In this document: positions 1 through 64,000 of the stretch, in pieces
Layout of the letters: each line of letters starts with the position of its first letter
Position numbering within the stretch: the first letter of the stretch is position 1
Source: an uncultured delta proteobacterium
GTDB lineage: Bacteria > Desulfobacterota > Binatia > DP-6
DNA: 64,000 bases
Assembly: GCA_963815115.1 (NCBI GenBank)
Contig: CAWFFN010000005.1
Location: forward strand, 1-64,000
Reading direction: 5' to 3'
Notes under the pieces: model-generated
The model's input: the letters and a program-made list of their open reading frames with translations, nothing else
Database searches by the model: none
Told to the model about the DNA's origin: nothing
Position numbers and translations under genes: made by a program

Positions 1-461
1 AACTCGAAGCGACCGATCTGGCTCGTGGATGCGGCGTGGTCCGTCACCGTGCGGCCACCGACCACGCACCGCATCGCGGCATCGCGCCCGAGCCGGTCGG
101 CGTCGTTCACGTTCTCATAGCCGGCGAGCCGGCCGAAGACGGCTTGGCGGAACTGGGCGAGCAGCGTGTGGCGCCCGTCCTTCCCGGTGCGCGGATCGGT
201 GAGGACATCTGCAGCCAGCGCGGTCAAGCCGAGCGCGTCGTCGAGTTCCCGGCACGCGAGCAGCCCGGCATCGGAGGTGACGGTCACGCCGTGGAATTCG
301 AGCTTCAGGCGACGGTCGAATCGAGCCGGAGACCCTCCCTCTCGCTTTCACCCGTCGCCTCATCCATCGGCCGCCCCCTTCGTGACCGCCAAACCCTTGC
401 CGTTCATAGTCGATTCGGGCAGCAGCGTCATCAGCCGGCGCGGTCATCTGGGAAATGCGGG
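1..461 (-). mobile_element. IS1380-family element, 5' end; transposase (start 367) has a frameshift near 320 and runs off the window
   Basis: Minus-strand translation across one frameshift: MDEATGESEREGLRLD/FDRRLKLEFHGVTVTSDAGLLACRELDDALGLT...RQAVFGRLAGYENVNDADRL, typical IS1380 N-terminus; terminus-like CCCGCATTTCCCAGAT ends at about 461. Confidence 0.85.
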
Positions 462-741
462 CTCAGTCGACTCGCGCGGCGGGCTTCACCGCGCCTCGAT
501 CCTCCAAGGGTTCTCGACACAGCTCGGCGAAGGCGAACAGGGCCTGACTGGTCGCGCGATCTGCCTCTGCGACGATTGGTTCGCCTCGCGTGCCCGAGGA
601 AGCCGAGTCGATCCGTGCAGGAACAGATGCGCGCCCGAAGCGGACTCTGCCTTGCCGCTCGCGTCGCCAGGCTGGTGGAGTGGTGAACTCCTTGCTGGGC
701 ATCAGCCACCTACAGTCGACAGCACACCATGAGCAACGCGG

Positions 742-1222
742 ATGACGATATTCCTGATCGAGGAGGGGAACCTTCGCCCGCTCCCTGCACGCTCCTTTCG
801 GGCGGGCCTCTCATCGAGCGTTATCCAGAGGTCTTGCCTGGCAAGCAGATCGACCCGGGCAGCGACGATCCGCCTCGGTTCGCGCTCCTGCGTCGCGAGG
901 TGCCCGTCGCGGGCGGCTCGCTCGACCACCTGCTGGTCGACCAGCACGGCGTCCTCACGCTCGTCGAGACGAAGTTGGCCGAGAACCCCGAGGCCCGGCG
1001 TGAGGTCGTCGGTCAGATGCTGGACTACGCGCGAATGCCGAGCGGGAATGGGGCAACGGCGGGGCCCGGCGGCTCGCGCAAGACTACTGGGAGCGCCGTC
1101 AAGGCAACGTGGACGACGTGATCAGACGCCGGTTTGGTTCCGACCTCGAAATCGACACTTTCTGGACGACGGTGGAGCGGAACCTGCGCGACGCGATGAT
1201 GCTGCGCTTGTTCGTGCTGGCC
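742..1222 (+). pseudogene. Degraded PD-(D/E)xK (NucS/DUF91-like) endonuclease, frameshifted and cut by the IS110 remnant
   Basis: RREVPVAGGSLDHLLVDQHGVLTLVETKLAENPEARREVVGQMLDYA (D...ETK...Q..Y pattern); coding sequence is spread over several frames. Confidence 0.65.
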
Positions 1223-1578
1223 GGACGTCGGCGAACACCGCGAGCGCGGTGGCCGCGACGATGGAGCCGACGCCAGGGATGGTCTGCAGCCGGCGCATCG
1301 GCGTCGCAAAGCTCGTCTGCTGGAGCGCCGCGAGCATCGTGTCGAGGGCCGCGACCTGCTCGCGAGCACAGCGCCACAGGGCGCGGTGCTGCGCGACGTA
1401 GGTCGCGAGGTCGTCGTGGCCAGCGACGGCCACGAGCACTTTGGCCCACCCGACACGCCGCGAGCGCGGCGCGCGTGGTGGGAATCTCGCCCTGCGCGAC
1501 GCGTCGCCCCGCCGCGTCCTGGATCACGAAGGCGCTCTGCCGGCTGTGCACGTCCAGACCTACGTAGTACGATTCCAT
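1222..1578 (-). mobile_element. IS110-family recombinase remnant, internally deleted and 3' truncated
   Basis: MESYYVGLDVHSRQSAFVIQD (DEDD N-terminus) joined to RLQTIPGVGSIVAATALA (Transposase_20-like motif). Confidence 0.85.
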
Positions 1579-1579
1579 C

Positions 1580-1690
1580 GGGCTGTCCCTCCTCGTCTGC
1601 AGTGGGGCTCCGTGCTCGGATGACCCCGTGGTGTGCCGCGAACCTAGCGATCGCGGCGGCGGGGAGGACAGCCCGTCTTCATCGATACAA
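1580..1690 (-). ncRNA. Structured non-coding leader of the IS110 element (candidate bridge-RNA region)
   Basis: GGGCTGTCC (1580) and GGACAGCCC (about 1666-1674) form a stem that closes just before the recombinase start codon. Confidence 0.4.
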
Positions 1691-1732
1691 CTTGCGAAAA
1701 AGGGCCTTAATCTAGCCTTAATCTCGGCTATC

Positions 1733-1857
1733 TGCGGCAGCCGAAGTTCGTGGCGCACGAGGTCGCTGTGGCGAACACCAACTTCCCGGACGCCCGGCTC
1801 GTCGCGAAGTCGGTCACCGAGCTGTGCGTGCCCGCGCAGAAGGATCCCGCCCCGTGA
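1733..1857 (+). pseudogene. 3' remnant of a probable secreted repeat-domain protein
   Basis: LRQPKFVAHEVAVANTNFPDARLVAKSVTELCVPAQKDPAP*; no start, abuts the IS110 end. Confidence 0.4.
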
Positions 1858-1864
1858 GCCGGGC

Positions 1865-2245
1865 ATGACGGCGCTTGCCGATCGCCTGGCGGCCGTGTCG
1901 AGCTACTCGACGTGCCGCCTCACGCACCGGGGCCGCAGGAGCGGCAGGCCGTACCAGGTGGTCATCTGGTTCATGGTCGACGGCGACACCGTCTACCTGG
2001 CGACCGCGAACGCCTCGCGGCAGTGGGTGCGCAACCTGCAGGCGAACCCGTCGCTCTCCTTCGAGGTAGGAGGCGAGACGTTCGCCGGCACGAGCGAGCG
2101 CGTGAACGACGCGGCCGAAGAGCGCCACGTGATGGACCTGGTCGTGGCGAAGTACTGGTATCTCTGGCCGGCCCTCGCCCTCGCCCGCCTCCTGGGCTAC
2201 GACCCGAAGCCCGATGCGAGCTTTCGCGTGCGGGTGGCCGGGTGA
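1865..2245 (+). CDS. Deazaflavin-dependent nitroreductase-like (split-barrel, DUF385-type) protein
   Basis: LTHRGRRSG and WVRNLQANP motifs. Confidence 0.8.
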   Translation: MTALADRLAAVSSYSTCRLTHRGRRSGRPYQVVIWFMVDGDTVYLATANASRQWVRNLQANPSLSFEVGGETFAGTSERVNDAAEERHVMDLVVAKYWYLWPALALARLLGYDPKPDASFRVRVAG

Positions 2246-2368
2246 CAAGCCTATCCCTCGCTTGAGGCACCGGGAGGACGCCCGCCGCGGGCCAGACCGA
2301 CACGGGCTCTGCCATTCGCCCGCACATGAGCCCGCGTCACTGGTGCCGGCGGCTGTCGGCGTGTTCCG

Positions 2369-5097
2369 ATGACCGCCCAGCCCTGGCACGCGCAATCGAC
2401 ATCCGACGTCCTCTCGTCGGTCGCGAGCGACGCCACCGTGGGACTCGCTCCCGACGAGGCGCAGCGACGGCTGGACGCCGATGGGCCCAACACGCTTCGC
2501 GCGGGACGCGCGATCTCCGCGCTCGACATCCTGGCCGGGCAGTTCCGCAGCGTCGTCGTGTGGGTGCTGATCGGCGCGGCGGTCGTCGCGATCCCGATCG
2601 GCGAACCGATCGACGGCATGGCCATCCTGGGCATCGTGGCGTTGAACGCCCTGATCGGTTTCCTGCAGGAGTATCGAGCCGCACGAGCCGTTGCTGCGCT
2701 CGCTCGTCTCGCAGCGCCAGGCGCACGCGTGGTTCGGGGCGGGCGGGCCGTGGTGGTGCCTGCAGCCGAGGTCGTTCGAGGCGACGTCCTCGTCATCGAG
2801 AGCGGCGACCTGGTGGCCGCCGATGCCCGTCTCCTTGAAGCGACGACTCTGCGCACGAACGAGGCGGCGCTCACCGGAGAGTCAGAGGCCGTCGACAAGG
2901 ATACGGGGGCCTGCGTGCCCGACGCCCCCCTCGCCGAGCGGCGGAACATGGCCTTCTGCGGGACCACCGTCGTGCACGGCATCGGGCGCGCCGTCGTGGT
3001 GACGACGGGCATGACGACCGAAGTCGGGCACATCGCCACCCTTCTCGAGACGGCCTCCGCGGGCGAGACGCCACTCGAGCAGAAGATGGACCAGGCGGGC
3101 CGCCGGCTGCTCGGCGCATGCCTCACGATCGTGGCCATCGTGTTCGGCCTCGGGCTGCTGCGCGGGAGCCCGCCACTCGAGCTGTTCATGAGCGCCGTGA
3201 GCCTGGCCGTCGCCGCCATCCCGGAGGGTCTTCCCGCGATCGTGACCGTCGCCCTCGCGCTCGGCGTGCAGCGCATGTCACGGCGTGCCGCGCTCGTACG
3301 GCGGTTGGCGTCGGTCGAGACGCTCGGCTGCACCGAGGTCGTGTGTACCGACAAGACAGGCACGCTGACGGTAGGGGAGATGACGGTCCGGCGCCTCGTG
3401 ACCGGAGCCCGGACCTTTCACGTGACTGGGGAGGGCTATGCGACGGCGGGCGCCGTGCTCGCCGGCGGTGAGCCGGTCCCGCCCGAGGGAGAGGCCGTCC
3501 TTTGCGAGCTGCTCCGCGCCGCGGCTGCGTGCAACGACGCGGAGCTCGCACGAACCGACGGCCGGCCGGCGATCGTCGGTGATCCCACCGACGGCGCACT
3601 CCTGGTCGCTGCGGCCAAGGTCGGAATCATGCGCGAGGCGCTCGAGCGGGAGATGCCGCGGCGTCGGCGGTAGTCCCTTCGACTCCGACCGTAAGCGCAT
3701 GAGCGTCGTGCGGCGTCGAGACGGGCAGCTCTGGGCGTTCGTCAAGGGCGCGCCGGAGGTGATCCTCGAGCGCTGCACCACGATCCGGATGCCGCACGGA
3801 ACGGAAGCGCTGGGCAAGCCGATGCGCGAGCGGATGCTCGAGGCGAGCACGCTCCTCGCAGGCGATGCGCTCCGCGTCCTGGCGCTCGCCGAGCGGCCGC
3901 TCGACGACCTTCCTATTGGCGGCGACGCCGAGGAGGAGCTCACGCTCCTCGGCCTCGTCGGCATGCAGGACCCGCCGCGGCACGAGGCGGCGGACGCGGT
4001 CGAGCGCTGTACCCGTGCCGGCATCCGGACGGTGATGATCACCGGAGACCACCCCGACACCGCCCGAGCCGTCGCAGGCGAGCTCGGCATCCTGAGAAGG
4101 GGGGACGCGGTGCTGACGGGGCGGGAGCTCGAGGCAATGTCCGACGAAGAGCTCCGCTTCCGCGCGCCCGAAGTGTCCGTCTATGCGCGCGTCACGGCGG
4201 AGCACAAGCTCCGCATCGTGCGTGCGTGGAAGGCGAACTGGCGCCGTCGTGGCCATGACCGGCGACGGCGTGAACGACGCCCCGGCCCTGAAGGAGGCGT
4301 CGATCGGGATCGCCATGGGCATCTCAGGCACCGAGGTGACGAAGGAGGCGGCCGACCTGATCATCACCGACGACAACTTCGCATCGATCGTCGCCGCGGT
4401 GGAGGAGGGGAGGGGCCTGTACGAGAACATCCTCAAGACCCTCGGCTATCTCTTGACGGGGAACGCGGCGGAGCTGGCGGTCATGCTCTTCGCCGGCGTC
4501 TTCGGGTGGCCGATTCCGCTGCTGCCAATCCAGTTGCTCTGGATCAATCTCGTGACCGATGGTCTCCCAGCCCTCGCGCTCGCCACGGATCCGATCGACC
4601 CGAGCGTGCTCGATCGGCCGCCGCGGCGCGCGCACGAGGCGGTGCTCGATCGGCGCCGCCTCGGGTGGATCGCGTTCAGCGGCGGGATGGGGGCGACCGT
4701 GACCCTCGTCGCCTTCGGCAGCGAGCTCGCCCGCGGTGGTCTCATCCAGGCCCGGAACGCCGCCTTCACGGTGCTCGTCTTCGAGGAGCTCGTGCGCTCG
4801 TTCAGCGCGCGCAGCGATACCAAGACCGTGTGGGAGATCGGCTTCCTCTCCAACATGCGGCTGCTGGCCGTCGTCGCCGGCACCTTCGGCGTACAGCTCG
4901 CCATCCATCAGGTGCCCGCGCTGTCGGCCCTCTTTCAGGGCGGCCCGGTCACGCTCGACCGGTACGTCGTCTGGGGGGGGCTGGCGCTTGTGCCGGTGTC
5001 CGTGCTCGAGCTCATGAAGCTCGCACGCCGGCGATCCGGTCGCCGCCGGGCACTCCGCCAGGTCACGGCCGGCGAGGCGCAGACCCCACTGCGATAG
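2369..5097 (+). pseudogene. Cation-transporting P-type ATPase (P2A-like), frameshifts near 3670 and 4240
   Basis: LTGES, PEGLP, DKTGTLT, MITGD, GDGVNDAPAL, WINLVTDGLPALAL spread over three ORFs. Confidence 0.9.
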
Positions 5098-5207
5098 GTC
5101 ATCGGCAGCCGCAGCGAGGCCGCAACCTCGAACAGCGCGTGTCGGCGCAACAATGGCGCGCCGCCCCGGGCGGCGAGTCAGACCCGGGGTGCCCGTCTGT
5201 TGGCGAA

Positions 5208-5963
5208 CTACCGACTCTCGGCAGGCTCGCCTGACGGCTGCTCCCTGACGCGGTCGCGGAGCGGGTGAGCGACCACGAGCTGCATCGGCATCGCCCCCGT
5301 GGCCGGCTCCGCGTCTGCACTGAAGCCAGCCTCGTGCAGGAGCCGCACGAGCCCGCCGCTCACGACCTCTCGAGCATAGGCAGGCTCTCCGATCCAGAGA
5401 TAGAGATCGATGAGGAAGCCGAAGCGCGGCGGCCGATCCAGATCGGCGACGATGAGCCGGCCCTCGGGCCGGAGCACGCGGCGGATCTCCTCCAGCGCAC
5501 GCCGCCGTACGGCCGTGGGGAGCTCGTGCAGACCGTAGGAGACGCTCACCGTCTCGAAGCTTCGGTCCGGAAACGGGAGGCTGCCCGCGTCACCGCGGAC
5601 CAGAGTGGCGTTGCGGATGCCATGCCGAGCAAGCTTCCACTTCCCCACCCGCAGCATCTCGGGCGAGATATCCAAGCCGACGATCGCGAGGTCGGGTCGC
5701 ACCCGCGCCACGAGGGCCGGCACGAGGGCCGTGCCGGTGCAGAGATCGAGCAGCCGTTCGCCGCCGGGAGCGATCCTGCGTGCGATCTCCGCATGCGGGT
5801 TGGCCGGCAGGAGCCGGTAGAAGCCGTCGTAGATCGGGCTCAGCAAGAAGAACTTCACGCGGTTGCGGATCTCCGGCCGGCGACCCGTCACAAGATCGGA
5901 GAGGTCGCGTCCCAGACCCATGCCGTTCCCTTCGAAGGCGTGTACCCGACGCCGCTGGTGCAT
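5208..5963 (-). CDS. Class I SAM-dependent methyltransferase (UbiE-like)
   Basis: LLDLCTGTA, GLDISPEML, GDAGSLPFPD, EIRRVLRPEG; true start may be 5921. Confidence 0.85.
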   Translation of the reverse strand: MHQRRRVHAFEGNGMGLGRDLSDLVTGRRPEIRNRVKFFLLSPIYDGFYRLLPANPHAEIARRIAPGGERLLDLCTGTALVPALVARVRPDLAIVGLDISPEMLRVGKWKLARHGIRNATLVRGDAGSLPFPDRSFETVSVSYGLHELPTAVRRRALEEIRRVLRPEGRLIVADLDRPPRFGFLIDLYLWIGEPAYAREVVSGGLVRLLHEAGFSADAEPATGAMPMQLVVAHPLRDRVREQPSGEPAESR

Positions 5964-6002
5964 GGCAATCCAGCACAGGGCGCCGCCGCGGCCGCAAAGG
6001 GC

Positions 6003-6401
6003 TCATCCGCGAGTCGCGCTCGTCTGCGCGCCCCGGCTATGTCCGGGTCCCGCTCGCTCGACGCGACTCACCAGCGGAGCGGCCGCGAGGGCAAGGACGG
6101 CCACCAAGCCGACGATGCCGAGCGCGAGGCGCACGCCGGAGCCCTCACGTGGTTGGCCGCGCACCACACACACGATCCACTTCCAATGCAGGAGTACGTG
6201 CACCGACAGCGCGCCCAGGAGCGCCGTGGCCATCCAGAAGTGGACGCCGCCCCAGTCGTGGCGGCCGAGCCCCCAGATCGTCATGCGGTGGCCACTCCCC
6301 GGCGGCAGGACGAAGCGGAGCAGGACGCCGCTCGCGGTCATGAAAACGAAGCCGCAGAAGGCGATCGCGTCGACGACGAAGTTGAGCGCGGGACGTCTCA
6401 C
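6003..6401 (-). CDS. DUF4405-like membrane protein
   Basis: NFVVD...SGVLLRFVLPPGSG...WGLGRHDWGGVHFW...HVLLHWKWI. Confidence 0.75.
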   Translation of the reverse strand: MRRPALNFVVDAIAFCGFVFMTASGVLLRFVLPPGSGHRMTIWGLGRHDWGGVHFWMATALLGALSVHVLLHWKWIVCVVRGQPREGSGVRLALGIVGLVAVLALAAAPLVSRVERAGPGHSRGAQTSATRG

Positions 6402-6447
6402 AGGCGCCAGGACATCTTCCTCGCAACGCCGGGCGGAGCAAGTCGCC

Positions 6448-6555
6448 CCGCGCAGCGCGTGCACCTCCACCTCACCGAGCCGGTGCACCTTCGTGAGGCC
6501 GCGCGCGACCAGCACCGGCGCCGCGGTCTCCTCGGCGCGACCGCCTTCGTCCATC
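6448..6555 (-). pseudogene. 5' fragment of a LolD/MacB-type ABC ATPase
   Basis: VLVARGLTKVHRLGEVEVHALRG, then similarity stops before Walker A. Confidence 0.6.
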
Positions 6556-6757
6556 GCCCGGCGATCGAGCCAGAGCGCCGCCCCGCCGGTCAAACCGGTC
6601 GGTCGATTCTCGACGGTGCGACGCTTCGCGCGATCGGTTCGACGTGCATCAGAGCACGCGGATCCAGCGTCATCGACACGGACGTGTCCTGGTTGAAGTA
6701 GCTCCCCGGGCTGCGCCGTCGACACCAAGTTGGCACTAGCTGATATATGCCGATCCC

Positions 6758-7147
6758 ATGGTCCGACTCCTCGCCGCTCTGGGACTGCTCCTCGCCGGCT
6801 GCGCGCGCGAACCGATCTATCCGCAGCACGGGGAAGCGATGTACGTCCGGTACTGTGCGTCCTGTCACGGGGTGACGGGGAAGGGCGATGGCCCCGCCGC
6901 CGCGCTGTCGCCGCCGCCGACGGACCTGACGAAGTCCGACCTGAGCCTCGCCGAGTTGATGAAGGTGATCGACGGCCGCCGCACCGTGCGTGCGCACGGC
7001 ACGGCGGCGATGCCGGTGTGGGGTGAGGTGTTCGAGCAGACGGCCGCGGATCCGGGGCGCGAGCATCGCCAGGCCCTGCGGGACGTGCAGGCCGTGGCGG
7101 AGTACGTCCAGGCGCTCCAGGCGCGCGCCAGGCAAGGAGGGACGTGA
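6758..7147 (+). CDS. Monoheme cytochrome c lipoprotein
   Basis: Lipobox LAGC, CASCH heme motif, AHG..MPVWG axial Met. Confidence 0.9.
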   Translation: MVRLLAALGLLLAGCAREPIYPQHGEAMYVRYCASCHGVTGKGDGPAAALSPPPTDLTKSDLSLAELMKVIDGRRTVRAHGTAAMPVWGEVFEQTAADPGREHRQALRDVQAVAEYVQALQARARQGGT

Positions 7148-7152
7148 CGCGG

Positions 7153-9708
7153 TCAGCGAGCGGCCCGCTCGGGTCGCCGGGATCGCGATCGGTCGAGCAT
7201 CTTGACGACCTCGAGCCACGCGACGCTCGCGATCCCGGCGGCGAAGCAGATGGCGATGTCGGGAGGATGCAGCAAGGAGATGCGGAACAGGGTCCGCAGG
7301 ACGGGAACGTAGAGGACCAGACCGAGCAGGAGGAACGTCCCGCCGACGACCCACCAGAGGGCGCGATTCGGCACCCGCATCGCTTCGAGCGCGGGGCGGG
7401 TCGAGGACCGGTTCACCAAGATCAGGCCGAGGTTCGCGACGATGAGGGTCGTGAAACCCAGGGCACGCGCGTCCGGCTCGCCCTGCCCGCGGTTGAGCGC
7501 GACCACGAAGACCGCAACCAGCATCAGCAGGACGCTGCCCCCGCGCAACAGGCTCGTCTCGAGAAGCTGCCGCCCGAAGAGTCGCTGCTCCGGGCTCCGG
7601 GGTTTGCGGCGCATGACTGCAGGGTCCGCGGGTTCGCCTTCGAAGACGACCGAGCACGCCGGCTCGATGATCAGGTGCAGGAAGGCGATGTGCACCGGCA
7701 GCAGGATGAGCGGAAGCCCGAAGAGCACCGGCACGAGCGAGATCCCGGCGATCGGGACATGAACGCCGAGCACGTAGGCCATGGCGTTCCCGAGATTGTC
7801 GAACACCCGACGGCCCTGCCGGATGGCGTGGACGATCGACGCGAAGTCGTCGTCGAGGACCACGAGAGCCGACGCCTCGCGTGCGACATCGGTCCCGCGT
7901 CCCCCCATGGCGATGCCGATGTCGGCCGCCTTCAGCGCCGGGGCATCGTTGACGCCGTCCCCCGTCATGGCGACGATCTCGCCGTTCAGCTTCAGTACCT
8001 GGACGATGCGCAGCTTCTGCTCGGGGACGACGCGCGCGAAGATGTGGGTGGTCTGCACGCGCTCCCGGAGCTCGGCATCGCTCAACCGATCGAGTTCCAT
8101 CCCCGTCAACACGCCGCCGCCGCCCAACCCGATCTGCCGCGCGATGCTCCGGGCGGTGTCCGGATGATCCCCGGTGATCATCACCACCCGGATCCCCGCC
8201 GTCGCGCATTCCCGCAGGGCATCCGGGACCGTCTTCCGGATCGGGTCGGCCAGCCCGGCCAGTCCCACGAACTCGAAGACGAAGTCGTGCTGCTCGCTCG
8301 GTAGCGCACCGGTCGGGATGCGTGCGCGAGCCACGCCGAGGACGCGCAGTCCCTCTGCAGCCATGGTTTCCACGCGCTCCAGGAGCGCGTCCTGCTCGGC
8401 CGCGGGGAGATGGCACAGATCCGCGACGGCCTCCGGCGCCCCCTTGGCGGCGATGAGGGTCTCGCGGCCATCGGGGGATCGCCACACGTGTGAGAGCGCC
8501 ATGAGCCGGTCGGAGAGCGGGTACTGCCGGACCAGCACCCAGTCAGGATGCTGATGCTCGCTCCCGGCAAGCCACCCGTCACAGAGCGCCTTGAAGGCCT
8601 TCTCCATCGGATCGAACGGATCCCGCTGGCTCGCCAGCACCCCGAACTCGACGAGCTCGTGAAACGGCTCGGGCAGTGGTGTGCTGGGGTCGGGCGGGAC
8701 GTCGAGGAAGCGACCGCGAGCGAAGAGCTTTCGGACCGCCATCTGGTTGAGCGTCAACGTGCCGGTCTTGTCGACGCAGAGCACGGTGGCGGAGCCGAGC
8801 GTCTCGAGAGCCGGGACCCGCCGGGTCAGAACGTGCTGCTGAGCGATGCGCCAGGCGCCAAGCGCCAGGAAGATCGCCAGGATCGCCGGAAACTCGTTGG
8901 GCAGGATGGCCATCGCGAGCGTGAGCCCGGCGAGAAATCCGCCCAGCCAGTCCGCACGGGAGAGGCCGTAGGCAATGACGATCAGCGTGCAGAGGCCCGC
9001 GCCGATCACGGCGAGACGTCGCACGAGCACGGCGGTCTCCCGCTGGAGCGGGCTGCGCTCCGCCACCAGCGTGTGCAGGGCCGTCCCGATGCGACCCATC
9101 TCGGTGCGCGAGCTCGTGGCCTGCACGATCCCCACGCCATGCCCGTGTGTGATCAGCGTGCCCGCGTAGACGAACGGTGAGGCCTCGCCCGCTGGGCGTT
9201 CGATGGGCCTCGCCCCGTCCCAGACAGCCTTTCGCACCGGCACCGACTCGCCGGTGAGCAACGACTCGTCGGCGGAGAGGTTGAGGCAGGACAGCAACGC
9301 CGCATCCGCCGGGACGCGATCCCCTTCGGAGAGCACGAGGACGTCTCCCCGCACCACCTCGCGGCCGGCGATGCGCCGCCGGACTCCATCCCGCACCACG
9401 AGAGCACGAGGACTCGACAAGTCTCGCAGCGCCGCGAGCGTGCGCTCGGTCTTCTGCTCCTGGTAGAGGGTGATCGCCGCCACGAGCACGACGAAACCCA
9501 GCAGGATGGCTGCCTCGTGGACGTCGCCCACGAGGACGTAGATGCCCCCGCAGCCGAGCAGCAACAGGAACATCGGCTCGCCGAGGACTTCGCCCGCTGC
9601 GCGCAGGAGCCCCGACCGATCGGACGAAGGCAGTTCGTTGTAGCCCTCCGCCGCGAGGCGCTCTCGTGCCTCCTGCTCGCTGAGCCCGGGGGAGGAGTCG
9701 GCCACCAT
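7153..9708 (-). CDS. Cation-translocating P-type ATPase (intact)
   Basis: LTGES, LPNEFP, DKTGTLT, GDGVNDAPAL; start placed at MVADSSPGLSEQEA. Confidence 0.92.
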   Translation of the reverse strand: MVADSSPGLSEQEARERLAAEGYNELPSSDRSGLLRAAGEVLGEPMFLLLLGCGGIYVLVGDVHEAAILLGFVVLVAAITLYQEQKTERTLAALRDLSSPRALVVRDGVRRRIAGREVVRGDVLVLSEGDRVPADAALLSCLNLSADESLLTGESVPVRKAVWDGARPIERPAGEASPFVYAGTLITHGHGVGIVQATSSRTEMGRIGTALHTLVAERSPLQRETAVLVRRLAVIGAGLCTLIVIAYGLSRADWLGGFLAGLTLAMAILPNEFPAILAIFLALGAWRIAQQHVLTRRVPALETLGSATVLCVDKTGTLTLNQMAVRKLFARGRFLDVPPDPSTPLPEPFHELVEFGVLASQRDPFDPMEKAFKALCDGWLAGSEHQHPDWVLVRQYPLSDRLMALSHVWRSPDGRETLIAAKGAPEAVADLCHLPAAEQDALLERVETMAAEGLRVLGVARARIPTGALPSEQHDFVFEFVGLAGLADPIRKTVPDALRECATAGIRVVMITGDHPDTARSIARQIGLGGGGVLTGMELDRLSDAELRERVQTTHIFARVVPEQKLRIVQVLKLNGEIVAMTGDGVNDAPALKAADIGIAMGGRGTDVAREASALVVLDDDFASIVHAIRQGRRVFDNLGNAMAYVLGVHVPIAGISLVPVLFGLPLILLPVHIAFLHLIIEPACSVVFEGEPADPAVMRRKPRSPEQRLFGRQLLETSLLRGGSVLLMLVAVFVVALNRGQGEPDARALGFTTLIVANLGLILVNRSSTRPALEAMRVPNRALWWVVGGTFLLLGLVLYVPVLRTLFRISLLHPPDIAICFAAGIASVAWLEVVKMLDRSRSRRPERAAR

Positions 9709-9730
9709 GTCGGGCCGTGAGGCCCGCCGT

Positions 9731-10225
9731 TCAGTCGTCGACGTCACCTCCGAGTCTGCCGGGACTCCTCCCACTGTAGGCGGCTGCTGCACCCTGTTGG
9801 TATACCAGCGCGCCGCCGGAATGCCCGACCCACCAGGCACCCGCGACCACTGCCCCGCTGGCCATGGTGGCCGCCACTGCCATGGCGAGCATCGCTTTGC
9901 GGCCGCGAACGAGCAGGACCCCGAGCCCCACCGCGGCGGAGAGCCCCGCGAGCCAGGTGAACGCCTCCGCGGCTTCCTCGTGCAGCTCGACGGTGGCTTC
10001 CGACGTGACATTCTCGACCCGTTCCTCCTCGGCGCGGCCCGTGCGCAGGGCCACGAGTGCACCCACGAGCACGACGGCCTGGACGAAGACCACCACGCTC
10101 CACATGCGGCGGTCGGCCCATCCGCGCCACAACGCGGTCAGGAGCAGACCTGCCAACACCGGCGTCACCACCGCCAGACCAATGGGGATGTGGACCACCG
10201 CGGGGTGCAGGGGCATACTGGCCAT
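9731..10225 (-). CDS. DUF2231-like membrane protein
   Basis: PLHPAVVHIPI, HEEAA, GHSGGALVY. Confidence 0.75.
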   Translation of the reverse strand: MASMPLHPAVVHIPIGLAVVTPVLAGLLLTALWRGWADRRMWSVVVFVQAVVLVGALVALRTGRAEEERVENVTSEATVELHEEAAEAFTWLAGLSAAVGLGVLLVRGRKAMLAMAVAATMASGAVVAGAWWVGHSGGALVYQQGAAAAYSGRSPGRLGGDVDD

Positions 10226-10361
10226 GATACGTCTCCTTTCGTCCGTCGCCCGTCCTCGGGCGAATGCATGAGAAGCGTGACACCGGCGCGGCACGGGAAA
10301 AAATCCGTCACGCGACGCAGGACTCCCTCCCCAGCGGGGTCCCGTGCTTGCGATACCGGAT

Positions 10362-10670
10362 ATGCCGAATGACGGAGAGACCCGACGCGCCCTGGCAACG
10401 TCGGCCGTCCTGTTCGTCCTCATCCTGATCGTGATCGGCTCCGATCTCCTGCAGGACTGGGCCTCCGGCGTGTCTCCGCTGCACGTCATGAGCGAGCTCG
10501 TGGTCCTGCTCGTCGCTGCGGCCGCGGCGTCGCCTCCCTCTGGGTACGGTCCAGACGCCTTCGTCGCGAGCCCGCCGCCTCGGGGTCCACCCCCGCGAAG
10601 CCACCGCGGATGCGGAGCTCTGGCGAGCGGAGGCGGAGGCGCTCCTCCTTCGGGAGCCGGAAGCGTCTGG
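10362..10670 (+). pseudogene. N-terminal membrane part of a probable LuxR-type regulator, frameshifted and truncated by the IS
   Basis: Two TM segments (SDLLQDW...LHVMSELVVL) then ELWRAEAEALL in another frame; no HTH remains. Confidence 0.5.
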
Positions 10671-12128
10671 TGTCAACACAAAGTAGAAATGTCCGCCTTT
10701 GCCCCAAGTAGAGATGTCCGGTTTCACTCGACTCGGGGGGAGGGAACGCGCAGGGGCGCGCCCGCGCGCAGGCGGTGCTTCTCGCGCCCGCTGAGCTTCG
10801 GGTTGGCGAGGCGGGCGGCATCGCGCGCACGCTGCTGGGCCGCGATCCAGGTGAAGACCCCGTCGAGATGCGGGTACTCGACGATCACCCCGGGCGCGAG
10901 CTGCGCGTGATCCTTCGGGTAGAGGCGGGCGGCCAGCGCACGGCCCTGGGCATGCAGGGTGACGGTCCCATCCTCGGCCTCCCGGACCTACACCGTCGTG
11001 CCGCGCAGGCGTCGGGTCGCGACGGAGTCGTCGAGCACGTAGAGGTCCCGCTTGTAGTGCACCGTGAGCTGGCGGCTGATCCGGCGGGTCTCCTGCAGCG
11101 TGAAGAGCTGGGTGAGGTCGGCCTCCGGGCGCAGCGGGCGATGCGCGTCGTAGGCGACCGCCGGCGGCTTGGCGAAGCGGCGATTGTAGTCGGCCATGAA
11201 CGCGGGCAGGAACGGCGTGGCGGCCCCGGGATCGTTGAGGCCGCGCAGGCGCAGCTCCTTGACGAGCCGGTCCTGCAGGGTGCCGTTGGCCCGTTCGACG
11301 CGGCCCTTGGCTTCCGGGCTGCGGGCGCAGAGCAGGTCGATGTTAAGGGCACGCAGAGCGCGGCCGAACTGCGACAGCCCGGGCCCGCCCTGAGCGCGGT
11401 TGCGGGCCTGGACGTGGAAGACACTCAGCCGGTCGCTGTAGAAGGCCATCGGCTTGCCGTGGCGCTCGAGGTAGCGGCGGGTGGCGCGGAAGTAGTCGAA
11501 CGTGGACTCGACGTCGGCGAAGCACAGCTCCATGAGGCGGCTGGTGGCATCGTCGACGTACACGAGCAGCGTGCACACCGGGCCGCGGTCTTCGAACCAG
11601 GCGTGCTCGGAGCCGTCGACCTGGACGAGCTCGCCGAGACACGCGCGGCGCGGCCGGGGCGGCTGGCTGCGGCGCGCGCGCTGCGCCCGCGGCACCCAAA
11701 GGCTGGCGGCAGTCATCCAGCCACGGAGCGTTTCGACGGAGAGGGCGAGCGCGTGCTCCTCGGTGAGCTTCTGGTGCGCGAAGGTCGGCCCGAAGTCGGC
11801 GTAGCGCTCGCGCACGAGGAGCAGCGCCTGCTCGCGGACGGTCGCGGCCAGCCGGCGATTGCTCGGGCGGCCACGCTGGCGGGAGCCCAAGGCCGCCGCG
11901 CCCTCGCGCCGGAACGCGCGGTAGAGCCGCCGGACCTGGCCCTCGCTCAGCCCGAGCAGCGCGGCCGCCCGGCGTCGGGTGAGCCGCCGTTCGGCCAGCC
12001 GGGTCATGATCTGCAGTCGGTCCAGTTCCCCCATCGTCAGCCCCAGCGTCGTCGCCATGGCGCCACTGTGGGGCCCAGGCGGACATCTCTACTTTGGGGA
12101 AACCGGACATTTGCATTTGGGGCCTACG
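10671..12128 (-). mobile_element. ISNCY (IS1202-group) insertion sequence; transposase 10724-12058 with in-frame TAG at 10988-10990
   Basis: RERYADFGPTFAHQKL, GELVQVDGSEHAWFE, KGRVERANGTLQDRL; both ends carry tandem AAGTAGA(A/G)ATGTCCG-type repeats; left end TGTCAACAC. Confidence 0.92.
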
Positions 12129-12222
12129 CGCCCCGGAAAACCTTGGCCTATCGGACGCCAGCGGATATCTTCGCAGCAGCGTTGCCATGACCGGTTGAAC
12201 CCGCACTTACTATCCGCGCTCC

Positions 12223-12372
12223 ATGAGCCACCTGCCCGAAGTCGTTCGATCCAAGGCGATCGAGATCGCCAACGCGCTCCTCGAAGAGGGCTATGAGGAA
12301 GGCCGCGCAATCCGGATCGCCATCGCGAAGGCGAAGGAATGGTCCGAGCGTCGCGGCCGCGTCCCTGGCTGA
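12223..12372 (+). CDS. Small YdaT-like protein (5' end possibly damaged by TGA at 12196)
   Basis: (YYPRS)MSHLPEVVRSKAIEIANALLEEGYEEGRAIRIAIAKAKEW; below the ORF-track size cut-off. Confidence 0.75.
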   Translation: MSHLPEVVRSKAIEIANALLEEGYEEGRAIRIAIAKAKEWSERRGRVPG

Positions 12373-12456
12373 CGGTCATGATCTCAGCACCCGATCGCGA
12401 CCTGTCGCCGTCGCGCGGAGTGCGGATGTCGCGATCGGCGACCAGGTGGCCGCCGT

Positions 12457-13050
12457 TCAGTGTACTACCAGCACCGGTGTCCGCGTTCCTCCCAGGACCC
12501 GGTGCGACAGGCTGCCGAGAACCAGGCCAGTCAGCGCGCCCCGGCCTCGACTCCCCATCACCACCAAGTCGGCGTTCTTGGCGGCTTCGACGATCGCCTC
12601 GACGGGCGGCTGGAACACCACGCGGGTCGTGGCCGGAACACCGGCCTGCTCGCAGATCCTGCGACAGTGGGCGACCTGGGCCTCGGCATCGTCCCTGAGC
12701 GCGCCCTCGGCCTCCGCGGACAGGTCGAGCTCGCCGATCCTGGGAACCATGCGCAGCATGTCCGTCCAGCCGGGATCGACCGCGCAGAGCACGAACACTT
12801 CGCCATGCGCCATGGCGGCGAACGCGGCCGCGGTCGCGGTCGCGCGCACCGAGGGGCCCGAGCCGTCCACGGCGACGAGGATCCTGCGCGGGACGGGCGG
12901 GAGCGGCTGAGGCGCAGCGGGCGCCACCTCCTCGGCCAGGGCCATGTCGGCGCATCGTGCCGAGCAGAAGCTCCGGGCCTGCCCGCCGAGCATCAGCTCG
13001 ACCGCGACGTCCCCGAGCACGTGGGACCCGCACACTGGACACTTGATCAT
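12457..13050 (-). CDS. Universal stress protein with N-terminal TRASH/YHS-like Cys domain (copy 1)
   Basis: CPVCG...FCSARC followed by RILVAVDGS...VMGSRGRG...LGSLSHRVL. Confidence 0.88.
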   Translation of the reverse strand: MIKCPVCGSHVLGDVAVELMLGGQARSFCSARCADMALAEEVAPAAPQPLPPVPRRILVAVDGSGPSVRATATAAAFAAMAHGEVFVLCAVDPGWTDMLRMVPRIGELDLSAEAEGALRDDAEAQVAHCRRICEQAGVPATTRVVFQPPVEAIVEAAKNADLVVMGSRGRGALTGLVLGSLSHRVLGGTRTPVLVVH

Positions 13051-13393
13051 CGTGCACCCTCCGCTCCGCTTTCGCGCTTGGTGACCCCTGTCTTCCCCAG
13101 ATTCCCAGGCATGGGGGGCAGCACTGTCGCCCCTCCGACCACGCCTGGCGCAGCGCGCGCCTGCGGGCGGTCCGTCCCGAAGGCGGCCGCTCCCCGGTCG
13201 TCGTGGTATGAGGATCGTCGCGCGAAGCAGGGGCCACGACGCGAGCGTGATCGCGCACACGGGCGAGGAACCAACACTACACGCTGACCACTGAATACTT
13301 CATCCACCGGCGTAATCGCACGCCCCGGCGGCGGCCAGGGACCCTCAGTCGAGCGGGATCGCGCAGGCTGCGTGGCAGGTCGGCCACCGTGAT

Positions 13394-14077
13394 TCACTGG
13401 CCGTCGCCCAGGATCATGGCGTGCTCGATGACGTAGTCGAGCTCGCGGACGTTGCCCCTCCAGGGCTGCGCCACGAGGAGCTTCAGGGTGGCGTTGTCGA
13501 CCCCTCGGTAGGAGCGCTTCATCTCGCGGTTGTGGCGGCGAACGAGGAACTCGATCAGCCCGGGGATGTCCTCCCGGCGGTCCCGCAGCGTGGGCGCGAC
13601 CTTCCGGACGAGGTGGAAGACCTCGTGCATGAGGCCGCTCTTGCCGACCAGGTGATCGAAGTCGAGGTCACGCTCGACCTCCCGGCGGAGCATCTGGGTC
13701 TGCCAGGCGAGCTGGCGATGCTCCAGGATGCGGGCGACCTTGGCGAGGACGTCGTCGAACACGACGGGCTTGAGGATGTAATCCGCCGCGCCCCCGCGCA
13801 ACGCCTCGACCGCGCTCTCGATGCTGCCGTGTGCCGTCATCACCAGCGGAACGGTCTGCGGCGCGACATCGTGCAACTTGCGCAGCACGGCGAGGCCGTC
13901 GGCGCCGGGCATCTGCAGGTCGGTGATGACGAGCGAAAAATCGTGCCCGTCGATCGCCTCGAGCGCAGCCGTACCGTCGACCGCCGTCTCGACCACGTAC
14001 CCGGCGTCCCGCAACACCTCCGCGAGACTGTCGCGTACGCCGGACTCGTCGTCGGCGACCAGGATCGCCTCCGCCAT
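13394..14077 (-). pseudogene. NtrC-family sigma54 response regulator with the AAA+ core deleted in frame and the HTH lost
   Basis: Receiver domain (VADDE, TDLQMPG, YILKP), then VRKVAPT joined directly to LRDRREDIP...WRGNVREL; no Walker A or GAFTGA. Confidence 0.88.
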
Positions 14078-14127
14078 GCTTCCGTCTCTAGCCGACCGTT
14101 CCTTCCCTGAACAAGTCGGCGGGCGAT

Positions 14128-14595
14128 CTACTTCTTCCTCCCGCGTGCCCGGCGCTTCGGGACGGGCACCCGCAGGGTGAGCACCGGAACCGTGGCATGC
14201 CGGACGACGCGCTCGGCGACGCTCCCGATCAGGAAGTGCGACAGCCCTGTGCGCCCGGACGTCGCCATGACGACGCTGTCCGCCCGACGGGCGGCGTCGA
14301 TGATGCGCTGGGACGCATCGCCGATATCGACCCGTACCGTCACCGGCGGCCCTCCGGATCTCAACACCCTGGCCACCAGGCGCTCGAGAAACTGGCGATA
14401 CTCGGGAATCAGATCACCCGGCGCCGGCATGGCGAATGGAACCTCGCCGGGCATGTAGAACGGTGCGAGCACATGCAACACGGTGAGCTTGCCTCGATGC
14501 TCCTTGGCGAGGTTGGCGGCTGTCTTGAGCGCGACGGTCGCCTGGCTGGAGAAGTCGTGAGGGACGAGGATGTGGCGAAAGAGGCTTCGAGTCAT
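14128..14595 (-). CDS. Universal stress protein
   Basis: HILVPHDFS, VMATSGRTG, GSVAERVVRHATVPVL. Confidence 0.92.
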   Translation of the reverse strand: MTRSLFRHILVPHDFSSQATVALKTAANLAKEHRGKLTVLHVLAPFYMPGEVPFAMPAPGDLIPEYRQFLERLVARVLRSGGPPVTVRVDIGDASQRIIDAARRADSVVMATSGRTGLSHFLIGSVAERVVRHATVPVLTLRVPVPKRRARGRKK

Positions 14596-14990
14596 GACTG
14601 CTCCTTCCTCGGATCGGCGAGATGCTCGCGAAGCAAGGGCCGCGCCGCGTCCCCCCAGCCGGACGCGGCAGCCAATTCCGAAAGATCGGAATCCTCGACG
14701 AGCACCTGCGGTCGGACGGCGACGCCGGCCAGCGATGGATACCCGGGGATCCAGTGCACGAGCTGCCTCGCCTCCTCCTTGTCGATCGCGGGCGCGTTGC
14801 GCAGCATGCCCGCGTCGCTCACCTTTCCATGCCAGTGGCGATCCTCGTCTTCGGGCCCCCCCGAGCCGCGGAGGACGATCAGCGTGAGTCGCTGCTCCGC
14901 CCCTTCTGCCCTTTGTACTCGAGCGCAATGTCCTTCCACGATCGGGAATGCGGGAGCATTGCGTGCGGGTCGGGGCTGACGCTTCCGCAC
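14592..14990 (-). CDS. Hypothetical protein (start uncertain)
   Basis: Open frame whose stop overlaps the USP start (ATGA); no motif recognised. Confidence 0.3.
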   Translation of the reverse strand: MRKRQPRPARNAPAFPIVEGHCARVQRAEGAEQRLTLIVLRGSGGPEDEDRHWHGKVSDAGMLRNAPAIDKEEARQLVHWIPGYPSLAGVAVRPQVLVEDSDLSELAAASGWGDAARPLLREHLADPRKEQS

Positions 14991-15140
14991 GATGGCACAG
15001 ATCGCAGCCCTTGGCTGAGGCCAGACGGTTCATCGCGTCGGGCGAGGGCTCCGCCCGCCATCGCGCATCCCGCGACGGCTGCATGCCATCGGAAGTTCAC
15101 GCACCAGCGACTCCCGGGAACCGAGAGTGGTCATGCAGGG

Positions 15141-15812
15141 TCACGACCAGGGACTGACCTGCAGCTGGTCTTCCACCTCCCTGACGCCCGGCGCGAAGCG
15201 AGCGGCCCCGACCGTCGCGCGGCGGTCCGCCCATGAGCGAACCTGGCCCGTGAGCTTGACGGTGCCCTCGGGCGTCACCTCGACCCGGATGCGCTTGGCT
15301 TCACGCTCCGCACGCCGCTCCAGGGCATCTTCGATGGCTTCGCGGACCATCTCCGGCTGCACGGGCTTCCCGAAGGAAACCGTCATTGTGTCTGCGACCC
15401 CGCGGACGCCGATGAGATTCCGCACTGCGCGCTCGGCGTCCTCGCGCTCGGTCCACGTATCGACGTTCCCTGCGAGGGTCACCCAGCCATTCGAGACCGT
15501 CGACTGGATGCGATCGTGCGGCACCCACACATTCCACTCGAGCGCGCGCCGGACCGCCTGCGCGATCTCGGTGTCCGTCCGTGCCGAAGCGCCCGGGAGC
15601 TTCACCTGAACGTCATTGGCGACGTCGAGCACACCCACCACGCGGTGCGCGGCGTCCTGGGCCGCCAATCGCTTGGCCCAGCTGCTCACCGTGCCCGTCA
15701 GCGTGACGACACCACGATCGACCTCGACGCCGACCTCGGTCTCCTGGACGCGAGGATCGAACCTGAGCTCCCGGAGCACGTCTTGCTGAATCTGAGAGTC
15801 GGTTTTGGCCAT
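15141..15812 (-). CDS. Triple-BON-domain protein (copy 1)
   Basis: Three GxVTLxGxV...GVxxVxD repeats. Confidence 0.92.
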   Translation of the reverse strand: MAKTDSQIQQDVLRELRFDPRVQETEVGVEVDRGVVTLTGTVSSWAKRLAAQDAAHRVVGVLDVANDVQVKLPGASARTDTEIAQAVRRALEWNVWVPHDRIQSTVSNGWVTLAGNVDTWTEREDAERAVRNLIGVRGVADTMTVSFGKPVQPEMVREAIEDALERRAEREAKRIRVEVTPEGTVKLTGQVRSWADRRATVGAARFAPGVREVEDQLQVSPWS

Positions 15813-15844
15813 GAGCGTTTTCCCTCCTGGTTCGCGAAGAATCG

Positions 15845-15860
15845 GGCAGGCACCATGCCA
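15845..15860 (-). promoter_or_regulatory. sigma54 promoter for BON copy 1
   Basis: TGGCATGGTGCCTGCC (GG-N10-GC). Confidence 0.6.
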
Positions 15861-15956
15861 ACCACAATCCTCCGTTCTGCGCAGCTCACCACGTTCCGCG
15901 TCCGTGAGGAGCGCCTAGAGGCGGGGGAGCTGCTCCCCCGCCTGTCTCGTTGAATC

Positions 15957-16439
15957 TCACGCAGCGGCAGCGACCTGCCGCTCCCCGCGCAACGCGCAGA
16001 TCGCGCCGAGCGTCTCGGCGACGTCGTCGGCGGGGATCTCGCGCTTACTCGACGTCCCCCGCTCCCGAGCGGCCTCCCGGGCGATGTCGTTGAGCGAGAG
16101 AAGGCCGATGACATGGCTCTCCGCATCGACTACCGGCAGCCGCCGCACCTGTGCGGCGCGCATGATGCTCTCGGCCTCGGCGATGGTATCCGTCGCCCGG
16201 CACGAGCGCAGGTCGCGCGCCATGGCGGTTCCCACGCGCAGATGAGTGAGGGGGCCGCCCTGGGTGTACGCCGCCATGCAGACGTCGCGATCGGTGATCA
16301 TGCCCATCCCCCGTCCCTCGTCGTCGACGATGGGGACGCAGCCGCAGTCGTTCTCCCACATCAGCTGCGCGGCACGATCCAGACTGTCACTCGACCGGCA
16401 CGTCTTGACGTTCCGGTTCATCACTTGCTCGACTTTCAT
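15957..16439 (-). CDS. CBS-domain protein (copy 1)
   Basis: MWENDCGCVPIV, GMITDRD, VRRLPVVD. Confidence 0.92.
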   Translation of the reverse strand: MKVEQVMNRNVKTCRSSDSLDRAAQLMWENDCGCVPIVDDEGRGMGMITDRDVCMAAYTQGGPLTHLRVGTAMARDLRSCRATDTIAEAESIMRAAQVRRLPVVDAESHVIGLLSLNDIAREAARERGTSSKREIPADDVAETLGAICALRGERQVAAAA

Positions 16440-16467
16440 GAGGTCCTCCTCGAGGGGCGGCCGCCCC

Positions 16468-16902
16468 TCAGTGTACCGAGACGTCGACGCGGTGTGCCTT
16501 CGCCTGTGCGGCCTTGGGCAGGGTGATTCGGAGGATGCCCTGTTTGAGTTCCGCGCTCGCCTTCGCCGGATCGACGTCGGCGGGCAACGCAACCGTGCGC
16601 TGGAATGCGCCGTAGCGGATCTCCTGGCGATAGTAGTTCTTCTTCTTCTCTTCCGTCTCCTTTCGTGTCTCGCCGCGTACCGTGACTTCGTCCTCGGTGA
16701 CCGAGACGTGGAGCTGATCCTTCTCCACTCCCGGCACCTCCAGCTTCACGGTCACGTCGCCATCGGACTCGCTGACCTCTGCCGCCGGTTCGAGCGGCCC
16801 TCCCTCGCCCTCGTGGGTCCCGAGAAACTCCCGGAAGAAGTCCTCGAACAGGTCGCGGCGCGCGAGCGAATGCAGCGGCCGCCATGGTGTGAGTGCCTTC
16901 AT
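16468..16902 (-). CDS. Hsp20/alpha-crystallin small heat-shock protein (copy 1)
   Basis: EVPGVEK, EIRYGAFQRTVALP, GILRITLPK. Confidence 0.95.
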   Translation of the reverse strand: MKALTPWRPLHSLARRDLFEDFFREFLGTHEGEGGPLEPAAEVSESDGDVTVKLEVPGVEKDQLHVSVTEDEVTVRGETRKETEEKKKNYYRQEIRYGAFQRTVALPADVDPAKASAELKQGILRITLPKAAQAKAHRVDVSVH

Positions 16903-16940
16903 GATGCCTCCTCGTTGGTGGGTCTCTTCAGGCACTCTCT

Positions 16941-17031
16941 CGCAAAGGCCGGGCCATGAGGCTTCGGCATCCGCGCGTCGATGATTCCCGGGAATGCGAA
17001 GGCAGGCGCCAGTGCGTTCTCAGGTTCGCCT
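16941..17031 (-). promoter_or_regulatory. sigma54 promoter plus tandem upstream activator-like sites for hsp20 copy 1
   Basis: TGGCCCGGCCTTTGCG at 16941-16956; TCCCG-N4-TGCGA at 16986 and TCTCA-N4-CGCCT at 17018. Confidence 0.65.
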
Positions 17032-17076
17032 TCCGCCAACGGCAGATCCTGTGGGTTCGAGGCGAGGGGATGGTGA

Positions 17077-18207
17077 TCAGCGGGATCGGATGGGCAGCCT
17101 ACCCGAATTCCTCTCGGGCTGACCGTCGGGGCTGCTGTCGATGAAGACGTCCATCAGCTGACCGACGAGGATCTTGCTGTCGAGGACCAGCGGGTTCTCC
17201 GGATCGACCGCGTAGATCAACTGCACCACTCGCGTATCGACCCGCTCCGTGTTGACGCCGGTCAGCGACGTCTTGGGCAGGACATAGGGCTCCAGCCGAA
17301 CGAAGGACAACGGCACTTCCTGCTGCGAGGGATCGCCGCGGATCTTCGCCCGGGCCGGCGCGTACAACTTGAGCCGCGGCAGATCCTCTTCGTCCACGCT
17401 CACACGGACGTGGAGGGGCTGGAGGTTCCCCCCATGAGGATCAACGATTGGCCACTGGATGTGGAGACGTACTCGCCCGGTCGGACGTTCACCTGCAGGA
17501 TGGTGCCGTCCACCGGGGCCCGCACCCGCAACAGGTCGAGTGTGGTCTTCGCCTGCTCGACTTGGGTCCGGGCTCGCGCGACGGTCGCCGCGGCGATGGT
17601 GCGGTCCGGTGCCCAGGCCCCGGCCTTGAGCAGGGCGAGGCTCGATCGCGCGAGCGCGAGCTGCGCGCGGGTCGACTGATAGTTCTGCTCGCTGGTCACG
17701 AACTCCTGCTGCGACACGACCCCGCTCCCGACCAGTCTCCTGGCACGTTCGTACTGGTCCTGCGCCTGGCGCAGGTTGGCCTCGGCGACCGCGACCTGCG
17801 CCTCGCTGACCGGCACCTCCTCGGGTCGCGGCTGGAGATTCAGCCGCCGCAGTTGCTGCTTGGCGATCATCAGAGCCGCCTGCCGCGCTTTGAGGTCGGC
17901 AACGGCCTGGCGGTCGTCGAGCTCGAAGAGGAGATCGCCGGCCTCGACCGATTGGCCGACGCTGACCCAGACTTTGGTGACGGCGTCGCGATTTTGGGAG
18001 CCGACGGCGATGTTGCTGGTGCCGCTCGCCTCCGTCGATGGCTCGACCATCCCGGCACCCGCGACCGTGTCACCGAAGGGGCTCGTGGGCGGCGGGACGG
18101 GCGGCAGCGTCGTTGGTTCCGATCGCTGGATGAGGAGCGCGTGCGCTACGGCGAAGATCAGAAGGCCCACCGCGACGAGTGGCAAGCGGTTCCACCTGCT
18201 TCGTCAT
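17077..18207 (-). pseudogene. HlyD/efflux periplasmic adaptor subunit, frameshifts near 17425 and 18190
   Basis: VAGAGMVEP, VRAPVDGTILQVNVRPGE, EPYVLPKTSLTG..TERVDTRVVQLIY. Confidence 0.85.
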
Positions 18208-18764
18208 CGCCACGCGTCCATCCTCCAGGGTGATGATCCGGTCCGCGAACCCGAACACGCGAGAGTCGTGTGTCACGATGACGGCCACTCGATTCCGGCT
18301 GCAGGGCCATCCGGCGGATCAGCGCCATGATCGCCTGCCCCGTCCGCGCGTCGATGGCGGATGTCGGCTCGTCGGCCACGAGCAAGCGGGAACGATGGAC
18401 CAGCGCCCGCGCAATCGCGACACGCTGCTGCTGTCCGCCGGAGAGCTGCGACGGCAAGGACGTCATGCGGTCCCCGAGCCCGACGCTCTTCAGCATCTCC
18501 GTGGCACGCGCCATCGCCATGGACCTGGCGTCGCCGTCGATGACGAGCGGGACCGCCACGTTCTCCGCGGCTGTCTGGGCGGGAGGGAGGTTGAACTGCT
18601 GAAAGACGAAGCCGACGTTCCTGGCCCGGAACGAGCGTGAGCTCGCCCGGGCGGATGTCCAGGTCCACGCCGCGCAGGGCCGGCACGCGCGAGTTGCCGG
18701 CGCCATAGTCCTTGGTGAGGTTCCGGCAGGCGACACCCGGGGCGCTCTGGGCGATCGAGCTCAT
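18200..18764 (-). pseudogene. ABC transporter ATPase with the Walker A region deleted
   Basis: ALRGVDLDIRPGELTL joined to FRARNVGFVFQQFNL; LSGGQQQRVAIARAL, ADEPT and VTHD retained. Confidence 0.88.
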
Positions 18765-19229
18765 GCTCCCTGGAAGACGATGGCCGGCTCGAGCACGAGC
18801 ACTCGGCGAATGCTCAGGAGGCTCGCCAGCAGCACGATGATCATCACGGCGCCGGCCGACAGCGCGAGTACCTGCCACGGCAGGAAGAACGCGAGTAATG
18901 GCATCGCGCGCTGCGCCACCACGCCGTACAGCGTCGCCAATCCAACTCCCACGCCGTACCCGATGACGCCGACCACCGAGCCCTGCGTCAGGATCATGCC
19001 CACGATGCGGCGATCGTCCGCACCCATCGCCTTGAGGGTGCCAAACTGCCTGAGGTTCTCGATCGTGAAGAGATAGGACGCCTGACCGGCGATCGCGCTG
19101 CTGCTGATTCCGACGAAGCCGATCACCGAATCCGAGCGAAGGCGATCACCCGATCCGATCGAAGCCGAGCACCACGTCCAGCCGATGCCGAGCGGTCCGA
19201 GTCGGAGCGAAGTGACGCTGGTGAGCGGG

Positions 19230-19822
19230 TTACTGCGCTGAGTCGCCCTCCAGCGTCAAGCGGGTGCGGGTCTTCCGCATCGATTCTCCTTTCAGGGTGA
19301 TGTGGTGGGCGTTGTGGACGAGGCGGTCGAGCGCGGCGTCGGCCACGGTCGGATCGCCGATGTAGGTGTGCCAGGCCTTCACCGGGAGCTGCGCGGCGAT
19401 CACGGTGGAGCGCTCGCCATGGCGGTCCTCGATGACCTCGAGGAGGTCCTGGCGCTCTTGCGGCCCGAGGGGCGCCAGCCCCCAGTCGTCCAGGATGAGC
19501 ACATCGGTCTTCGCCCAGCGCGCGAGGAGGCGGGGCAGCGAGCCGTCGCCGCGCGCGACCTGGAGTTCGTGGAGGAGCCGGGGCACGCGGCGATAGACCA
19601 CGGCGTGGCCGTCGCGGCAGGCGTGCTGCCCGAGCGCGCAGGCGAGGTACGTCTTCCCGCAGCCGGTCGAGCCGACCAGGAGGACGTTCTGGCGCTGGCG
19701 GATCCACTCGCCGGTGGCGAGCCGGCGCATCAGCGCCCGATCAAGGCCGCGGGGATGGCGATAATCGATGTCCTCGAGACACGCCGTGCGATCGCGCAGG
19801 CGAGCGAGCTGGAGGCGGCGGG
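19230..19822 (-). pseudogene. istB: IstB helper ATPase, 5' truncated
   Basis: LEDIDYRHPRGLDR, GSTGCGKT, LILDDWG, DAALDRLVH, LKGESMR. Confidence 0.9.
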
Positions 19823-19824
19823 TG

Positions 19825-21030
19825 AATGCGCATCGGGCATATGGGCCCGCTCCGTCGTGTAGTGGCCGCGGAGCGCGCTGCGGCGATGCGAGGCGACCGG
19901 GCGGCCCTTGTGGAAGATCTCGACGATGGTCGCCGTGGCCCGGATGTGACGCGCCGGCGGGACAGCGGATGCGGGACGCTGTAGTAGTGGCCGCCGAACT
20001 CGACGTGGTCGTCGATGTTCACCCCGACGTTCACCTTCCACTCCGGGATCTCGAAGCGCTGCGCCGGCAGCGGCTGGAGCGCGGGGCCGTCGAGCTCACG
20101 CCAGAGTGACCGGCGGGTGCCGTCGAGGCGGGAGAGCGGCCGGTCGTTGAGCCAGGCGAGACGGGCGCGGATCGCCGCGTTGGCCTCGGCGAGACTGAAG
20201 AAGCGCTGATCGCGGAGCGGGGCGAGCACCCAGCGCTCGACCTGGAGGACGGCGTTCTCCACCTTGGCCTTGTCCCGCGGCCGGCGGACCCGCGTCGGGA
20301 TGATCGTCGTCCCGTAGTGCGCGGCGAGCTCGGCGTAGGTGCGGTTGAGGTCGGGCTCGTAGTAGTCCGGCCGCGTGACGCCGGTCTTCGTGTTGTCCGG
20401 CACGGTGACGGCCGCGACGCCCTCCATGTACTCGTAGGTGTGGATGTGGGCTTGGATCCAAACGGGGAGCGCCTGGGATACGCAGACCTCAGCGTAGGAA
20501 AAACTCGACGCCCCGAGGGCCGCGACGAAGACGGGATGGGGCTGCACCACGCCCGTCGTGCGGTCGGTGATGCCGAGGGTCATCCCTGCCCAGTCGACGA
20601 AGAGCTTCTCGCCGGCGCGATGCTCCTGGCGCATGACGACGTCGAGCTGCGCGCGCCAGTCCCGGTACAGATCGCAGAAGCGCGAGTAGCCGTAGCCGTC
20701 GTCGGGGTGCACCTGGCGGTACTCCTGCCAGAGCAGCGCCAGGGTGACGCCGCGGCGCTTGAGTTCCCGGTAGAGCGCGGCGAAATCGGGGAGCGCCCGC
20801 TCCTGGGCCACCGGTGTGGGCGGGTAAAGCCGCGCCTCGAGGGCGGCGTCGTCGAGTTCCGCCGGGAGCGGCCACGTGAGCCCGGCGGCTGTCGCCCGGA
20901 CCATGATGTCGTGCACCGTCGTTGCCCCGATGCCGCAGCTCTGGGCCACCGCGCGGAGCGATCGCCCCTGGCCCCACCGTAGTCTCAAGATCTCGCGTGT
21001 CGTGCGCATGGATAGTCTCGCCGCCGGCAT
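19825..21030 (-). pseudogene. istA: IstA transposase, frameshift near 19960, 3' end deleted
   Basis: GEKLFVDWAG, VPDNTK, RPRDKAKVENAV. Confidence 0.92.
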
Positions 21031-21110
21031 GCCCCGCCTCCTCCCGATGGATTCGGCGACGGCCTACCGGCTGCCATCCAGCGCCGCGACGCCCCGGCTC
21101 GGGTTGAGGG

Positions 21111-21215
21111 GTGTTCGGCTTGCCTCGGAATCAGTGTTCGGCTTCGGTCGGAACGGGTGTTCGGCTTCCGCCGGTATCGGTGTTCGCCATCACTCGGATC
21201 GACCGTTCGGCTTCA
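21111..21215. repeat. Five 23-bp-period repeats (GTGTTCGGCTT core) in the IS21 end
   Basis: Core at about 21111, 21134, 21157, 21180 and 21203; multiple transposase-binding repeats are typical of IS21 ends. Confidence 0.85.
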
Positions 21216-22142
21216 CTCGGAATCCGCACGCTGCCGATCAGAAAAGTCAGGATCACCGTCGTCCCGATGTTCATGGGAATGCCGGTGTGCGTCAGGTAGT
21301 AGCGCATCGTCAGCAGCGCGAATCCGTTCCCGGTCAGCGCTTTCAGACCGGTCTGCTCGTGGATCCTCCTGGCGGCCGCCTCGGGGTCGCTGGGCTGCGC
21401 CTTCGCGAGCACGAACGGCGTCAGCCGTCCCGTCGGGTTCGGCGGAACGAAGAGCGTCGCCTGGCTGAAGCGCGTGTAGATCACCGGCAGCGTCATGAAC
21501 GTCTGCGACCCCCGGTACACGCCGACCACGACCGCGCGGCGCTGATTCATCTCGAGGACCTTGCCCGCGCTCAGCGGCTCGCCGGGCCATATCTGGTGAA
21601 AGCCGGCCTCGTCGACGAGGATGGCGTCGGGGATCTGCAGGTCGCCGATGCTCCCCAGCAGCATGTGGGTGGGCGCTCCCGTCAGGCTGGCATCGTCCAG
21701 GCCCATCAGGATGACACCCTGATAGGTCCCGTCGGCGAGCTGCGCTTGACCCTGTCCACGGTACAGGCTCACGGCCCAGGCCACCCCGGGAACGCTGCGG
21801 ACGCGGAAGAGGTCGTTGTCGGAGAGCGGCTTCAGGTCATCCACGTAGCGGACGCCGCTGTTCATCACCCAGATGTCGGCGCCCTGGGTATCGCGGATAT
21901 GGCTCGTGGTCCGCAGCATGACCCCGCAGAAGATGGCGCTCTGCTCCGCGATGAGGAAGCAGGCAAAGCTGATGCCGAAGAGGAGGGCGAGGTACTTGCC
22001 TCGCTCGCCCATCAGCATCCTGAGGGGCAGATAGCCGAATTCCACGGCATGCGTGAGTGTGCCATTGCCTGCCGCGGCGCGCCACGCGATCTGCGACGGC
22101 GCGCAGCAGCAGCAGTATTAGGGACCATTCGGGAGCGAGCCG

Positions 22143-23358
22143 ATGGCGATTGGCAAGACCGGGACGCTCGAGGCTGGCGATAGCCCCGATCGCGCACTCA
22201 TCGAGCGCGAGCTCACCACGATCGTCACCAGTCTGCTGTCGGAGCTGGGCTCGGTGCCGGGTCGACAGATCGGTCCCCGCGATTCGCTCGACCGCGATCT
22301 CGGGCTCGGGAGCCTCGAGCGGGTCGAGCTGCTGCTCCGGATCGAGCACGCCTTCAGTGTCCGGCTGGCGGACGATGTGATGGTGGCGGCAGACACCATC
22401 GCCGACCTCGCCACGGCCGTGCTCGCCGGCGCACCCAAGAGACCCGAGGCGTTCCCTATCGTCGCGCCGATAGGCGGCGAGGGCGTCGCCGCCCCCCGCT
22501 CGGCGCGGAGCCTCGTCGAAGCGCTCGTGTGGCAGGCGGAGCGTAACCCTGACCGGACACACCTTCTGCTGCGTGAAGACGCGGGTGAGGAACGGACGAT
22601 CTCCTACGGGGAGCTGTGGTCGCGGGCGCAGGCCGTAGCGACGGGTTTGCGGCAGCGGAACCTCGGGATTGGCGAGACCGTCTCGCTCATGTTGCGCACC
22701 GAGGAGGCCTTCTTCGCGAGCTTCTTCGGCATCCTGGTCGCAGGCGGGGTGCCGGTACCGATCTACCCGCCGTTTCGGCTCGACCGGCTCGAGGAATACG
22801 CGCACCGGCAGGTGGGCATCCTGCGCAACGCACAGGCTGTGCTGCTCATCACGTTCGACGAGGCCACCCGTATCGCTGGCTTGCTGCGCTCGCGCGGGTG
22901 CGTTTCGTCGCGATGCGCGAGCTGCTCGCGACGCCGCTCATCCGGACGATCATCCGAAAGGTCGGGCATCTGACGGTCGAACGCGCCGACGTGTCGCGCA
23001 GCCTCGAAGACGCGCGTAGCGTGGTTGATGCGCTGGGCTCGGGAGCAACGTTGCTGTCTTCCCGGAAGGCGGGTTCGCGAACGCCCCCGGCCTCCGTCCC
23101 TTCCGGCTCGGCGCGTTCAAGGCAGCGGTCGAGAGCGGAAAGCCGATCGTCCCCGTGGCGATCGTCGGGACGCGGGCGATTCTCGGTGGCGGACGCACCC
23201 TCCCGCGGCGGGGCCGGATCGAGGTGACCATCGCGCCGCCCATCACCCCGCGCGGCGCGGACTGGCCCGAGATGGTCCGGCTGCGCGACGTGACGCGGTC
23301 GCAGATCGCGGAGATCACGGGAGAATGGCCCGTCACGAGCCACTCGGGGGTCACATGA
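22143..23358 (+). pseudogene. ACP-fatty acyl-AMP ligase-acyltransferase fusion with a large internal deletion
   Basis: DLGLGSLERVEL (carrier Ser), VPVPIYPPFR, then a jump near 22898 to VRFVAMRELL and FRLGAFKAA (PlsC-like C-terminus). Confidence 0.85.
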
Positions 23359-23438
23359 CCACGCGGCGCCACGAAGGAAGCGATGTCACCGGTTCGCTCA
23401 CCTCCTTGTGCGACCCATGCCTTCCCAAATCCCCTGCC

Positions 23439-24119
23439 TCATGCACGTGCGGGTTCATCGCCCTTCGCTTGCGCCGCGCGGTCGGCCGCTTCGGCGAGCA
23501 GCGTGATGACGTCGCCGTCGGAGACCTGACTGAAGTCGCGGTAGAACTGGCCGACCGCCCCGAAGACCGCGGGCGTGGCGATGCACACGAGGTCATCCAC
23601 TTCCGTCCGGAGGACCTCGATCGTCTCCGGCGGCGCCACGCCGATGGCGAGGACGATGCGGCGGGGATTGGCGCGTCGCACCCCCCGGAGTGCCGCACGC
23701 ACCGTGCCGCCCGTCGCCACGCCGTCGTCGACCACGATGACCGTCCGATCGGCGAGATCCACGCGCGGCCGGCCGCCGCGAAGCAGCGCCTGGCGCCGGT
23801 GGATCTCGTCGAGCTGCCGGGCGACCTCCCTTTCGATGTACTGCCGCGACACGTGGAGCAGGTGCAGCACGTCCTCGTTCAACACCCGCTGCGGATGGTC
23901 ACCGTCGACGATGGCGCCGATCCCGAGCTCCGGCTGGTCTGGTGCACCGAGCTTGCGAACCACGATGACGTCGAGCGGTGCATCGAGGGCACGCGCTATC
24001 TCGTAGGCGACGGGTACCCCACCGCGCGGCAGCCCCAGGACGACGGGGCGCTCGTCCTTGTAGCGCAGCAGGCGCGTCGCGAGCTGGCGGCCGGCGTCGG
24101 CACGATCCTCGAACAACAT
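23439..24119 (-). CDS. Phosphoribosyltransferase (Rv0571c/Rv2030c-like, copy 1)
   Basis: FEDRADAGRQL, LGLPRGGVPV, VVDDGVATG, AVGQFYRDFSQVSD. Confidence 0.92.
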   Translation of the reverse strand: MLFEDRADAGRQLATRLLRYKDERPVVLGLPRGGVPVAYEIARALDAPLDVIVVRKLGAPDQPELGIGAIVDGDHPQRVLNEDVLHLLHVSRQYIEREVARQLDEIHRRQALLRGGRPRVDLADRTVIVVDDGVATGGTVRAALRGVRRANPRRIVLAIGVAPPETIEVLRTEVDDLVCIATPAVFGAVGQFYRDFSQVSDGDVITLLAEAADRAAQAKGDEPARA

Positions 24120-24130
24120 GGCGCCTCCTC

Positions 24131-24769
24131 TCATGTCTCGACACCGAGGTGCTCGGCGAACCAATCGACGGCGAGCCGCGCCGCCACGTCGAGCCTGCCG
24201 GGCTCTTCGAACAGATGGGTCGCGCCCGGCACGATTGAGAGCTGTTTCCGGCCGCCGAGCCGCGCATAGGCGTAGCGGTTCATCCGCAGCACGTCGTGGT
24301 CGAGCTCGCCGACGATGAGGAGCGTGGGCGCTGCGACGTGCTGGAGGGCGTCCCAGGCCAGGTCGGTACGGCCCCCACGCGAAACGATGGCGCCGATGCG
24401 AGGGTCGGTCGCCGCCGCCACGAGGGCCGCCGCAGCACCGGTGCTCGCTCCGAAGTAGCCCATCGGCACCTCGGAGGTCGGCGCCAGCGCGCGGACTGCC
24501 TCTGCCGCGCAGCGGAGCCGGCGCGCGAGGACCGGGACGTCGAAAACGTGGCGGCGATCGGCCCCCTCGTGTTCGGTGAGCAGATCGAAGAGTAGGGTCG
24601 CGAGACCCGAGCGGTGCAGCACCTCGGCGACGTGGACGTTGCGGGGGCTGTGGCGGCTGCTGCCGCTGCCATGCGCGAAGAGCACGATCCCGCGCAGGCG
24701 GTCGGGCGTCTCCAGCTGCCCATTGAGCTCAATGGCGTCGGTCGAGATGCGGATCAGGCGGCTCTCCAT
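24131..24769 (-). CDS. Dienelactone-hydrolase-like alpha/beta hydrolase (copy 1)
   Basis: FAHGSGSSRHSPRN, GYFGASTG, GATHLFEEPG. Confidence 0.92.
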   Translation of the reverse strand: MESRLIRISTDAIELNGQLETPDRLRGIVLFAHGSGSSRHSPRNVHVAEVLHRSGLATLLFDLLTEHEGADRRHVFDVPVLARRLRCAAEAVRALAPTSEVPMGYFGASTGAAAALVAAATDPRIGAIVSRGGRTDLAWDALQHVAAPTLLIVGELDHDVLRMNRYAYARLGGRKQLSIVPGATHLFEEPGRLDVAARLAVDWFAEHLGVET

Positions 24770-24782
24770 TTGAAATCACACC

Positions 24783-24875
24783 TGCAAACGGCCCGCCAGC
24801 CGACGTCATCGCCTGCCGTCGAGCTGATTGCCAATGCCGATAGCCCCGAGAGCAAGTGTCATATCAAATTTGAGA
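24783..24875 (-). promoter_or_regulatory. sigma54 promoter plus tandem upstream activator-like sites
   Basis: TGGCGGGCCGTTTGCA at 24783-24798; TGCCA-N4-CGATA at 24829 and TATCA-N4-TGAGA at 24862. Confidence 0.7.
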
Positions 24876-25020
24876 ATGGAGAATCTTGATTCAGTGCAGA
24901 TGCCGTGTGCCGCGATTCCGGCACGATCTTCGAGCCGTGACCGACGGGCCCGTTGCTGGCGTTGCTCGCCTCACAGTGCCGCCGGATCACTCTGGGCTCT
25001 GTGGTGCGGTACAGCGGAAA

Positions 25021-25449
25021 TCAGTGCGAAGGCGGCGCATGCTGCAGGGAGCGTACATAGGCCGCGATGGTGATGATTCTGCCACGCGCCAGGAGCTGCT
25101 GCTCGGGCGAGGTGGTCGGGTCCGGTTGGAACACCTCGCCCCACACCGGCATCTCGGAGACGCCGTGCGCGCGCACCGTGCGGGTCCCGTCGATCGCCTC
25201 GACGACGGTTTCCAGGGGGAACTGCCCCTCGTGGGTGGCTGCGATCTGCGTGAGGTCCGTGGGCTTCTCTCCCAGCGCCGGAGCGACCGGACCGTCACCG
25301 CGCCCTTGGCGACCATGGCAGGCGGCGCAGTAGCGCAGATAGAGCGGCCGCCCGGCCTCGTCCCCCGCGTGCACCGTCCCGACGATGAGGAGCAGCAGGA
25401 GAAGGAGAGTCCATCGCAGCGATCGCATCATCGTGGCCTTGCTTTTCAT
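25021..25449 (-). CDS. Monoheme cytochrome c (paralog of 6758-7147)
   Basis: Signal peptide, [17 protein letters not shown]; start may be 25431. Confidence 0.9.
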
Positions 25450-25501
25450 CGTCGAAAGCCGGTCCATCCGTACAGCGCGGGCAGTAGCCACCGCCGGCCG
25501 C

Positions 25502-26017
25502 TCAGGCGCGCGAGTCACGCTGGGTGGGCCGGGCCCGGGCACGCAGCAGCGCGGCCTGCTGCCGAACGTGGGGGTGGGTGCTGAAGCGCTCAGCCGCATC
25601 GGCCAGGCGGGATGCGTGGTCTTCCGCGGTGGGTCGTGGCGGGCGGCGGTGGCTGGCCGCCACGAGCATCTGACGTAGCGGCTCGATCTCGGTCATCTCG
25701 AGCGCGAGGGCGGCTGCCAGCTGCTCGTCGGTGCCGGCACCCCGAGCGAGCCGCTCGGCCTCGGCCAGCTTCGCCTCGATCTCGCGGGCGACCTGATCCC
25801 ACCTCCCCGAGAGGTGCGTTACCCAGGCTTCCACGGTCGGTAGATGACTGCGCGAGTCGTTGAGGATGCGAGCGTGGTCGTCCTCCTCGCGTGCCATCTC
25901 GGTCCAGAGCGCGCATAAGTCCGGCTGCTCGCGCGCCGCCGCGGCGAAGCTGCGATAGAGCGCCGCTGAACGGGCCTCGAAACCGCAGCAGCGGTCCAAC
26001 ATGTCGTCCAGGGTCAC
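25502..26017 (-). CDS. Ferritin/rubrerythrin-like helical protein
   Basis: FEARSAALY...[12 protein letters not shown] (E-x6-Y, EExxH) and ALALE; GTG start. Confidence 0.7.
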
Positions 26018-26029
26018 ACCGACGGTAAA

Positions 26030-26045
26030 AGCAAGAGCGATGCCA
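26030..26045 (-). promoter_or_regulatory. sigma54 promoter
   Basis: TGGCATCGCTCTTGCT. Confidence 0.75.
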
Positions 26046-26419
26046 GCAGCGCAATGAGGCACCGGGCCCCGCCCCGACGGACGATGGCGAGCCATGCCCG
26101 GTTGCGGCAGGCGCGAAGCTTGACGGTTCGGCTGCCGCGATCCAGAGCGGAGCACGAGGAGGCTCCAGGACTGACTGTAAGATGAAGCGGGTCGTCAGGC
26201 GGGGCACCGCACGGTCGGGAGCGGGCTCTCGCCGGCTACGTCCCTCCGCCGCTCAGGCAGCGTTCCGTATCTTGCTTTCGAGCGTCGGTGCCCCCGGAGC
26301 TGCGTCGGATCGCAGGCGATGCTCCGTTTCCGCGGCCGCGAGTCCGGTCGGCGAGCCGAGTAGCGTGAGAAAAGCGGCCGAGCGGCTGTCCGGTGGCCGA
26401 CGGTGTGCTGTCGCTGACG

Positions 26420-27165
26420 GACGCGCTGGCGCTGATAGAACCGCTCGTCGAGGCTTCGTGCGTAGCCCCGTTCGTCCTCCGCCCCGCTGACTTCGAGGGA
26501 AAGCTCGAGCACGCGGCCGCCGACGCTGAGTATCTGCTCTTTGGCTGCCAGCCGCACGTCATAGGCCCAGACCGTGGCCCCGAGCCGCCGCGCCGTCGCG
26601 ATGGCCTGCAGTCCCGCCACGCCGGCCCCGATGACCAGCACCCGGGCCGGCATCACGGTGCCTGCAGCGGTCATCAGCATCGGAAACATCCGAGGGAGCG
26701 TCGACGCTGCGAGTAGCACGGCCTTGTAGCTGCAGACGGTCGCCATTGCCGAGAGGACGTCCATCGACTGGGCGCGGGTGGTACGCGGGATGAGGTCCAC
26801 GGCGAGCGCCGAGACGCCCAGCTCGGCGATCTCCTGCACCGTGCACGGGGACGTGAGCGGGCGCAGAAAACCGATGAGGATCTGACCACGGCGCAGGAGC
26901 GGAAGATCGAGCTTCCCGGTGCAATCGTTGGCGCCGTGGCAGAGGATCTGGATCAGGACGTCCGCTGCCGCGAACACGCTCGCCCGATCCGGCAGGCACC
27001 GGGCACCCTGCTCCAGGTATTCGGCGTCGGGATATCCGCCGCGACGCCCGCGCCGGCCTCGACCACGACCTCGTGGCCCGCGCGGATGATGCCGGGCAGC
27101 ACGGCCGGAACGAGCGCCACCCGGCACTCGCCGGGATAGGTCTCCTTGGCGACGCCGACGATCGC
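26420..27165 (-). pseudogene. pntA: NAD(P) transhydrogenase subunit alpha, frameshifted and truncated
   Basis: KETYPGECRVAL, PRTTRAQSMDVLS, MLMTAAGT, GAGVAGLQAIATARRLGA. Confidence 0.9.
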
Positions 27166-27270
27166 GGCCCCTTCACGCCTCCGCGGCGCCCGTGTTCAGC
27201 AGATCACGCTGGTCGGCAAGCGGTGCGCGGTGTGTGCGGGGGCGGCGGAAGCGATAGCGATATCGATGAG

Positions 27271-27438
27271 CGCCGTGGACTGGCCGGTGCGCAGCACAGG
27301 CGGCCCCAGATACCTGAGGATTCCGTCGCGTCGCTGTAGAGCATGCTCATCGAGGGCGGGCGTCGAGAGATTCCACCAGATCGTGTTCACGTTCTCCGGC
27401 CCCGAAGCTCGTAAATCGCGGCCCTTCTGGGGTATCAT
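27271..27438 (-). pseudogene. pckA: 5' fragment of ATP-dependent PEP carboxykinase
   Basis: NVNTIWWNLSTPALDEHALQRRDGILRYLGPPVLRTGQ matches the PckA N-terminal pattern. Confidence 0.65.
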
Positions 27439-27468
27439 GTCGCTCCTCGCGCACAAGGCGGGGGCCGC

Positions 27469-27570
27469 TCCCTAATTTGAGAATGCCCGGCATCGTTCTT
27501 TGTCAGGGCTGATACGGCTTGCGGCTCCTGCCTTGATGGCCGTTTTTTCGCCGGCGGCACAGCATTGGCT
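27469..27570 (+). promoter_or_regulatory. Tandem activator-like sites plus sigma54 promoter for TRASH-USP copy 2
   Basis: TCCCT-N4-TGAGA at 27469, TGTCA-N4-TGATA at 27501, CGGCACAGCATTGGCT at 27555-27570. Confidence 0.6.
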
Positions 27571-27624
27571 AGGCGAGACGATGCTCTTGACCGCGCCGAT
27601 CGAACCCAAGGCGGAGTCCGCATC

Positions 27625-28224
27625 ATGATGGTCAAGTGTCGGGTGTGCGGCTCGCACGTGTCCAAGGACGTCGCAGTCGAGCTGACGCTCGGCGGCCAGC
27701 CCGCGGATTTCTGCTGTGCGAGATGGGCCGAGACCGCCATGGCCGAGCCTGGGGCCCCGGTCACCCCCACGGTGCCGTCCGCATCGGTCCCGCGCAAGAT
27801 TCTCGTCGCCGTGGACGGTTCGGGCCCGTCGTTGCGCGCGGTCGCCGCGGCCGCGGGGCTCGCCGCCGTGGCGCACGGCGAGGTGTCGTTGCTCTGCGCG
27901 GTCGATCCCGCCTGGACGGACGTGCTGCACATGACCCCCAGGATCGGCGAGCTCGACCTGTCTGCGGAGGCCGCGCGCGTGCTCAAGGAGGATGCGCAGG
28001 CCCAGCTCGCCTACGCGCGGCGGATCTGCGAGCGGGCGAGGATGCCGGTCACGACGCGTGTCGAGTTCAGGGCGCCCTTCGAGGCAATTGTCGAGGCAGC
28101 CAAGGATGCCGAGCTGATCGTGATGGGCAGTCGCGGCCGGGGTGCCCTGTCCGGCCTCATGCTGGGCAGCTTGTCTCACCGCGTGCTGGGAGGCACGCCG
28201 GCACCGGTGCTGGTGGTGCACTGA
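27625..28224 (+). CDS. TRASH/YHS-like-USP fusion (copy 2)
   Basis: CRVCG...FCCARW followed by a USP domain closely similar to copy 1. Confidence 0.88.
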   Translation: MMVKCRVCGSHVSKDVAVELTLGGQPADFCCARWAETAMAEPGAPVTPTVPSASVPRKILVAVDGSGPSLRAVAAAAGLAAVAHGEVSLLCAVDPAWTDVLHMTPRIGELDLSAEAARVLKEDAQAQLAYARRICERARMPVTTRVEFRAPFEAIVEAAKDAELIVMGSRGRGALSGLMLGSLSHRVLGGTPAPVLVVH

Positions 28225-28236
28225 AAGGAGGACACC

Positions 28237-28677
28237 ATGGATATCGGCGTCTTGTGTGTGCGAGAGGTCGACACCCTGCCGCCTCAGGCGACCGCGCTCG
28301 ACGCAGCGCAGCAGATGCGGGTGCGTGAGGTTGGCACCCTCGTGGTCGTGAACGAGAAGCATCAACCGATCGGGCTCGTGTCGGACCGTGACCTGACGCT
28401 GCGCGTGATGGCCATGGCGCACGACCCGGCGAGGACGCCGATCGTCGACGTCATGACTGCGATGCCGCAAACCGTCCTTGAGAGCAGTTCGCTGGAGTCA
28501 GCTCTCGCGCAGATGCGGATAGGTCGCGTGCGGCGGCTTCCGGTGGTGAACGGTATGGGGACCCTGGTCGGCATGGTGGCGCTCGACGACATCCTCGCGG
28601 TGTTGGCCCGAGAGTTCTCGCTGATCGGCGGCCTCGTCGAGGCGGAGGCGCCCCACGGACCCACGAAGCCTCTCTGA
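28237..28677 (+). CDS. CBS-domain protein
   Basis: GLVSDRDL, VRRLPVV, VALDDIL; AAGGAGG RBS. Confidence 0.92.
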   Translation: MDIGVLCVREVDTLPPQATALDAAQQMRVREVGTLVVVNEKHQPIGLVSDRDLTLRVMAMAHDPARTPIVDVMTAMPQTVLESSSLESALAQMRIGRVRRLPVVNGMGTLVGMVALDDILAVLAREFSLIGGLVEAEAPHGPTKPL

Positions 28678-28685
28678 GGACACGC

Positions 28686-28880
28686 ATGACTGTGACCCTC
28701 GAGCTCTCGGTCGATGACGCGCGCTGCCTCCGCGACCACCTCGCACGTCACATCGCCGAGGTGGACGACGAGCAGGCGCACACCGAGCGGCGACAGCTGC
28801 GACATGCGCTCGCGGTCGACGTCGATCGGCTACGACTCATGGAGGATCGGCTGGCGCGCCTACTTGCGGGCGCGGCTTGA
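28686..28880 (+). CDS. Small helical hypothetical protein
   Basis: 64 aa, GAGGA RBS, directly follows the CBS gene. Confidence 0.65.
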   Translation: MTVTLELSVDDARCLRDHLARHIAEVDDEQAHTERRQLRHALAVDVDRLRLMEDRLARLLAGAA

Positions 28881-29095
28881 CTGAACGCCCGTAGGACCTG
28901 CCGGAAGTGGACGAGTGCGGACGCCGCCACCTTCCGCGCGTCCGCGAGCGCCGCGTCGGTTTGCCTGCTGGATCTTTCGCCAGGAACCGGCCGCGGCGGC
29001 CGTGAGGCGCCTGAGCCTGCGAGACGCCTCGCGCTGACATTACGTACGAAGACCTGGGAGCCATGATCAACAAGGGCGGGTTGCCCGATTGAGAC

Positions 29096-29665
29096 CTATG
29101 GTGTCAGGGCCTCTTCGATCGCTGCAATTATCTTCCGCTCGCCGCCGCCCACGTCGACGAGAAGTCTCTCGAGGTGGCCCGTTGCGGCAACGACCGCGCG
29201 GCAGCGTTCCAGGAGGTCGTTGCGAAAGGTCTCCAGCTCGCGGCGAGACAGAACCTTCCTCAGCTGCTGGGCGTAGAGAAACCAGATCTTCCGGGCCTCG
29301 GGATCCGGTCCCTTGTGCAGCTGCCGATCCAGCATCTCATACCCCTTCGTGCCGGGGCGGACTCCGTGCCTTTCGGCCGCAGCGAGCACGCTCCTGGCCT
29401 CCTTTTCGCTAAGGTCCCCGTCCGCCCAGGCGATCTCGACCAGAGGGTAGAGCTGGAAGGCGGCCATCATCTCGCCGTTGAGCTGGATCTCGACCATCCG
29501 GTCGAGCAGCTCCTCGTCGGTCACGCCGGCCGCCTTGCGGATGCTCTCCTTGTCGACCTTCTTCTGAAAGACCCCCTTCAGCTTCTCGAGGAGCGCGAAC
29601 TCCTTCTTGCCGAAGTACTCTTCCTCCAAATAAATCTCCCGCTTTTCGAAAATGTCCTTCGCCAT
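29096..29665 (-). CDS. TerB-like protein with a charged helical N-terminus
   Basis: PLVEIAWADGDLSEKE and GERKIIAAIEEAL; N-terminus FEKREIYLEEEYFGKKE. Confidence 0.7.
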   Translation of the reverse strand: MAKDIFEKREIYLEEEYFGKKEFALLEKLKGVFQKKVDKESIRKAAGVTDEELLDRMVEIQLNGEMMAAFQLYPLVEIAWADGDLSEKEARSVLAAAERHGVRPGTKGYEMLDRQLHKGPDPEARKIWFLYAQQLRKVLSRRELETFRNDLLERCRAVVAATGHLERLLVDVGGGERKIIAAIEEALTP

Positions 29666-29844
29666 GGCTCGCTACCTCATGCGGTGCCACACTGAAGTCG
29701 CCGCTCGCTGAATCGAGCGGAGCGTAGTATGAACCTGATCGAGGCGCAGTCGGCGGTTCCTCAAGCTTTTCACCCTCCCGGACGCAGACGATCTGAGCCA
29801 CGGCATGCGCCAGCGGCGCATTACGAGGCGCTGACAAGACCAAC

Positions 29845-30117
29845 TCAATCGGACTCGCCCGTGAACTGGCCACCTGCGTTGGTTTTGACGCCCGCCGCCG
29901 AGAAGGTTGCAGCCCAACACTGGCCATTGCGCTGCAGCTGCACGTTCAGCGGCAACGGCAACGTCGGCGGCAGGGAACCGATTGGCAGGTTCGCCTCCCC
30001 TTGCCCCTTCACCGCCACGTTCGCCTGGCCCGCTGCGGCCGCGTTGAGCGTGATCCCCGCGACGCCGGCTGCGGTTCCCGCCCTGTCGGTGTACTTGAAG
30101 CCCTTTCCGGTCGCTTC
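29845..30117 (-). pseudogene. 3' remnant of a secreted-protein C-terminal domain
   Basis: GFKYTDRAG..GITL..AGQANVAVKGQG..NL..LPLPLNVQLQ..QCWAATFS..N.GGQF; no own start. Confidence 0.55.
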
Positions 30118-30505
30118 CACCGAGGATGCCGCGTCCCGTGGCCGTCTCGGCGATGACGACGTCGACGGGGTTGGCGGTCGCGCAGTAGATGCCGCATACC
30201 TCGGGGATCTGCCGGATCACGGGCAGCACGTTGATCGGATAGCAGTCGCGCAGGAGCACCAGGAGCTGTCCCGCGCCGATCGCCTCCGCGTTGGTCTGGG
30301 CGAGCGCGACCAGCTCCGGATCGGAGCCGCTCCCGCGGATGAGGCAGGGTCCCGACGACTCGCAGAAGGCGAGGCCAAAGGAGATGCAGGGCACGGCGGT
30401 GACGAGCGCCTCGTGGAGATCCTCGACGGTCTTGATGGAGTGCGCCTGGCCGAGGATCAGGTTGATTGCCTCGGGCTTTTGGATCGTGACGGAGACGAGC
30501 TGCAC
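30118..30505 (-). pseudogene. Adenosine-specific kinase family (DUF355) protein, 3' truncated copy
   Basis: NLILGQAHSIKTVEDL, FGLAFCESSGPCL, CATANP, GRGILG, then a fusion junction. Confidence 0.85.
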
Positions 30506-30899
30506 GGCCGTGCCCTTGTCGGCGAGATGCTCCAATCGGCGTGCCAGATGAGCGAGGGCGACGCCGCGGGCGAGCTGAGGCTTCTGCGGCGACAGCGCGA
30601 GAATCGGGCGGCAGCTCTTTCGCGACTCTGGGAAGCAGGGCCCCGGATCGCGGTGCGCGCACGCCTTCCCGCGCTGGTCACGATCTTGCACGTCGCAGGG
30701 ATGGCGGCGCCTTCGTGGCCCAACGAGTTTGCGAGCTGGCTCCCGTCGCGATGTTCGAGGCCCTTCGGAGCTCCCCAGCTGCGTTCGACGGTCCCAGCCG
30801 CCGAGATTTGGCAACCGGGGAGGCGTCGCCCCCACCGCTTGCGTACCAGTCGTGCCGCGGCGTTCGGGGGGATGGGCGTGGTCGGGCTCGTTTCGGGTG

Positions 30900-30915
30900 T
30901 GGCGTAGCCATTGCA
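30900..30915 (+). promoter_or_regulatory. sigma54 promoter
   Basis: TGGCGTAGCCATTGCA. Confidence 0.7.
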
Positions 30916-30929
30916 CGTGGTAAACCTGC

Positions 30930-31799
30930 ATGCTGTCGTTCAGCGAACGGCTCCGGCCGCACGGCGCGGCGAGCGCGGAAACGACGCGACCGGAACGCGG
31001 TTGCTCCCCTGCTCGGCCGCTGATTCTCGGCACGGTCCTCGATCCGATCGTTCGCACCACCGTCTGTCTCCTCGTCCTTCCCGCAGGGCTCGTCCTCGCG
31101 AGCCTCTGGGTCATGCTGCTCGTCCTCGTCGGCGCCCCGCACGCGTGGATCGACCGCACGTACACCGGCTTTGCACGCTTCGCTCTGTGGGCCGCGGGCA
31201 CGCGCACAGACGTTCGGGGGCTCGAGCACGTCCGACCGGGTCAAGCCTACGTCGTCGTGCCCAATCACGAGAGCGACTGGGATCCAGTCGTGCTCATGGC
31301 GGCCCTGAAGCAGCTCCGGTTGCGCGCGGTCATCAAAGAGCAGGCGGCCCGCGTCCCGATCTTCGGGCGTGCGCTGCTGCTCACGGGGAACGTCCGTGTG
31401 GAACGCACGCACACCGCCGAGGACGTGCAACGCATCCGTGAAGCGATGGCCGCGCGGCGACCGGACGTCTCGATGGTCTTCTACGCGGAGGGCACCCGCT
31501 CCCGCGACGGCGCCTTCCATGCGTTCAAGAAGGGCGCCTTCGCCACTGCGATCGCCTACCAGCTCCCGATCCTGCCCGTGGGGACTGCGGGAACCCGGCG
31601 GCTCTGGCCACCGCTCACGGTACGCATGCGGAGCGGACCGGTCGTCCTGGAAGTCGGCCCGCCGATCCCGGTCGAGGGCCTGACGCTCGACGACCGGGAC
31701 AGGGTGCGCGACGAGACCCATCGGGCCGTGCGCAAGCTCCGCGAAGCGGCGCGTCGCAGGCTTCGTACGCTCGGGATCGAGCCGGGTGGCATCGACTAG
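30930..31799 (+). CDS. Lysophospholipid acyltransferase (PlsC family)
   Basis: NHESDWD (Hx4D), FYAEGTRS, FKKGAF. Confidence 0.92.
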   Translation: MLSFSERLRPHGAASAETTRPERGCSPARPLILGTVLDPIVRTTVCLLVLPAGLVLASLWVMLLVLVGAPHAWIDRTYTGFARFALWAAGTRTDVRGLEHVRPGQAYVVVPNHESDWDPVVLMAALKQLRLRAVIKEQAARVPIFGRALLLTGNVRVERTHTAEDVQRIREAMAARRPDVSMVFYAEGTRSRDGAFHAFKKGAFATAIAYQLPILPVGTAGTRRLWPPLTVRMRSGPVVLEVGPPIPVEGLTLDDRDRVRDETHRAVRKLREAARRRLRTLGIEPGGID

Positions 31800-31833
31800 G
31801 GTGGCGCGGCTGCGTCGCACACCGCGGTCCCGG

Positions 31834-34800
31834 CTACCCCATTGTGACCTCGACCTCGTGGAGACGGCCGTCATGCAGGGCAGGCAGGACCGGTTGCGCG
31901 AGCGGCGAGCCGTCGAGCAGTACCGCGGCGATGCCGCGGCTGACGCCTCGCGGATTCGCGACGCGAATCCTGAACGAGGTGGCGCCGTCGTGCAGCGTCA
32001 CCTCGAATCCCGACCAGTGTCGCGGAATGCACGGATCGATCCGCCATGCGCCATGGTCGGGACGGATGCCGAGAAGCACCTCGATGCCGAAGCGATAGGC
32101 CCATCCCGCCGCACCCGTGTACCACGTCCATCCGCCGCGGCCGGTCCAGGGCGCAGCGCCGTATACGTCGGCCGCCAGAACATAGGGTTCCACGCGATAC
32201 CGCTCCACCGCCTCGCTCGTGCCGGCGTGGTGGACGGGAAGGAGCTTCTGGAACAGTGCGACCGTCTGGTCTGCCTCGCCGAGCTCGGCCAGTGCCCACA
32301 GGAACCAGATGGCGGCATGCGTGTACTGTCCGCCGTTTTCCCGCACCCCGGGCGGGTAGGCCTTGATGTAGCCGGGGTCGGCGGTGCCGCGATCGAACGG
32401 CGGGGCGAGGAGCAGGATGAGACCGTCATCCTCCCGGACGAGGTGCCGGCGCGCCGCGTCCATGGCCGCCGTCGCGCGCTGCGGGTCGGCTGCCGATGCG
32501 AGCACGGCCCAGGCCTGCGAGAGCGAATCGATCTGGCACTCGGCGCTGGCAGCGGACCCGAGCGGGGTATCGTCGTCGTAGTACCCCCGGCGATACCATT
32601 CGCCATCCCACGCCGATGCCTCGAGCGCCTGGCGCAACGCCTCGGCACGCTGACGCAGCTGGGCGGCGCGCCCAACCTCCTCCATGCGCTCGCAGAGGGG
32701 AGCGAAGCGGGTGAGCGTCGCGTGCAGGAACCAGCCGAGCCAGACGCTCTCTCCACGTCCGCGATTCCCGACCCGATCCATCCCGTCGTTCCAGTCGCCG
32801 CTGCCGAAAAGCGGCAGGCCGTGCGGCCCGGCCGTCTGTCCGCGCTCGATCGCCGCGACGCAGTGCCGGTACAAAGTTGCCCGCTGCTCGGTGAACGGAA
32901 AGCGCTCGTAGCGCGCCGCCTGCTCGGGGCGGAGGATCTCACCCTTCACGAATCCGATTTCTTCACGGAGGATCGTCTCGTCGCCCGTGGCAGTCACATA
33001 GAAGGCGGTCACGAACGGCAACCAGAGCAGATCATCGGAGCAGCGCGTGCGGACGCCTGCCCCGGAATGCGGGTGCCACCAATGGAGCACGTCGCCCGCC
33101 TCGAACTGGTGCCGCGCGGCCTCGAGGATGTGGGACCGACACGCTGCGGGCGCCGCGTGAAGCAGCGCGGTCACGTCCTGCAGTTGATCGCGAAACCCGA
33201 AGGCGCCTCCGGGCTGATAGAAACCCGCTCGTGCCCAGAGTCGACTGACGAGCGTCTGATAGAGGAGCCAGCGGTTCAGCATCAGGTCGAGCGCCGGGTC
33301 GGGCGTGCGCACCTGGACCGTGCGGAGCAGCGACTCCCACTGCTCCGTGACGGCGACCCGGGCGGACTCGACGTTCGCGCGGTCCCGATACCTCGTGATC
33401 AGCGCGGCCGCCTCGTCGCGGGAGCGGGCCTGACCGAGCAGGAAATGCACGTCCGCGGTCGCGCCGGGCGCGAGATCGATGTGGACCTGGAGCGCCGCGC
33501 ACGGATCGAGGCCGGCGCGAACGGTGCTCGCGAGGCCGATGCGCTGGAGGGCCAGCGGGCGCGCGCGGCTCCCGTGCCGGCCCAGGAACTCGGCGCGGTC
33601 GGCCGTCAGTCCGTGGAGCCTTTCGCTCGCAGCTGCAAATGCGATGCGGTCGCTGAAGTCCGTGCTCCAGGGGTTCCGCGCGAGCAGCGCTTCCGATGCG
33701 GGGTCGAACTCCGGGACGACGAACGCCTGCGTCGTGTCGCGCGTCGCCCCGAGCACCCACTCGACGTAGTAGGTCGCGGTCACGCGGCGGGGGCGATCGA
33801 GACGATTCGTCACCTGGAGCTGGACGATCTTGACGGGATCGTTCAGCGGAACCCACATGCGCACGTGCTGATCGAGCCCCCGGCAGCGATGATGGAAGGT
33901 AGTGTAGCCCGCGCCGTGCCGGACCTGGTACGAGCCGGGGCCTGGTGCGGGCAGCGGCGTGGGGGACCAGACGGCGGCCGTCTCCTCGTCGCGGAGATAG
34001 AGAGTCTCCCCTGGCTCGTCCCGCACCGGGTCGTTCCGCCACGGCGTGAGCCGATTCTCGCCGCTGTGTTCACCCCACGTCGAGCCGCCGCCGGACTCGG
34101 ACATGATGAAGCCGAAGTGGGGGTTGGCGACGACGTTCACCCAGGGCGCAGGGGTGACGTCGGTCGGCCCGAGATGAACGACGTACTCGTGGCCATCTGG
34201 AGTGAACCCTCCGAAGCCGTTGTCGTACAGGAGGCCTTCGGGGCGGTCGAGCGGCTCGGGCACCGCCGTGTCGGGCAAGGTGGGAACGAGCGGCGGCAGG
34301 CGGGCAGGCTCCTCGGTCAGCTGCGCGAGGTCACCCGCGAGGTCGGTCGGGGACGCATCGAGGACCACGCGTGCCGCGGCGAGGAGCAACGTGCGGTCGG
34401 CCTCCGGGATGTGGGCGGTGCGGAGGAGGAAGACGCCCCCCGTCTGGTCGCGTGACACCTCGGCGCCCGCACGAGAGATGGCGCGCGCGATCCGGTCCTC
34501 CACGTCTTCTGCGTAGCCAGCCGCATGTTCGGCGAGAATGACGACGTCGACCGCCATGCCCCGTCGGCGCCAGAGGCGGTGCACCCGAAGCACGAAGCGC
34601 AGGAGCGGGGTGTCCTCCGTCCCGGCGATCCGCACGAGCAGGATCGGGAGGTCACCGGAGATGGCGTATCGCCAGAGGCCCGGCTGACCGAGACGGTTGC
34701 GACCGAGCACGTCGGAAGGGGCGCGCAGCGCGTGGTGGGGATAGATCATGAGCGAGAGCAGCTTCTGGGCAAGGCGGAGATCGCGCGGCGCGAGCCCGAG

Positions 34801-37800
34801 GTCGGCGGCCTCCACCTCGGCGTTTTGCCGGGCGAGCTCGAACGGCCACTCGAGGTTGTGGAGCGAGCGGTAGCGGCGCGCGAGGGCAACGGCGGCCTCG
34901 CGCGAGTCGGCGGCGAGGAAGATGTACGCGAGCGTCACCTGTCGATGTGGCGGCAGCTCGATCTCGCCCGACAGTGCCATGGCCGGATCGAGCGTGGCGC
35001 CCACGGTACCAGCCGGACGTCGGCCGGCTTCCGCGAACGCAGCCGGGCATGGGGCATCTCGGCGTCGCCCGAGAAATCGCTCGCGCGAGCTCTCGTACGC
35101 CGTGGGCGCGGGCCGCCGGCTGCCCAGCACCATCATGTGCAGGAGCCAGCCGGACGCACTGCCGGTGCCAGGACGGCGGTGGAACACCAGGGCGTGCAGC
35201 TCGGGCAGGTACTCACTCTCGACGAATAGCTTGCTGAAGGCCGGATGGCGGCGGTCCGCGGCCTCGTCGCCGAGGACGACCTCGGCATAGCTCGTGATCT
35301 CGAGCTGGCGTCGCAGGCCGCTCTCGTTCGCCAGCGTTACCTCGCGGATCTCGACGTCGTCGTCCGGGGCCACGCACAGGCGCTGCACCAGCGCAATCGT
35401 CCCGACCCGGTGGCGGATCTCCGCCATGTGCGCGTGGAAGAGCACCTCCGATCCGCCAGACGTCGACGACCAGACGTCGCCGGTCACGAGATCGCGCAGG
35501 TAGAGACGGAAGCCACGGTCATCCAGCGTCGTGTCGGACTCCCAGCGCGTGAGCGAGACGTTCTTCCATCGACTGACGCTGCCGGTCTCGGTCACCATTG
35601 CGTGGTAGCGGCCGTTCGACAGCACATGGGCCTGCGGGAAGGCAGCGTTCCGCGGGGCGGCCCAGGGCTCGATCCGCGTGCGCCGGCGCACCGCAACAGG
35701 AGGGCGCTCCAGCGTGAGCCGGGGGTGCTCGACCGGGGCGGTCTCGGTCGGGAGCTCGAAGAGGAGCGGCTCGGCGGTCTGTACGATGGGTTCTGCGTGG
35801 AAGCGGCGCACCATGGCGCTCGCGTTCAGCACGTTGTCGAGTGCGGCGAGGATCATGCCCTGGTGATGCGCCATGAAGGAGTGAACCATGGCCCGCTCTT
35901 CGCCGGGTGGCAGTCGTGATCGCGTGCAGTCGAGCGCCTCGTAGAGACCGTAGCGCCCCGCGAGACCGAGGGCTTCGAGGCGCCGCAGATTGGCGAGCGC
36001 AGCGCGCGGCACGTACGGCAGCGCGAGCACGCAGGCATAGGGGGCGATGACGAGGTCGTCTTCCAGGCCACGCTGGAAGCCGAGGTCCGGCACGCCAAAG
36101 GCCCGGTACTGGTAGTTCTGATGCGCGTCGAACTGGTGGTACCCTGCCTCCGAGATGCCCCACGGCACGCCACGACGCTTGCCGTAGGCAATTTGCACGT
36201 CGATCGCGGCAACGCATCCGCGACCGATGAGGCTGTTCTCGCCCTCCCGCATGAGGAGCGGCGGCATGAGGTACTCGAACATGGTCCCGCTCCACGAGAG
36301 CAGCGTCCGCAGTCCATCGAAGCGGCCGAACGGACGGCCGAGATGGAGCCAGTGCTCCTCGGGCACCTCGCCCTTCGCGATGGCGAGGAAGCTCGCGAGC
36401 CGCGCCTCCGAGGCGAGGAGGTCATAGTGGTGCTCGTCCGGGGAGCCCGCGGTGACGCTGTAGCCGATGTGCAAGAGGTGGCGGCGCTCGTCGTAGAGCC
36501 ACGCGAAGTCCATCTCGAGAAAGAGTTCCTCCGCCTGCCGGCCGAGCGCCGCGAGGGTGTCCAGGAGGCTCTGGCCGCCTGCGCGCGCCTGCAGGAGGGT
36601 CCGGGCGAGACCTGCCGTCCAGGTCCTCGCGTCGATCGCCGCGACGTCGCCGTCGGACAGTGTGTGCAGCACTTCGTCGGCGCGCGAGAGGCACGCGGCG
36701 ACCCGCTCGCAGGCCGAGGGCAGGTCGCAGAGCGCGGGCTCCCGGGGAAGAGCCGCCACGAAGGCGGCCCACGCCGTCGACAATGCCTCGGGCGCGCCGG
36801 GCCGGGCGAAGAGCGCCGGCGGGCTCGCCATGGAAATTTCCCACGGAAGAAGGAGGTCGAAGTCACGGTGCAGCGCGTGGATATGCTCGCGCACCTGTCC
36901 CGACCAGGCGCGAAGCTCCGACGTGAGCTCCGGATCCAGGTCCGTCACCTCGGGCGCGATCGCCGCGAGCAGTGCCGGTTCGAGTTCGGACGAGACCCGC
37001 TCGAGCAGCCGGACGACGCCCGCTCCCCACGCGCTCCGCCGCGGCTTCAGCGCCGTCGCCTCCCGCCGGAGCTCGGCGACGCACCCTCCGAGCGGCTCGA
37101 ATCGTGGGGCGCCGTGCCGCTGCGTCGCCAGCTCGATCACGCCGCCGAGGGCGGCCAGTGTGTCGACCAATCCGTCCCAACGCGCCGGCCCGACCACGGC
37201 GGCTGACGCCAGCTCGCGGCAGCCCTGCTTCACGGCGACGAGACACCCGGCGAGGTTCCCGCTGTCCACGGTCGAGACGTATCGTGGAGGGAGCGGCTCG
37301 AGATCGCGCGTATCGTACCAGTTGTAGAAGTGGCCGCGGTAGCGCTGCATCCGGGCGAGCGTGTCGAAGCTGTTCCTCAGCCGGAGCACGACGGAGAGCC
37401 GGCCCGTATAACCGAGGTCGTGCGCCGCGAGAATCGCGAGCTGGAGGAGCCCGATGTTCGTGGGAGACGTGCGGTGCGCGACCTCTCCGCGAGGCGTCTC
37501 CTGGAAGTGATCAGGGGGGAGCCACTGGTCCGCTGGGCCGACGAAGGTCTCGAAGAAGAGCCAGGTCCGCCGAGCGAGGAGGCGCAGGTGACGCACGTCC
37601 TCGTCCACGAGCGGCTCCGTCTTCCGTCGTCGCGGTTGGCTCACGCGCGCCGCAATCTCGGGGGATACGAGCCAGAGCAACACGAGCGGCAACGCCGCAG
37701 GAAGGGCGGTCGGGCGGAGGAGCACGAGAGCAACCGCCGCGGCGACGGCGAGGAGCGGAGCCGTCATCATCTCGTGCCAGAACCGGCGCGCCGAGGTGTC

Positions 37801-40332
37801 TCCTCCGACGGCGCGGGCGGTTGCGGCTGCCGAGGTCCACTGGAGGAGCCGACGGCGGCTCACGGCCAAGCGAAAGAGCGTGCGCGCGATGGCGTCGCTC
37901 AGGACGACCGATCGGTGTGCCAGCAACACTGTGTGCAGCACCCACAAAGCGATCGACCGGCGGGCGTGCTCCAGCACGCTCCGCAAACTGCGTGACGGGG
38001 CCCTGAAGATGCGGATCGAGAGCAGCCCCTCCGCCGTCTCGGTCAGTGCGGGCGCGGCGAGTGCCAAGAGTGCGACCGCGGTCCACACCACGGGGCTGCC
38101 CGGCAGGCCGAACCACGCGACGAGGAGGAACCCGAACAGCGTCGGAGCGAGCAGCGTGCGTCGGAGGTTGTCGGCGATCTTCCATCGCGCGATGAGCGAG
38201 AGAGGATTGGGACCGTGCCGGCCGTCTTCGAGCGGGACACGGTGGCCGAGCCACGGCAGGAGCTGCCAGTCCCCTCGCGCCCAGCGATGGAGCCGCCGTG
38301 CATGCGTGAGGTAGTCGGGCGGGTAGTCCTCCAGCAGGACGATATCGGTCACGAGTGCCGTGCGCCCGTGGATGCCTTCGAACAGGTCGTGGCTGAGCAG
38401 CGCGTTCTCGGGGACCCGGCCACGCAGGCTGCGCGCGAAGGCCACCGGATCGTAGATCCCCTTGCCGATGTAGATGCCTTCACCGAAGAGGTCCTCGTAT
38501 GCGTCCGAAACGGCTCGCGCGTAGAGGTCGACACCTCCGTCCCCGACGAAGACGTGAGCGAACCAGGAGGCCTCGGCGCCGAGGGGCGTCACGTCGACGC
38601 GCGGTTGCAGCAACGTGTAGCCGGCGACCACGTGGCCCGTTCGCGCGTCGAACTCGGCCCGATTGAGGGGATGCGCGAAGGTCGCCACGAGCCGACGAGC
38701 GGCCTCGCGCGGCAGCTCGGTGTCCGCGTCGAGCGTGATGACGAAGCGGATCGTGCGCAGGACGTCGGGATCGCCGACGCGAAGGGAGAAGTCGCTCTCC
38801 CCTTCGCCAGCCAGCAGGCGGTTGAACGCCGCGAGCTTGCCGCGCTTGCGCTCCCAGCCCATCCAGCAGCCTTCGGCAGCATTCCAGCGTCGCGGACGGT
38901 GCAGGAGATGGAACTGTGCCGGGTCGCCCTTGCCGTATCGTGCGTTCAGCGTGCGGATCCCCTCTGCCGCCCGCCGGAGCAGCTCGTCGTCCTCCGGGAC
39001 CGCTTGCACCGGGGCGTCGGCCAGATCCGTGAGGAGCGCGAGGTGAAGGTTCGCGTCCGCGTTGGCGAGCCAATTGAGCTCGATCCTCGAGAGCAGTGCG
39101 GAGACATCCTCCGCGTCCCCGAGCAAGGCCGGCATGACCACCATGGTTCGGCAGTCGGGCGGGATCCCCTTGCGGAAGTCCATCTTCGGCAGCACCCGCG
39201 GCGGGAGCAGTCGTGTCACGAGCGTGTTCACGAGCGTGACGGCGATCGTGACCGCGGGCACGATCGCGAGCAGCATGGCGGTCGTGGCCAGGGCCACGCC
39301 GGTGCCAAGCGCACGCAGCGCGGCGAACAGCGCGCTCTCATGGAGCATGGCAAGGACGGCGATCGGCCCGAGATAGGCGCTCGTCGGGTGGCGCCTCAGA
39401 AACCCCTGCCAGCGCGTCGGCCAGGGACGACGAGCGCCGAGCGCGCGGTCGAGGGTCTCGACGCCGGCATCGACGAGGTGGTACCCGACGTGCGCGGCGC
39501 GTCCGCACCGGTACTCCCGCGCCGCACGGACCGCCTCCTCGGCGACCTCCTCCTCGGTGCGTCCGCTCTGCGAGGCGAGGTCCTCGACGACCTTCCGGTA
39601 GCGGTCGCGGGTGTCGAACTCCATCCGGGCATATGTCCCTGCGGGATCCTGACGGAGGATCTGCTCCGTCTCGCTGACCTGCTCGAAGAAAGCCTTCCAG
39701 TCGGTGGCCTCGAGGGCACGGAGGCTCCGGATGCAGCTCGCGACGACCTGATCTACCGCGGTCTCGCGCGGAGAAGGGCGGTTGGCTGCGACCGCTGGTT
39801 CCGCTTCCGGCACCGGTGGGGCGATCGAGGAGGCAACCGCGCCAAGCTGCTCGAGCAGGGCCACGCGGAGCAGGATGGGCAACGCCCAGACCTCGGCGAT
39901 GGACAGTCTCCGAAGCGTCTGGAACTCGGCGAGGAGGCTCAGGGCGCTGTCCGCATCGATGTGGCCGCTGCCGATGGCTACGAACTCGCGGGCCAGCCCG
40001 AAGACCAACGGGTAGCCGGCCAGGTCGCCGGTGGTGAGTCGCCGGAGTCGGCGCTCGAACTCGTGCGGAAACTCCTCACGGATCACGCGGAAGGCCCGCT
40101 CGACGATGTAGGAGTTGTCGAGCAGCCACTCCGCGGCCGGACTCTCGACCGCTTCACCGCCGGCGTCGCGCAGGCGTCGGTATGCGCTCTCGATGGCGCG
40201 CCGGGCGCCGCGGACGAGGTCGATCACGTGGGGCGCCCCGCGCCCGGCCCTCGCAAGGGGCGCGCCGGCGAGGCGCTTCAGTGGTTCGCTGACATCGGCC
40301 TCGTCGGCGACCGCGCCCGGATGAGCCACCAC
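31834..40332 (-). CDS. Cyclic beta-1,2-glucan synthase-like protein (GT84 plus C-terminal GH94), NdvB/Cgs family, intact
   Basis: WMGWERKRGKL, VITLDADT, LLSHDLFEG, HRWARGDWQL, YDLLASEARL, GAFGFRDQLQD, GDWNDG, ENGGQYTH, GGWTWYTG. Confidence 0.93.
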   Translation of the reverse strand: MVAHPGAVADEADVSEPLKRLAGAPLARAGRGAPHVIDLVRGARRAIESAYRRLRDAGGEAVESPAAEWLLDNSYIVERAFRVIREEFPHEFERRLRRLTTGDLAGYPLVFGLAREFVAIGSGHIDADSALSLLAEFQTLRRLSIAEVWALPILLRVALLEQLGAVASSIAPPVPEAEPAVAANRPSPRETAVDQVVASCIRSLRALEATDWKAFFEQVSETEQILRQDPAGTYARMEFDTRDRYRKVVEDLASQSGRTEEEVAEEAVRAAREYRCGRAAHVGYHLVDAGVETLDRALGARRPWPTRWQGFLRRHPTSAYLGPIAVLAMLHESALFAALRALGTGVALATTAMLLAIVPAVTIAVTLVNTLVTRLLPPRVLPKMDFRKGIPPDCRTMVVMPALLGDAEDVSALLSRIELNWLANADANLHLALLTDLADAPVQAVPEDDELLRRAAEGIRTLNARYGKGDPAQFHLLHRPRRWNAAEGCWMGWERKRGKLAAFNRLLAGEGESDFSLRVGDPDVLRTIRFVITLDADTELPREAARRLVATFAHPLNRAEFDARTGHVVAGYTLLQPRVDVTPLGAEASWFAHVFVGDGGVDLYARAVSDAYEDLFGEGIYIGKGIYDPVAFARSLRGRVPENALLSHDLFEGIHGRTALVTDIVLLEDYPPDYLTHARRLHRWARGDWQLLPWLGHRVPLEDGRHGPNPLSLIARWKIADNLRRTLLAPTLFGFLLVAWFGLPGSPVVWTAVALLALAAPALTETAEGLLSIRIFRAPSRSLRSVLEHARRSIALWVLHTVLLAHRSVVLSDAIARTLFRLAVSRRRLLQWTSAAATARAVGGDTSARRFWHEMMTAPLLAVAAAVALVLLRPTALPAALPLVLLWLVSPEIAARVSQPRRRKTEPLVDEDVRHLRLLARRTWLFFETFVGPADQWLPPDHFQETPRGEVAHRTSPTNIGLLQLAILAAHDLGYTGRLSVVLRLRNSFDTLARMQRYRGHFYNWYDTRDLEPLPPRYVSTVDSGNLAGCLVAVKQGCRELASAAVVGPARWDGLVDTLAALGGVIELATQRHGAPRFEPLGGCVAELRREATALKPRRSAWGAGVVRLLERVSSELEPALLAAIAPEVTDLDPELTSELRAWSGQVREHIHALHRDFDLLLPWEISMASPPALFARPGAPEALSTAWAAFVAALPREPALCDLPSACERVAACLSRADEVLHTLSDGDVAAIDARTWTAGLARTLLQARAGGQSLLDTLAALGRQAEELFLEMDFAWLYDERRHLLHIGYSVTAGSPDEHHYDLLASEARLASFLAIAKGEVPEEHWLHLGRPFGRFDGLRTLLSWSGTMFEYLMPPLLMREGENSLIGRGCVAAIDVQIAYGKRRGVPWGISEAGYHQFDAHQNYQYRAFGVPDLGFQRGLEDDLVIAPYACVLALPYVPRAALANLRRLEALGLAGRYGLYEALDCTRSRLPPGEERAMVHSFMAHHQGMILAALDNVLNASAMVRRFHAEPIVQTAEPLLFELPTETAPVEHPRLTLERPPVAVRRRTRIEPWAAPRNAAFPQAHVLSNGRYHAMVTETGSVSRWKNVSLTRWESDTTLDDRGFRLYLRDLVTGDVWSSTSGGSEVLFHAHMAEIRHRVGTIALVQRLCVAPDDDVEIREVTLANESGLRRQLEITSYAEVVLGDEAADRRHPAFSKLFVESEYLPELHALVFHRRPGTGSASGWLLHMMVLGSRRPAPTAYESSRERFLGRRRDAPCPAAFAEAGRRPAGTVGATLDPAMALSGEIELPPHRQVTLAYIFLAADSREAAVALARRYRSLHNLEWPFELARQNAEVEAADLGLAPRDLRLAQKLLSLMIYPHHALRAPSDVLGRNRLGQPGLWRYAISGDLPILLVRIAGTEDTPLLRFVLRVHRLWRRRGMAVDVVILAEHAAGYAEDVEDRIARAISRAGAEVSRDQTGGVFLLRTAHIPEADRTLLLAAARVVLDASPTDLAGDLAQLTEEPARLPPLVPTLPDTAVPEPLDRPEGLLYDNGFGGFTPDGHEYVVHLGPTDVTPAPWVNVVANPHFGFIMSESGGGSTWGEHSGENRLTPWRNDPVRDEPGETLYLRDEETAAVWSPTPLPAPGPGSYQVRHGAGYTTFHHRCRGLDQHVRMWVPLNDPVKIVQLQVTNRLDRPRRVTATYYVEWVLGATRDTTQAFVVPEFDPASEALLARNPWSTDFSDRIAFAAASERLHGLTADRAEFLGRHGSRARPLALQRIGLASTVRAGLDPCAALQVHIDLAPGATADVHFLLGQARSRDEAAALITRYRDRANVESARVAVTEQWESLLRTVQVRTPDPALDLMLNRWLLYQTLVSRLWARAGFYQPGGAFGFRDQLQDVTALLHAAPAACRSHILEAARHQFEAGDVLHWWHPHSGAGVRTRCSDDLLWLPFVTAFYVTATGDETILREEIGFVKGEILRPEQAARYERFPFTEQRATLYRHCVAAIERGQTAGPHGLPLFGSGDWNDGMDRVGNRGRGESVWLGWFLHATLTRFAPLCERMEEVGRAAQLRQRAEALRQALEASAWDGEWYRRGYYDDDTPLGSAASAECQIDSLSQAWAVLASAADPQRATAAMDAARRHLVREDDGLILLLAPPFDRGTADPGYIKAYPPGVRENGGQYTHAAIWFLWALAELGEADQTVALFQKLLPVHHAGTSEAVERYRVEPYVLAADVYGAAPWTGRGGWTWYTGAAGWAYRFGIEVLLGIRPDHGAWRIDPCIPRHWSGFEVTLHDGATSFRIRVANPRGVSRGIAAVLLDGSPLAQPVLPALHDGRLHEVEVTMG

Positions 40333-40344
40333 TCTCCGCCCTGC

Positions 40345-41442
40345 TCAGTGTCCAGGGTGGCTCCGCGCGGCCTCCTGTGCGCGTGTCGACTCGTGCACTG
40401 CACCGGCGAGATCCTGCAGGACGATGATCGGCCTGCTGCTCCGCTGAATGAGGTGCGCCACCGTGCTCCCGTACCGGTCGTTCGCGTTCCCGGTGGCCCC
40501 GTGTGCGCAGGCGACGATCAGATCGACGTCGTCGCGATCGGCAAGCTCGAGGATGGTATGAGGCTTGCGCGTCGAGACGACCGCGTTCGTCTGTACCCGG
40601 ATGCCCTGTGCCGAGAGGTCGTTCGAGAGGTTCTGCAGATAGTGCTCGCTCTCGAGGCGATTCCGTTCCGTGAGCCGGCGCGCGAGGGCGACATCCTCGG
40701 ACGACGGCGGCATGCGCCGGGGGAGCTCGGGCTCGGGCACGACGTGGGCGAGGACCAGGTCGGCGTCGTGCGCGCGAGCGAGCGCGACGGCGAAGGGCAG
40801 GATGCACTCGGCGCGCGGAGAGCAGTCGAGCGGCACGAGGATCCTGCCGAGGCGAAGCTGGGGTCGGCGTGCGGCCTCGGCGGCGTAGGCCGGCACGATG
40901 AGAATCGAGCTGTGCGTCCGTGCGACCACCTTCTGCACCGTGCTGCTGAGCACCCAGCTCGTGAGACCTCCTTCGCCATGGCTCGAGAGCACGATCAGGT
41001 CGACGTGGTGCTCCTGCGCGAAATGAATGATCTGCTCGGCCGGCCGGCCCTCTCGCACCGCGACGTCGGAGGTGAGGCCGGCGGCTACGAGCTGGTGGTT
41101 GAACCGTGCGAGCTGGCTGTGCGCCTCGGCGCGCGCGAGCTCCCACTCCACGGGATCGACGTGCCCGCTCGGGGCCGTGAGCACTCGGAGGAGCGTGATT
41201 CGTGCCGAGAGCACTTTGCCCACCGCGGCGGCGAACGGCAGGGCACACGCCGCCACCGCCGAGCCATCCAGCGGCACCAGGATGTGGCGAATCGTAAGAC
41301 TGGGATACCCGGCGGCGTCGCCTGCGGGCCCGGCGAAGGCGGACCGGCGAGTCGCTTGCGAGTCCCCCGCGGTCCGCTCAGCGAGTCGGGCGACCTGCAA
41401 GAGCGCGTCGGCCAAGGGAGAAGTCGTGTGTTCGAACGCCAT
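40345..41442 (-). CDS. Tandem-domain universal stress protein
   Basis: HILVPLDGS and RILVPLDCS domains. Confidence 0.9.
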   Translation of the reverse strand: MAFEHTTSPLADALLQVARLAERTAGDSQATRRSAFAGPAGDAAGYPSLTIRHILVPLDGSAVAACALPFAAAVGKVLSARITLLRVLTAPSGHVDPVEWELARAEAHSQLARFNHQLVAAGLTSDVAVREGRPAEQIIHFAQEHHVDLIVLSSHGEGGLTSWVLSSTVQKVVARTHSSILIVPAYAAEAARRPQLRLGRILVPLDCSPRAECILPFAVALARAHDADLVLAHVVPEPELPRRMPPSSEDVALARRLTERNRLESEHYLQNLSNDLSAQGIRVQTNAVVSTRKPHTILELADRDDVDLIVACAHGATGNANDRYGSTVAHLIQRSSRPIIVLQDLAGAVHESTRAQEAARSHPGH

Positions 41443-41466
41443 GCGCAAGGCGACCTGAGTGCTCAA

Positions 41467-41482
41467 GGCACTCTACATGCCG
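41467..41482 (-). promoter_or_regulatory. Possible sigma54 promoter
   Basis: CGGCATGTAGAGTGCC. Confidence 0.5.
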
Positions 41483-41530
41483 AGACGCTCCGCCGCTTCA
41501 CCGAGAGGTCCGCAGCCCACGAGTGAGGAT

Positions 41531-42202
41531 TCATCTCCAAGGATCGATCTCGAGATGGTCCTCCACCGACCGAACACCCGGCGCGAAGCGTGCCGCCGCC
41601 AGCGTCGCTCGCTTCTCCGCCCATGAGCGGACGTGGCCAGTGAGCTTTACGGTGCCAGTGGGCGTCACCTCTACCCCGATGCGCTTGGCTTCGCGATCTG
41701 CTCGTCGCTCGAGGGCATCTTCGATGGCTTCGCGGACCCGCTCCGGCAGCACCGGCGTTGTGGAGAGGACCGTCATCGTGTCGAACACGCCGCGCACGCC
41801 GACCAGGTTCTGCACCGCACGCTCGGCATCCTCGCGTTGGGTCCAGCTGTCGACGGTACCCTCGAGCGTCACCCAGCCGTTCGACACGGTCGACTGGATG
41901 CGCTCGTGCGGAACCAGCGCATCCCACTCGAGCGCCCGTCGCACCGCCTGTGCGATCTCGGTATCCGTCCGCACGAGATCTCCGGGGAGCTTCACCTTGA
42001 TGTCGTTCGCGACATCGAGCACGCCTGTTACGCAGTGCGCTGCCTCCTGAGCGGCCACTCGCTTGGCCCAGCTGCTCACCGTGCCGGTCAGGGTGACGAC
42101 ACCGCGATCGACCTCGACCCCGACCTCCGTCTCTTCGACCCGCGGATCCCAGCTCAGTTCGCGGAGCACGTCTTGCTGAATCTCTGAGTCGCTCTTCGCC
42201 AT
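41531..42202 (-). CDS. Triple-BON-domain protein (copy 2)
   Basis: Colinear paralog of 15141-15812. Confidence 0.92.
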   Translation of the reverse strand: MAKSDSEIQQDVLRELSWDPRVEETEVGVEVDRGVVTLTGTVSSWAKRVAAQEAAHCVTGVLDVANDIKVKLPGDLVRTDTEIAQAVRRALEWDALVPHERIQSTVSNGWVTLEGTVDSWTQREDAERAVQNLVGVRGVFDTMTVLSTTPVLPERVREAIEDALERRADREAKRIGVEVTPTGTVKLTGHVRSWAEKRATLAAARFAPGVRSVEDHLEIDPWR

Positions 42203-42231
42203 GATCAACCTCCCATGTCTCGCTCATTGGA

Positions 42232-42247
42232 TGCAACTGCGATGCCA
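42232..42247 (-). promoter_or_regulatory. sigma54 promoter for BON copy 2
   Basis: TGGCATCGCAGTTGCA. Confidence 0.8.
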
Positions 42248-42337
42248 GTTGCGGTATCAGCGGAAACCCGAGAGGATGGCCGCCGAGATTCCGAGTGACA
42301 GAAGAGAGGGTGCGCTCGGTGTTCGCAAGCTCGAGGT

Positions 42338-44194
42338 TCACTGGGACGGCAAGATGACGCTGAAGACCGTCCCGGTCTCGGGGCGGCTGCTCAGAGCGAT
42401 CTCCCCGCCCATGGACTCCGTCGCGAGCTTGCAGAACGGCAAGCCGAGCCCCGTGTCGCAGCTCGACTCGCTGTCGCCTGACCGTCGGATCGAAGCGAAC
42501 TTTTCGAAGACGCGCTGGTGGTCATCCTCGGCGATGCCCCGGCCGTGATCGATCACCCGCAACCTCACCCGGGCCGTGGCCGGGTCGAGCGTCGCTTCCA
42601 CTCGGACTTCATCGCTGCCGCTGTGCCGGAGCGCGTTCACCACCAGGTTGACCAGGACGCGCTTCAAGAGCGCGCGGTCGGCGACGATGCACGGCAGCTC
42701 GGGGCCGACCGCTGCCACGAGCCGGCGGCCCGCCTGCTCTGCAACGGGACCGTACTCCACCACGACCTCGTCGACGATCTCGGCGAGGGCGATCGGGCCC
42801 CGGCTGACCGGCATCTTCCCCTCCTCGACCTCTCTGATCTCGAGCAGGTTCTGGATGAGGCGCATCATCTCGCGGCACGTGCGCTCGATCTGGAGCAGCG
42901 AATTGCGCTGTGTTGTTGGAAGATCCTGGCCCTTGCGCAGCGCGAGCTGGACCAGCATGGTGATGCTGTTCACCGGGTCCTTGAGGTCGTGGACGATCAT
43001 ATTCGAGAGGTCGTCCTTCAGACGCTCGGCCGCCGCGCGGGCGCGCAGGCCCGTCTCGGTCGTCGCACGGGCCTCGCGCTCAACCGCGTAGAGACGGTCA
43101 CGTCTGATCGCCAGGGCGAGGCAATCCGCGACCAGCTGCAGCAGACGGGACTCGTCCTCCGTGAAGCGCCGCGGCTCACGGGTGCCGACATGGAGAACCC
43201 CGAGGGCACGTCCATCGTTCAGGATTGGGACACCGAAGAGTGAGCGAACCCCGGTCTCGAGCAGGACGGGATCGAGAACGTCGGCGGGGGCGACGGCTTC
43301 GAGCATGAGCGGCCGACACTCATCGGCGATTCGCCCGGCGAAGCCCTTCCCGACGGGAATGGCGACCTCGTGCGCCCGGGTTTCATCGAGCCCAACGGCG
43401 GCATGCGTGCGAAGGCTGCCGGCGCGCTCGTCGAGAAGAAGGATCACGGCCGTGTCCACGGCGAGCATCCTGTGAATCCGCCCGAGCAGCTCCGATAGCT
43501 CCTCGTCGAGGGAGAGGTGAGCGAGGCCCACGTCTAGGGCAGGGAGGGCCGCCCGTACGGTTCTCGCCTCACGATTGCGAATTTGGATGACGGCGGCCAG
43601 GCGCTGGGCCGGTGAGATGCCGATCAGCCGTTTCGCATCCGGCAGGCTGACTCTCCCTTCACGGACGAGATCGGCGGCCTCCGGGGCCTCCGCCACGAGT
43701 TTCTTCGCTGTGCTGACATAGCGGCCGTTGACGCGGAGTAAGGATCCAGCCTGGTCTGCTGCTTTGCCGACAGGGTAGGGAATTCTTTCCCTACCCTGTC
43801 GGCCTCGACCCGCAATCTCGCCTCCCCGGCGCATTCGCATCTTGGCCTCTTCGGCAAGCACCTTCTCGAGCTCGACCGCGAGGACCGCGCGCTGGCCCTT
43901 CGTCAGATCGCGGCGCTTGAGGTTCATCGACACCACATAGGCCGTCGGCGAGCCGCTGTTCGCATACTCCGTGTAGGTGGGCTTCACCTTCGCGAGCTTG
44001 CAGGCGATCCAGCGGTTGCGCCCATCGAGGATCGCGCCATCGTGGCGGACGATCGGTGACCGCAAGCCGTGCGCCGCGATGTCGGCAGCGAGGGCGCAGA
44101 GCTCGTCGGGTGCCAGGAGCGGGAAGAGCGCCGTGGCTGCATGGACCGCAGGCAGCTCGGCGGCGAAGCCGGCCGCTCGAGTCTTGTCGTTCAT
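42338..44194 (-). CDS. ParB-like/HTH-GAF-histidine kinase fusion protein
   Basis: LFPLL...DIAAHGLRSPI..ILDGRNR..AC, SMNLKRRDL; HTH-like AGSLLRVNGRYVSTAKK; GAF (GKGFAGRIA, GVLHVG, FTEDE); HDLKDP, NLVVNA, DHGRGI, GLGL. Confidence 0.85.
   Translation of the reverse strand: MNDKTRAAGFAAELPAVHAATALFPLLAPDELCALAADIAAHGLRSPIVRHDGAILDGRNRWIACKLAKVKPTYTEYANSGSPTAYVVSMNLKRRDLTKGQRAVLAVELEKVLAEEAKMRMRRGGEIAGRGRQGRERIPYPVGKAADQAGSLLRVNGRYVSTAKKLVAEAPEAADLVREGRVSLPDAKRLIGISPAQRLAAVIQIRNREARTVRAALPALDVGLAHLSLDEELSELLGRIHRMLAVDTAVILLLDERAGSLRTHAAVGLDETRAHEVAIPVGKGFAGRIADECRPLMLEAVAPADVLDPVLLETGVRSLFGVPILNDGRALGVLHVGTREPRRFTEDESRLLQLVADCLALAIRRDRLYAVEREARATTETGLRARAAAERLKDDLSNMIVHDLKDPVNSITMLVQLALRKGQDLPTTQRNSLLQIERTCREMMRLIQNLLEIREVEEGKMPVSRGPIALAEIVDEVVVEYGPVAEQAGRRLVAAVGPELPCIVADRALLKRVLVNLVVNALRHSGSDEVRVEATLDPATARVRLRVIDHGRGIAEDDHQRVFEKFASIRRSGDSESSCDTGLGLPFCKLATESMGGEIALSSRPETGTVFSVILPSQ
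43766..43803. repeat. Perfect 17-bp inverted repeat inside the ParB-like coding region
   Basis: GCCGACAGGGTAGGGAA-TTCT-TTCCCTACCCTGTCGGC. Confidence 0.95.
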
Positions 44195-44388
44195 GGTCGG
44201 ACCCTCGCTTTCCGCCCTTGCCGCCGGGAGGTGCGGCGAGGCATGCGATTCGGGGCCTCGCAGGGATAGAACAACGCGTCGGCGCGCGTCTATTGCCCCA
44301 ATGGGTTATACGTGGGCGGCGTCCTGCGCTCGCCCCCGTGGACAAGTGCCAACCGGTGCTCTTGGCTCGAGCTCGCTCCTTTGCGTGT

Positions 44389-45006
44389 TCACCGGGACGG
44401 GCGCGTGGGACCCGTCAGCAAGATCCGCACGAGATCGGCCTGGCACTCCGCACCTAGCTTCGCGAGGACACGCTTCATATGCGCGCGCGCCGTGTGGCGA
44501 CTGGTTCGGCGCCGCTTCGCGATCTCATCGATCCGGCCGCCCTGGAGGCTGAGGAGTGCCACCTGCGTCTCTGCCTCGGTCAGGCCGTATGCGCGAAGCA
44601 CCTCCCGCCATGTCTGCATAGGGTGTCCGGGATCCGTGATGAGGAGAAGCGCTGTGGGCGATTCGCTCGCCCCGACGACATCCCAGGGGCGCAGCGGTGC
44701 CACGAACAGATGGAAGGCGGGGCAACCCGACGGGCGGGAGACACGCAAGGCACGGCCAGTGACCTCCGCGGCCCTCTCCGCGCGCCGGCAAACCTCGTGA
44801 ACGACGTCGTGCAACTTGGCTGATTCGGCCGGCTTGGCGGCGACGACGCGGCCCTGCTGGAGCGACAAGCCGTCTCGGGCATCAAGCGTGTCTCTCGCGA
44901 GCGTGTTCTGCGCGAGGACCTTGCCGCTGGCGTCGAGTATGAGCACGCCCATCGGCAGCCGGTGATCGAGCAGACCGAGTTGGATGTCGCGACTTCGGCC
45001 CGCCAT
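44389..45006 (-). CDS. PAS-like plus LuxR-type HTH transcriptional regulator
   Basis: GVLILDASGKVLAQN; YGLTEAETQVA...EIA...HMKRVLAKLG..QADLVR. Confidence 0.82.
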   Translation of the reverse strand: MAGRSRDIQLGLLDHRLPMGVLILDASGKVLAQNTLARDTLDARDGLSLQQGRVVAAKPAESAKLHDVVHEVCRRAERAAEVTGRALRVSRPSGCPAFHLFVAPLRPWDVVGASESPTALLLITDPGHPMQTWREVLRAYGLTEAETQVALLSLQGGRIDEIAKRRRTSRHTARAHMKRVLAKLGAECQADLVRILLTGPTRPSR

Positions 45007-45099
45007 CGTAGACCGCTCCAGACCAAGGAGCTTGATAGGACGACCCGATGTTTAGTCCGCTTTGATGGCATCGTCCAGCGAGGGACCGCGGCTATGTGG

Positions 45100-45804
45100 C
45101 GACTATCTCCGTGCGTTCGACGCCGCCATGCGGCACTACCACATCACCGTGCACGACCGTGAACTCGCGTGCGCGCCCTTCCGCTCGGCCGAGGGCCAGG
45201 CCTACTTCGCCGCGATGAACGCCCGCCGCGAACACGGCCTTCGCGAATCGCCAGGTCATCACGCACCGCGTGCGCGAGGCGATGGGCGCAGTGTTCGGGA
45301 AGGAGCCGCGAGCTGGGGCTCTCGGTGATCTACGATGTCTGCCACAATACGGCCAAGCTCGAGCAGCATCGGGTCGACGGCGAGGTGCTCGACCTGGTGG
45401 TGCACCGCAAGGGAGCGACGCGCGCCTTCGGTCCGGGCATGCCCGACGTGCCGACCATCTACCGCGAAGTCGGCCAGCCGGTGATCATCGGCGGCTCGAT
45501 GGAGACGGGGTCCGCCCTCCTGATCGGGACCGCGCACGCGATGGAGGAGACGTTCGGCTCGACGGCGCACGGCGCCGGGCGGACGATGTCGCGCCACCAG
45601 GCGAAGCGCCGGGTGTGGGGCGCGAAGCTCCTCGAGGACATGGAGGCACGTGGCATCGTGGTGCGCGCGGCATCGAAGTCCGGCGTCGCCGAGGAAGCGG
45701 GCTTTGCCTACAAGGACCTCGCGGCGGTAGTCGACATGCTGGACCGCATCGGCATCTCGCGCAAGGTGGTGTCCTTGACGCCGATCGGGAACATCAAGGG
45801 ATAG
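45100..45804 (+). pseudogene. rtcB: RtcB RNA ligase, 3' half with frameshifts
   Basis: DRELACAP, YDVCHNTAK, HRKGATRA, GGSM, HGAGR, EEAGFAYKD, PIGNIKG. Confidence 0.92.
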
Positions 45805-45805
45805 G

Positions 45806-45940
45806 ATGAAGAACTTCGAGGTCGCGCGGCTCTTCGACCTCATGGCCGACGTGCTCGAACTGCGCGGCGCGAACGTGTTTCGGATCCGCGCCTACCGTCG
45901 GGCAGCGCAGAACGTCGAGTCGCTCACGGAGGACGTGGAG
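45806..45940 (+). pseudogene. polX: DNA polymerase X, 5' fragment
   Basis: MKNFEVARLFDLMADVLELRGANVFRIRAYRRAA. Confidence 0.85.
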
Positions 45941-45960
45941 GGGCGCGCCGGACCACGGCG

Positions 45961-46014
45961 CGGCTCTCCGGACAGACGTTCGTCCTGACCGGTACGCTCA
46001 GCGGGCTGACGCGC
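45961..46014 (+). pseudogene. BRCT fragment of NAD-dependent DNA ligase
   Basis: LSGQTFVLTGTLSGLTR, the start of a LigA BRCT domain; only 17 codons. Confidence 0.6.
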
Positions 46015-46017
46015 GCT

Positions 46018-46497
46018 GGGCTCTGGCCGATCCTGATCGGTTGGTTCCTCCAGACGGCGGCCTCGGCGAGCCTCGCGCAGTCACATCTTGGCGGCCTGTT
46101 GCGGGGCGTGACGGTGGAGCAAGTGATGGCGCGTGACTGTGCTCGCGTGCCGCGCGCGCTGCCGCTGGATCGCCTCGTCGAGGAGGAAGTGCTCGCGCGA
46201 GGGCACCGTTGCTTCTTCGTGGCGAGCGACGGGCATCTGGAGGGGCTTCTGACCCTGCATGAGGTGAGGGCGGTGCCGCGGGTATGCTGGGCCAAAGTCA
46301 CTGCGGGAGAGGTGATGCGAGCGAGTGCGGACGTGATCGCGGTGCGACCGGAGGACGACCTGCTCGCGGCAATGCAGCGCATGGATGATGCGGGCGTGGG
46401 ACAGCTCCCCGTCGTGTCGCGGGGCACGCTCGTCGGAATGGTGAGCCGCGAGCAGCTTCTCCGCTACCTGCGCGCCCGAACGGAGCTCGGAACGTGA
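46018..46497 (+). pseudogene. 3' remnant (last TM plus CBS pair) of a site-2 protease
   Basis: GLWPILIGWFLQTAA followed by two CBS motifs; protease domain missing. Confidence 0.8.
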
Positions 46498-46565
46498 TCG
46501 ACGCGTGCCAGGCTCATCGTCCCCTTGGCCGGGGAAGAGGCGTGATGAGGTGGCTCGGTACTCGT

Positions 46566-46979
46566 TCAGATGCCGAGGGCCGTGGCCGCTCGCTCGTAGT
46601 CGTCCGGCCTGACGTAGATGACGTAACCGAAGCTTCCTCGCCCATCGGCCACGCCGCTGGACGCGAAGATGTTGACGTTGGCCTCGTAGACCTTCGCGTG
46701 GATCCGAGCCAGGGCGCCCAGCTCGTCGTCACCCTGTACCAGGAGCGCGGGGTGCGGCCCGTCCAGGACGAGCCCCGCCTTGCGTGCGGCATTCGCCATG
46801 CTGAGCGGATCCTCAGGAAAGATCGTCAGCTGGGCGTGCCGGGGACCCACAGGGACCGCGGTGAAGGCGACCAGGTTGAGCCCTAGGTTCTCCAGCTGGG
46901 AGAGCAGCTTGTATGCCTCCCCCGGCCGATCGTGCACGGTGGTGGTGAAGTACTCGACTCTCCGGATCCTGAACGCCAT
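46566..46979 (-). CDS. Tandem ACT-like domain protein
   Basis: HDRPGEAYKLL..LGLNL and GDDELGALARI..ANVNI; AAGGAGG RBS. Confidence 0.75.
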   Translation of the reverse strand: MAFRIRRVEYFTTTVHDRPGEAYKLLSQLENLGLNLVAFTAVPVGPRHAQLTIFPEDPLSMANAARKAGLVLDGPHPALLVQGDDELGALARIHAKVYEANVNIFASSGVADGRGSFGYVIYVRPDDYERAATALGI

Positions 46980-46995
46980 GACCCCTCCTTGAGCG

Positions 46996-47544
46996 TCATA
47001 TCCATGCCTCCTTCAGGCCGAGTGCCCATCCGGTTGCCGTCACCGCGATGCTGCCGGCGAGCACGATGGGGAGGCACGCGAGCGTCGGGAGGACGGGCAG
47101 CACATGCACTGCCGATACGAACAGGTACGCGCCAGCGAAGAAGTCGAGCTGATCGAAGAACGGCCAGCTCGCGCCCGGCACGATGCCGACGCGGCGCTTG
47201 AAGAACGACTTGACCGCATCGCCGACACCGGTCCCGAGGCCCATGAGGAATCCCGGGAGCACCGGATCGTCGGCATAATCGAGGAGCGCAAGACCGGTAG
47301 CGAATCCCGCCGCATGGAGGAGTCGTTGCAGCTCGTAGGTTGCGGTCCCGACGACGATCCCCACGAAGAGCCCACGCCAGGTCTTGTGGTCACCGAGGAT
47401 CCGCTTGCCGCGGAACGAACGCCCGCCGTCGATCGGTGCGGCGAGGCGCTGGAACCAGCCCTGCACGAGCACCGGGCTCATGTTGGCGAGGTAGGCCGGG
47501 ACGAAGAACCACAGCATTTGCAGCACCTCGTGCGCACGGATCAT
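46996..47544 (-). CDS. CDP-archaeol synthase (CarS/DUF46)-like cytidylyltransferase
   Basis: PAYLANMSPV, PIDGG, GDHKTWRG, GDAVKSFFKRR, WPFFDQLDF, LGLK..W. Confidence 0.85.
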   Translation of the reverse strand: MIRAHEVLQMLWFFVPAYLANMSPVLVQGWFQRLAAPIDGGRSFRGKRILGDHKTWRGLFVGIVVGTATYELQRLLHAAGFATGLALLDYADDPVLPGFLMGLGTGVGDAVKSFFKRRVGIVPGASWPFFDQLDFFAGAYLFVSAVHVLPVLPTLACLPIVLAGSIAVTATGWALGLKEAWI

Positions 47545-47810
47545 TGGCGCGGCTCCCCGGTCGCCGGGTCGCAGACGGCGCGCAGCTCGGAAGGTTGCAC
47601 CGACCGCGCCACTACCCCAGCGGCTCGGGGACCGCCCGCGTCCACGAGGTCGACCCACGCATTCCATGCGCTCCGGCTCGGTGGCGAAGTACGGCAGAAG
47701 AGCTGCTTGTAGGACATGCTCGACTCGAACGGTTGCGCGGGACTGGCGGCCGCGGCAGTGCCCGGGAGGTGGCGGGGCGGGCGGCTTTCTGTTCCCGCCT
47801 CCCTGAGCAA

Positions 47811-48293
47811 TCAGGCGGCGACGGAGAGCTCGCGGTGCTCGCGCGGCATGCAGATCGCCCCGAGTGTCTCGGCGACCTCGTCGCTGCCGACCTCGGGCTT
47901 CCCCGACGCCCCCCGCTCCCGAGCGACCTCCCGCGCGATGTCGTTGAGCGACAGGAGACCGATGACGTGGTTCGCCGGGTCGACCACCGGCAGCCGCCGC
48001 ACTTGCGCGGCGCGCATGATGCTCTCCGCCTCCGCGACCGTGTCCGTCGGGCGGCACGAGCGCACCTCGCGCGCCATGGCGCTCCCCACGCACAGGTGAC
48101 TCAGTAGCCCGCCCTGGGTGTAGGTCGCCATGCAGACATCGCGATCGGTGATCATCCCCACGGCTCGTCCGTCGTCGTCTACGACGGGGACGCAGCCGCA
48201 GTCGTTCTCCCACATCAGCTGCGCGGCGTGGTTGAGGGTGTCGCTCGACAGGCAGGTCTTGACGGTCCGACTCATCACTTGCTCGACTTTCAT
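47811..48293 (-). CDS. CBS-domain protein (copy 2 of 15957-16439)
   Basis: MWENDCGCVPVV, GMITDRD. Confidence 0.92.
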   Translation of the reverse strand: MKVEQVMSRTVKTCLSSDTLNHAAQLMWENDCGCVPVVDDDGRAVGMITDRDVCMATYTQGGLLSHLCVGSAMAREVRSCRPTDTVAEAESIMRAAQVRRLPVVDPANHVIGLLSLNDIAREVARERGASGKPEVGSDEVAETLGAICMPREHRELSVAA

Positions 48294-48321
48294 GACTCCC
48301 TCCTCGAAACGAGATGCACCC

Positions 48322-48759
48322 TCAACGCACGGAGACGTCGACGCGGCGCGCCTTCGCCTGCGCGGCCTTGGGCAGCGTGATCTTGAGGATTCCCTCCTTG
48401 AGCTCCGCGCTCGCCTTGGCCGGGTCCACGTCGGCGGGCAGCGGCATGGTGCGCTGGAAGGCGCCGTAGCGGATCTCCTGGCGGTAGTAGCTCTTCTTCT
48501 TCTCCTCGGTCTCCTTGCGCGTCTCGCCCCGCACGGGGACCTCGTCCTCGCTGACCGAGACGTGGAGCTGTTCTTTCTCCACGCCCGGCACCTCCAGCTT
48601 CACGATCACGTCACCGTCCGACTCCACGACCTCTGCGGCGGGCTCGAGCGGGCCGACGCTGGTCTCTGGCGTGGCGAAGAACTCGCGGAAGAGATCCTCG
48701 AACAGGTCATCGCGGCGAGCGAGCGAGCGCATCGGTCGCCACCTGGTAAGAGCTCTCAT
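48322..48759 (-). CDS. Hsp20 (copy 2)
   Basis: EIRYGAFQRT, GILKITLPK. Confidence 0.95.
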   Translation of the reverse strand: MRALTRWRPMRSLARRDDLFEDLFREFFATPETSVGPLEPAAEVVESDGDVIVKLEVPGVEKEQLHVSVSEDEVPVRGETRKETEEKKKSYYRQEIRYGAFQRTMPLPADVDPAKASAELKEGILKITLPKAAQAKARRVDVSVR

Positions 48760-48801
48760 GATGCCTCCCTCCTTGGGGCTGACTTCTCGAGTGTCAGTGC
48801 T

Positions 48802-48894
48802 CGCAAACTTCAGGCCAGGTCCTTAGGGCGATACCTGCGTGGACTATTCTCGGATACGCCAACACCAACGTGCTTGAGATTCTCAGCCTCGGGC
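48802..48894 (-). promoter_or_regulatory. sigma54 promoter plus tandem activator-like sites for hsp20 copy 2
   Basis: TGGCCTGAAGTTTGCG at 48802-48817; TCTCG-N4-CGCCA at 48848 and TCTCA-N4-CGGGC at 48881. Confidence 0.65.
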
Positions 48895-48907
48895 ACCCAG
48901 GTGCCCC

Positions 48908-49657
48908 TCAGGTTCTGACCTCAGCGAAGTGACGCAGCACCACCCTCAAGCCGTCATGTGCGAGCGTCGCTTCCACTCCGCGCTCGTGACCCATCGCACG
49001 GATCCTGCTCGCTACCGTCTCATCGTCGTCCCCGACGATCTGCGTACCGCAATGGGTGAAAATCGCGCGCGGGACGCCTGCGGTGCGGCACCAATCGAGC
49101 TGTGTGCGGATGGAGGCATGCCCGAAGGGCTCGCCGCCGGCCCAGCGGACGATCGGACGGACGAGGCTCGCGCCATCGCCAACATAGAGGCGGAGTCCGG
49201 TGAGCGCCGCGGTGCGCGCCGGAATCGAAACGAGGTCGGGGACGTAGAAGATGGCAACACCATCCACCCCGATCCGGTAGCCTACCGAAGGGGCACGGAG
49301 CGAGTGCTTCACCGGAAACGCCTCGAACGTGATGCCGGCGATGACCACCGGCGAACGGCGAGGAATCACCCGTCGGCGCCGCAATGGGATAGCGAATCGC
49401 TGCATGCCATCCCACCCCTCCGCGGTGGCATGAACCGGGCAGGGAGCGCCCTGCTTGAGACCCGAGGCATGGTCCGGGTGGGCGTGCGTGATAACGACCG
49501 CGCTCGGGCGCAGGTCTTCGAGCCGCCCGAGCCAGTCTTCGCCGCAGTCGACTATCACGCGCCGTCCGCCGTGCAGCACGAGCAGAGCCGAATGCATGGC
49601 ATGCCGTGACGAGTGGGCGACGATGCACCCGCGCGTTCCGAGGAAGACGAGCGTCAC
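48908..49657 (-). CDS. MBL-fold metallo-hydrolase
   Basis: FLGTRG, VDCG, THAHPDH, GH, FTH; GTG start overlaps the upstream stop. Confidence 0.88.
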   Translation of the reverse strand: MTLVFLGTRGCIVAHSSRHAMHSALLVLHGGRRVIVDCGEDWLGRLEDLRPSAVVITHAHPDHASGLKQGAPCPVHATAEGWDGMQRFAIPLRRRRVIPRRSPVVIAGITFEAFPVKHSLRAPSVGYRIGVDGVAIFYVPDLVSIPARTAALTGLRLYVGDGASLVRPIVRWAGGEPFGHASIRTQLDWCRTAGVPRAIFTHCGTQIVGDDDETVASRIRAMGHERGVEATLAHDGLRVVLRHFAEVRT

Positions 49658-49947
49658 TCGGGAATGAGGGCCTTGAACCGCTCCCAGGGCAGAGCTGTCC
49701 ACGTCTCCGTCGAAGCGTGGCCGAACGAGCGCAGGATCATGACGACCCGTGCAGCCACCGTCTCGTCGGGCGCCTCGAAGATGTCGAGGTAGTCATACGG
49801 GCCGAGGATGGCGTAGTTTCCGGACCACTTCACCCCGGGACACTCGTGGCGGATGCGCTCGCTGACGGCCTTCTCGAGCTTCTTCAGCTCACGCGGAGAC
49901 TTCACGCTCTCGGGGCTGAGCCGAGTGAGGGTGACATATGTCGGCAT
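49654..49947 (-). CDS. GYD-domain protein
   Basis: ILGPYDYLDIFEAPD, GHASTETWTA. Confidence 0.88.
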   Translation of the reverse strand: MPTYVTLTRLSPESVKSPRELKKLEKAVSERIRHECPGVKWSGNYAILGPYDYLDIFEAPDETVAARVVMILRSFGHASTETWTALPWERFKALIPE

Positions 49948-50045
49948 GCGACACCTCCCGGACGTTTATATGAACGCTGCCCTTGATGCGCCTCTCCAAA
50001 AAGCCGGCCTGCAAGGGATGGATATGGAACCTGGAGGCGCGTTCG

Positions 50046-50513
50046 CTAGCCTCCCGCTCGCACCAGAGCATAGTCGTCGACCGTGGGCCGCACCAATCGA
50101 GCGAAGTCAGCGTACTTCATCCGGACCGTCTGCGTGTGCGTGCCCGCCTGAAACACGATCTCCTCGCGGCGCCCGAGGGTGTGGTCGACATAGACCGGAA
50201 GGCCGAAAAGGTTGCCGCAGGGTGGCATCGCGCCCGGTTCGCAGTGCGGGAAGATCCGGGCGAAGTCGGCCTCGGTGGCGAGCCGAGCTCTGCGCTCCGG
50301 CAGCTTCTGGAGGTCGACTCTGTCGGGTGCAGGGAGCACCACCATCAGAAAACGGCCAGGGGCCTTCACCATCACGACCTTGGTGAGTTCCTGCGCCGCT
50401 ACATGCTGGACTGCCGCAACCCCCTCAGCCGTGAAGGCGAGCGAATGGCTGAGAACAGTATAGGCGACACCGTTGTCGTCGAGGAATTCCTTGAGCTTGG
50501 CGAGGATCGGCAT
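50046..50513 (-). CDS. YbaK/EbsC-family aminoacyl-tRNA editing protein
   Basis: LKEFLDDNGVAY, KVVMVK, CEPGAMPPCGNL, FQAGTH. Confidence 0.9.
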   Translation of the reverse strand: MPILAKLKEFLDDNGVAYTVLSHSLAFTAEGVAAVQHVAAQELTKVVMVKAPGRFLMVVLPAPDRVDLQKLPERRARLATEADFARIFPHCEPGAMPPCGNLFGLPVYVDHTLGRREEIVFQAGTHTQTVRMKYADFARLVRPTVDDYALVRAGG

Positions 50514-50522
50514 GCCGACCTC

Positions 50523-50538
50523 AGCGAAGCCCGTGCCA
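50523..50538 (-). promoter_or_regulatory. sigma54 promoter
   Basis: TGGCACGGGCTTCGCT. Confidence 0.65.
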
Positions 50539-50558
50539 GGCATGCGCCGTGCGGGGCA

Positions 50559-51090
50559 TCAGGTCGCATGCGCTCGCCCACGGGGAAGACGCGGCTCGCC
50601 TGCGGGCCACGCTTGCCGCGCTCGATCTCGAGTTCCACGGGCAGGCCCGCTTGCAGAGAGGTGAAGTCGAGCTCGTGGAGGGCGTTGCGGTGGAATAGAC
50701 TTCCTCTCCCCCATCGGTGACGATGAAGCCGTAGCCCCGGTCCCTGAAGATGCGCGCGATCGTGCCCGACGGGCGCGGCCCGGGGGGCTTGCCGAAGTGG
50801 TGGCGCTCCTCGTGGTGTGCGACCAGCTCGCGCTCGAGCACGTCGAGCGCAGCATGCAGCGCGTCGCGCATCTCCTCCTCCTGCTTCGCGGCGCGCAACG
50901 TGGCGCCTGGGCACGTCGCGACGATATCGACCTGCTCCGCGCCGTGTAGGTGGTGAGGCCCGTGCTTCAGCGTCACGTGGACCCGGATCAGCTTGGGATA
51001 GCGCTCCAGGAGCCGCGACAGCCGTTCGTCAATGAGGGCGCGCCATTCGGGCTGCAGGTCCACATGCTGGGTTTGGATCTCGATGTCCAT
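50559..51090 (-). pseudogene. HPF/RaiA-cold-shock domain fusion, frameshift near 50695
   Basis: HPF-like N-terminal domain then RGYGFI...FHRNAL...GPQASRV. Confidence 0.85.
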
Positions 51091-51103
51091 GTTCCCTCTT
51101 CGC

Positions 51104-51119
51104 TGCAACCCCCGTACCG
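51104..51119 (-). promoter_or_regulatory. sigma54 promoter
   Basis: CGGTACGGGGGTTGCA. Confidence 0.6.
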
Positions 51120-51182
51120 CCGCGCAGCGGGACGTGGCGCCCTCCCGTGGGAGCCGTCGAGCGACAGCACGGCAGCCGGCGG

Positions 51183-51395
51183 TTACGCCGGGACGAGGCC
51201 ACCTTCCACGACGAAAGCCACCTTCTCGTTGACGTGGTACTGCGCGATCTTGCCATCACGGACGACCGCCGTGCTGTGAAGGACGTCGAGCCCTGTGATG
51301 TGGCGAGGCGTCTCCGACGCGCGGGCGACGGCCAGCTGGGCCGCGTCGCTCCAGCTCTTGTCGGACACGCCGACGAGCTCGATCACCCGCACCAC
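51183..51395 (-). CDS. Dodecin-family protein
   Basis: VIELVGVSDKSWSDAA..A..RAS.T, DGKI..Y.V..KVAF. Confidence 0.85.
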   Translation of the reverse strand: MVRVIELVGVSDKSWSDAAQLAVARASETPRHITGLDVLHSTAVVRDGKIAQYHVNEKVAFVVEGGLVPA

Positions 51396-51476
51396 CGCGG
51401 GGCCTTCGCGTGCTCCGTTGCCTTCTGTGCCATGCTCGATTCTCTTCTCTGTGCTCCCAGAGTTGGGACGCCACCT

Positions 51477-52290
51477 TCAGGACACTGGCGAGCACTCGGC
51501 TAGGAGGCTCTCCAGGGCGTCGTCGAACGCCTCTGGCGCCTCCAGGCTTGTGAGATGGCCCGCGCCTGGAATGATCTCGATCCGCCCCCCGGAAGATGCG
51601 CTCGGCAGTCGCCCGGGCGAGCTCGGGCGGCGTGAAGACGTCCTCCTCTCCGGCGAGGCAGAGAACCGGACAGCGGATGCGCGGCAGACGGCTGGTCGAG
51701 TCGGGCCGAGCTGCCATCGCACGCAACGCCGCCGCGATACCCGCGGGCGTGTTCTGGCGGATCATCGCACGAACCTCGTCAAACAACGCCGGCCGCACTC
51801 GCTGGGTGGCCATCCCGACGAGCTTCGGCAGGAAGACATCGGCCGCGGCCTCGACATCGCTTGCCTCGACCTCGGTGGCGAGCTCGTGGCAAAGTGCCAC
51901 GATCTCCTCGGTCTCCGCGCCCGCGTCCGTCCCGGAGAGCAGCATGCCGACGAGGCGTGCCCCGAGCTCGTCGACCAGCCTGAGCGCGAGCTGGCCACCC
52001 ATGCCGAGCCCCACGACGACCACGCGGTCGACACGGCGCGTGTCGAGCGCCGTGAGCACCTCGCGGACGTAGTCGTCGAGCGAGAGCGGCAGTCCTCCCG
52101 CGGGAGGCGGGGGGCTCAGGCCGGACCCGGGCAGATCGGGCGCGAGGAGAGACGCGCGGCCGCGGAGCGCCTGCATCTGAGGCCCCCACATCCCTCCGTG
52201 CAGCGGAAAAGCGTGCAGCAGGAGGACGGCGGTCCCTCGCCCGACCTGGCGGACATGGAGCAGGCTAGGCCGGGCCTCTGTGCGCGGCAT
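51477..52290 (-). pseudogene. Alpha/beta hydrolase, frameshift near 51590; Gly at the nucleophile position
   Basis: LLHAFPL, PDLPGSG, GLGMGG, GEED, GAGHLTSLE. Confidence 0.8.
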
Positions 52291-52295
52291 GGGGC

Positions 52296-52526
52296 CTAGA
52301 GCACGTCCTCGACCCCGAGCCGCCCGGCGATCGCATAGAGTTTCTCGTGGATCGACTCGTTGGTGAGGCGCTGGATGTCGGACAATGCCTCGCAGTACTC
52401 GGTCAGGGCGCCGACCCACGCTTGCAGGCTCGCCAGCGTCGAGAGCGCCGCCCGTGCCTCCTCGATCCGGAACCGGGCCTGCTCCAGCCGTTCGGCAGCC
52501 TCCTCGAGATGCCTGGGTAGCGACAT
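52296..52526 (-). CDS. Small helical hypothetical protein
   Basis: 76 aa with GAGGAG RBS, between co-oriented genes. Confidence 0.7.
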   Translation of the reverse strand: MSLPRHLEEAAERLEQARFRIEEARAALSTLASLQAWVGALTEYCEALSDIQRLTNESIHEKLYAIAGRLGVEDVL

Positions 52527-52539
52527 GGTTCTCCTCGGC

Positions 52540-53028
52540 TCAGAGCTTGTAGCCGAGGCGCCGCAAGAGCGTCTTGCGCGCCGCGACATCGTTCTCGGTC
52601 TCGACACCTTTCGGGCGTGCGCCGTCGATCACCCCGAGGATGCCACGTCCCGTGGCCGTCTCGGCCACGATGATGTCGACGGGGTTGGCCGTCGCGCAGT
52701 AGATGCCGCAGACCTCGGGCACGTGCCGGATGACGGGCAATACGTTGATCGGGTAGCAATCGCGGAGGAGCACGAGGAAGCTGTGCCCCGCCCCGATCGC
52801 CTCCGCGTTCGTGCGGGCGAGCGTGGCGAGCTCGGCATCCGTGCCGCTCCACCGGACGAGGCAGGGTCCCGACGACTCGCAGAAGGCGAGGCCGAAGGTG
52901 ATGCCGGGCACGGCGGTGACCAGCGCTTCGTGGAGATCCTCGACCGTCTTAATGAAATGTGCCTGGCCGAGAATCAGGTTGACGGCCTCGGGTTTTTGGA
53001 TCGTTACGGAGACGAGATTCAGGACCAT
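52540..53028 (-). CDS. Adenosine-specific kinase family (DUF355) protein, intact copy
   Basis: ILGQAHFIKTVEDL, CATANP, GRGILGVIDG..PKGVE, LGYKL. Confidence 0.92.
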   Translation of the reverse strand: MVLNLVSVTIQKPEAVNLILGQAHFIKTVEDLHEALVTAVPGITFGLAFCESSGPCLVRWSGTDAELATLARTNAEAIGAGHSFLVLLRDCYPINVLPVIRHVPEVCGIYCATANPVDIIVAETATGRGILGVIDGARPKGVETENDVAARKTLLRRLGYKL

Positions 53029-53298
53029 GACTCTTCCTCCGTCAGAGGTTCAATCGCCGTGCCAGATGATGGGCGCAGCAGAATCGTCTCGAGATGTCCC
53101 TCAGGAGCGCGCGCTAGGGAAGCATGCTGGGACATCTTTCCTGGCCATGGGAAGCAATCTCGACCAGGCGGCCGCCTCGGCTCCTCAATGCTCCTCCTCC
53201 GCCTGCACGGCGCCCCGGATCGCCGGGTTGTCGTCAGGCCCGCACGCGCCAGCGCGCCTTCTCCGGACATAGAGCCGCCAAGGCATCCACGCGATAGG

Positions 53299-53832
53299 AT
53301 GAACGAGCCCACGGCCGCCACCCTGGCCTACGGACTCGACGCTGGGCCAAGAGCTCCGTATACGCACCCTACCTCGCCGCCGTGCGGGGGAGCCGCGGCA
53401 TCTCGAGCTCGACCTCACGCGGACCGAGCTCGAGCGCGTGCTGCGCCCGGTCGTCGAGCGCTGACGCGCTCCGGTCGAGCAGGCCCTCCACGATGCCGGC
53501 ATCCAGCCCGCGACGTCGACCGGGTCGTGTTCGCCGGCGGAGCTACCCCGGTGCCCGTCGTCCGCGCCTACTTCGAGAACCTCTTCGGCAGCCCGTCGAG
53601 ACAGGCGTCGACCCGATGGAGTGTGTGCGAGCGGGGCGGGATCCAGGCCGGCGTCCTCAGCGGGGAGGTCGGGAACATCGTCCTGATCGACGTGACTCCG
53701 CTCACCCTGCTCTTCACCACCGCCGCCGACATGCAGACGGCGGTGACCGTCCACGTCTTCCAGGGCGAGCGCCCGACGGCCGCGGACAACGCGTCGGCGA
53801 GTTCAGCCTCGTGGCGCTCCCGCCCGCGCAAT
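53299..53832 (+). pseudogene. dnaK: Collapsed dnaK remnant
   Basis: NEPTAATLAYGLD, VVFAGGAT.VP, VDPMECV, IQAGVLSGEV..IVLIDVTPLTL, FTTAAD.QT.V.VHVFQGER. Confidence 0.9.
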
Positions 53833-53835
53833 CGT

Positions 53836-53910
53836 GAGCCCGGCGCCGAGGAGCGCTTCAAGGAGATCGCTGAGGCCTACGCCGTCCTCAGCGATCCCAA
53901 GCGGCGGGCG
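53836..53910 (+). pseudogene. dnaJ: J-domain fragment
   Basis: AEERFKEIAEAYAVLSDPKRR. Confidence 0.8.
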
Positions 53911-53944
53911 GGCGATGAGTTCCGGCCCGGAACGAAGGGTTCCT

Positions 53945-54035
53945 TTCCGATCGTGGGAAGCTGACCCGCGGATCCTCTTGCCGATGAGAGGCCCCGGCAG
54001 TCACGGTCGACCCAGACCGTGGCAATGATCTTGCA
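53945..54035 (+). promoter_or_regulatory. Tandem activator-like sites plus sigma54 promoter for the site-2 protease
   Basis: TTCCG-N4-TGGGA at 53945, TCTTG-N4-TGAGA at 53976, TGGCAATGATCTTGCA at 54020-54035. Confidence 0.75.
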
Positions 54036-54049
54036 CTTCTTCGTCCCCA

Positions 54050-55315
54050 ATGGACGACGTGACAGCTCCCGAAAGACTTGAAGAAGCTCAGGCTCGCGTC
54101 CGCCCCGGAAAGGCCGTAGTCGGAAGGGAGTCGACCGTGCAGGGGTTGGATGCCGCCGCGGGCAGGGATCGTCACGGGGAGCCGCCGCCGAGAAGGCGGC
54201 ACGGCATCGAGCTGTTCGAGGTGGCGGGTATCCAGATCGCCGTCGATTGGTCCTGGCTCGTGACGTTCCTGCTCGTCCTCGTGAGCCTTTCGGCCGGCTA
54301 CTTTCCGCACCAGCACCCGGGCCACGGCGCCGGGTGGTACTGGGGCATCGGCGCAGTCGCCACGCTGCTCTTCTTCACTTCGGTAGTGATCCACGAGCTG
54401 GCGCACGCGCTCGTGGGCAGGCGACTCGGCCAGGAGGTGCGGCGCATCACGCTGTTCATCTTCGGCGGGATGGCGCATCTCTCGCGGGAGCCGCGAAGCG
54501 CCGCAGTCGAGCTCGCGATCGCCGCCGTCGGACCGATGACGAGCCTGCTGCTGGGTGGGGTCTTCTGGCTGATCGCCTCGTGGCTCGAGGCCATGGACGT
54601 GGGGGCGCTCTGGGTCGCGATGTGCAGCTACCTCGCCTTCATCAACGTCGCGCTGGCCGTCTTCAACCTGCTTCCCGGCTTCCCCCTCGACGGCGGTCGA
54701 ATGCTGCGGAGCGTGTTGTGGCTGCGCTCGGGCGACCTGCGCGCCGCCACGGCGCGGGCCGCCGACTGGAGCAGCGGCATCGCCCTCGGGCTGATGCTGC
54801 TCGGCGCCGTGCAGATCCTCGCAGGCAGCCTGATCGGTGGGCTCTGGTCGATCTTCATCGGCGCCTTCCTGCGTGGCGCCGCGCACGCCAGTTACGAGGG
54901 GGTCGTCGTCGAGCAGGTGCTCAGCGGGACCATCGTGCGCGACGCGATGATCCCGGACCCGATCACGGTGGTGCCCGGCGATCTGACGGTGGCGAGTGTG
55001 GTGGAGAACTACTTTCTCCGATACGGCTTCGGCGGCTTCCCGGTGGCCGACGACGGACAGATCACGGGCGTGCTCTCGCTGGGGGAGGTGAAGCGCTGCC
55101 CGTCGGATCAGCGTGCCTCTCGTCGCGTGCGCGAGTTCATGTGTCCGGCAAGTGACGTCGCCATCTCGGCCGACGCCACCGTGGCGGCGGCGCTTCGCCG
55201 CATGGTGCAGTCGGGCTGCAGCCGATTGCTGGTCGAGGACCGAGGGCGCGTCATCGGCCTGATCACGCAAACGGGCATCACGCGGTTCGTCCAGATCAAG
55301 ACGGAGCTCGGATAG
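54050..55315 (+). CDS. Site-2 protease (M50) with CBS pair, Rip3-like
   Basis: HELAH, FNLLPGFPLDGG, C-terminal CBS motifs. Confidence 0.93.
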   Translation: MDDVTAPERLEEAQARVRPGKAVVGRESTVQGLDAAAGRDRHGEPPPRRRHGIELFEVAGIQIAVDWSWLVTFLLVLVSLSAGYFPHQHPGHGAGWYWGIGAVATLLFFTSVVIHELAHALVGRRLGQEVRRITLFIFGGMAHLSREPRSAAVELAIAAVGPMTSLLLGGVFWLIASWLEAMDVGALWVAMCSYLAFINVALAVFNLLPGFPLDGGRMLRSVLWLRSGDLRAATARAADWSSGIALGLMLLGAVQILAGSLIGGLWSIFIGAFLRGAAHASYEGVVVEQVLSGTIVRDAMIPDPITVVPGDLTVASVVENYFLRYGFGGFPVADDGQITGVLSLGEVKRCPSDQRASRRVREFMCPASDVAISADATVAAALRRMVQSGCSRLLVEDRGRVIGLITQTGITRFVQIKTELG

Positions 55316-55354
55316 CGGGATTATCCAAGCGGCGGAGAGTCCGCTTCCCGTTCC

Positions 55355-55600
55355 TCACGTCGCCATGCGCTCGTCGACGGGGAAGACGCGGCTCGCCTGC
55401 GGGCCCCGCGTGCCGCGCTCGATCTCGACCTCCACGGGGGAGCCCGTTCTGGAGCGCGTCGAAGTCGAGCTCGTGGAGCGCGTTGCGATGGAAGTAGAGG
55501 TCTTCGCCCGCCTCGGTGGTGATGAAGCCGTACCCCCGCGTCCTGAAGACGCGCGCGATCGTTCCCGCCGGCCGCGGGCCCGGCGACTTCCCGAAGCCTC
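55355..55600 (-). pseudogene. Cold-shock-domain remnant of a second HPF-CSD gene
   Basis: GPRPAGTIARVFRTRGYGFI...YFHRNAL...GPQASRVFP; paralog of 50559-50790. Confidence 0.85.
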
Positions 55601-55904
55601 TCGGAGAAGATCGCATGTGCGAGGAGCGTCGCGGTGGTCGTGCCGTCGCCGACCGCATCGCCCGTCCGCTCGGCCGCCTCGCGGAGCATGCGGGCGGCGA
55701 GGTTCTCCTCGGGGTCCTTCAGCTCGACCTTCTTGACGATCGTGACTCCATCGTTGCACACGATCGGGCTGCCCAACTTCTTCTCGATGAGGACGCAGCG
55801 CGATTTGGGACCGAGGGTGACCCGCACCGCATCGGCGAGGACACCGGCGCCGCGCGGATCTTCTCGCGGGCCTCGGAGCGGAAGAAGAGCTGCCTGTGAG
55901 GCAT
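55601..55904 (-). pseudogene. groEL: groEL 5' fragment
   Basis: LADAVRVTLGPK, NDGVTI, GDGTTTATLLA. Confidence 0.92.
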
Positions 55905-55910
55905 GGTCAT

Positions 55911-56852
55911 TTACCGTCCGCACGTCACGGCCCCGCGAGGGGCTGGCCCCGCGTGCAAGCGTCCGATCGCATCGGCGAGGAGCGGAGCGAGGCTCACCAG
56001 CTCACGCGGCGTGCCGGCGTGGGTGCCCATGGCGACGCTGTCGGTGACGACGAGGCGGCGGATGGGAAGGCGGCCGAGGCGCTCCGTGGCCGGCCCAACG
56101 AGGAGGGCGTGGCTGACCGCCACGGTGACGTCCGGGATCGCCCCCGCGTCGAGGAGCGCACTGATGGCCGCCGCCACCGTACCGCCGGTGCTGATCATGT
56201 CGTCGATCACGATCGGCGTTCGACCGCGGACGTCGCCCACCAGGCCGCGCACACTCACCTCCGTGCCGCTCAAGCGGCTCTTGTGCACGAGCGCGATGGG
56301 GAGTTCGAGGAGCGCGGCGTAGCGTCCGGCCAGCTTCACCGCCCCGAGGTCGGGCGAGACGATCACCGCTTCGGGCGCAACTCCGGACCGGATGGTCTCG
56401 GCGAGAATGGCGGCCGCGCTCAGGTGCTCGAGGGGGACCGCGAAGCATCCTTCGATCGCGGGCGTGTGGAGATCGACTGCGACCACGCGGTCGAGGCCAC
56501 CGGCCTGCATGAGCTCGGCAACGAGACGCGCGCCGAGCGGCTCGCCTGCGTTCGTGCGCCGGTCCTGCCGGGCGTAGCCGAAGTAGGGAACGACGCCCGT
56601 GGTGCGCTCGGCTCCCGCACGGCGGCACGCGTCTGCCAGAAGGAGAAGCTCGAGGAGATGCTCGCCGACGGGCGGCCCGGTGGGCTGTACGATGTAGACG
56701 TCATCGCCCCGGACGTCCTCGCGGATCTGAATCTGCACCTCGCCATCGGGAAAATGCTCCAGCACCCGGCTCCCCGGCTTGAGGCCGAGACGCCCGGCGA
56801 CAGCCTCGGCGAGCGCTGGGTTCGCCGTCCCGGCGAAGACGTGGAGCTTCAT
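55911..56852 (-). CDS. prs: Ribose-phosphate pyrophosphokinase
   Basis: FPDGE, PYFGYARQDR, SPDLGA, IDDMISTGGT. Confidence 0.95.
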   Translation of the reverse strand: MKLHVFAGTANPALAEAVAGRLGLKPGSRVLEHFPDGEVQIQIREDVRGDDVYIVQPTGPPVGEHLLELLLLADACRRAGAERTTGVVPYFGYARQDRRTNAGEPLGARLVAELMQAGGLDRVVAVDLHTPAIEGCFAVPLEHLSAAAILAETIRSGVAPEAVIVSPDLGAVKLAGRYAALLELPIALVHKSRLSGTEVSVRGLVGDVRGRTPIVIDDMISTGGTVAAAISALLDAGAIPDVTVAVSHALLVGPATERLGRLPIRRLVVTDSVAMGTHAGTPRELVSLAPLLADAIGRLHAGPAPRGAVTCGR

Positions 56853-57529
56853 CGCCTGGCCCGCGCAGCGGGTGGCCTCGAGGCCGCGGGCTTCGCCCGC
56901 AGATGCTCGCGAAACCAGGCGGTCGCGAGGCGGACCACCTCGTCGAGCGTCCCCGGCTCCTCGAAGAGATGGCTCGCGCCCGGAACGATCGTGAGACGCT
57001 TCTCGCAGCGCAGGCGCCGCAGCGCGTTCTCGTTCATGGCGATCACCGGCCGGTCGTCGCCGCCGACGATGAGCAGCGTCGGCGCGTGCACGCGGGGCAG
57101 AATGGGCATGGCGAGGTCGGGGCGGCCGCCGCGCGAGACCACCGCGGCGACGGCGGGGTCGTTGGCCGCGGCGATGAGCGCGGCGGCGGCTCCCGTGCTT
57201 GCCCCGAAGTACCCGACCGGGAGGTCTCGCGTGGCCGGCTGGCCGCGAACCCATTCGGTGGCGGCGCGCAGCCGGCGGGCGAGTAGCTCCACATCGAAGA
57301 CCAAGGTCCGGTCCAAGGCTTCGTCCGGCGTGAGGAGGTCGAAGATCAGGGTCGCGATGGCGGCGTCCCGCAGCGCGCCGGCGACGTAGGTGTTGCGGGG
57401 GCTCAGGCGGCTGCTGCCGCTGCCGTGCGCGAAGAGCACGATTCCCCGGGCCTCCGGCGGTACACCCAGCAGCCCTTCGAGTACCACCGGGTCGGCTGGA
57501 ATGTGCGAGGTTGCCACGGGAGCGCTCAT
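56849..57529 (-). CDS. Dienelactone-hydrolase-like protein (copy 2)
   Basis: FAHGSGSSRLSPRN, GYFGASTG, HLFEEPG. Confidence 0.92.
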   Translation of the reverse strand: MSAPVATSHIPADPVVLEGLLGVPPEARGIVLFAHGSGSSRLSPRNTYVAGALRDAAIATLIFDLLTPDEALDRTLVFDVELLARRLRAATEWVRGQPATRDLPVGYFGASTGAAAALIAAANDPAVAAVVSRGGRPDLAMPILPRVHAPTLLIVGGDDRPVIAMNENALRRLRCEKRLTIVPGASHLFEEPGTLDEVVRLATAWFREHLRAKPAASRPPAARARR

Positions 57530-57602
57530 TTCATTCCTCCTCCGACGGCGGGCGATCAGGGGCGAGGTAGTCGAGCGCAGCCTTCATTGTGACCTCCCGA
57601 TC

Positions 57603-58229
57603 TCACGCCGCCGAAGCCGCGGCGCGGATGAGCCGCGCCGTGACCTCGTCGTCGGACATCTGCGGAAACTCGTCGTAAAAGGCGCCGACGGCTCCGAAGG
57701 GCTCTGGTGTGGCGAGGACAACGAGCTGGTCCACCATCCGCCGGAGCACGGTGGCCACATCGGGCGGCGCGACGGGAATGGCGAGCACGAGGCGTTCGGG
57801 CCTGTGACGGCGGAGGGCGCGGATCGCGGCGATGACGGTCGACCCCGTCGCGACGCCATCGTCGACGAGGATGACGGTGGCGCGCTCAGGGAGCGCAAGG
57901 ACGCCGCCGCCGCGGAAGCGCCGCTGGCGGGCGGCGATCTCTTCGCGCTGGTGCTCGATCTCGCCGAAGACATAGTGCTCGGAGGCGACGGCGAACGCGT
58001 GGCCCTCTTCATTGAGGTAGAACTCGCCGCCCTCGGCCACCGCGCCGATCGCCAGCTCGGGGTTGCCTGGCGCACGGAGCTTGCGGACGATGACCACGCC
58101 GAGGGAAGCTCGAGGGCGTCGGCGATCTCCGCAGCAGGCACGACCCCTCCGCGGGGAAGCCCGAGGACGACGGTGCGGGGGCGGCCACGATAGGCCCGCA
58201 GCCGCTCGACGAGACGGCGCGGAACCTCA
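57603..58229 (-). pseudogene. Phosphoribosyltransferase (copy 2), frameshifted
   Basis: LGLPRGGV, VRKLRAPGNPELAIGAV and VDDGVATG in different frames. Confidence 0.85.
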
Positions 58230-58256
58230 CGGGCCTCGCAACTTCATGCCGCATCG

Positions 58257-58781
58257 CTACCTCCGCGGTGCCGGGTGGCTCCGCGAGCGCAACGCCCGCT
58301 GGTGCTCGCCGGCGGCGGTCACGACTCCGCCGGCGACGACCACGTCCTCCTCGACGTAGAGGGCACCGCCGCGCAGCAGTTCGTGTTTTGCGCGAGGAAG
58401 CCCATACACGGTCGCGCGCAGGCCACGCAGGAGTCCTGCGCGCGCCGCCACCGCGCCGGAGAGGCAGATGGCGGCGACCGGGATGCCATCGGCATGGGTG
58501 ACGCGCAGGAGGGCATGCAAAGTGCCGTTCTCCCACAGGTACGTTGGAGCTCGGGCTCCCCCGACGATGGCGGCATAGCGGTCTGGATCCGCCGCCTCGA
58601 CGGTGAGATCCGGCTTCACGTCGGCACCTTGCATTCCCCGTGCGAGTCCGGCTGTCGTCGAGACGATCTCGACCACCGCCCCCTCGGCCTCGAAGAACGC
58701 CTTGGGCTCGAGCAGCTCCTCGTCGCGGAAGTCGGTGGGCGCTATGACCATCAGCACGTGCCGGCCTTCGAGCGAGCGCAT
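58257..58781 (-). CDS. DJ-1/PfpI-family protein (small deletions, altered C-terminus; possibly decaying)
   Basis: IAPTDFRDEEL, AAICLS, RATV, VVTA. Confidence 0.82.
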   Translation of the reverse strand: MRSLEGRHVLMVIAPTDFRDEELLEPKAFFEAEGAVVEIVSTTAGLARGMQGADVKPDLTVEAADPDRYAAIVGGARAPTYLWENGTLHALLRVTHADGIPVAAICLSGAVAARAGLLRGLRATVYGLPRAKHELLRGGALYVEEDVVVAGGVVTAAGEHQRALRSRSHPAPRR

Positions 58782-58788
58782 ATCGGCT

Positions 58789-58804
58789 AGCAACCGGGTT
58801 GCCA
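58789..58804 (-). promoter_or_regulatory. sigma54 promoter
   Basis: TGGCAACCCGGTTGCT. Confidence 0.75.
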
Positions 58805-58907
58805 GACCATTCTCCCGGAGCGAAGGGGTTACTTGCGACTGTGGGAACGTGGGTGCACCCCCGACCGCCGGACCGCGCGCGCCGAAGCGACAGCCCGCCT
58901 GCGGTCG

Positions 58908-59306
58908 TCAGACCTCCTGGTCCTGAAGCGTCTCGCGCAGCTCGTGCTCGAGCTGCTCGACGCGTTGCTCCAGTATCCCGATACGCTGCGTCAGCGTGGT
59001 CAGCTCCTCGAGCCCGCCACCGGCCGTCCCCTTGCGGCCGGCATCGGCCAGCCGGGTGAGCTGCTTCTCGAACGACTCGACGAGGCGACGCCCCCGGGTC
59101 TCGAGGTCCTTCAGGGATCGATCGGCTCGGCTGCGTAGTTCATCGTGCACCTTGCGAGCATCCCGATTCGATCTCCGCGCGTGTCCGCGGGCGAAGGTCG
59201 TCGTCTCGCGGCGGATCTGCCCTATGAACCATTCGCCCTCGCTGCGGAGGTGCTTCACGGAATCGCGGACTTGTGCAACCGAATTCCCTGTGGTCGAGCG
59301 TGGCAT
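58908..59306 (-). CDS. Phasin-like coiled-coil protein
   Basis: Amphipathic helices ending EELTTLTQRIGILEQRVEQLE. Confidence 0.55.
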   Translation of the reverse strand: MPRSTTGNSVAQVRDSVKHLRSEGEWFIGQIRRETTTFARGHARRSNRDARKVHDELRSRADRSLKDLETRGRRLVESFEKQLTRLADAGRKGTAGGGLEELTTLTQRIGILEQRVEQLEHELRETLQDQEV

Positions 59307-59399
59307 GCAGCTTCCCTCCGGGGTGGAATGACGCCATGCAGGTGGCATGGGCTGGCTCTCTCAGGAAGGTCCGAGAGGCTGGAAATTTGGCGGAGGTTT

Positions 59400-59413
59400 T
59401 CTCAGTAATGAGA
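59400..59413. promoter_or_regulatory. Perfect copy of the candidate activator palindrome
   Basis: TCTCA-GTAA-TGAGA in the divergent intergenic region. Confidence 0.55.
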
Positions 59414-59824
59414 GGCAAGGGGATTGCCTGAGCAAACAGTCGAGCAGCCTCGTCGTGCCCTCTGTCACCAGATTCGGATCGTCGATGTCGGGCCAGGTCT
59501 CGCCGGTGCAATAGCCGTGCTCGCGCAGTGCCTCGAACCGACGCTCCCGCTGTATCCGCTCGTACGCCGGCCCTTCTCCGTCGCGGGCGCTCGATCAGGA
59601 CTCGGTGTCATCCTTCATGAAGCTCAAGGTGGAACAATCGTACCGGGAAGACCACGTCGGGTTCTCCCCGAGGGGCGCGTGGCGGAGATATTGCAGCTCC
59701 GCCGAGCTCATGCGCGCTTTACGCGACGTCGTGCAGCGCGCCCGCGCGCCAGCACGCTGCGCAGCTCGGAGCTGTCCGAGCCGACGATCGCCGTGGCGAG
59801 CGTGGCGATCGGCCGCAGAAGTGC

Positions 59825-59840
59825 TGGCATGCCACCTGCA
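59825..59840 (+). promoter_or_regulatory. sigma54 promoter for the djlA-like-acs-pdh operon
   Basis: TGGCATGCCACCTGCA followed by AGGAGG and ATG at 59868. Confidence 0.7.
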
Positions 59841-59867
59841 TTCACGCGTCCGACAGGAGGTGCCACC

Positions 59868-60512
59868 ATGGAGATCGATCCCCCCCGCCTCGTAGCGCAG
59901 CTCGCGGCCGGCGTCATCCTCGCCGACGGCCGCGTCACCGCTGACGAGATGGATGAGCTTGGCCTCTTGGACGAGCTCGGACTCGGGACCCTGTCGGGAC
60001 TCGTAGAGGAGGAGATGCGGGGCGCTCCGCAGCGGCCCATCGACGTACGCACCACGTGCCGCTTGTTGCGGGAGCAGTTCCCGGACGCGGCGCCGACGAT
60101 TCTCGCCGCCCTCGCTGCGATCGCTGCCGCCGACCAAGACCTGTCGGAGGCCGAGCTGGAGGTGCTTGCCGAGGTGGGCTCCGACCTGGGTCTCGCTCCC
60201 CCAGAGGCCGAGCGTATCCTTGATGCGGTATTCCGCATTGTGGAGCCCGAGACTACAGCGCCAGCCCCGCCGCAGCCGGCCGCGCACCCCCCGCTCGATC
60301 CCCGGCTTGGCCGCGCACTGCTCGTGCTCGGGCTGGACACCCTGACCGGGCGTGCCGACCTCGACCTGAGCTACCGGCGCCTGATCGAGCGCTACGACCC
60401 CGCGAAGGTCATCGAGCTGGGCCCCGATTTCGCAGCCGTCGCGGTGCGCAAGCTGGCGGAAGTGACAGACGCCTATCGGCTCGCAGTGGAGGCCCTGCAG
60501 TCGCAGGATTGA
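59868..60512 (+). CDS. TerB plus degenerate J-domain (DjlA-like) protein
   Basis: [24 protein letters not shown]...[13 protein letters not shown]...KLAEVTDAY. Confidence 0.78.
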
Positions 60513-62302
60513 GTACGGCCAGTATTTCGGACGAGCGGGAATTGGTGGATCGACTGCCTGTCATCAAGAAGACACTCCACGGCGTGCCAAATCTCGTCGA
60601 CTACGACGCAGCGTGCCGAATATTCCGCTGGGAAGAGGCGCGCTCGGAGCTCACGGGCTTGCCTGGCGGTCACGGACTCAACATTGCTCACGAGGCCGTC
60701 GACCGGCACGCCGCGGGACCGCGGCGTGACCACGTCGCCCTCCGCTGGCTCGGACGCACCGGCGAGGTGCACGACGTGACGTTCGACGAGTTGCGGTCGC
60801 TGACGAACCGGTTCGCCAACGTGCTCGCCGAGCTCGGCATCCGGGCGGGCGATCGTGTGTTCGCTCTCGCCGGCCGCATCCCGGAGCTGTACCTGGCGGC
60901 GCTGGGCACTCTCAAGCATCGCGCGGTCTTCTGTCCGCTCTTTTCCGCGTTCGGACCCGAGCCCATCCGTGCCCGGCTCGCCATCGGCGAGGCGCGCGTG
61001 CTGGTCACCACCGAGTCGCTCTATCGCCGCAAGGTGCAAGCGTTGCGTGCCGCGCTCCCCACGCTCGAGCACGTCTTGCTGGTTGGTGATGAGGGTGGGC
61101 CGACGGCCATCGCCCACACGGACGACCTGGGTGCCCGGATGGCCGCAGCGGGCGACGCGTACGAGATCGATCCGACGTCGCCCGAGGATCTGGCGCTGCT
61201 CCACTTCACCAGCGGCACCACCGGGACGCCCAAGGGGGCCATGCACGTGCACGAGGCGGTCGTTGCGCACCACGTGACGGGCCGGCTCGCCCTCGATCTG
61301 CACCCCGACGACGTCTTCTGGTGCACGGCCGATCCCGGCTGGGTGACGGGAACGTCCTACGGCATCGTGGCGCCGCTCACGAACGGCGTGACCAGCGTCG
61401 TCGACGAGCGCGAGTTCGACGTCGAGCGTTGGTACCGCACGCTCCAGGACCAGCGCGTGACCGTGTGGTACACGGCGCCGACCGCGATCCGCATGCTCAT
61501 GAAGGCGGGGAGCGAGGTCGTCCGCCCGTATGATCTGTCGGCGCTTCGCTTTCTCGCCAGCGTCGGCGAGCCCCTCAATGCCGAGGCCGTGGTCTGGAGC
61601 CACGAGACGTTCGGTATCCCCTTCCACGACAACTGGTGGCAGACGGAGACGGGCGGCATCATGATCGCGAACTTCCTCGCCATGGACGTGCGGCCAGGGT
61701 CGATGGGCCGCCCGCTTCCCGGGGTCGAGGCCGCGATCGTCCGGCGCCGCGGTCCGGAGCATGTCGAGGTCGTCGCGGAGCCGGACGTGCAGGGCGAGCT
61801 GGCGCTGCGAGCGGGCTGGCCGTCGATGTTCCGCGGCTACTGGGGTGAGCCCGAGCGCTATCGTAAGTGCTTCGCGGATGGCTGGTATCTGACGGGCGAC
61901 CTTGCGCGGCGGGACGCCGACGGCTGGTTCTGGTTCGTCGGTCGTGCCGACGACGTCATCAAGACCTCGGGCCACCTGATCGGGCCCTTCGAGGTCGAGA
62001 GCGTGCTCATGGAGCATCCGGCAGTCGCCGAGGCGGGGGTGATCGGGAAGCCGGACCCGATGGCGATGGAGGTGGTGAAGGCCTTCGTGTCGCTCCGGCG
62101 CGGCTTCGAACCCGGCCCCGAGCTGCGCCGCGAGCTGCTGGGCTTCGCGCGTAAGCGCCTCGGCGCCGTGGTGGCGCCGAAAGAGATCGATTTTGCGGCC
62201 TCGCTGCCGAAGACGCGCAGCGGAAAGATCATGCGACGCCTGCTCCGCGCCCGCGAGCTCGGGCTGCCCGAAGGCGACACCTCGACGCTGGAAGAGGGAT
62301 GA
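60509..62302 (+). CDS. acsA: Acetate-CoA ligase
   Basis: [43 protein letters not shown]; exact start uncertain. Confidence 0.93.
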
Positions 62303-63267
62303 TCGAGCGCACGCACGGGCACAGGCTCCTGCGCGAGATGATGCGCATCAGGCGCTTCGAGGAGAGGGCGGTGGAGCTCTACCAGCTCGGGAAGATCCGC
62401 GGCTTCCTCCATCTGTACATCGGCGAGGAGGCGGTGGCCGTCGGTGCGCTCGCAGCGCTCGCGCCCGAGGACAACATCGTCTCCCATTACCGCGAGCACG
62501 GCCACGCGCTGGCGCGGGGCGTGCCGATGCCCGCCTGCATGGCTGAGCTCTACGGCAAGGCCACGGGCGTGAGCCGCGGCCGGGGCGGGTCGATGCATTT
62601 CTTCGACGTCGGGCGGCGGTTCTACGGTGGTTTCGCGATCGTCGGCGGGATGCTGCCGATCGCGGTCGGGCTCGCGCTGGCCGACCGGATGTCGGGGCGG
62701 CGCGCGGTGACCGCGTGCATGTTCGGTGACGGGGCGGTGGCGGAGGGCGAGTTCCATGAGTCACTCAACCTGGCGGCGCTGTGGGAACTGCCCGTGCTCT
62801 TTCTCTGCGAGAACAACCGCTACGCCATGGGCACGGCGCTCGCGCGCCACCAGTCGCAGACCGACATCAGTCGCAAGGCCGACGCCTACGCCATGGCGGC
62901 GGAGGTGGTGGACGGCATGGACGCGCTCGCCGTCGAGGAAGCCGTGCGGCGCGCGGTGGAGCGCATCCGCGAGAGTCGGCGCCCGTTCCTGCTCGAGGCG
63001 CGCACGTACCGTTTCCGCGCGCACTCGATGTACGACCCGGAGCTGTACCGCTCGAAGGAGGAGGTCGAGGACTGGAAGCGCCGCGATCCTATCCCGGCGC
63101 TGGCGGCGCGGCTCAGCGCCGACGGGCTCCTCACCCGGGTGGAGCTCGACGCCCTGGGGGCCGCCGCCGACGGCGAGGTCGCCGAGGCGGTGGCAGCCGC
63201 CGAGGCAGCCCCGTGGGAGCCCGTGAGCGACCTCGCGCGCGACGTCTACGGCGAGGGTGGTGCGTGA
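62299..63267 (+). CDS. pdhA: Pyruvate dehydrogenase-type E1 alpha subunit
   Basis: [25 protein letters not shown]...[11 protein letters not shown]. Confidence 0.93.
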
Positions 63268-64000
63268 CGACCGCGACCTACCGCGATGCGGTCCGCTCGG
63301 CGCTGCGACGGGCGCTGCGCGACGATTCGCGCGTGTTCCTCATGGGCGAGGACGTCGGCCGGTACGGAGGCGCCTACGCCGTTAGCCATGGGCTGCTCGA
63401 GGAGTTCGGTCCCGAGCGGGTGCGCGATACGCCGCTCTCGGAATCCGCCTTCGTCGGCGCCGGCATCGGCGCGGCGTTGGGTGGGATGCGCCCAATCGTC
63501 GAGGTGATGACGGTCAATTTCAGCTTGCTCGCCCTCGATCAGATCGTGAACCACGCGGCACTGCTGCGGCACATGTCGGGCGGCCAGGTGTCGGTACCGC
63601 TCGTCATCCGCATGGCGACCGGCGCGGGACGGCAGGTGGCCGCGCAGCACTCCCACAGCTTCGAGGGGTGGTACGCCCATGTCCCGGGCCTCACGGTCCT
63701 CGCCCCCGCCACGCCGCAGGATGCGCGCGACATGGTGCTGGGCGCGCTGCGTGAGCGCGACCCGGTGATTGTCTTCGAGCACGTCATGCTCTACGGCACC
63801 GAGGGTCCGCTCGATGAGGACGCGGCGCCCGCGCCGATTCGTGGCGCGGCCATCCGACGTGCGGGACGGGACGTCACGCTGGTCACCTCCGGCGGCTCGC
63901 TCCGGAAGACGCTCGCCGCCGCGGAGCGGCTGGCGGGCACCGGCGTCGAAGCCGAGGTGATCGACCTGCGCGCGCTCCGCCCCCTCGACACGGCGACCGT
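63264..64000 (+). CDS. pdhB: Pyruvate dehydrogenase-type E1 beta subunit (runs off the window)
   Basis: [31 protein letters not shown]; GTG start overlaps the pdhA stop. Confidence 0.93.

Follow-up and report, generated by a model that had tools for sequence, protein, structure and literature searches.

The DosR/DevR regulon of Mycobacterium tuberculosis contains many USPs, the alpha-crystallin HSP20, a CBS protein, a P-type ATPase and a WS/DGAT triacylglycerol synthase; haem or GAF sensor kinases feed into DosR, which is of the NarL/LuxR type and works at promoters of sigma-70 type. In Myxococcus xanthus, Bretl et al. (2018, PMC6211767) reportedly described NmpRSTU as an oxygen-utilisation regulon. 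In a later account, the globin kinase NmpU and the NtrC-like NmpR act on hypoxia-induced sigma-54 promoters in front of CBS, USP, P-type ATPase/cbb3 and hemerythrin genes (McAllister et al. 2025, PMC11841059). The low-oxygen-activated (lxa) locus of Burkholderia cenocepacia is an island of ~50 genes with an FNR/Anr-type TGA-N6-TCA motif (Sass et al. 2013, PMC3721108).

We analysed 64,000 nucleotides of DNA (the window) from an uncultured soil Binatia bacterium, in which a first-pass annotation had listed 15 motifs as an island-wide sigma-54 dormancy regulon whose wiring it did not recognise as described. A precedent exists: NmpRSTU is a published circuit of sigma-54, an NtrC-type regulator and a haem-globin kinase (PMC11841059), and we regard it as a close functional precedent for the putative Binatia circuit, which is probably oxygen-sensing. 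Both combine a haem protoglobin histidine kinase with an NtrC-like response regulator, sigma-54 promoters preceded by an inverted repeat, a self-regulated regulator operon, and CBS, USP, P-type ATPase/cbb3 oxidase and hemerythrin targets. They differ in the site (TTCCCA-N4-TGGGAA here, GCGCA-N5-TGCGC for NmpR, whose box is not enriched here: 2/28 versus 51/965), in its arrangement (usually one phased site per promoter, against two sites 14–15 bp apart) and in the number of promoters (~35 predicted, against 7). In addition, the Binatia kinase gene directly adjoins the activator gene, the gene content is dormancy-like, with HSP20, BON, DJ-1, phosphoribosyltransferase, WS/DGAT and PCMT genes added, and the host belongs to a different phylum. 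The DosR/DevR regulon is matched in gene content, in haem or GAF sensor kinases and in the theme of hypoxia and growth arrest; however, the candidate regulator here belongs to the AAA+ sigma-54 activators, its main sensor would be a globin rather than a GAF-haem domain, and we consider the two wirings analogous, not homologous. The lxa locus is likewise an island with many USPs, heat-shock proteins, a cation ATPase, two-component genes and one motif repeated intergenically, whereas sigma-54 is used here.

All 15 motifs were found where first placed (the earlier coordinates of minus-strand sites are shifted one base to the left relative to the 15-nt TGG..TGC core). A sigma-54 matrix trained de novo on intergenic sites of the same genome reproduced the canonical consensus (TGGCAYG-N4-TTGCW), and with a cut-off of ≥9.5 bits for a good site, 12 of the 15 qualified, while those at 27555, 41467 and 51104 scored below 9 bits. 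Three comparable sites, at 14633, 30532 and 53050, were absent from the earlier list. No RNA run was found to contain the region; the evidence for promoters and regulon is in silico throughout, and start codons are approximate because genes were called with a home-made codon-usage caller; most of the listed motifs are very probably real sigma-54 promoters upstream of stress-survival genes. As first reported, the sites in general lie just upstream of same-strand genes. The site at 50524 overlaps the longest start of its own gene, and the first site, singled out as lacking a same-strand gene, does have one. EM on 28 promoter-upstream regions further returned a 16-bp palindrome, TTCCCA-N4-TGGGAA, with a log-likelihood of 100, the runner-up motif reaching 57. 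The sites and palindromes of the window are as follows (centres are distances from the -24 TGG).

12173–12187, minus strand: sigma-54-like site, 14.4 bits, without palindrome, 115 nt before an IS630-like HTH ORF (10988–12058); possibly a chance match
14633–14647, minus strand: sigma-54 site, 9.4 bits, 38 nt before a Usp gene, the first of a Usp–activator-remnant operon; counterpart of the autoregulatory promoter at C12:36333 and counted among the palindrome-bearing promoters
14676–14691, unstranded: palindrome TTCCGAAAGATCGGAA, 18.1 bits, centred 36 nt upstream of the TGG in the 14633 promoter, null p 0.0005
15846–15860, minus strand: sigma-54 site, 11.2 bits, before a BON-domain gene (15141–15812); no palindrome detected upstream
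16942–16956, minus strand: sigma-54 site, 11.4 bits, before HSP20 (16468–16935) and CBS (15957–16592) genes
16985–17000: palindrome of the 16942 promoter, 14.9 bits, centre at -36
24784–24798, minus strand: sigma-54 site, 10.9 bits, before alpha/beta-hydrolase (24131–24769) and phosphoribosyltransferase (23439–24164) genes
24861–24876: palindrome of the 24784 promoter, 16.4 bits, centre at -70
26031–26045, minus strand: sigma-54 site, 23.1 bits, the best in the window, before rubrerythrin-like (25502–26155) and cytochrome c (25021–25599) genes; no clear palindrome in the upstream scan (best 6.8 bits, null p 0.054)
27468–27483: palindrome of the 27555 site, good at 15.4 bits, centre at -80
27555–27570, plus strand: weak sigma-54-like site, 2.0 bits, before Usp (27565–28224) and CBS (28237–28677) genes
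30532–30546, minus strand: sigma-54 site, 12.5 bits, preceding a truncated, paralogous copy of the adenosine-kinase promoter plus 5' region
30619–30634: palindrome of the 30532 site, 17.2 bits, centre at -80
30900–30914, plus strand: sigma-54 site, 11.2 bits, before an acyltransferase gene (30930–31799); without palindrome
41467–41482, minus strand: weak site, 4.5 bits, within the BON–Usp junction; probably not a promoter
42233–42247, minus strand: strong sigma-54 site, 18.2 bits, before BON (41531–42208) and, in the same probable operon, double Usp (40345–41466) and a 2832-aa GH94 glucan-synthase-like gene (31834–40332); the only palindrome is degenerate (7.3 bits, centre at -48)
48803–48817, minus strand: sigma-54 site, 9.8 bits, before HSP20 (48322–48759), CBS (47811–48293) and more same-strand genes
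48913–48928: palindrome of the 48803 promoter, 13.3 bits, centre at -103
50524–50538, minus strand: uncertain sigma-54-like site, 12.1 bits, TCGC at -12, without palindrome, at the start of a YbaK-type gene (50046–50543)
51104–51119, minus strand: weak, uncertain site, 8.3 bits, without palindrome
53050–53064, minus strand: sigma-54 site, 11.7 bits, before an adenosine-specific kinase gene (52540–53028)
53138–53153: palindrome of the 53050 promoter, 13.7 bits, centre at -81
53944–53959: palindrome of the 54020 promoter, 15.6 bits, centre at -68
54020–54034, plus strand: sigma-54 site, 14.9 bits, before an M50 peptidase–CBS gene (54050–55315)
58790–58804, minus strand: sigma-54 site, 16.6 bits, before DJ-1/PfpI (58257–58793), with same-strand phosphoribosyltransferase, hydrolase and PRPP-synthetase genes beyond (55911–58097)
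58832–58847: palindrome of the 58790 promoter, 11.1 bits, centre at -35
59825–59839, plus strand: strong sigma-54 site, 19.6 bits, before a TerB-like gene (59868–60512); no clear palindrome in the upstream scan (6.6 bits, null p 0.061)

The genes behind these promoters are of stress or dormancy type (Usp, HSP20, BON, CBS, DJ-1, M50–CBS and phosphoribosyltransferases); the dormancy label is a reading of this gene content. The window also looks partly decayed, with IS elements, fragments of split P-type ATPase, RtcB and Hsp70 genes, and an activator copy that is dead; some of its gene breaks may be assembly errors.

Among 20 candidate sites scored, the palindrome occurs at null p ≤0.01 upstream of nine window promoters, including six of the 15 sites first listed. 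Palindromes of ≥12 bits number 11 in the window, where the genome-wide rate is 1.8 per 64 kb. Each of the 13 promoters listed for C12:33–98 kb carries the palindrome, and pairs of palindrome and sigma-54 site account for ~35 promoters genome-wide and about half of those in the window. Measured from the -24 TGG, the palindrome centre lies ~36 to 96 nt upstream, at intervals of ~10.5 bp, one helical turn: distances cluster at 36–38, 47–50, 60, 65–70, 73, 80–81, 88–90 and 96 nt (for all 35 pairs and a 10.5-bp period, Rayleigh R is 0.63). Tests outside training and across genomes lessen, but do not remove, the circularity of a palindrome matrix trained on the same promoters. Of 167 palindromes located outside the training regions, 21 are accompanied by a sigma-54 site of ≥9 bits within 20–110 nt against 3.9 expected, and the 19 pairs outside training retain the phasing (R 0.52–0.59, p 0.006–0.001). 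This phased palindrome, which ties sigma-54 promoters together in the window, genome-wide and in other Binatia, is new here. We predict that it is bound by one NtrC-type enhancer-binding response regulator and, because it is common to them, many promoters appear to be co-regulated; in the window, only nine promoters share it.

The promoters could instead be real without forming one regulon, several of the genome's activators (one rpoN, ~38 intact Sigma54_activat genes) driving a few each and the island only gathering sigma-54-dependent genes. Eleven of the 20 scored sites lack a clear palindrome at null p ≤0.01, including 15846, 30900, 12173, 50524 and the high-scoring 26031 and 59825, and may be targets of other activators or chance matches. 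However, a single helically phased palindrome is common to the nine window and all 13 listed C12 promoters, and a palindrome is present, at 96 nt, in the paralogue of the 26031 promoter (C5:1786078). Promoters of BON orthologues in other Binatia genomes carry the palindrome at 36–89 nt in six of six cases, and three of six TerB-like orthologue promoters in relatives have both sigma-54 site and palindrome, suggesting that in the window the palindrome has been lost locally or has degenerated. We therefore consider separate activators unlikely.

For a shared regulator, association (autoregulation, neighbourhood and conservation) points to an NtrC-type activator on another contig, C12, as the likely reader of the palindrome; the candidate pool comprises the ~38 activators. 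Its operon (C12:36388–39542), located inside a second promoter cluster, encodes a Usp, then a REC–AAA+ activator with GAFTGA, then a Protoglobin–HisKA–HATPase kinase, and its own promoter has both the palindrome and a sigma-54 site. The globin domain of the kinase matches HemAT (PDB 1or4, E 1.4e-12) better than AfGcHK of Anaeromyxobacter sp. Fw109-5 (5ohe, E 6.5e-9), a distant relative in which a globin sensor likewise precedes a HisKA/HATPase kinase. The same Usp–activator–globin kinase order is found, among the other Binatia, in L012, where the activator has HTH_8. Given that this second, more intact cluster carries the regulator genes and that palindrome pairs occur across the genome, the regulon is genome-wide, not island-wide as first described. 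Two related genes lie in the window.

13394–14077, minus strand: NtrC-type activator remnant, receiver domain and AAA+ lid present, no HTH
42338–44194, minus strand: GAF-domain histidine kinase, kinase core 54% identical to that of the C12 globin-coupled kinase

The sigma-54 interaction core of the remnant is deleted in frame and a stop precedes the C-terminal part; on both sides of the deletion it is 83–86% identical to the C12 copy. Lacking the AAA+ core in its own copy, the window has no working activator, and its promoters would therefore be activated in trans. The GAF kinase is a candidate second input into the C12-type regulator.

The dead local copy would also fit promoters left over from a regulon that no longer works, as would the frameshift just before the HTH of the C12 activator in the assembly, and the presence in the window of split genes and of transposase genes (IS21, IS630-like and DDE). 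Yet one short contig of run X1 (depth ~5), the only one to do so, reads the C12 gene open, which fits a consensus error in the 12-contig assembly (our guess is that it is long-read), and the target genes are mostly intact. Moreover, diverged paralogous promoters have kept the -24/-12 elements and the palindrome while their spacers drifted, indicating selection; the spacers of the paralogous 16942 and 48803 promoters differ, with the -24/-12 elements kept. That the island is a decaying relic of this kind is improbable.

Chance was also weighed, as GG-N10-GC is very frequent in 70% G+C DNA and gene-adjacent examples could have been picked. The loose pattern TGG-N9-TGC exceeds its frequency in shuffles (57 in the window versus 33.7), but the genome mean is 56.8 per 64 kb and the loose pattern is therefore not enriched relative to real sequence. 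Chance would also suit the three listed sites below 9 bits and 12173, which precedes an IS gene and has no palindrome. The tight pattern TGGC-N7-TTGC, in contrast, occurs nine times against 1.6 in shuffles and 2.55 per 64 kb genome-wide, placing the window joint top among all 64-kb windows. Sense sites of ≥9.5 bits were found in 14 of 49 window upstream regions versus 226 of 3808 (5.9%) elsewhere (Fisher p 8.5e-7), and antisense sites in only 1 of 49; paralogous promoter pairs (HSP20 x2, BON x2, adenosine kinase x2) make these counts non-independent. Training the matrix again with the window and its paralogous islands left out still gave 12 of 49 versus 217 of 3740 (p 2.2e-5). With a phased palindrome co-occurring and conserved in other genomes, chance is very improbable overall and already largely ruled out for the 12 good sites. 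Least probable of all is control by an FNR/Anr-type regulator at sigma-70 promoters with the sigma-54 motifs secondary, which would suit gene content like that of the lxa locus (two-component systems, cation ATPase, heat-shock proteins and USPs; PMC3721108), but TGA-N6-TCA is not enriched in window intergenic DNA (1 versus 2.3 expected; TTGA-N6-TCAA, 0) and CRP/FNR-family genes were not found among the window's 63 ORFs.

Building on what was observed, namely the motifs, how they are enriched, oriented, spaced and conserved, and which domains the regulators contain, we favour as probable a model of at least two stress islands whose sigma-54 promoters serve a hypoxia or growth-arrest programme under a palindrome-reading NtrC-type activator (best candidate, that on C12); the choice of activator, the signal and the physiological role are what we infer. 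O2 (or NO/CO) would be sensed by the haem-globin kinase, with a second input possibly from the paralogous GAF kinase in the window, and the kinase would set the phosphorylation state of the activator. On the correct helical face, the activator would oligomerise at the palindrome and then remodel the promoter-bound sigma-54 polymerase. The genes induced would include Usp, HSP20, BON, CBS, DJ-1, phosphoribosyltransferases, wax-ester/triacylglycerol synthases, cbb3-type oxidase and protein-repair enzymes, together a putative survival programme for hypoxia or growth arrest.

In other Binatia, pairs of palindrome and sigma-54 site adjoin the activator orthologue at L012, L013 and L014. Around the globin-kinase orthologues (50.7 kb), six of eight palindromes are paired, with distances of 37, 38, 48, 69, 69, 69, 79 and 79 nt. 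Among 24 genomes from the same family, 15 were found to have the globin kinase, which lies ~7 kb from a BON orthologue in G005 and ~6 kb from a TerB-like orthologue in G012.

The genome that holds the window is 6.89 Mb long at 70% G+C and assembled in 12 contigs, with the window forming the first 64 kb of contig C5, and the closest relatives of the window's proteins come from Candidatus Binatia metagenome-assembled genomes. We called 63 window ORFs with a codon-usage model for which long, GC3-rich ORFs were the training set, and annotated them with Pfam; a model built from long ORFs without the GC3 filter was dropped, as it chose antisense shadow frames. Stress-type genes crowd the interval from 12 to 60 kb, and insertion-sequence genes are also found in the window:

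12-60 kb: Usp (five), BON (two), CBS (at least four) and HSP20 (two)
12-60 kb: phosphoribosyltransferases, alpha/beta-hydrolases, GYD, dodecin and adenosine-specific kinase
12-60 kb: rubrerythrin-like protein with cytochrome c
12-60 kb: M50 peptidase-CBS fusion, PRPP synthetase, DJ-1/PfpI and TerB-like protein
12-60 kb: GAF histidine kinase
19230-21030, minus strand: IS21 pair, IstB-like ATPase and Mu-transposase-like gene
3-287: DDE fragment (IS gene)
10988-12058: IS630-like HTH ORF (IS gene)

Split or partial genes include those for a P-type ATPase, RtcB, Hsp70/DnaJ and FtsX. The IS21-type pair is flanked by an ORF with a MacB-like periplasmic domain and one encoding the C-terminal part of an FtsX permease (18761-19126 and 21131-22045), an arrangement suggesting that the element at 19230-21030 has interrupted an ABC-transporter permease gene. 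There are two P-type cation ATPase loci (2369-5097, plus strand; 7153-10062, minus strand), with a cytochrome c gene and a DUF4405 gene between them; the first seems to be in two pieces, N-terminal (2369-3673) and C-terminal (4183-5097), with about 500 nt between them. For several segments of the window there are paralogues in other parts of the genome, at 86-97% identity near 1.78 Mb on C5 and also on contigs C12, C7 and C9.

A sigma-54 matrix learnt from the genome's own intergenic, gene-oriented sites converged on TGGCAYG-N4-TTGCW, which we take to be the canonical sigma-54 consensus. At a threshold of at least 14 bits, 94 of the 200 genome matches fall at oriented upstream positions, with non-coding DNA making up just 17.5% of the genome. 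All 15 of the -24/-12 motifs listed by the first-pass annotation are present where it placed them, and 12 of these score at least 9.5 bits, while those at 27555 (2.0 bits), 41467 (4.5 bits) and 51104 (8.3 bits) are weak. Three comparable sites, at 14633, 30532 and 53050, were absent from that list. Density was then compared with two backgrounds. The loose pattern TGG-N9-TGC occurs 57 times, against 33.7 in shuffled sequence and a genome mean of 56.8 per 64 kb; it was dropped as evidence because its density equals the genome's own despite beating the shuffles. For the tight pattern TGGC-N7-TTGC there are 9 matches, where shuffled sequence gives 1.6 and the genome as a whole 2.55 per 64 kb, placing the window joint first among all 64-kb windows of the genome. 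Sense-strand sites of at least 9.5 bits were found in 14 of 49 window upstream regions and in 226 of 3,808 elsewhere (Fisher P = 8.5e-7), with antisense sites at the same threshold in only 1 of the 49. When the window and its paralogous islands were excluded from training, the matrix gave 12/49 versus 217/3,740 upstream regions (P = 2.2e-5). Overall, about 12 of the 15 listed sites, together with the three additional ones, make up a real and biologically meaningful motif cluster. A look-up of RNA runs for window positions 52000-61000 found none that covers them. The genome has one Sigma54_DBD (rpoN) gene, with an open frame of 497 aa, and 49 matches to Sigma54_activat (PF00158), about 38 of them full length; no intact Sigma54_activat gene lies within the window.

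On the minus strand at 31834-40332, a 2,832-aa cyclic beta-1,2-glucan synthase-like protein of the GH94 type combines GT2-like, glucoamylase-like and two GH94 domains; its gene lies 12 nt downstream of a double-Usp gene and probably shares an operon with the BON gene that the sigma-54 promoter at 42233 precedes. Four further paralogues are encoded elsewhere in the genome.

Intergenic sigma-54 sites form a second cluster at 33-98 kb on C12, where 14 score at least 11.6 bits. The genes behind these sites are:

C12, 33-98 kb: Usp, CBS, cytochrome c and a phosphoribosyltransferase-Usp pair
C12, 33-98 kb: AAA_33 kinase, patatin and methyltransferase
C12, 33-98 kb: pyruvate kinase, a PKS/ACC pair and several WS/DGAT

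Two stretches of this cluster (C12:59649-76229 and 85530-97589; loci L004-L006) encode a PfaA-like multidomain PKS (2,729 aa), a phosphopantetheinyl transferase, a 1,853-aa eukaryote-like fused acetyl-CoA carboxylase and five WS/DGAT proteins, with several of these genes behind sigma-54 promoters. This PKS/ACC/WS/DGAT set suggests stress-induced synthesis of storage or specialised lipids.

We searched for a shared activator site in the 240 nt upstream of 28 island promoters, comprising 15 from the window (at least 9.8 bits) and 13 from C12. No exact 4+4 palindromic dyad was present in at least 6 of the 28 regions; relaxed k-mer counts and expectation maximization (EM) then revealed a 16-bp palindrome. 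Palindrome-constrained EM on the 28 regions returned TTCCCA-N4-TGGGAA with a log-likelihood of 100, versus 57 for the next motif, and k-mer counts agreed, with TGGGAA in 10/28 regions versus 188/3,774 and TTCC-N8-GGAA in 4/28 versus 13/3,774. The palindrome is present at all 13 C12 promoters, its centre lying 37-38, 47-49, 68-69 or 169 nt before the TGG. In the window, nine promoters carry it at a null P of ≤0.01 (14633, 16942, 24784, 27555, 30532, 48803, 53050, 54020 and 58790), three have marginal matches (42233, 26031 and 59825; P = 0.04-0.06) and eight candidate promoters lack it. Palindromes of at least 12 bits number 11 in the window, 10 of them intergenic, versus 1.8 per 64 kb genome-wide.

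Palindromes outside the training regions (n = 167) served as a validation set, in which 21 had a sigma-54 partner scoring at least 9 bits at a distance of 20-110 nt, versus 3.9 expected by chance. The spacings of the 35 intergenic pairs fall at 36-38, 47-50, 60, 65-70, 73, 80-81, 88-90 and 96 nt. At a period of 10.5 bp, the Rayleigh R was 0.63 for all 35 (P about 1e-6) and 0.52-0.59 for the 19 pairs outside training (P = 0.006-0.001). Read from these distances, the spacing between palindrome and promoter is face-of-the-helix phasing. An inverted repeat near target promoters is a mark of NtrC-family regulation, and the palindrome, phased and 36-96 nt upstream, is a candidate site for such an activator. 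For five palindromes, at 14933, 27468, 51454, 59399 and 60526 (11.4-15.4 bits), the interval of 20-117 nt contains no sigma-54 site that reaches 3 bits; these palindromes may be orphan sites, sites serving weak promoters like 27555 or sites acting at another distance.

Three pairs of window promoters are paralogous, namely those at 16942 and 48803 (HSP20), at 30532 and 53050 (adenosine kinase) and at 15846 and 42233 (BON), and in all three the intergenic sequence has strongly diverged. The HSP20 pair has kept its -24/-12 elements and the adenosine-kinase pair both these elements and the palindrome, while the BON promoters do not align at all, yet each has a sigma-54 site. That diverged promoters keep these elements argues for selection on them. 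As the members of each pair are paralogous, they are not fully independent counts.

The window does hold the remains of an activator. The ORF at 13394-14077 (minus strand) encodes a receiver domain and an AAA+ lid without the sigma-54 interaction core, according to Pfam; in its translation '...KVAPT' joins 'LRDRREDIP...' directly, and a stop precedes the usual C-terminal part. From its sequence, this copy is an activator whose ATPase core was lost in frame. Using tblastn, we found an 83-86% identical paralogue with the core at C12:36898-38166, in an operon ordered Usp, REC-AAA+ activator and Protoglobin-HisKA-HATPase kinase. The C12 activator has REC, Sigma54_activat and lid domains, with GAFTGA visible. 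As assembled it ends early and has no HTH; a slip at C12:38100-38130 (L003:18100-18130) cuts the HTH off this NtrC-type activator, and a Fis-type HTH is encoded in another frame after the one-base slip. The operon was checked against low-depth contigs from four DNA runs, which cover it incompletely. One contig, from run X1 and of depth about 5, differs exactly at the slip by a substitution plus the deletion of one base, and with both differences the frame is open to 450 residues, with the HTH in frame. Activator orthologues in three other Binatia metagenome-assembled genomes (loci L012, L013 and L014) carry HTH_8. Because the X1 contig is open and the orthologues have this domain, the C12 gene is probably intact and the frameshift likely a consensus error, albeit on thin coverage. 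An activator of the FlgR/CtcC type, which has no DNA-binding domain and needs no enhancer, was considered and rejected in view of the HTH in the other frame and the HTH_8 of the orthologues. The assembly may hold other indel errors, so the 'split' genes of this genome need care.

Adjoining the activator, the globin kinase (C12:38226-39542) contains Protoglobin, HisKA and HATPase_c domains, an arrangement repeated at L012, and the PDB matches of its globin domain are HemAT and AfGcHK. The GAF kinase of the window has a kinase core 54% identical to that of the globin kinase.

Palindrome-promoter pairs also occur beside the activator orthologues in the other Binatia genomes, with one at L012, one at L013 and four at L014; these six precede HSP20 genes, a CBS-activator operon and cytochrome c genes. 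Among BON orthologues from five other genomes, all 6 promoters have the palindrome (10.7-18.4 bits), with a -24 element of the GGCA type following at 36, 49, 69, 69, 70 or 89 nt; for the TerB-like orthologues, 3 of 6 promoters have the full pair. The surroundings of 13 globin-kinase orthologues, 50.7 kb in all, contain 8 palindromes, of which 6 are paired, with distances of 37, 38, 48, 69, 69, 69, 79 and 79 nt. Among 24 genomes from the same family, the globin kinase was found in 15 and the BON and TerB-like genes in only 4 each, with neither in the four searched genomes of the same genus. The regulator is accordingly widespread and the window cargo accessory. The two are close together in some relatives, the globin kinase lying about 7 kb from the BON orthologue in one genome (G005) and about 6 kb from the TerB-like orthologue in another (G012).

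The closest described system to the proposed Binatia circuit, which would operate in a similar way, is NmpRSTU of M. xanthus (PMC11841059). As described there, the haem protoglobin kinase NmpU and the hybrid kinase NmpS act on the NtrC-like NmpR, which binds GCGCA-N5-TGCGC in two copies spaced 14-15 bp and switches on 23 genes from seven sigma-54 promoters, with induction of the regulon by hypoxia demonstrated (PMC11841059). Its targets comprise, among others, a CBS gene at the head of the operon to which it belongs, USP, HemN with a hemerythrin and a P-type ATPase with a cbb3 oxidase (PMC11841059). The wiring, which the first-pass annotation did not recognise as described, has a published precedent in this system. 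The M. xanthus phosphorelay passes through the hybrid kinase NmpS and NmpT; on the Binatia side, a hybrid HisKA-HATPase-REC-REC kinase is encoded at C5:1327681 behind a palindrome-bearing sigma-54 promoter. As in M. xanthus, a protoglobin-domain histidine kinase is encoded with an NtrC-like regulator (C12 and L012). In contrast, the predicted binding site and its architecture differ, and the NmpR box, allowing up to one mismatch, was not enriched in the island promoter regions (2/28 versus 51/965 in the background). The predicted Binatia regulon is also about five times larger and adds HSP20, BON, DJ-1, phosphoribosyltransferase, WS/DGAT and PCMT genes. The best myxobacterial matches to the activator are 42-48% identical, and the one myxobacterial locus annotated (L051) has no CBS or globin neighbours.

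In gene content, the Binatia set parallels the mycobacterial DosR regulon. DosR/DevR is a NarL/LuxR-type response regulator working with the GAF-haem kinases DosS and DosT, whereas the candidate Binatia regulator is NtrC-type; a GAF kinase is present in the window. A parallel in gene content also exists with the Burkholderia lxa locus, which uses an FNR/Anr-type TGA-N6-TCA box (PMC3721108). This box is not enriched in the window's intergenic DNA (1 versus 2.3 expected), in which TTGA-N6-TCAA does not occur. Our literature search found no publication joining a globin-coupled histidine kinase with sigma-54 in those terms, and among the matches listed for sigma-54 with dormancy, USP and alpha-crystallin, none mentioned sigma-54.

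At the level of sequence, the analysis shows very probable sigma-54 promoters, a phased palindrome and an NtrC-type regulator co-encoded with a globin-coupled kinase behind such a promoter. We propose that the C12 activator would bind the palindrome and switch on about 35 promoters, and that the globin kinase would control it in response to O2 or another haem ligand. The window GAF kinase may feed the same activator, and the window promoters would be served in trans. The reading of the first-pass annotation, a co-regulated sigma-54 stress regulon, is supported for about half of the promoters by an independent, conserved and phased activator site. Its 'island-wide' scope does not hold, as the predicted regulon extends beyond the island and the island is without a working regulator.

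A joint reading, which we advance tentatively and consider somewhat short of probable, is that a DosR-like programme for dormancy or hypoxia, with some 35 or more promoters, operates in Binatia wholly via sigma-54. One NtrC-type activator would act from a single phased TTCCCA-N4-TGGGAA site, and its inputs would be the globin kinase together with paralogous GAF/PAS kinases built on the same kinase core. Patchy accessory islands would join by carrying the two-part promoter module and be regulated in trans, even where their own regulator copy has decayed. If true, this would provide a nearly complete and testable regulatory code for surviving oxygen loss or growth arrest in members of an uncultured, globally distributed soil phylum, consisting of promoter, activator site, spacing rule and candidate sensor with regulator. 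It would also mean that the survival set of USP, alpha-crystallin, CBS and storage-lipid genes is wired in a third way, through sigma-54, beside DosR in mycobacteria and FNR/Anr in Burkholderia, and what Myxococcus does with the small NmpR regulon would be seen here on a much larger scale. Single activator sites in helical phase offer a clean model for short-range action of enhancer-binding proteins, and the motif pair could be used to annotate regulons in Binatia metagenomes.

Palindrome-promoter pairs outside the training regions precede further genes, among them:

Other genome pairs: Usp, a cbb3-type oxidase cluster, a WS/DGAT and KASIII genes
Other genome pairs: amine-oxidase-like flavoprotein and YbaK-type protein

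Two paralogous fusions of protein-L-isoaspartate O-methyltransferase (PCMT) with an erythromycin-esterase-like domain, at C5:72800-74791 (L007:8800-10791) and C9:1764937-1766832 (L106), have sigma-54 sites of 19.4 and 17.4 bits, each with a palindrome. Finally, a hybrid HisKA-HATPase-REC-REC kinase at C5:1327450-1331500 (L095; promoter C5:1327681) is preceded by a sigma-54 site of 21 bits whose palindrome lies 89 nt away, and adjoins gas-vesicle genes (GvpA-like, GvpG and GvpL/F) on the opposite strand.

Follow-up and report, generated by a model that had tools for sequence, protein, structure and literature searches.

Within the 64,000-nucleotide stretch of DNA analysed here (the window), one gene joins a ParB-type DNA-binding module to a histidine kinase. 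Is this fusion a working protein or an accident, and what could a ParB module do on a kinase? A ParB N-domain and a helix-turn-helix (HTH) domain on a complete histidine kinase would tie the occupancy of a DNA site directly to two-component signalling. No CTP-dependent molecular switches are known outside the ParB fold, and the domains that are joined to this fold are now being catalogued; a ParB-kinase fusion possibly connects such a nucleotide switch to two-component signalling. Neither our literature searches nor the main text of the fold survey by Kaljevic et al. (2025) gave a description of a ParB-histidine kinase fusion.

Domains of the ParB-kinase protein

The first-pass annotation of this DNA had described one uninterrupted ORF of 618 residues without transmembrane segments. 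The ORF was confirmed on the minus strand, with an ATG start (Table 1), and the full-length AlphaFold2 (AF2) model had a mean pLDDT of 88.4. No transmembrane segment was found: the threshold on the Kyte-Doolittle scale is usually 1.6, and the highest 19-residue window, within the GAF domain, reached 1.52.

Table 1. Features of the ParB-kinase gene and its neighbours, in window coordinates.
Feature	Coordinates	Strand	Basis
Whole ORF, ParB-N + HTH + GAF + HisKA + HATPase_c	42338..44194	-	618 aa, one frame, ATG start
ParB N-terminal (CTPase-fold) domain, residues 14-98	43901..44155	-	PHROG, fold and profile matches, clade conservation
DGRNR, residues 57-61, ParB Box II 'GERR'	44012..44026	-	alignment to 1vz0, 7bnr, 7o0n
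NLKRRDL, residues 91-97, ParB Box III 'ENLQRxDL'	43904..43924	-	profile alignment
HTH DNA-binding domain, residues 145-218	43541..43762	-	fold and profile alignment to Spo0J and Noc HTH
Perfect inverted repeat, 17-nt arms, 4-nt spacer	43766..43803	.	within codons of loop residues ~131-143
Junction linker, residues 219-226	43517..43540	-	AF2 model; homolog inserts
GAF domain, residues 227-363	43106..43516	-	Pfam GAF_2 6.3e-17
Signalling helix + HisKA/DHp, residues 364-458	42821..43105	-	Pfam HisKA, AF2 model, motif position
HATPase_c catalytic domain, residues 506-617	42344..42679	-	Pfam 3.5e-24; N, G1, F, G2 boxes
LuxR-type (GerE) regulator without receiver, upstream of kinase	44389..45006	-	Pfam LuxR/GerE 2.5e-05
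Downstream unit BON + tandem USP + GH94	31834..42208	-	Pfam
BON gene	41531-42208	-	Pfam 1e-47
Tandem USP gene	40345-41466	-	Pfam 1.2e-41
GH94 glucan-synthase-like protein, 2832 aa	31834-40332	-	domain annotation
Sigma54-type -24/-12-like element TGGCAT-N5-TTGC	42233..42247	-	between kinase stop and BON start codons

The ParB-type module (N-domain and HTH) spans residues 1-218. It matched phrog_21315 (1.2e-16) and phrog_4715, 'ParB-like partition protein' (4.6e-07), in PHROGs. The AF2 model of residues 1-225 (pLDDT 92.8) matched Spo0J 1vz0 in Foldseek (E = 1.7e-06, probability 1.00, 193 columns) and also resembled Myxococcus xanthus ParB, Noc and KorB; the probability was 1.00 for 1vz0, 7bnk, 7nfu, 8qa9 and 6t1f, which places the module in the ParB/Srx fold. 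A profile built from 46 short relatives matched 1vz0 (9.3e-08), 7bnr (4.1e-06) and Noc 7ng0 (1.8e-05). Thus, the ParB/Srx N-domain and HTH recognised in the first pass are borne out by family, structure and profile comparisons. In Pfam, PF02195 (ParB_N) did not match the ORF even at E <= 10, and the only ParB model that responded was HTH_ParB, at E = 0.21. Among 105 scanned relatives, 6 reached PF02195 and HTH_ParB was detected in 13. The survey of Kaljevic et al. is tied to PF02195 (figure 4 legend), so it may have missed this protein. Its main text (preprint and PNAS version) mentions neither GAF nor HATPase, and its supplementary tables may list such fusions. The word 'kinase' appears three times in the preprint text, always as serine- or protein-kinase.

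ILDGRNR (residues 55-61) and NLKRRDL (91-97), the two motifs singled out in the first pass, were both found and correspond in alignment to ParB Box II and Box III, respectively. The P-motif GxxR corresponds to G58..R61, where G58-R59-N60-R61 is aligned with GERR, and N91 and R94 are aligned with ENLQR. DGRNR was invariant in a 100-sequence alignment, as were N91, R94, R95 and L97, and all family-invariant residues (G43, D57-R61, A64, N91, R94, R95, L97 and Q101) are kept in the ORF. The N-domain and HTH fold, the GxxR of Box II and Box III are therefore shared with the ParB/Spo0J, Noc and KorB clamps.

However, the protein differs from CTP-dependent ParB clamps in several respects. The Glu of GERR, which is the residue mutated in 7o0n (a PDB entry titled ParB E93A), is Arg59 here, as judged from wild-type 7bnr against 7o0n. 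The profile alignment begins after Box I, so the C-motif of that box was not aligned. The LG(R/K)GL ParA-interaction motif, as quoted in Kaljevic et al., is absent from the protein, and no parA or other ParA-type ATPase gene was found among the neighbour genes scanned with Pfam. Because the Glu is replaced and Box I is unaligned, a canonical CTP hydrolysis cycle in the module appears doubtful. A two-copy complex prediction for residues 1-225 scored 0.00 against a mark of 0.42, a value that counts neither way on self-association.

In ParB, Noc and KorB, a C-terminal dimerisation domain closes the clamp, whereas here the residues after 226 form a GAF-HisKA-HATPase kinase. Pfam and the motif positions agree with the domains and the H, N, G1 and G2 boxes read earlier. 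HisKA covers residues 393-458 (E = 1.5e-08), and motif location puts the phospho-acceptor His402 of the H-box at 42989-42991. In HATPase_c, the G1 box is DHGRGI (549-554) and the G2 box is GLGLPF (582-587), and the N-box and F-box were also located. With this histidine, these boxes and Pfam scores above gathering, the protein belongs to the HisKA-class sensor kinases. In the AF2 model, an unbroken helix (346-403) links the GAF domain to His402, and residues 221-226 form the only stretch with pLDDT < 50.

The GAF and kinase part is 60% identical to a cytoplasmic PAS-PAS-GAF kinase of another genome (G010) in the same bacterial family, and the kinase core is 54-67% identical to Protoglobin-HisKA-HATPase proteins. 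These kinases have a related GAF/kinase core and the long GAF-DHp signalling helix in common with our protein, but their input domain is PAS or globin instead of a ParB module. DHp helix 1 departs from that of the paralog at 5 of the first 16 residues that follow the histidine. No PADLOC model matched the ORF protein, the ParB module or the LuxR neighbour. In the ESM Atlas (clusters with at least 50 members), the nearest entries were plain GAF-HisKA-HATPase kinases, and no ParB-kinase cluster was found.

Relatives and conservation of the fusion

The module belongs to a family with 22,465 representatives at E <= 0.001, and hundreds of relatives are 35-50% identical to it over residues ~17-220. 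Most family members are phage or prophage DNA-methyltransferase fusions, which agrees with the mobile-element type that had been proposed for the module. Among 105 scanned relatives, N6_N4_Mtase was present in 27 and MT-A70 in 13; Pfam found no methyltransferase domain in our ORF protein. On viral contigs, 593 of 600 candidate stretches were confirmed as relatives, and a tblastn search of phage records with the module gave 4 weak ParB matches (28-37% identity). The ParB-N/HTH-methyltransferases (MT-A70, N6_N4_Mtase, Dam) have the same invariant residues as the kinase fusion, but their C-terminal partner is a methyltransferase, and residue 96 is His in that family and Asp here. Kaljevic et al. 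described fusions of the ParB fold to HNH, Sigma70, CBS, acetyltransferase and methyltransferase domains, which represent the same co-option of the fold by fusion, and they reported that such non-segregation fusions are often derived from mobile elements.

Kinase domains were seen in only 2 of the 105 scanned representatives, both from the clade of our fusion, which is the sole kinase-linked clade among the top 150 representatives of the module. The first-pass annotation had cautioned that the fusion might be accidental. This worry was not supported, since the fusion recurs elsewhere with the junction intact: full-length homologs of the kind that it had asked for exist among metagenome proteins, and contigs also bridge the junction. 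The same module is joined to GAF and/or HisKA-HATPase in 9 other metagenome proteins among the 120 listed. Their architectures were read from the alignment, and for five of the nine also from Pfam. Five homologs are complete, each with a complete kinase; P0010, P0016 and P0039 are without N-termini, and P0004 stops ahead of the kinase domains. Three architectures keep the ParB-HTH part, which leads straight to GAF, is followed by an insert before GAF, or occurs without GAF. The inserts at the junction measure ~70-115 residues (P0005, P0006 and P0039) and resemble the segment after the second PAS domain of the G010 kinase. This resemblance suggests that the fusion may have originated inside a PAS domain.

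Identity among the fusion homologs was highest in the ParB N-domain, at 88-94% across the six that contain it; GAF, in those that have one, reached 76-85% and the kinase core 73-86%. The middle region was variable. Because the N-domain, the best conserved part of the fusion, is more conserved than GAF and kinase and all family-invariant residues are kept, the module seems to be under selection. Contigs of four runs, each from a different study, also bridge the junction at ~84-99.6% identity (X1 record 7; X2 records 14 and 15; X4 record 21; X6 record 31), so it is not an assembly artefact. A joint from 42572 to 43582 in the X6 contig, with 1009 bases skipped, was set aside as unreliable (30 letters on one side, likeness setting 80).

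The fusion is rare. The gene was absent from the 24 other genomes (species) of the order, and therefore does not serve a core function; the fusion was also absent from 400 genomes sampled across the class. At the DNA level, a search for the fusion locus gave one distant locus in genome contigs and one in metagenome contigs. Given its recurrence and conservation, the fusion is nevertheless not an accident of this genome, and it is probably a selected, working protein.

A palindrome within the gene

A perfect inverted repeat lies in the coding sequence between the two domains of the module. All 34 of its 34 arm bases are paired, and its centre maps to residue ~137 in the inter-domain loop. It is single-copy in the 6.9-Mb genome, and its uniqueness excludes a REP or MITE origin.

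We examined the same position in relatives. Of 72 unique viral relatives, 53 had a different palindrome at the same codon position, as did 8 of 13 non-viral ones; none was detected there in the other 19 and 5. Inverted repeats were concentrated in the segment coding for the loop (7.62 per kb, compared with 0.34 elsewhere in the match and 0.59 in the flanks), and codon-shuffled controls contained a repeat anywhere in the match in 5-15 of 72 loci. The symmetry axis was in the same codon phase at 42 of the 53 loci, the inner 10-mers were distinct in 51 of 53, and 23 of 53 viral palindromes had no spacer. In all three viral contigs examined, the palindrome was single-copy. Arm mismatches (n = 43, sense strand) comprised 15 A.C/C.A against 2 G.T/T.G, an excess that could reflect structure on the other strand. 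A hairpin in the sense-strand mRNA is disfavoured, with G.T mismatches in 2 of 43.

The palindrome is thus a family-wide feature, conserved in position and variable in sequence, and its shared position across the module family, including the phage methyltransferase fusions, is new here. Because relatives have differing palindromes at the same codon position, it is probably the cognate, parS-like binding site of the module. There is a precedent in a 14-bp palindromic candidate parS inside parB of a Thermus thermophilus megaplasmid (PMC4409726), and such a site, within the gene or close to it, is a further likeness to ParB clamps. The suggestion of DNA loading made in the first pass therefore appears plausible, with the palindrome as a candidate site. 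Through this likely site in its own gene, the kinase may sense DNA state, and because a candidate DNA site is defined, one in 6.9 Mb, the finding is directly testable. For each member of the module family, the in-gene palindrome likewise provides a candidate cognate site. This may matter more widely, as most members are phage methyltransferase fusions.

Some homologs of the fusion clade have a different loop peptide (Q133K, G134A, E136G and V142I), and because of this variation their palindromes may be imperfect. Among the 40 variants listed from the junction contigs (with 308 more), none fell inside 43766-43803, a count that is not evidential.

Surroundings and possible modes of action

The host is apparently a soil bacterium and is not among listed pathogens. 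The kinase gene lies in a chromosomal, non-phage context of stress genes, unlike the ParB-methyltransferases. The first pass had placed the gene between a PAS-LuxR regulator and a BON-USP-cgs unit; LuxR/GerE, BON, USP and GH94 genes were found there, but the PAS domain ascribed to the LuxR protein was undetected by Pfam at E <= 0.1. Genes typical of stress or dormancy surround the kinase gene (USP, BON, CBS, Hsp20 and a hibernation factor), and the block at 42.2-47.8 kb interrupts a duplicated BON/CBS/Hsp20 module. Deletion-made genes do occur in the window, as had been noted: the ORF at 13394-14077, with REC and AAA-lid parts, is a sigma54 activator that has lost internal sequence, and the one at 45169-45804 is a C-terminal fragment of RtcB.

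No response-regulator gene stands beside the kinase, whose neighbours are the LuxR gene without REC and the BON gene; the nearest REC in the window is that of the deleted activator. In contrast, the Protoglobin-HisKA-HATPase genes, whose products are 56-67% identical in the kinase core, are directly downstream of REC-sigma54 activator genes. A -24/-12-like element precedes the BON start codon by ~25 nt, and the window contains 11 such sites against 2.9 expected, a number reached by 0 of 100 shuffles. A sigma54 promoter upstream of the kinase was rejected, with TGGCAC near 44346-44351 but no -12 TTGC after it. The link of the kinase to the sigma54 regulon is thus contextual.

The explanation that we favour, to which we give an even chance, is that the kinase is loaded on a DNA site and that the kinase dimer substitutes for the C-terminal dimerisation domain of ParB. 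A module from the phage/prophage methyltransferase-attached subfamily would have taken the place of the sensor at the N-terminus of a PAS-GAF histidine kinase. The protein would dimerise through its DHp helices, which would stand in for the dimerisation domain of ParB, Noc and KorB, and the two HTH domains would bind the single palindrome in its own gene. Because the ParB tether is short and flexible and GAF is rigidly coupled to DHp, we infer that DNA occupancy would act by changed proximity or by holding the kinase at a chromosomal location; a relay along rigid helices from the ParB module to the kinase would be unlikely. Nucleotide-driven engagement of the two N-domains possibly adds to this effect, and GAF would remain a second, small-molecule input. 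The output is probably a receiver-sigma54 activator like those that partner the closest kinase-core paralogs, and it would feed the surrounding stress genes. Points against this explanation are the PF02195 result, Arg59 in place of the Glu, the unaligned Box I, the relatives in which no palindrome was detected, the A.C/C.A excess among mismatches, the variable loop peptide of the clade, the differences in DHp helix 1, the lack of a receiver gene next to the kinase and the absence of the gene from the rest of the order.

It is unlikely that the protein is an autoregulator only, in which the HTH on the palindrome represses or roadblocks its own gene, a habit inherited from the ParB-methyltransferase family, GAF controls the kinase independently, and DNA does not gate activity. 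A palindrome in the coding sequence, single-copy in the genome and in the viral contigs, would suit a cis-acting operator, and a flexible tether of variable length makes tight allosteric coupling unnecessary. However, the N-domain, which is unneeded for operator binding, is the most conserved part, and three different middle architectures all retain the link between module and kinase.

A nucleotide sensor without a DNA role is also improbable. Here the N-domain would bind CTP, ATP or GTP, its dimerisation would modulate the kinase, and the protein would report nucleotide pools in stress or dormancy, in keeping with the types of surrounding genes. The P-motif GxxR and the Asn and Arg of Box III are kept, and Kaljevic et al. 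reported in vitro binding of CTP, ATP or GTP by ParB-fold fusions, for which the P-motif Arg is required. According to their survey, nucleotide specificity is unpredictable from sequence. They also found that 17 of the 28 ParB-fold proteins they purified did not bind any nucleotide, which weighs against such a sensor, as do the lost catalytic Glu, the unaligned Box I, and the retention of both HTH domain and palindrome.

A sliding-clamp kinase, suggested by analogy, seems quite improbable. A nucleotide-closed clamp, with DHp as its permanent gate, would load at the in-gene palindrome, reach by diffusion the sigma54 promoter region of BON-USP-GH94, ~1.5 kb downstream, and phosphorylate a DNA-bound receiver-sigma54 activator. 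KorB slides to distant promoters, and if this reading were true, phosphotransfer would be templated by DNA in an analogous manner. Thousands of phage ParB-methyltransferases would then load at an in-gene site and spread the enzyme along DNA.

We consider it very unlikely that the palindrome is a hairpin or cruciform (single-stranded DNA or antisense RNA) inherited from a mobile element, where it could have served replication, packaging or recombination, and not the site of the module. The excess of A.C/C.A (15) over G.T/T.G (2) would give wobble pairs on the opposite strand, and relatives are overwhelmingly on viral contigs. However, the 23 of 53 palindromes without a spacer are more easily reconciled with a site for a dimeric protein than with a hairpin loop, and the copy in the window is still perfect in a non-phage chromosome, where such a structure has no obvious use and decay would be expected.

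In a neutral accident, a PAS-GAF kinase gene would have been fused with a prophage ParB-methyltransferase gene by deletion or recombination, with ParB as a functionless passenger. This would suit the deletion products in the window, the interrupted BON/CBS/Hsp20 module, the absence of the module from the 24 other genomes in the order and the inserts that suggest a fusion inside a PAS domain, but it is highly improbable against five complete homologs and three architectures that keep the module on a complete kinase, an N-domain conserved above the kinase, retained family-invariant residues, a perfect palindrome, and junction-bridging contigs in four studies.

Domain organisation of the ParB-kinase

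The ParB-kinase is encoded by a single unbroken frame, as the first-pass annotation had described, and its GAF, HisKA and HATPase domains all scored above the Pfam gathering thresholds. His402 is the H-box histidine, and all of the N, G1, F and G2 boxes were found, so the kinase motifs named earlier (H, N, G1 and G2) were borne out. No membrane helix was detected by hydropathy (maximum 1.52 in 19-residue windows, under the usual threshold), in accord with the earlier claim that transmembrane segments are absent. The start codon is credible because the homologs share the same opening residues in our alignment and GAGGG lies 8 nt 5' of the ATG.

Features of the ParB-kinase gene and its surroundings in the window
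Feature	Position	Strand	Description
ParB-kinase ORF	42338-44194	minus	618 aa, ATG start
GAF	residues 227-363		Pfam
HisKA	residues 393-458		Pfam
HATPase_c	residues 506-617		Pfam
Perfect inverted repeat	43766-43803		17-nt arms, 4-nt spacer
Sigma54-type -24/-12-like element	42233-42247		between ParB-kinase stop and BON start codons; sequence match
Deleted sigma54 activator	13394-14077	minus	227 aa; REC and AAA_lid_14, without Sigma54_activat core
RtcB fragment	45169-45804	plus	only profile positions 262-426 of 426 matched
LuxR-type protein	44389-45006	minus	upstream of ParB-kinase; Pfam

The Pfam ParB_N model gives no match to residues 1-225 (the module). Nonetheless, four independent lines, namely PHROGs, predicted fold, sequence profile and the Pfam matches of relatives, place this region as ParB-type, which upholds the claim of a ParB-type N-terminal domain with a helix-turn-helix (HTH). 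The PHROGs matches were phrog_21315 (1.2e-16) and phrog_4715, 'ParB-like partition protein' (4.6e-07). The structure prediction proposed earlier was run with 100 relatives as the AlphaFold2 input and gave a confident model (pLDDT 92.8, pTM 0.85), in which both domains match Spo0J (E 1.7e-06, 193 columns, probability 1.00); the probability was also 1.00 for M. xanthus ParB, Noc, KorB and C. crescentus ParB. By sequence alone, a profile drawn from 46 short relatives matched Spo0J (9.3e-08), M. xanthus ParB (4.1e-06) and Noc (1.8e-05), and among 105 module relatives HTH_ParB was reached by 13 and ParB_N by 6.

The sequences ILDGRNR and NLKRRDL, read earlier as ParB-domain motifs, do align with Box II and Box III. 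D57-G58-R59-N60-R61, which is invariant in the module family, aligns with the Box II 'GERR', and thus the P-motif GxxR (G58...R61) is kept; N91-L-K-R94-R95-D-L97 aligns with the Box III 'ENLQRxDL'. Arg59 stands where GERR has Glu, the residue changed in a PDB entry titled 'ParB E93A'. Box I did not align, and the module family conserves a different stretch, H18...F24-P25. The ParA-binding motif LG(R/K)GL is absent from the ParB-kinase sequence.

Kaljevic et al. have surveyed fusions of the ParB fold and report HNH, Sigma70, CBS, acetyltransferase and methyltransferase partners. The main texts of this survey (preprint and PNAS) name neither GAF nor HATPase; the preprint mentions no signal transduction or two-component system and names only serine- or protein-kinases, and the PNAS version mentions neither histidine nor sensor. 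Because neither these main texts nor the literature searched describes a ParB-histidine kinase fusion or the in-gene palindrome treated below, we consider the protein to bring to histidine kinases an input module of a new class, and to the ParB fold a partner that is new as well. The observation as a whole is confirmed, and its interpretation is partly supported.

A palindrome inside the module-coding region

The perfect inverted repeat lies within the codons of a low-confidence loop between a long helix (99-128) and the HTH. It is present as a single copy in the 6.9-Mb genome, where the half-site is found as these two arms only. We then counted repeats in relatives (arms of at least 10 nt, no more than 1 mismatch). 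Across 80 viral loci, 78 inverted repeats fall within the module-coding region, 63 of them at residues 120-149. After de-duplication, 53 of 72 loci have a repeat in residues 118-150, where the density is 7.62 per kb vs 0.34 elsewhere in the match and 0.59 in the flanks; in codon-shuffled controls only 5-15 of 72 loci have a repeat anywhere. The codon phase of the symmetry axis is identical in 42 of the 53 loci, and 51 of the 53 inner 10-mers are distinct. The spacers are 0 nt in 23 loci, 4 nt in 17 and 2 nt in 9, and the palindrome is single-copy in the three viral contigs examined. A palindrome at residues 123-141 was also found in 8 of 13 non-viral relatives. Thus, the in-gene palindrome is shared generally across a very large family of phage proteins. 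In the viral loci it lies inside ParB-methyltransferase genes, some 350-400 nt along the module-coding match, and is conserved in position and variable in sequence.

One possible role is an mRNA hairpin, which is disfavoured because just 2 of the 43 arm mismatches are G.T/T.G on the sense strand (A.C/C.A 15, other types 26). The A.C/C.A excess would pair as wobble on the opposite strand. A palindromic candidate parS has been reported within the parB gene of a T. thermophilus megaplasmid (PMC4409726). We take the palindrome studied here to be the probable cognate site of the module, kept in the kinase fusion.

Distribution and origin of the fusion

The ParB-kinase fusion is rare. No module was found in 40 related genomes or in any of the 24 genomes that represent other species of the order, and in a class-wide sample of 400 genomes 9 had distant relatives only (34-43% identity, open frames of 114-524 aa). 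Two of these distant relatives, both in one genome, have in-frame stops (one TAG; two TGA and one TAG) and are probably prophage remnants in decay. HMMER, run exhaustively against 1.84 billion representatives, gave 22,465 module relatives at E <= 0.001, with a gap between the self score of 468 bits and 151 bits. Among the best 150 of these, the 105 of at least 290 aa were scanned for domains. Kinase domains occurred in 2 of 105, P0001 and the metagenome homolog P0010, both of the fusion clade, whereas methyltransferase domains were N6_N4_Mtase in 27 and MT-A70 in 13, besides Dam, UPF0020 and others. In a viral-contig collection, 593 of 600 candidate stretches encode module relatives. The methyltransferase partners and viral relatives therefore place the module in a phage/prophage methyltransferase-associated ParB subfamily, from which the kinase fusion branches off as one small clade. 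Generality is limited by this rarity (one species genome and a few metagenome proteins) and is widened by the family-wide palindrome.

It had been cautioned that the fusion might be accidental, its halves merely truncated proteins joined in this genome alone. This is contradicted by other fusions and by contigs that cross the junction. A search with residues 1-260, restricted to near-full-length proteins, listed 120 proteins, among which 9 besides the query have the module followed by GAF and/or HisKA-HATPase (52-88% identity over the portion of residues 1-260 that each matches). The junction is spanned, at about 84-99.6% identity, by contigs from four runs, each of a different study (soil, sediment, bog). 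In one of these runs, a contig links 42572 to 43582, jumping 1009 bases that cover GAF, HisKA and part of HATPase, and has 7 other letters at the joint; one side is backed by only 30 letters, so that a chimera or a different gene may lie behind it.

Alignment and domain scan gave three architectures: the module leads directly to GAF (P0001-P0004, P0016), to GAF through an insert of ~70-115 residues (P0005, P0006, P0039), or to HisKA-HATPase without GAF (P0007, P0010). P0010, P0016 and P0039 lack the N-terminus, and P0004 stops ahead of the kinase domains. P0004 (412 aa, on a 257-kb contig) loses similarity past about residue 390; a frameshift or truncation has probably cost this copy its kinase core. 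The ParB N-domain is the most conserved domain (88-94% identity to the ParB-kinase in the six homologs containing it), with GAF, where present, at 76-85% and the kinase core at 73-86%. The insert appears to resemble the segment after the second PAS of a related PAS-PAS-GAF kinase, which suggests that the ancestral fusion arose when the module was inserted into a kinase of the PAS-GAF type.

Proposed working and genomic context

The full-length model (pLDDT 88.4) has a pTM of 0.46, hence its domain orientations are unreliable. Its only stretch with pLDDT < 50 is residues 221-226, at the junction, and a single helix (346-403) links GAF to the DHp helix bearing His402. The low-confidence junction and the variable inserts there suggest that the ParB module is flexibly tethered; it would then act via dimer proximity or localisation. 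ParB, Noc and KorB dimers are held by a C-terminal domain, whereas the ParB-kinase has no C-terminal dimerisation domain of the ParB kind. The DHp dimer could stand in for it, so that both HTH domains would share one palindrome and the two N-domains could meet, perhaps driven by a nucleotide. The nucleotide motif GxxR is present in the module; the catalytic Glu is lacking, and Box I did not align. Kaljevic et al. describe binders of CTP, ATP or GTP, with 17 of 28 purified proteins binding none, and head one section with the statement that nucleotide specificity is unpredictable from sequence. The best explanation, to which we give an even chance, would be a kinase loaded on a DNA site, with the kinase dimer replacing the ParB C-terminal dimerisation domain.

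Open frames of 427-513 aa in other genera of the family share 56-67% identity with the kinase core; these frames by eye carry a globin-type sensor ahead of HisKA-HATPase and lie directly 3' of sigma54-activator genes. In this genome Pfam confirmed such a paralog pair, Protoglobin-HisKA-HATPase adjoining a REC-Sigma54_activat protein. Over 256 residues the protoglobin paralog shares 54% identity, and its DHp is very similar, 5 of 16 positions after the His differing; another genome (G010) has a PAS-PAS-GAF version of the kinase (60% identity). By paralogy, the predicted output partner is most likely a REC-sigma54 activator.

The surrounding genes are of stress/dormancy types (BON, USP, CBS, Hsp20, hibernation factor, GH94 glucan synthase-like), and synteny of the locus is absent in four same-genus genomes. 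The first-pass caveat about deletion products in the window was well founded. The deleted activator matches the activator at 36898-38163 of contig C12 in this genome over residues 2-162 (83% identity) and 311-390 (85%). It is therefore a paralog with an internal deletion of residues ~163-310, which took out its AAA+ core. The RtcB gene is truncated to a C-terminal fragment adjoining the LuxR gene. The PAS label given to the LuxR neighbour was not confirmed, since Pfam matches nothing in its N-terminal ~140 residues.

A 5.6-kb block (42.2-47.8 kb) with the ParB-kinase, LuxR, RtcB fragment, CBS and ACT genes splits a BON/CBS/Hsp20 module, of which an uninterrupted copy, ~80% identical, lies at 15.1-16.9 kb. 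BON and CBS+Hsp20 are adjacent in this first copy (15147-16918) and parted by the block in the second (41531-42208 and 47811-48776; 80-81% nucleotide identity). With one mismatch allowed, 11 -24/-12-like sites were found across the window vs 2.9 expected, a count reached by 0 of 100 shuffles. Those just 5' of gene starts include 16942-16956, 42233-42247, 53050-53064 and 54020-54034.
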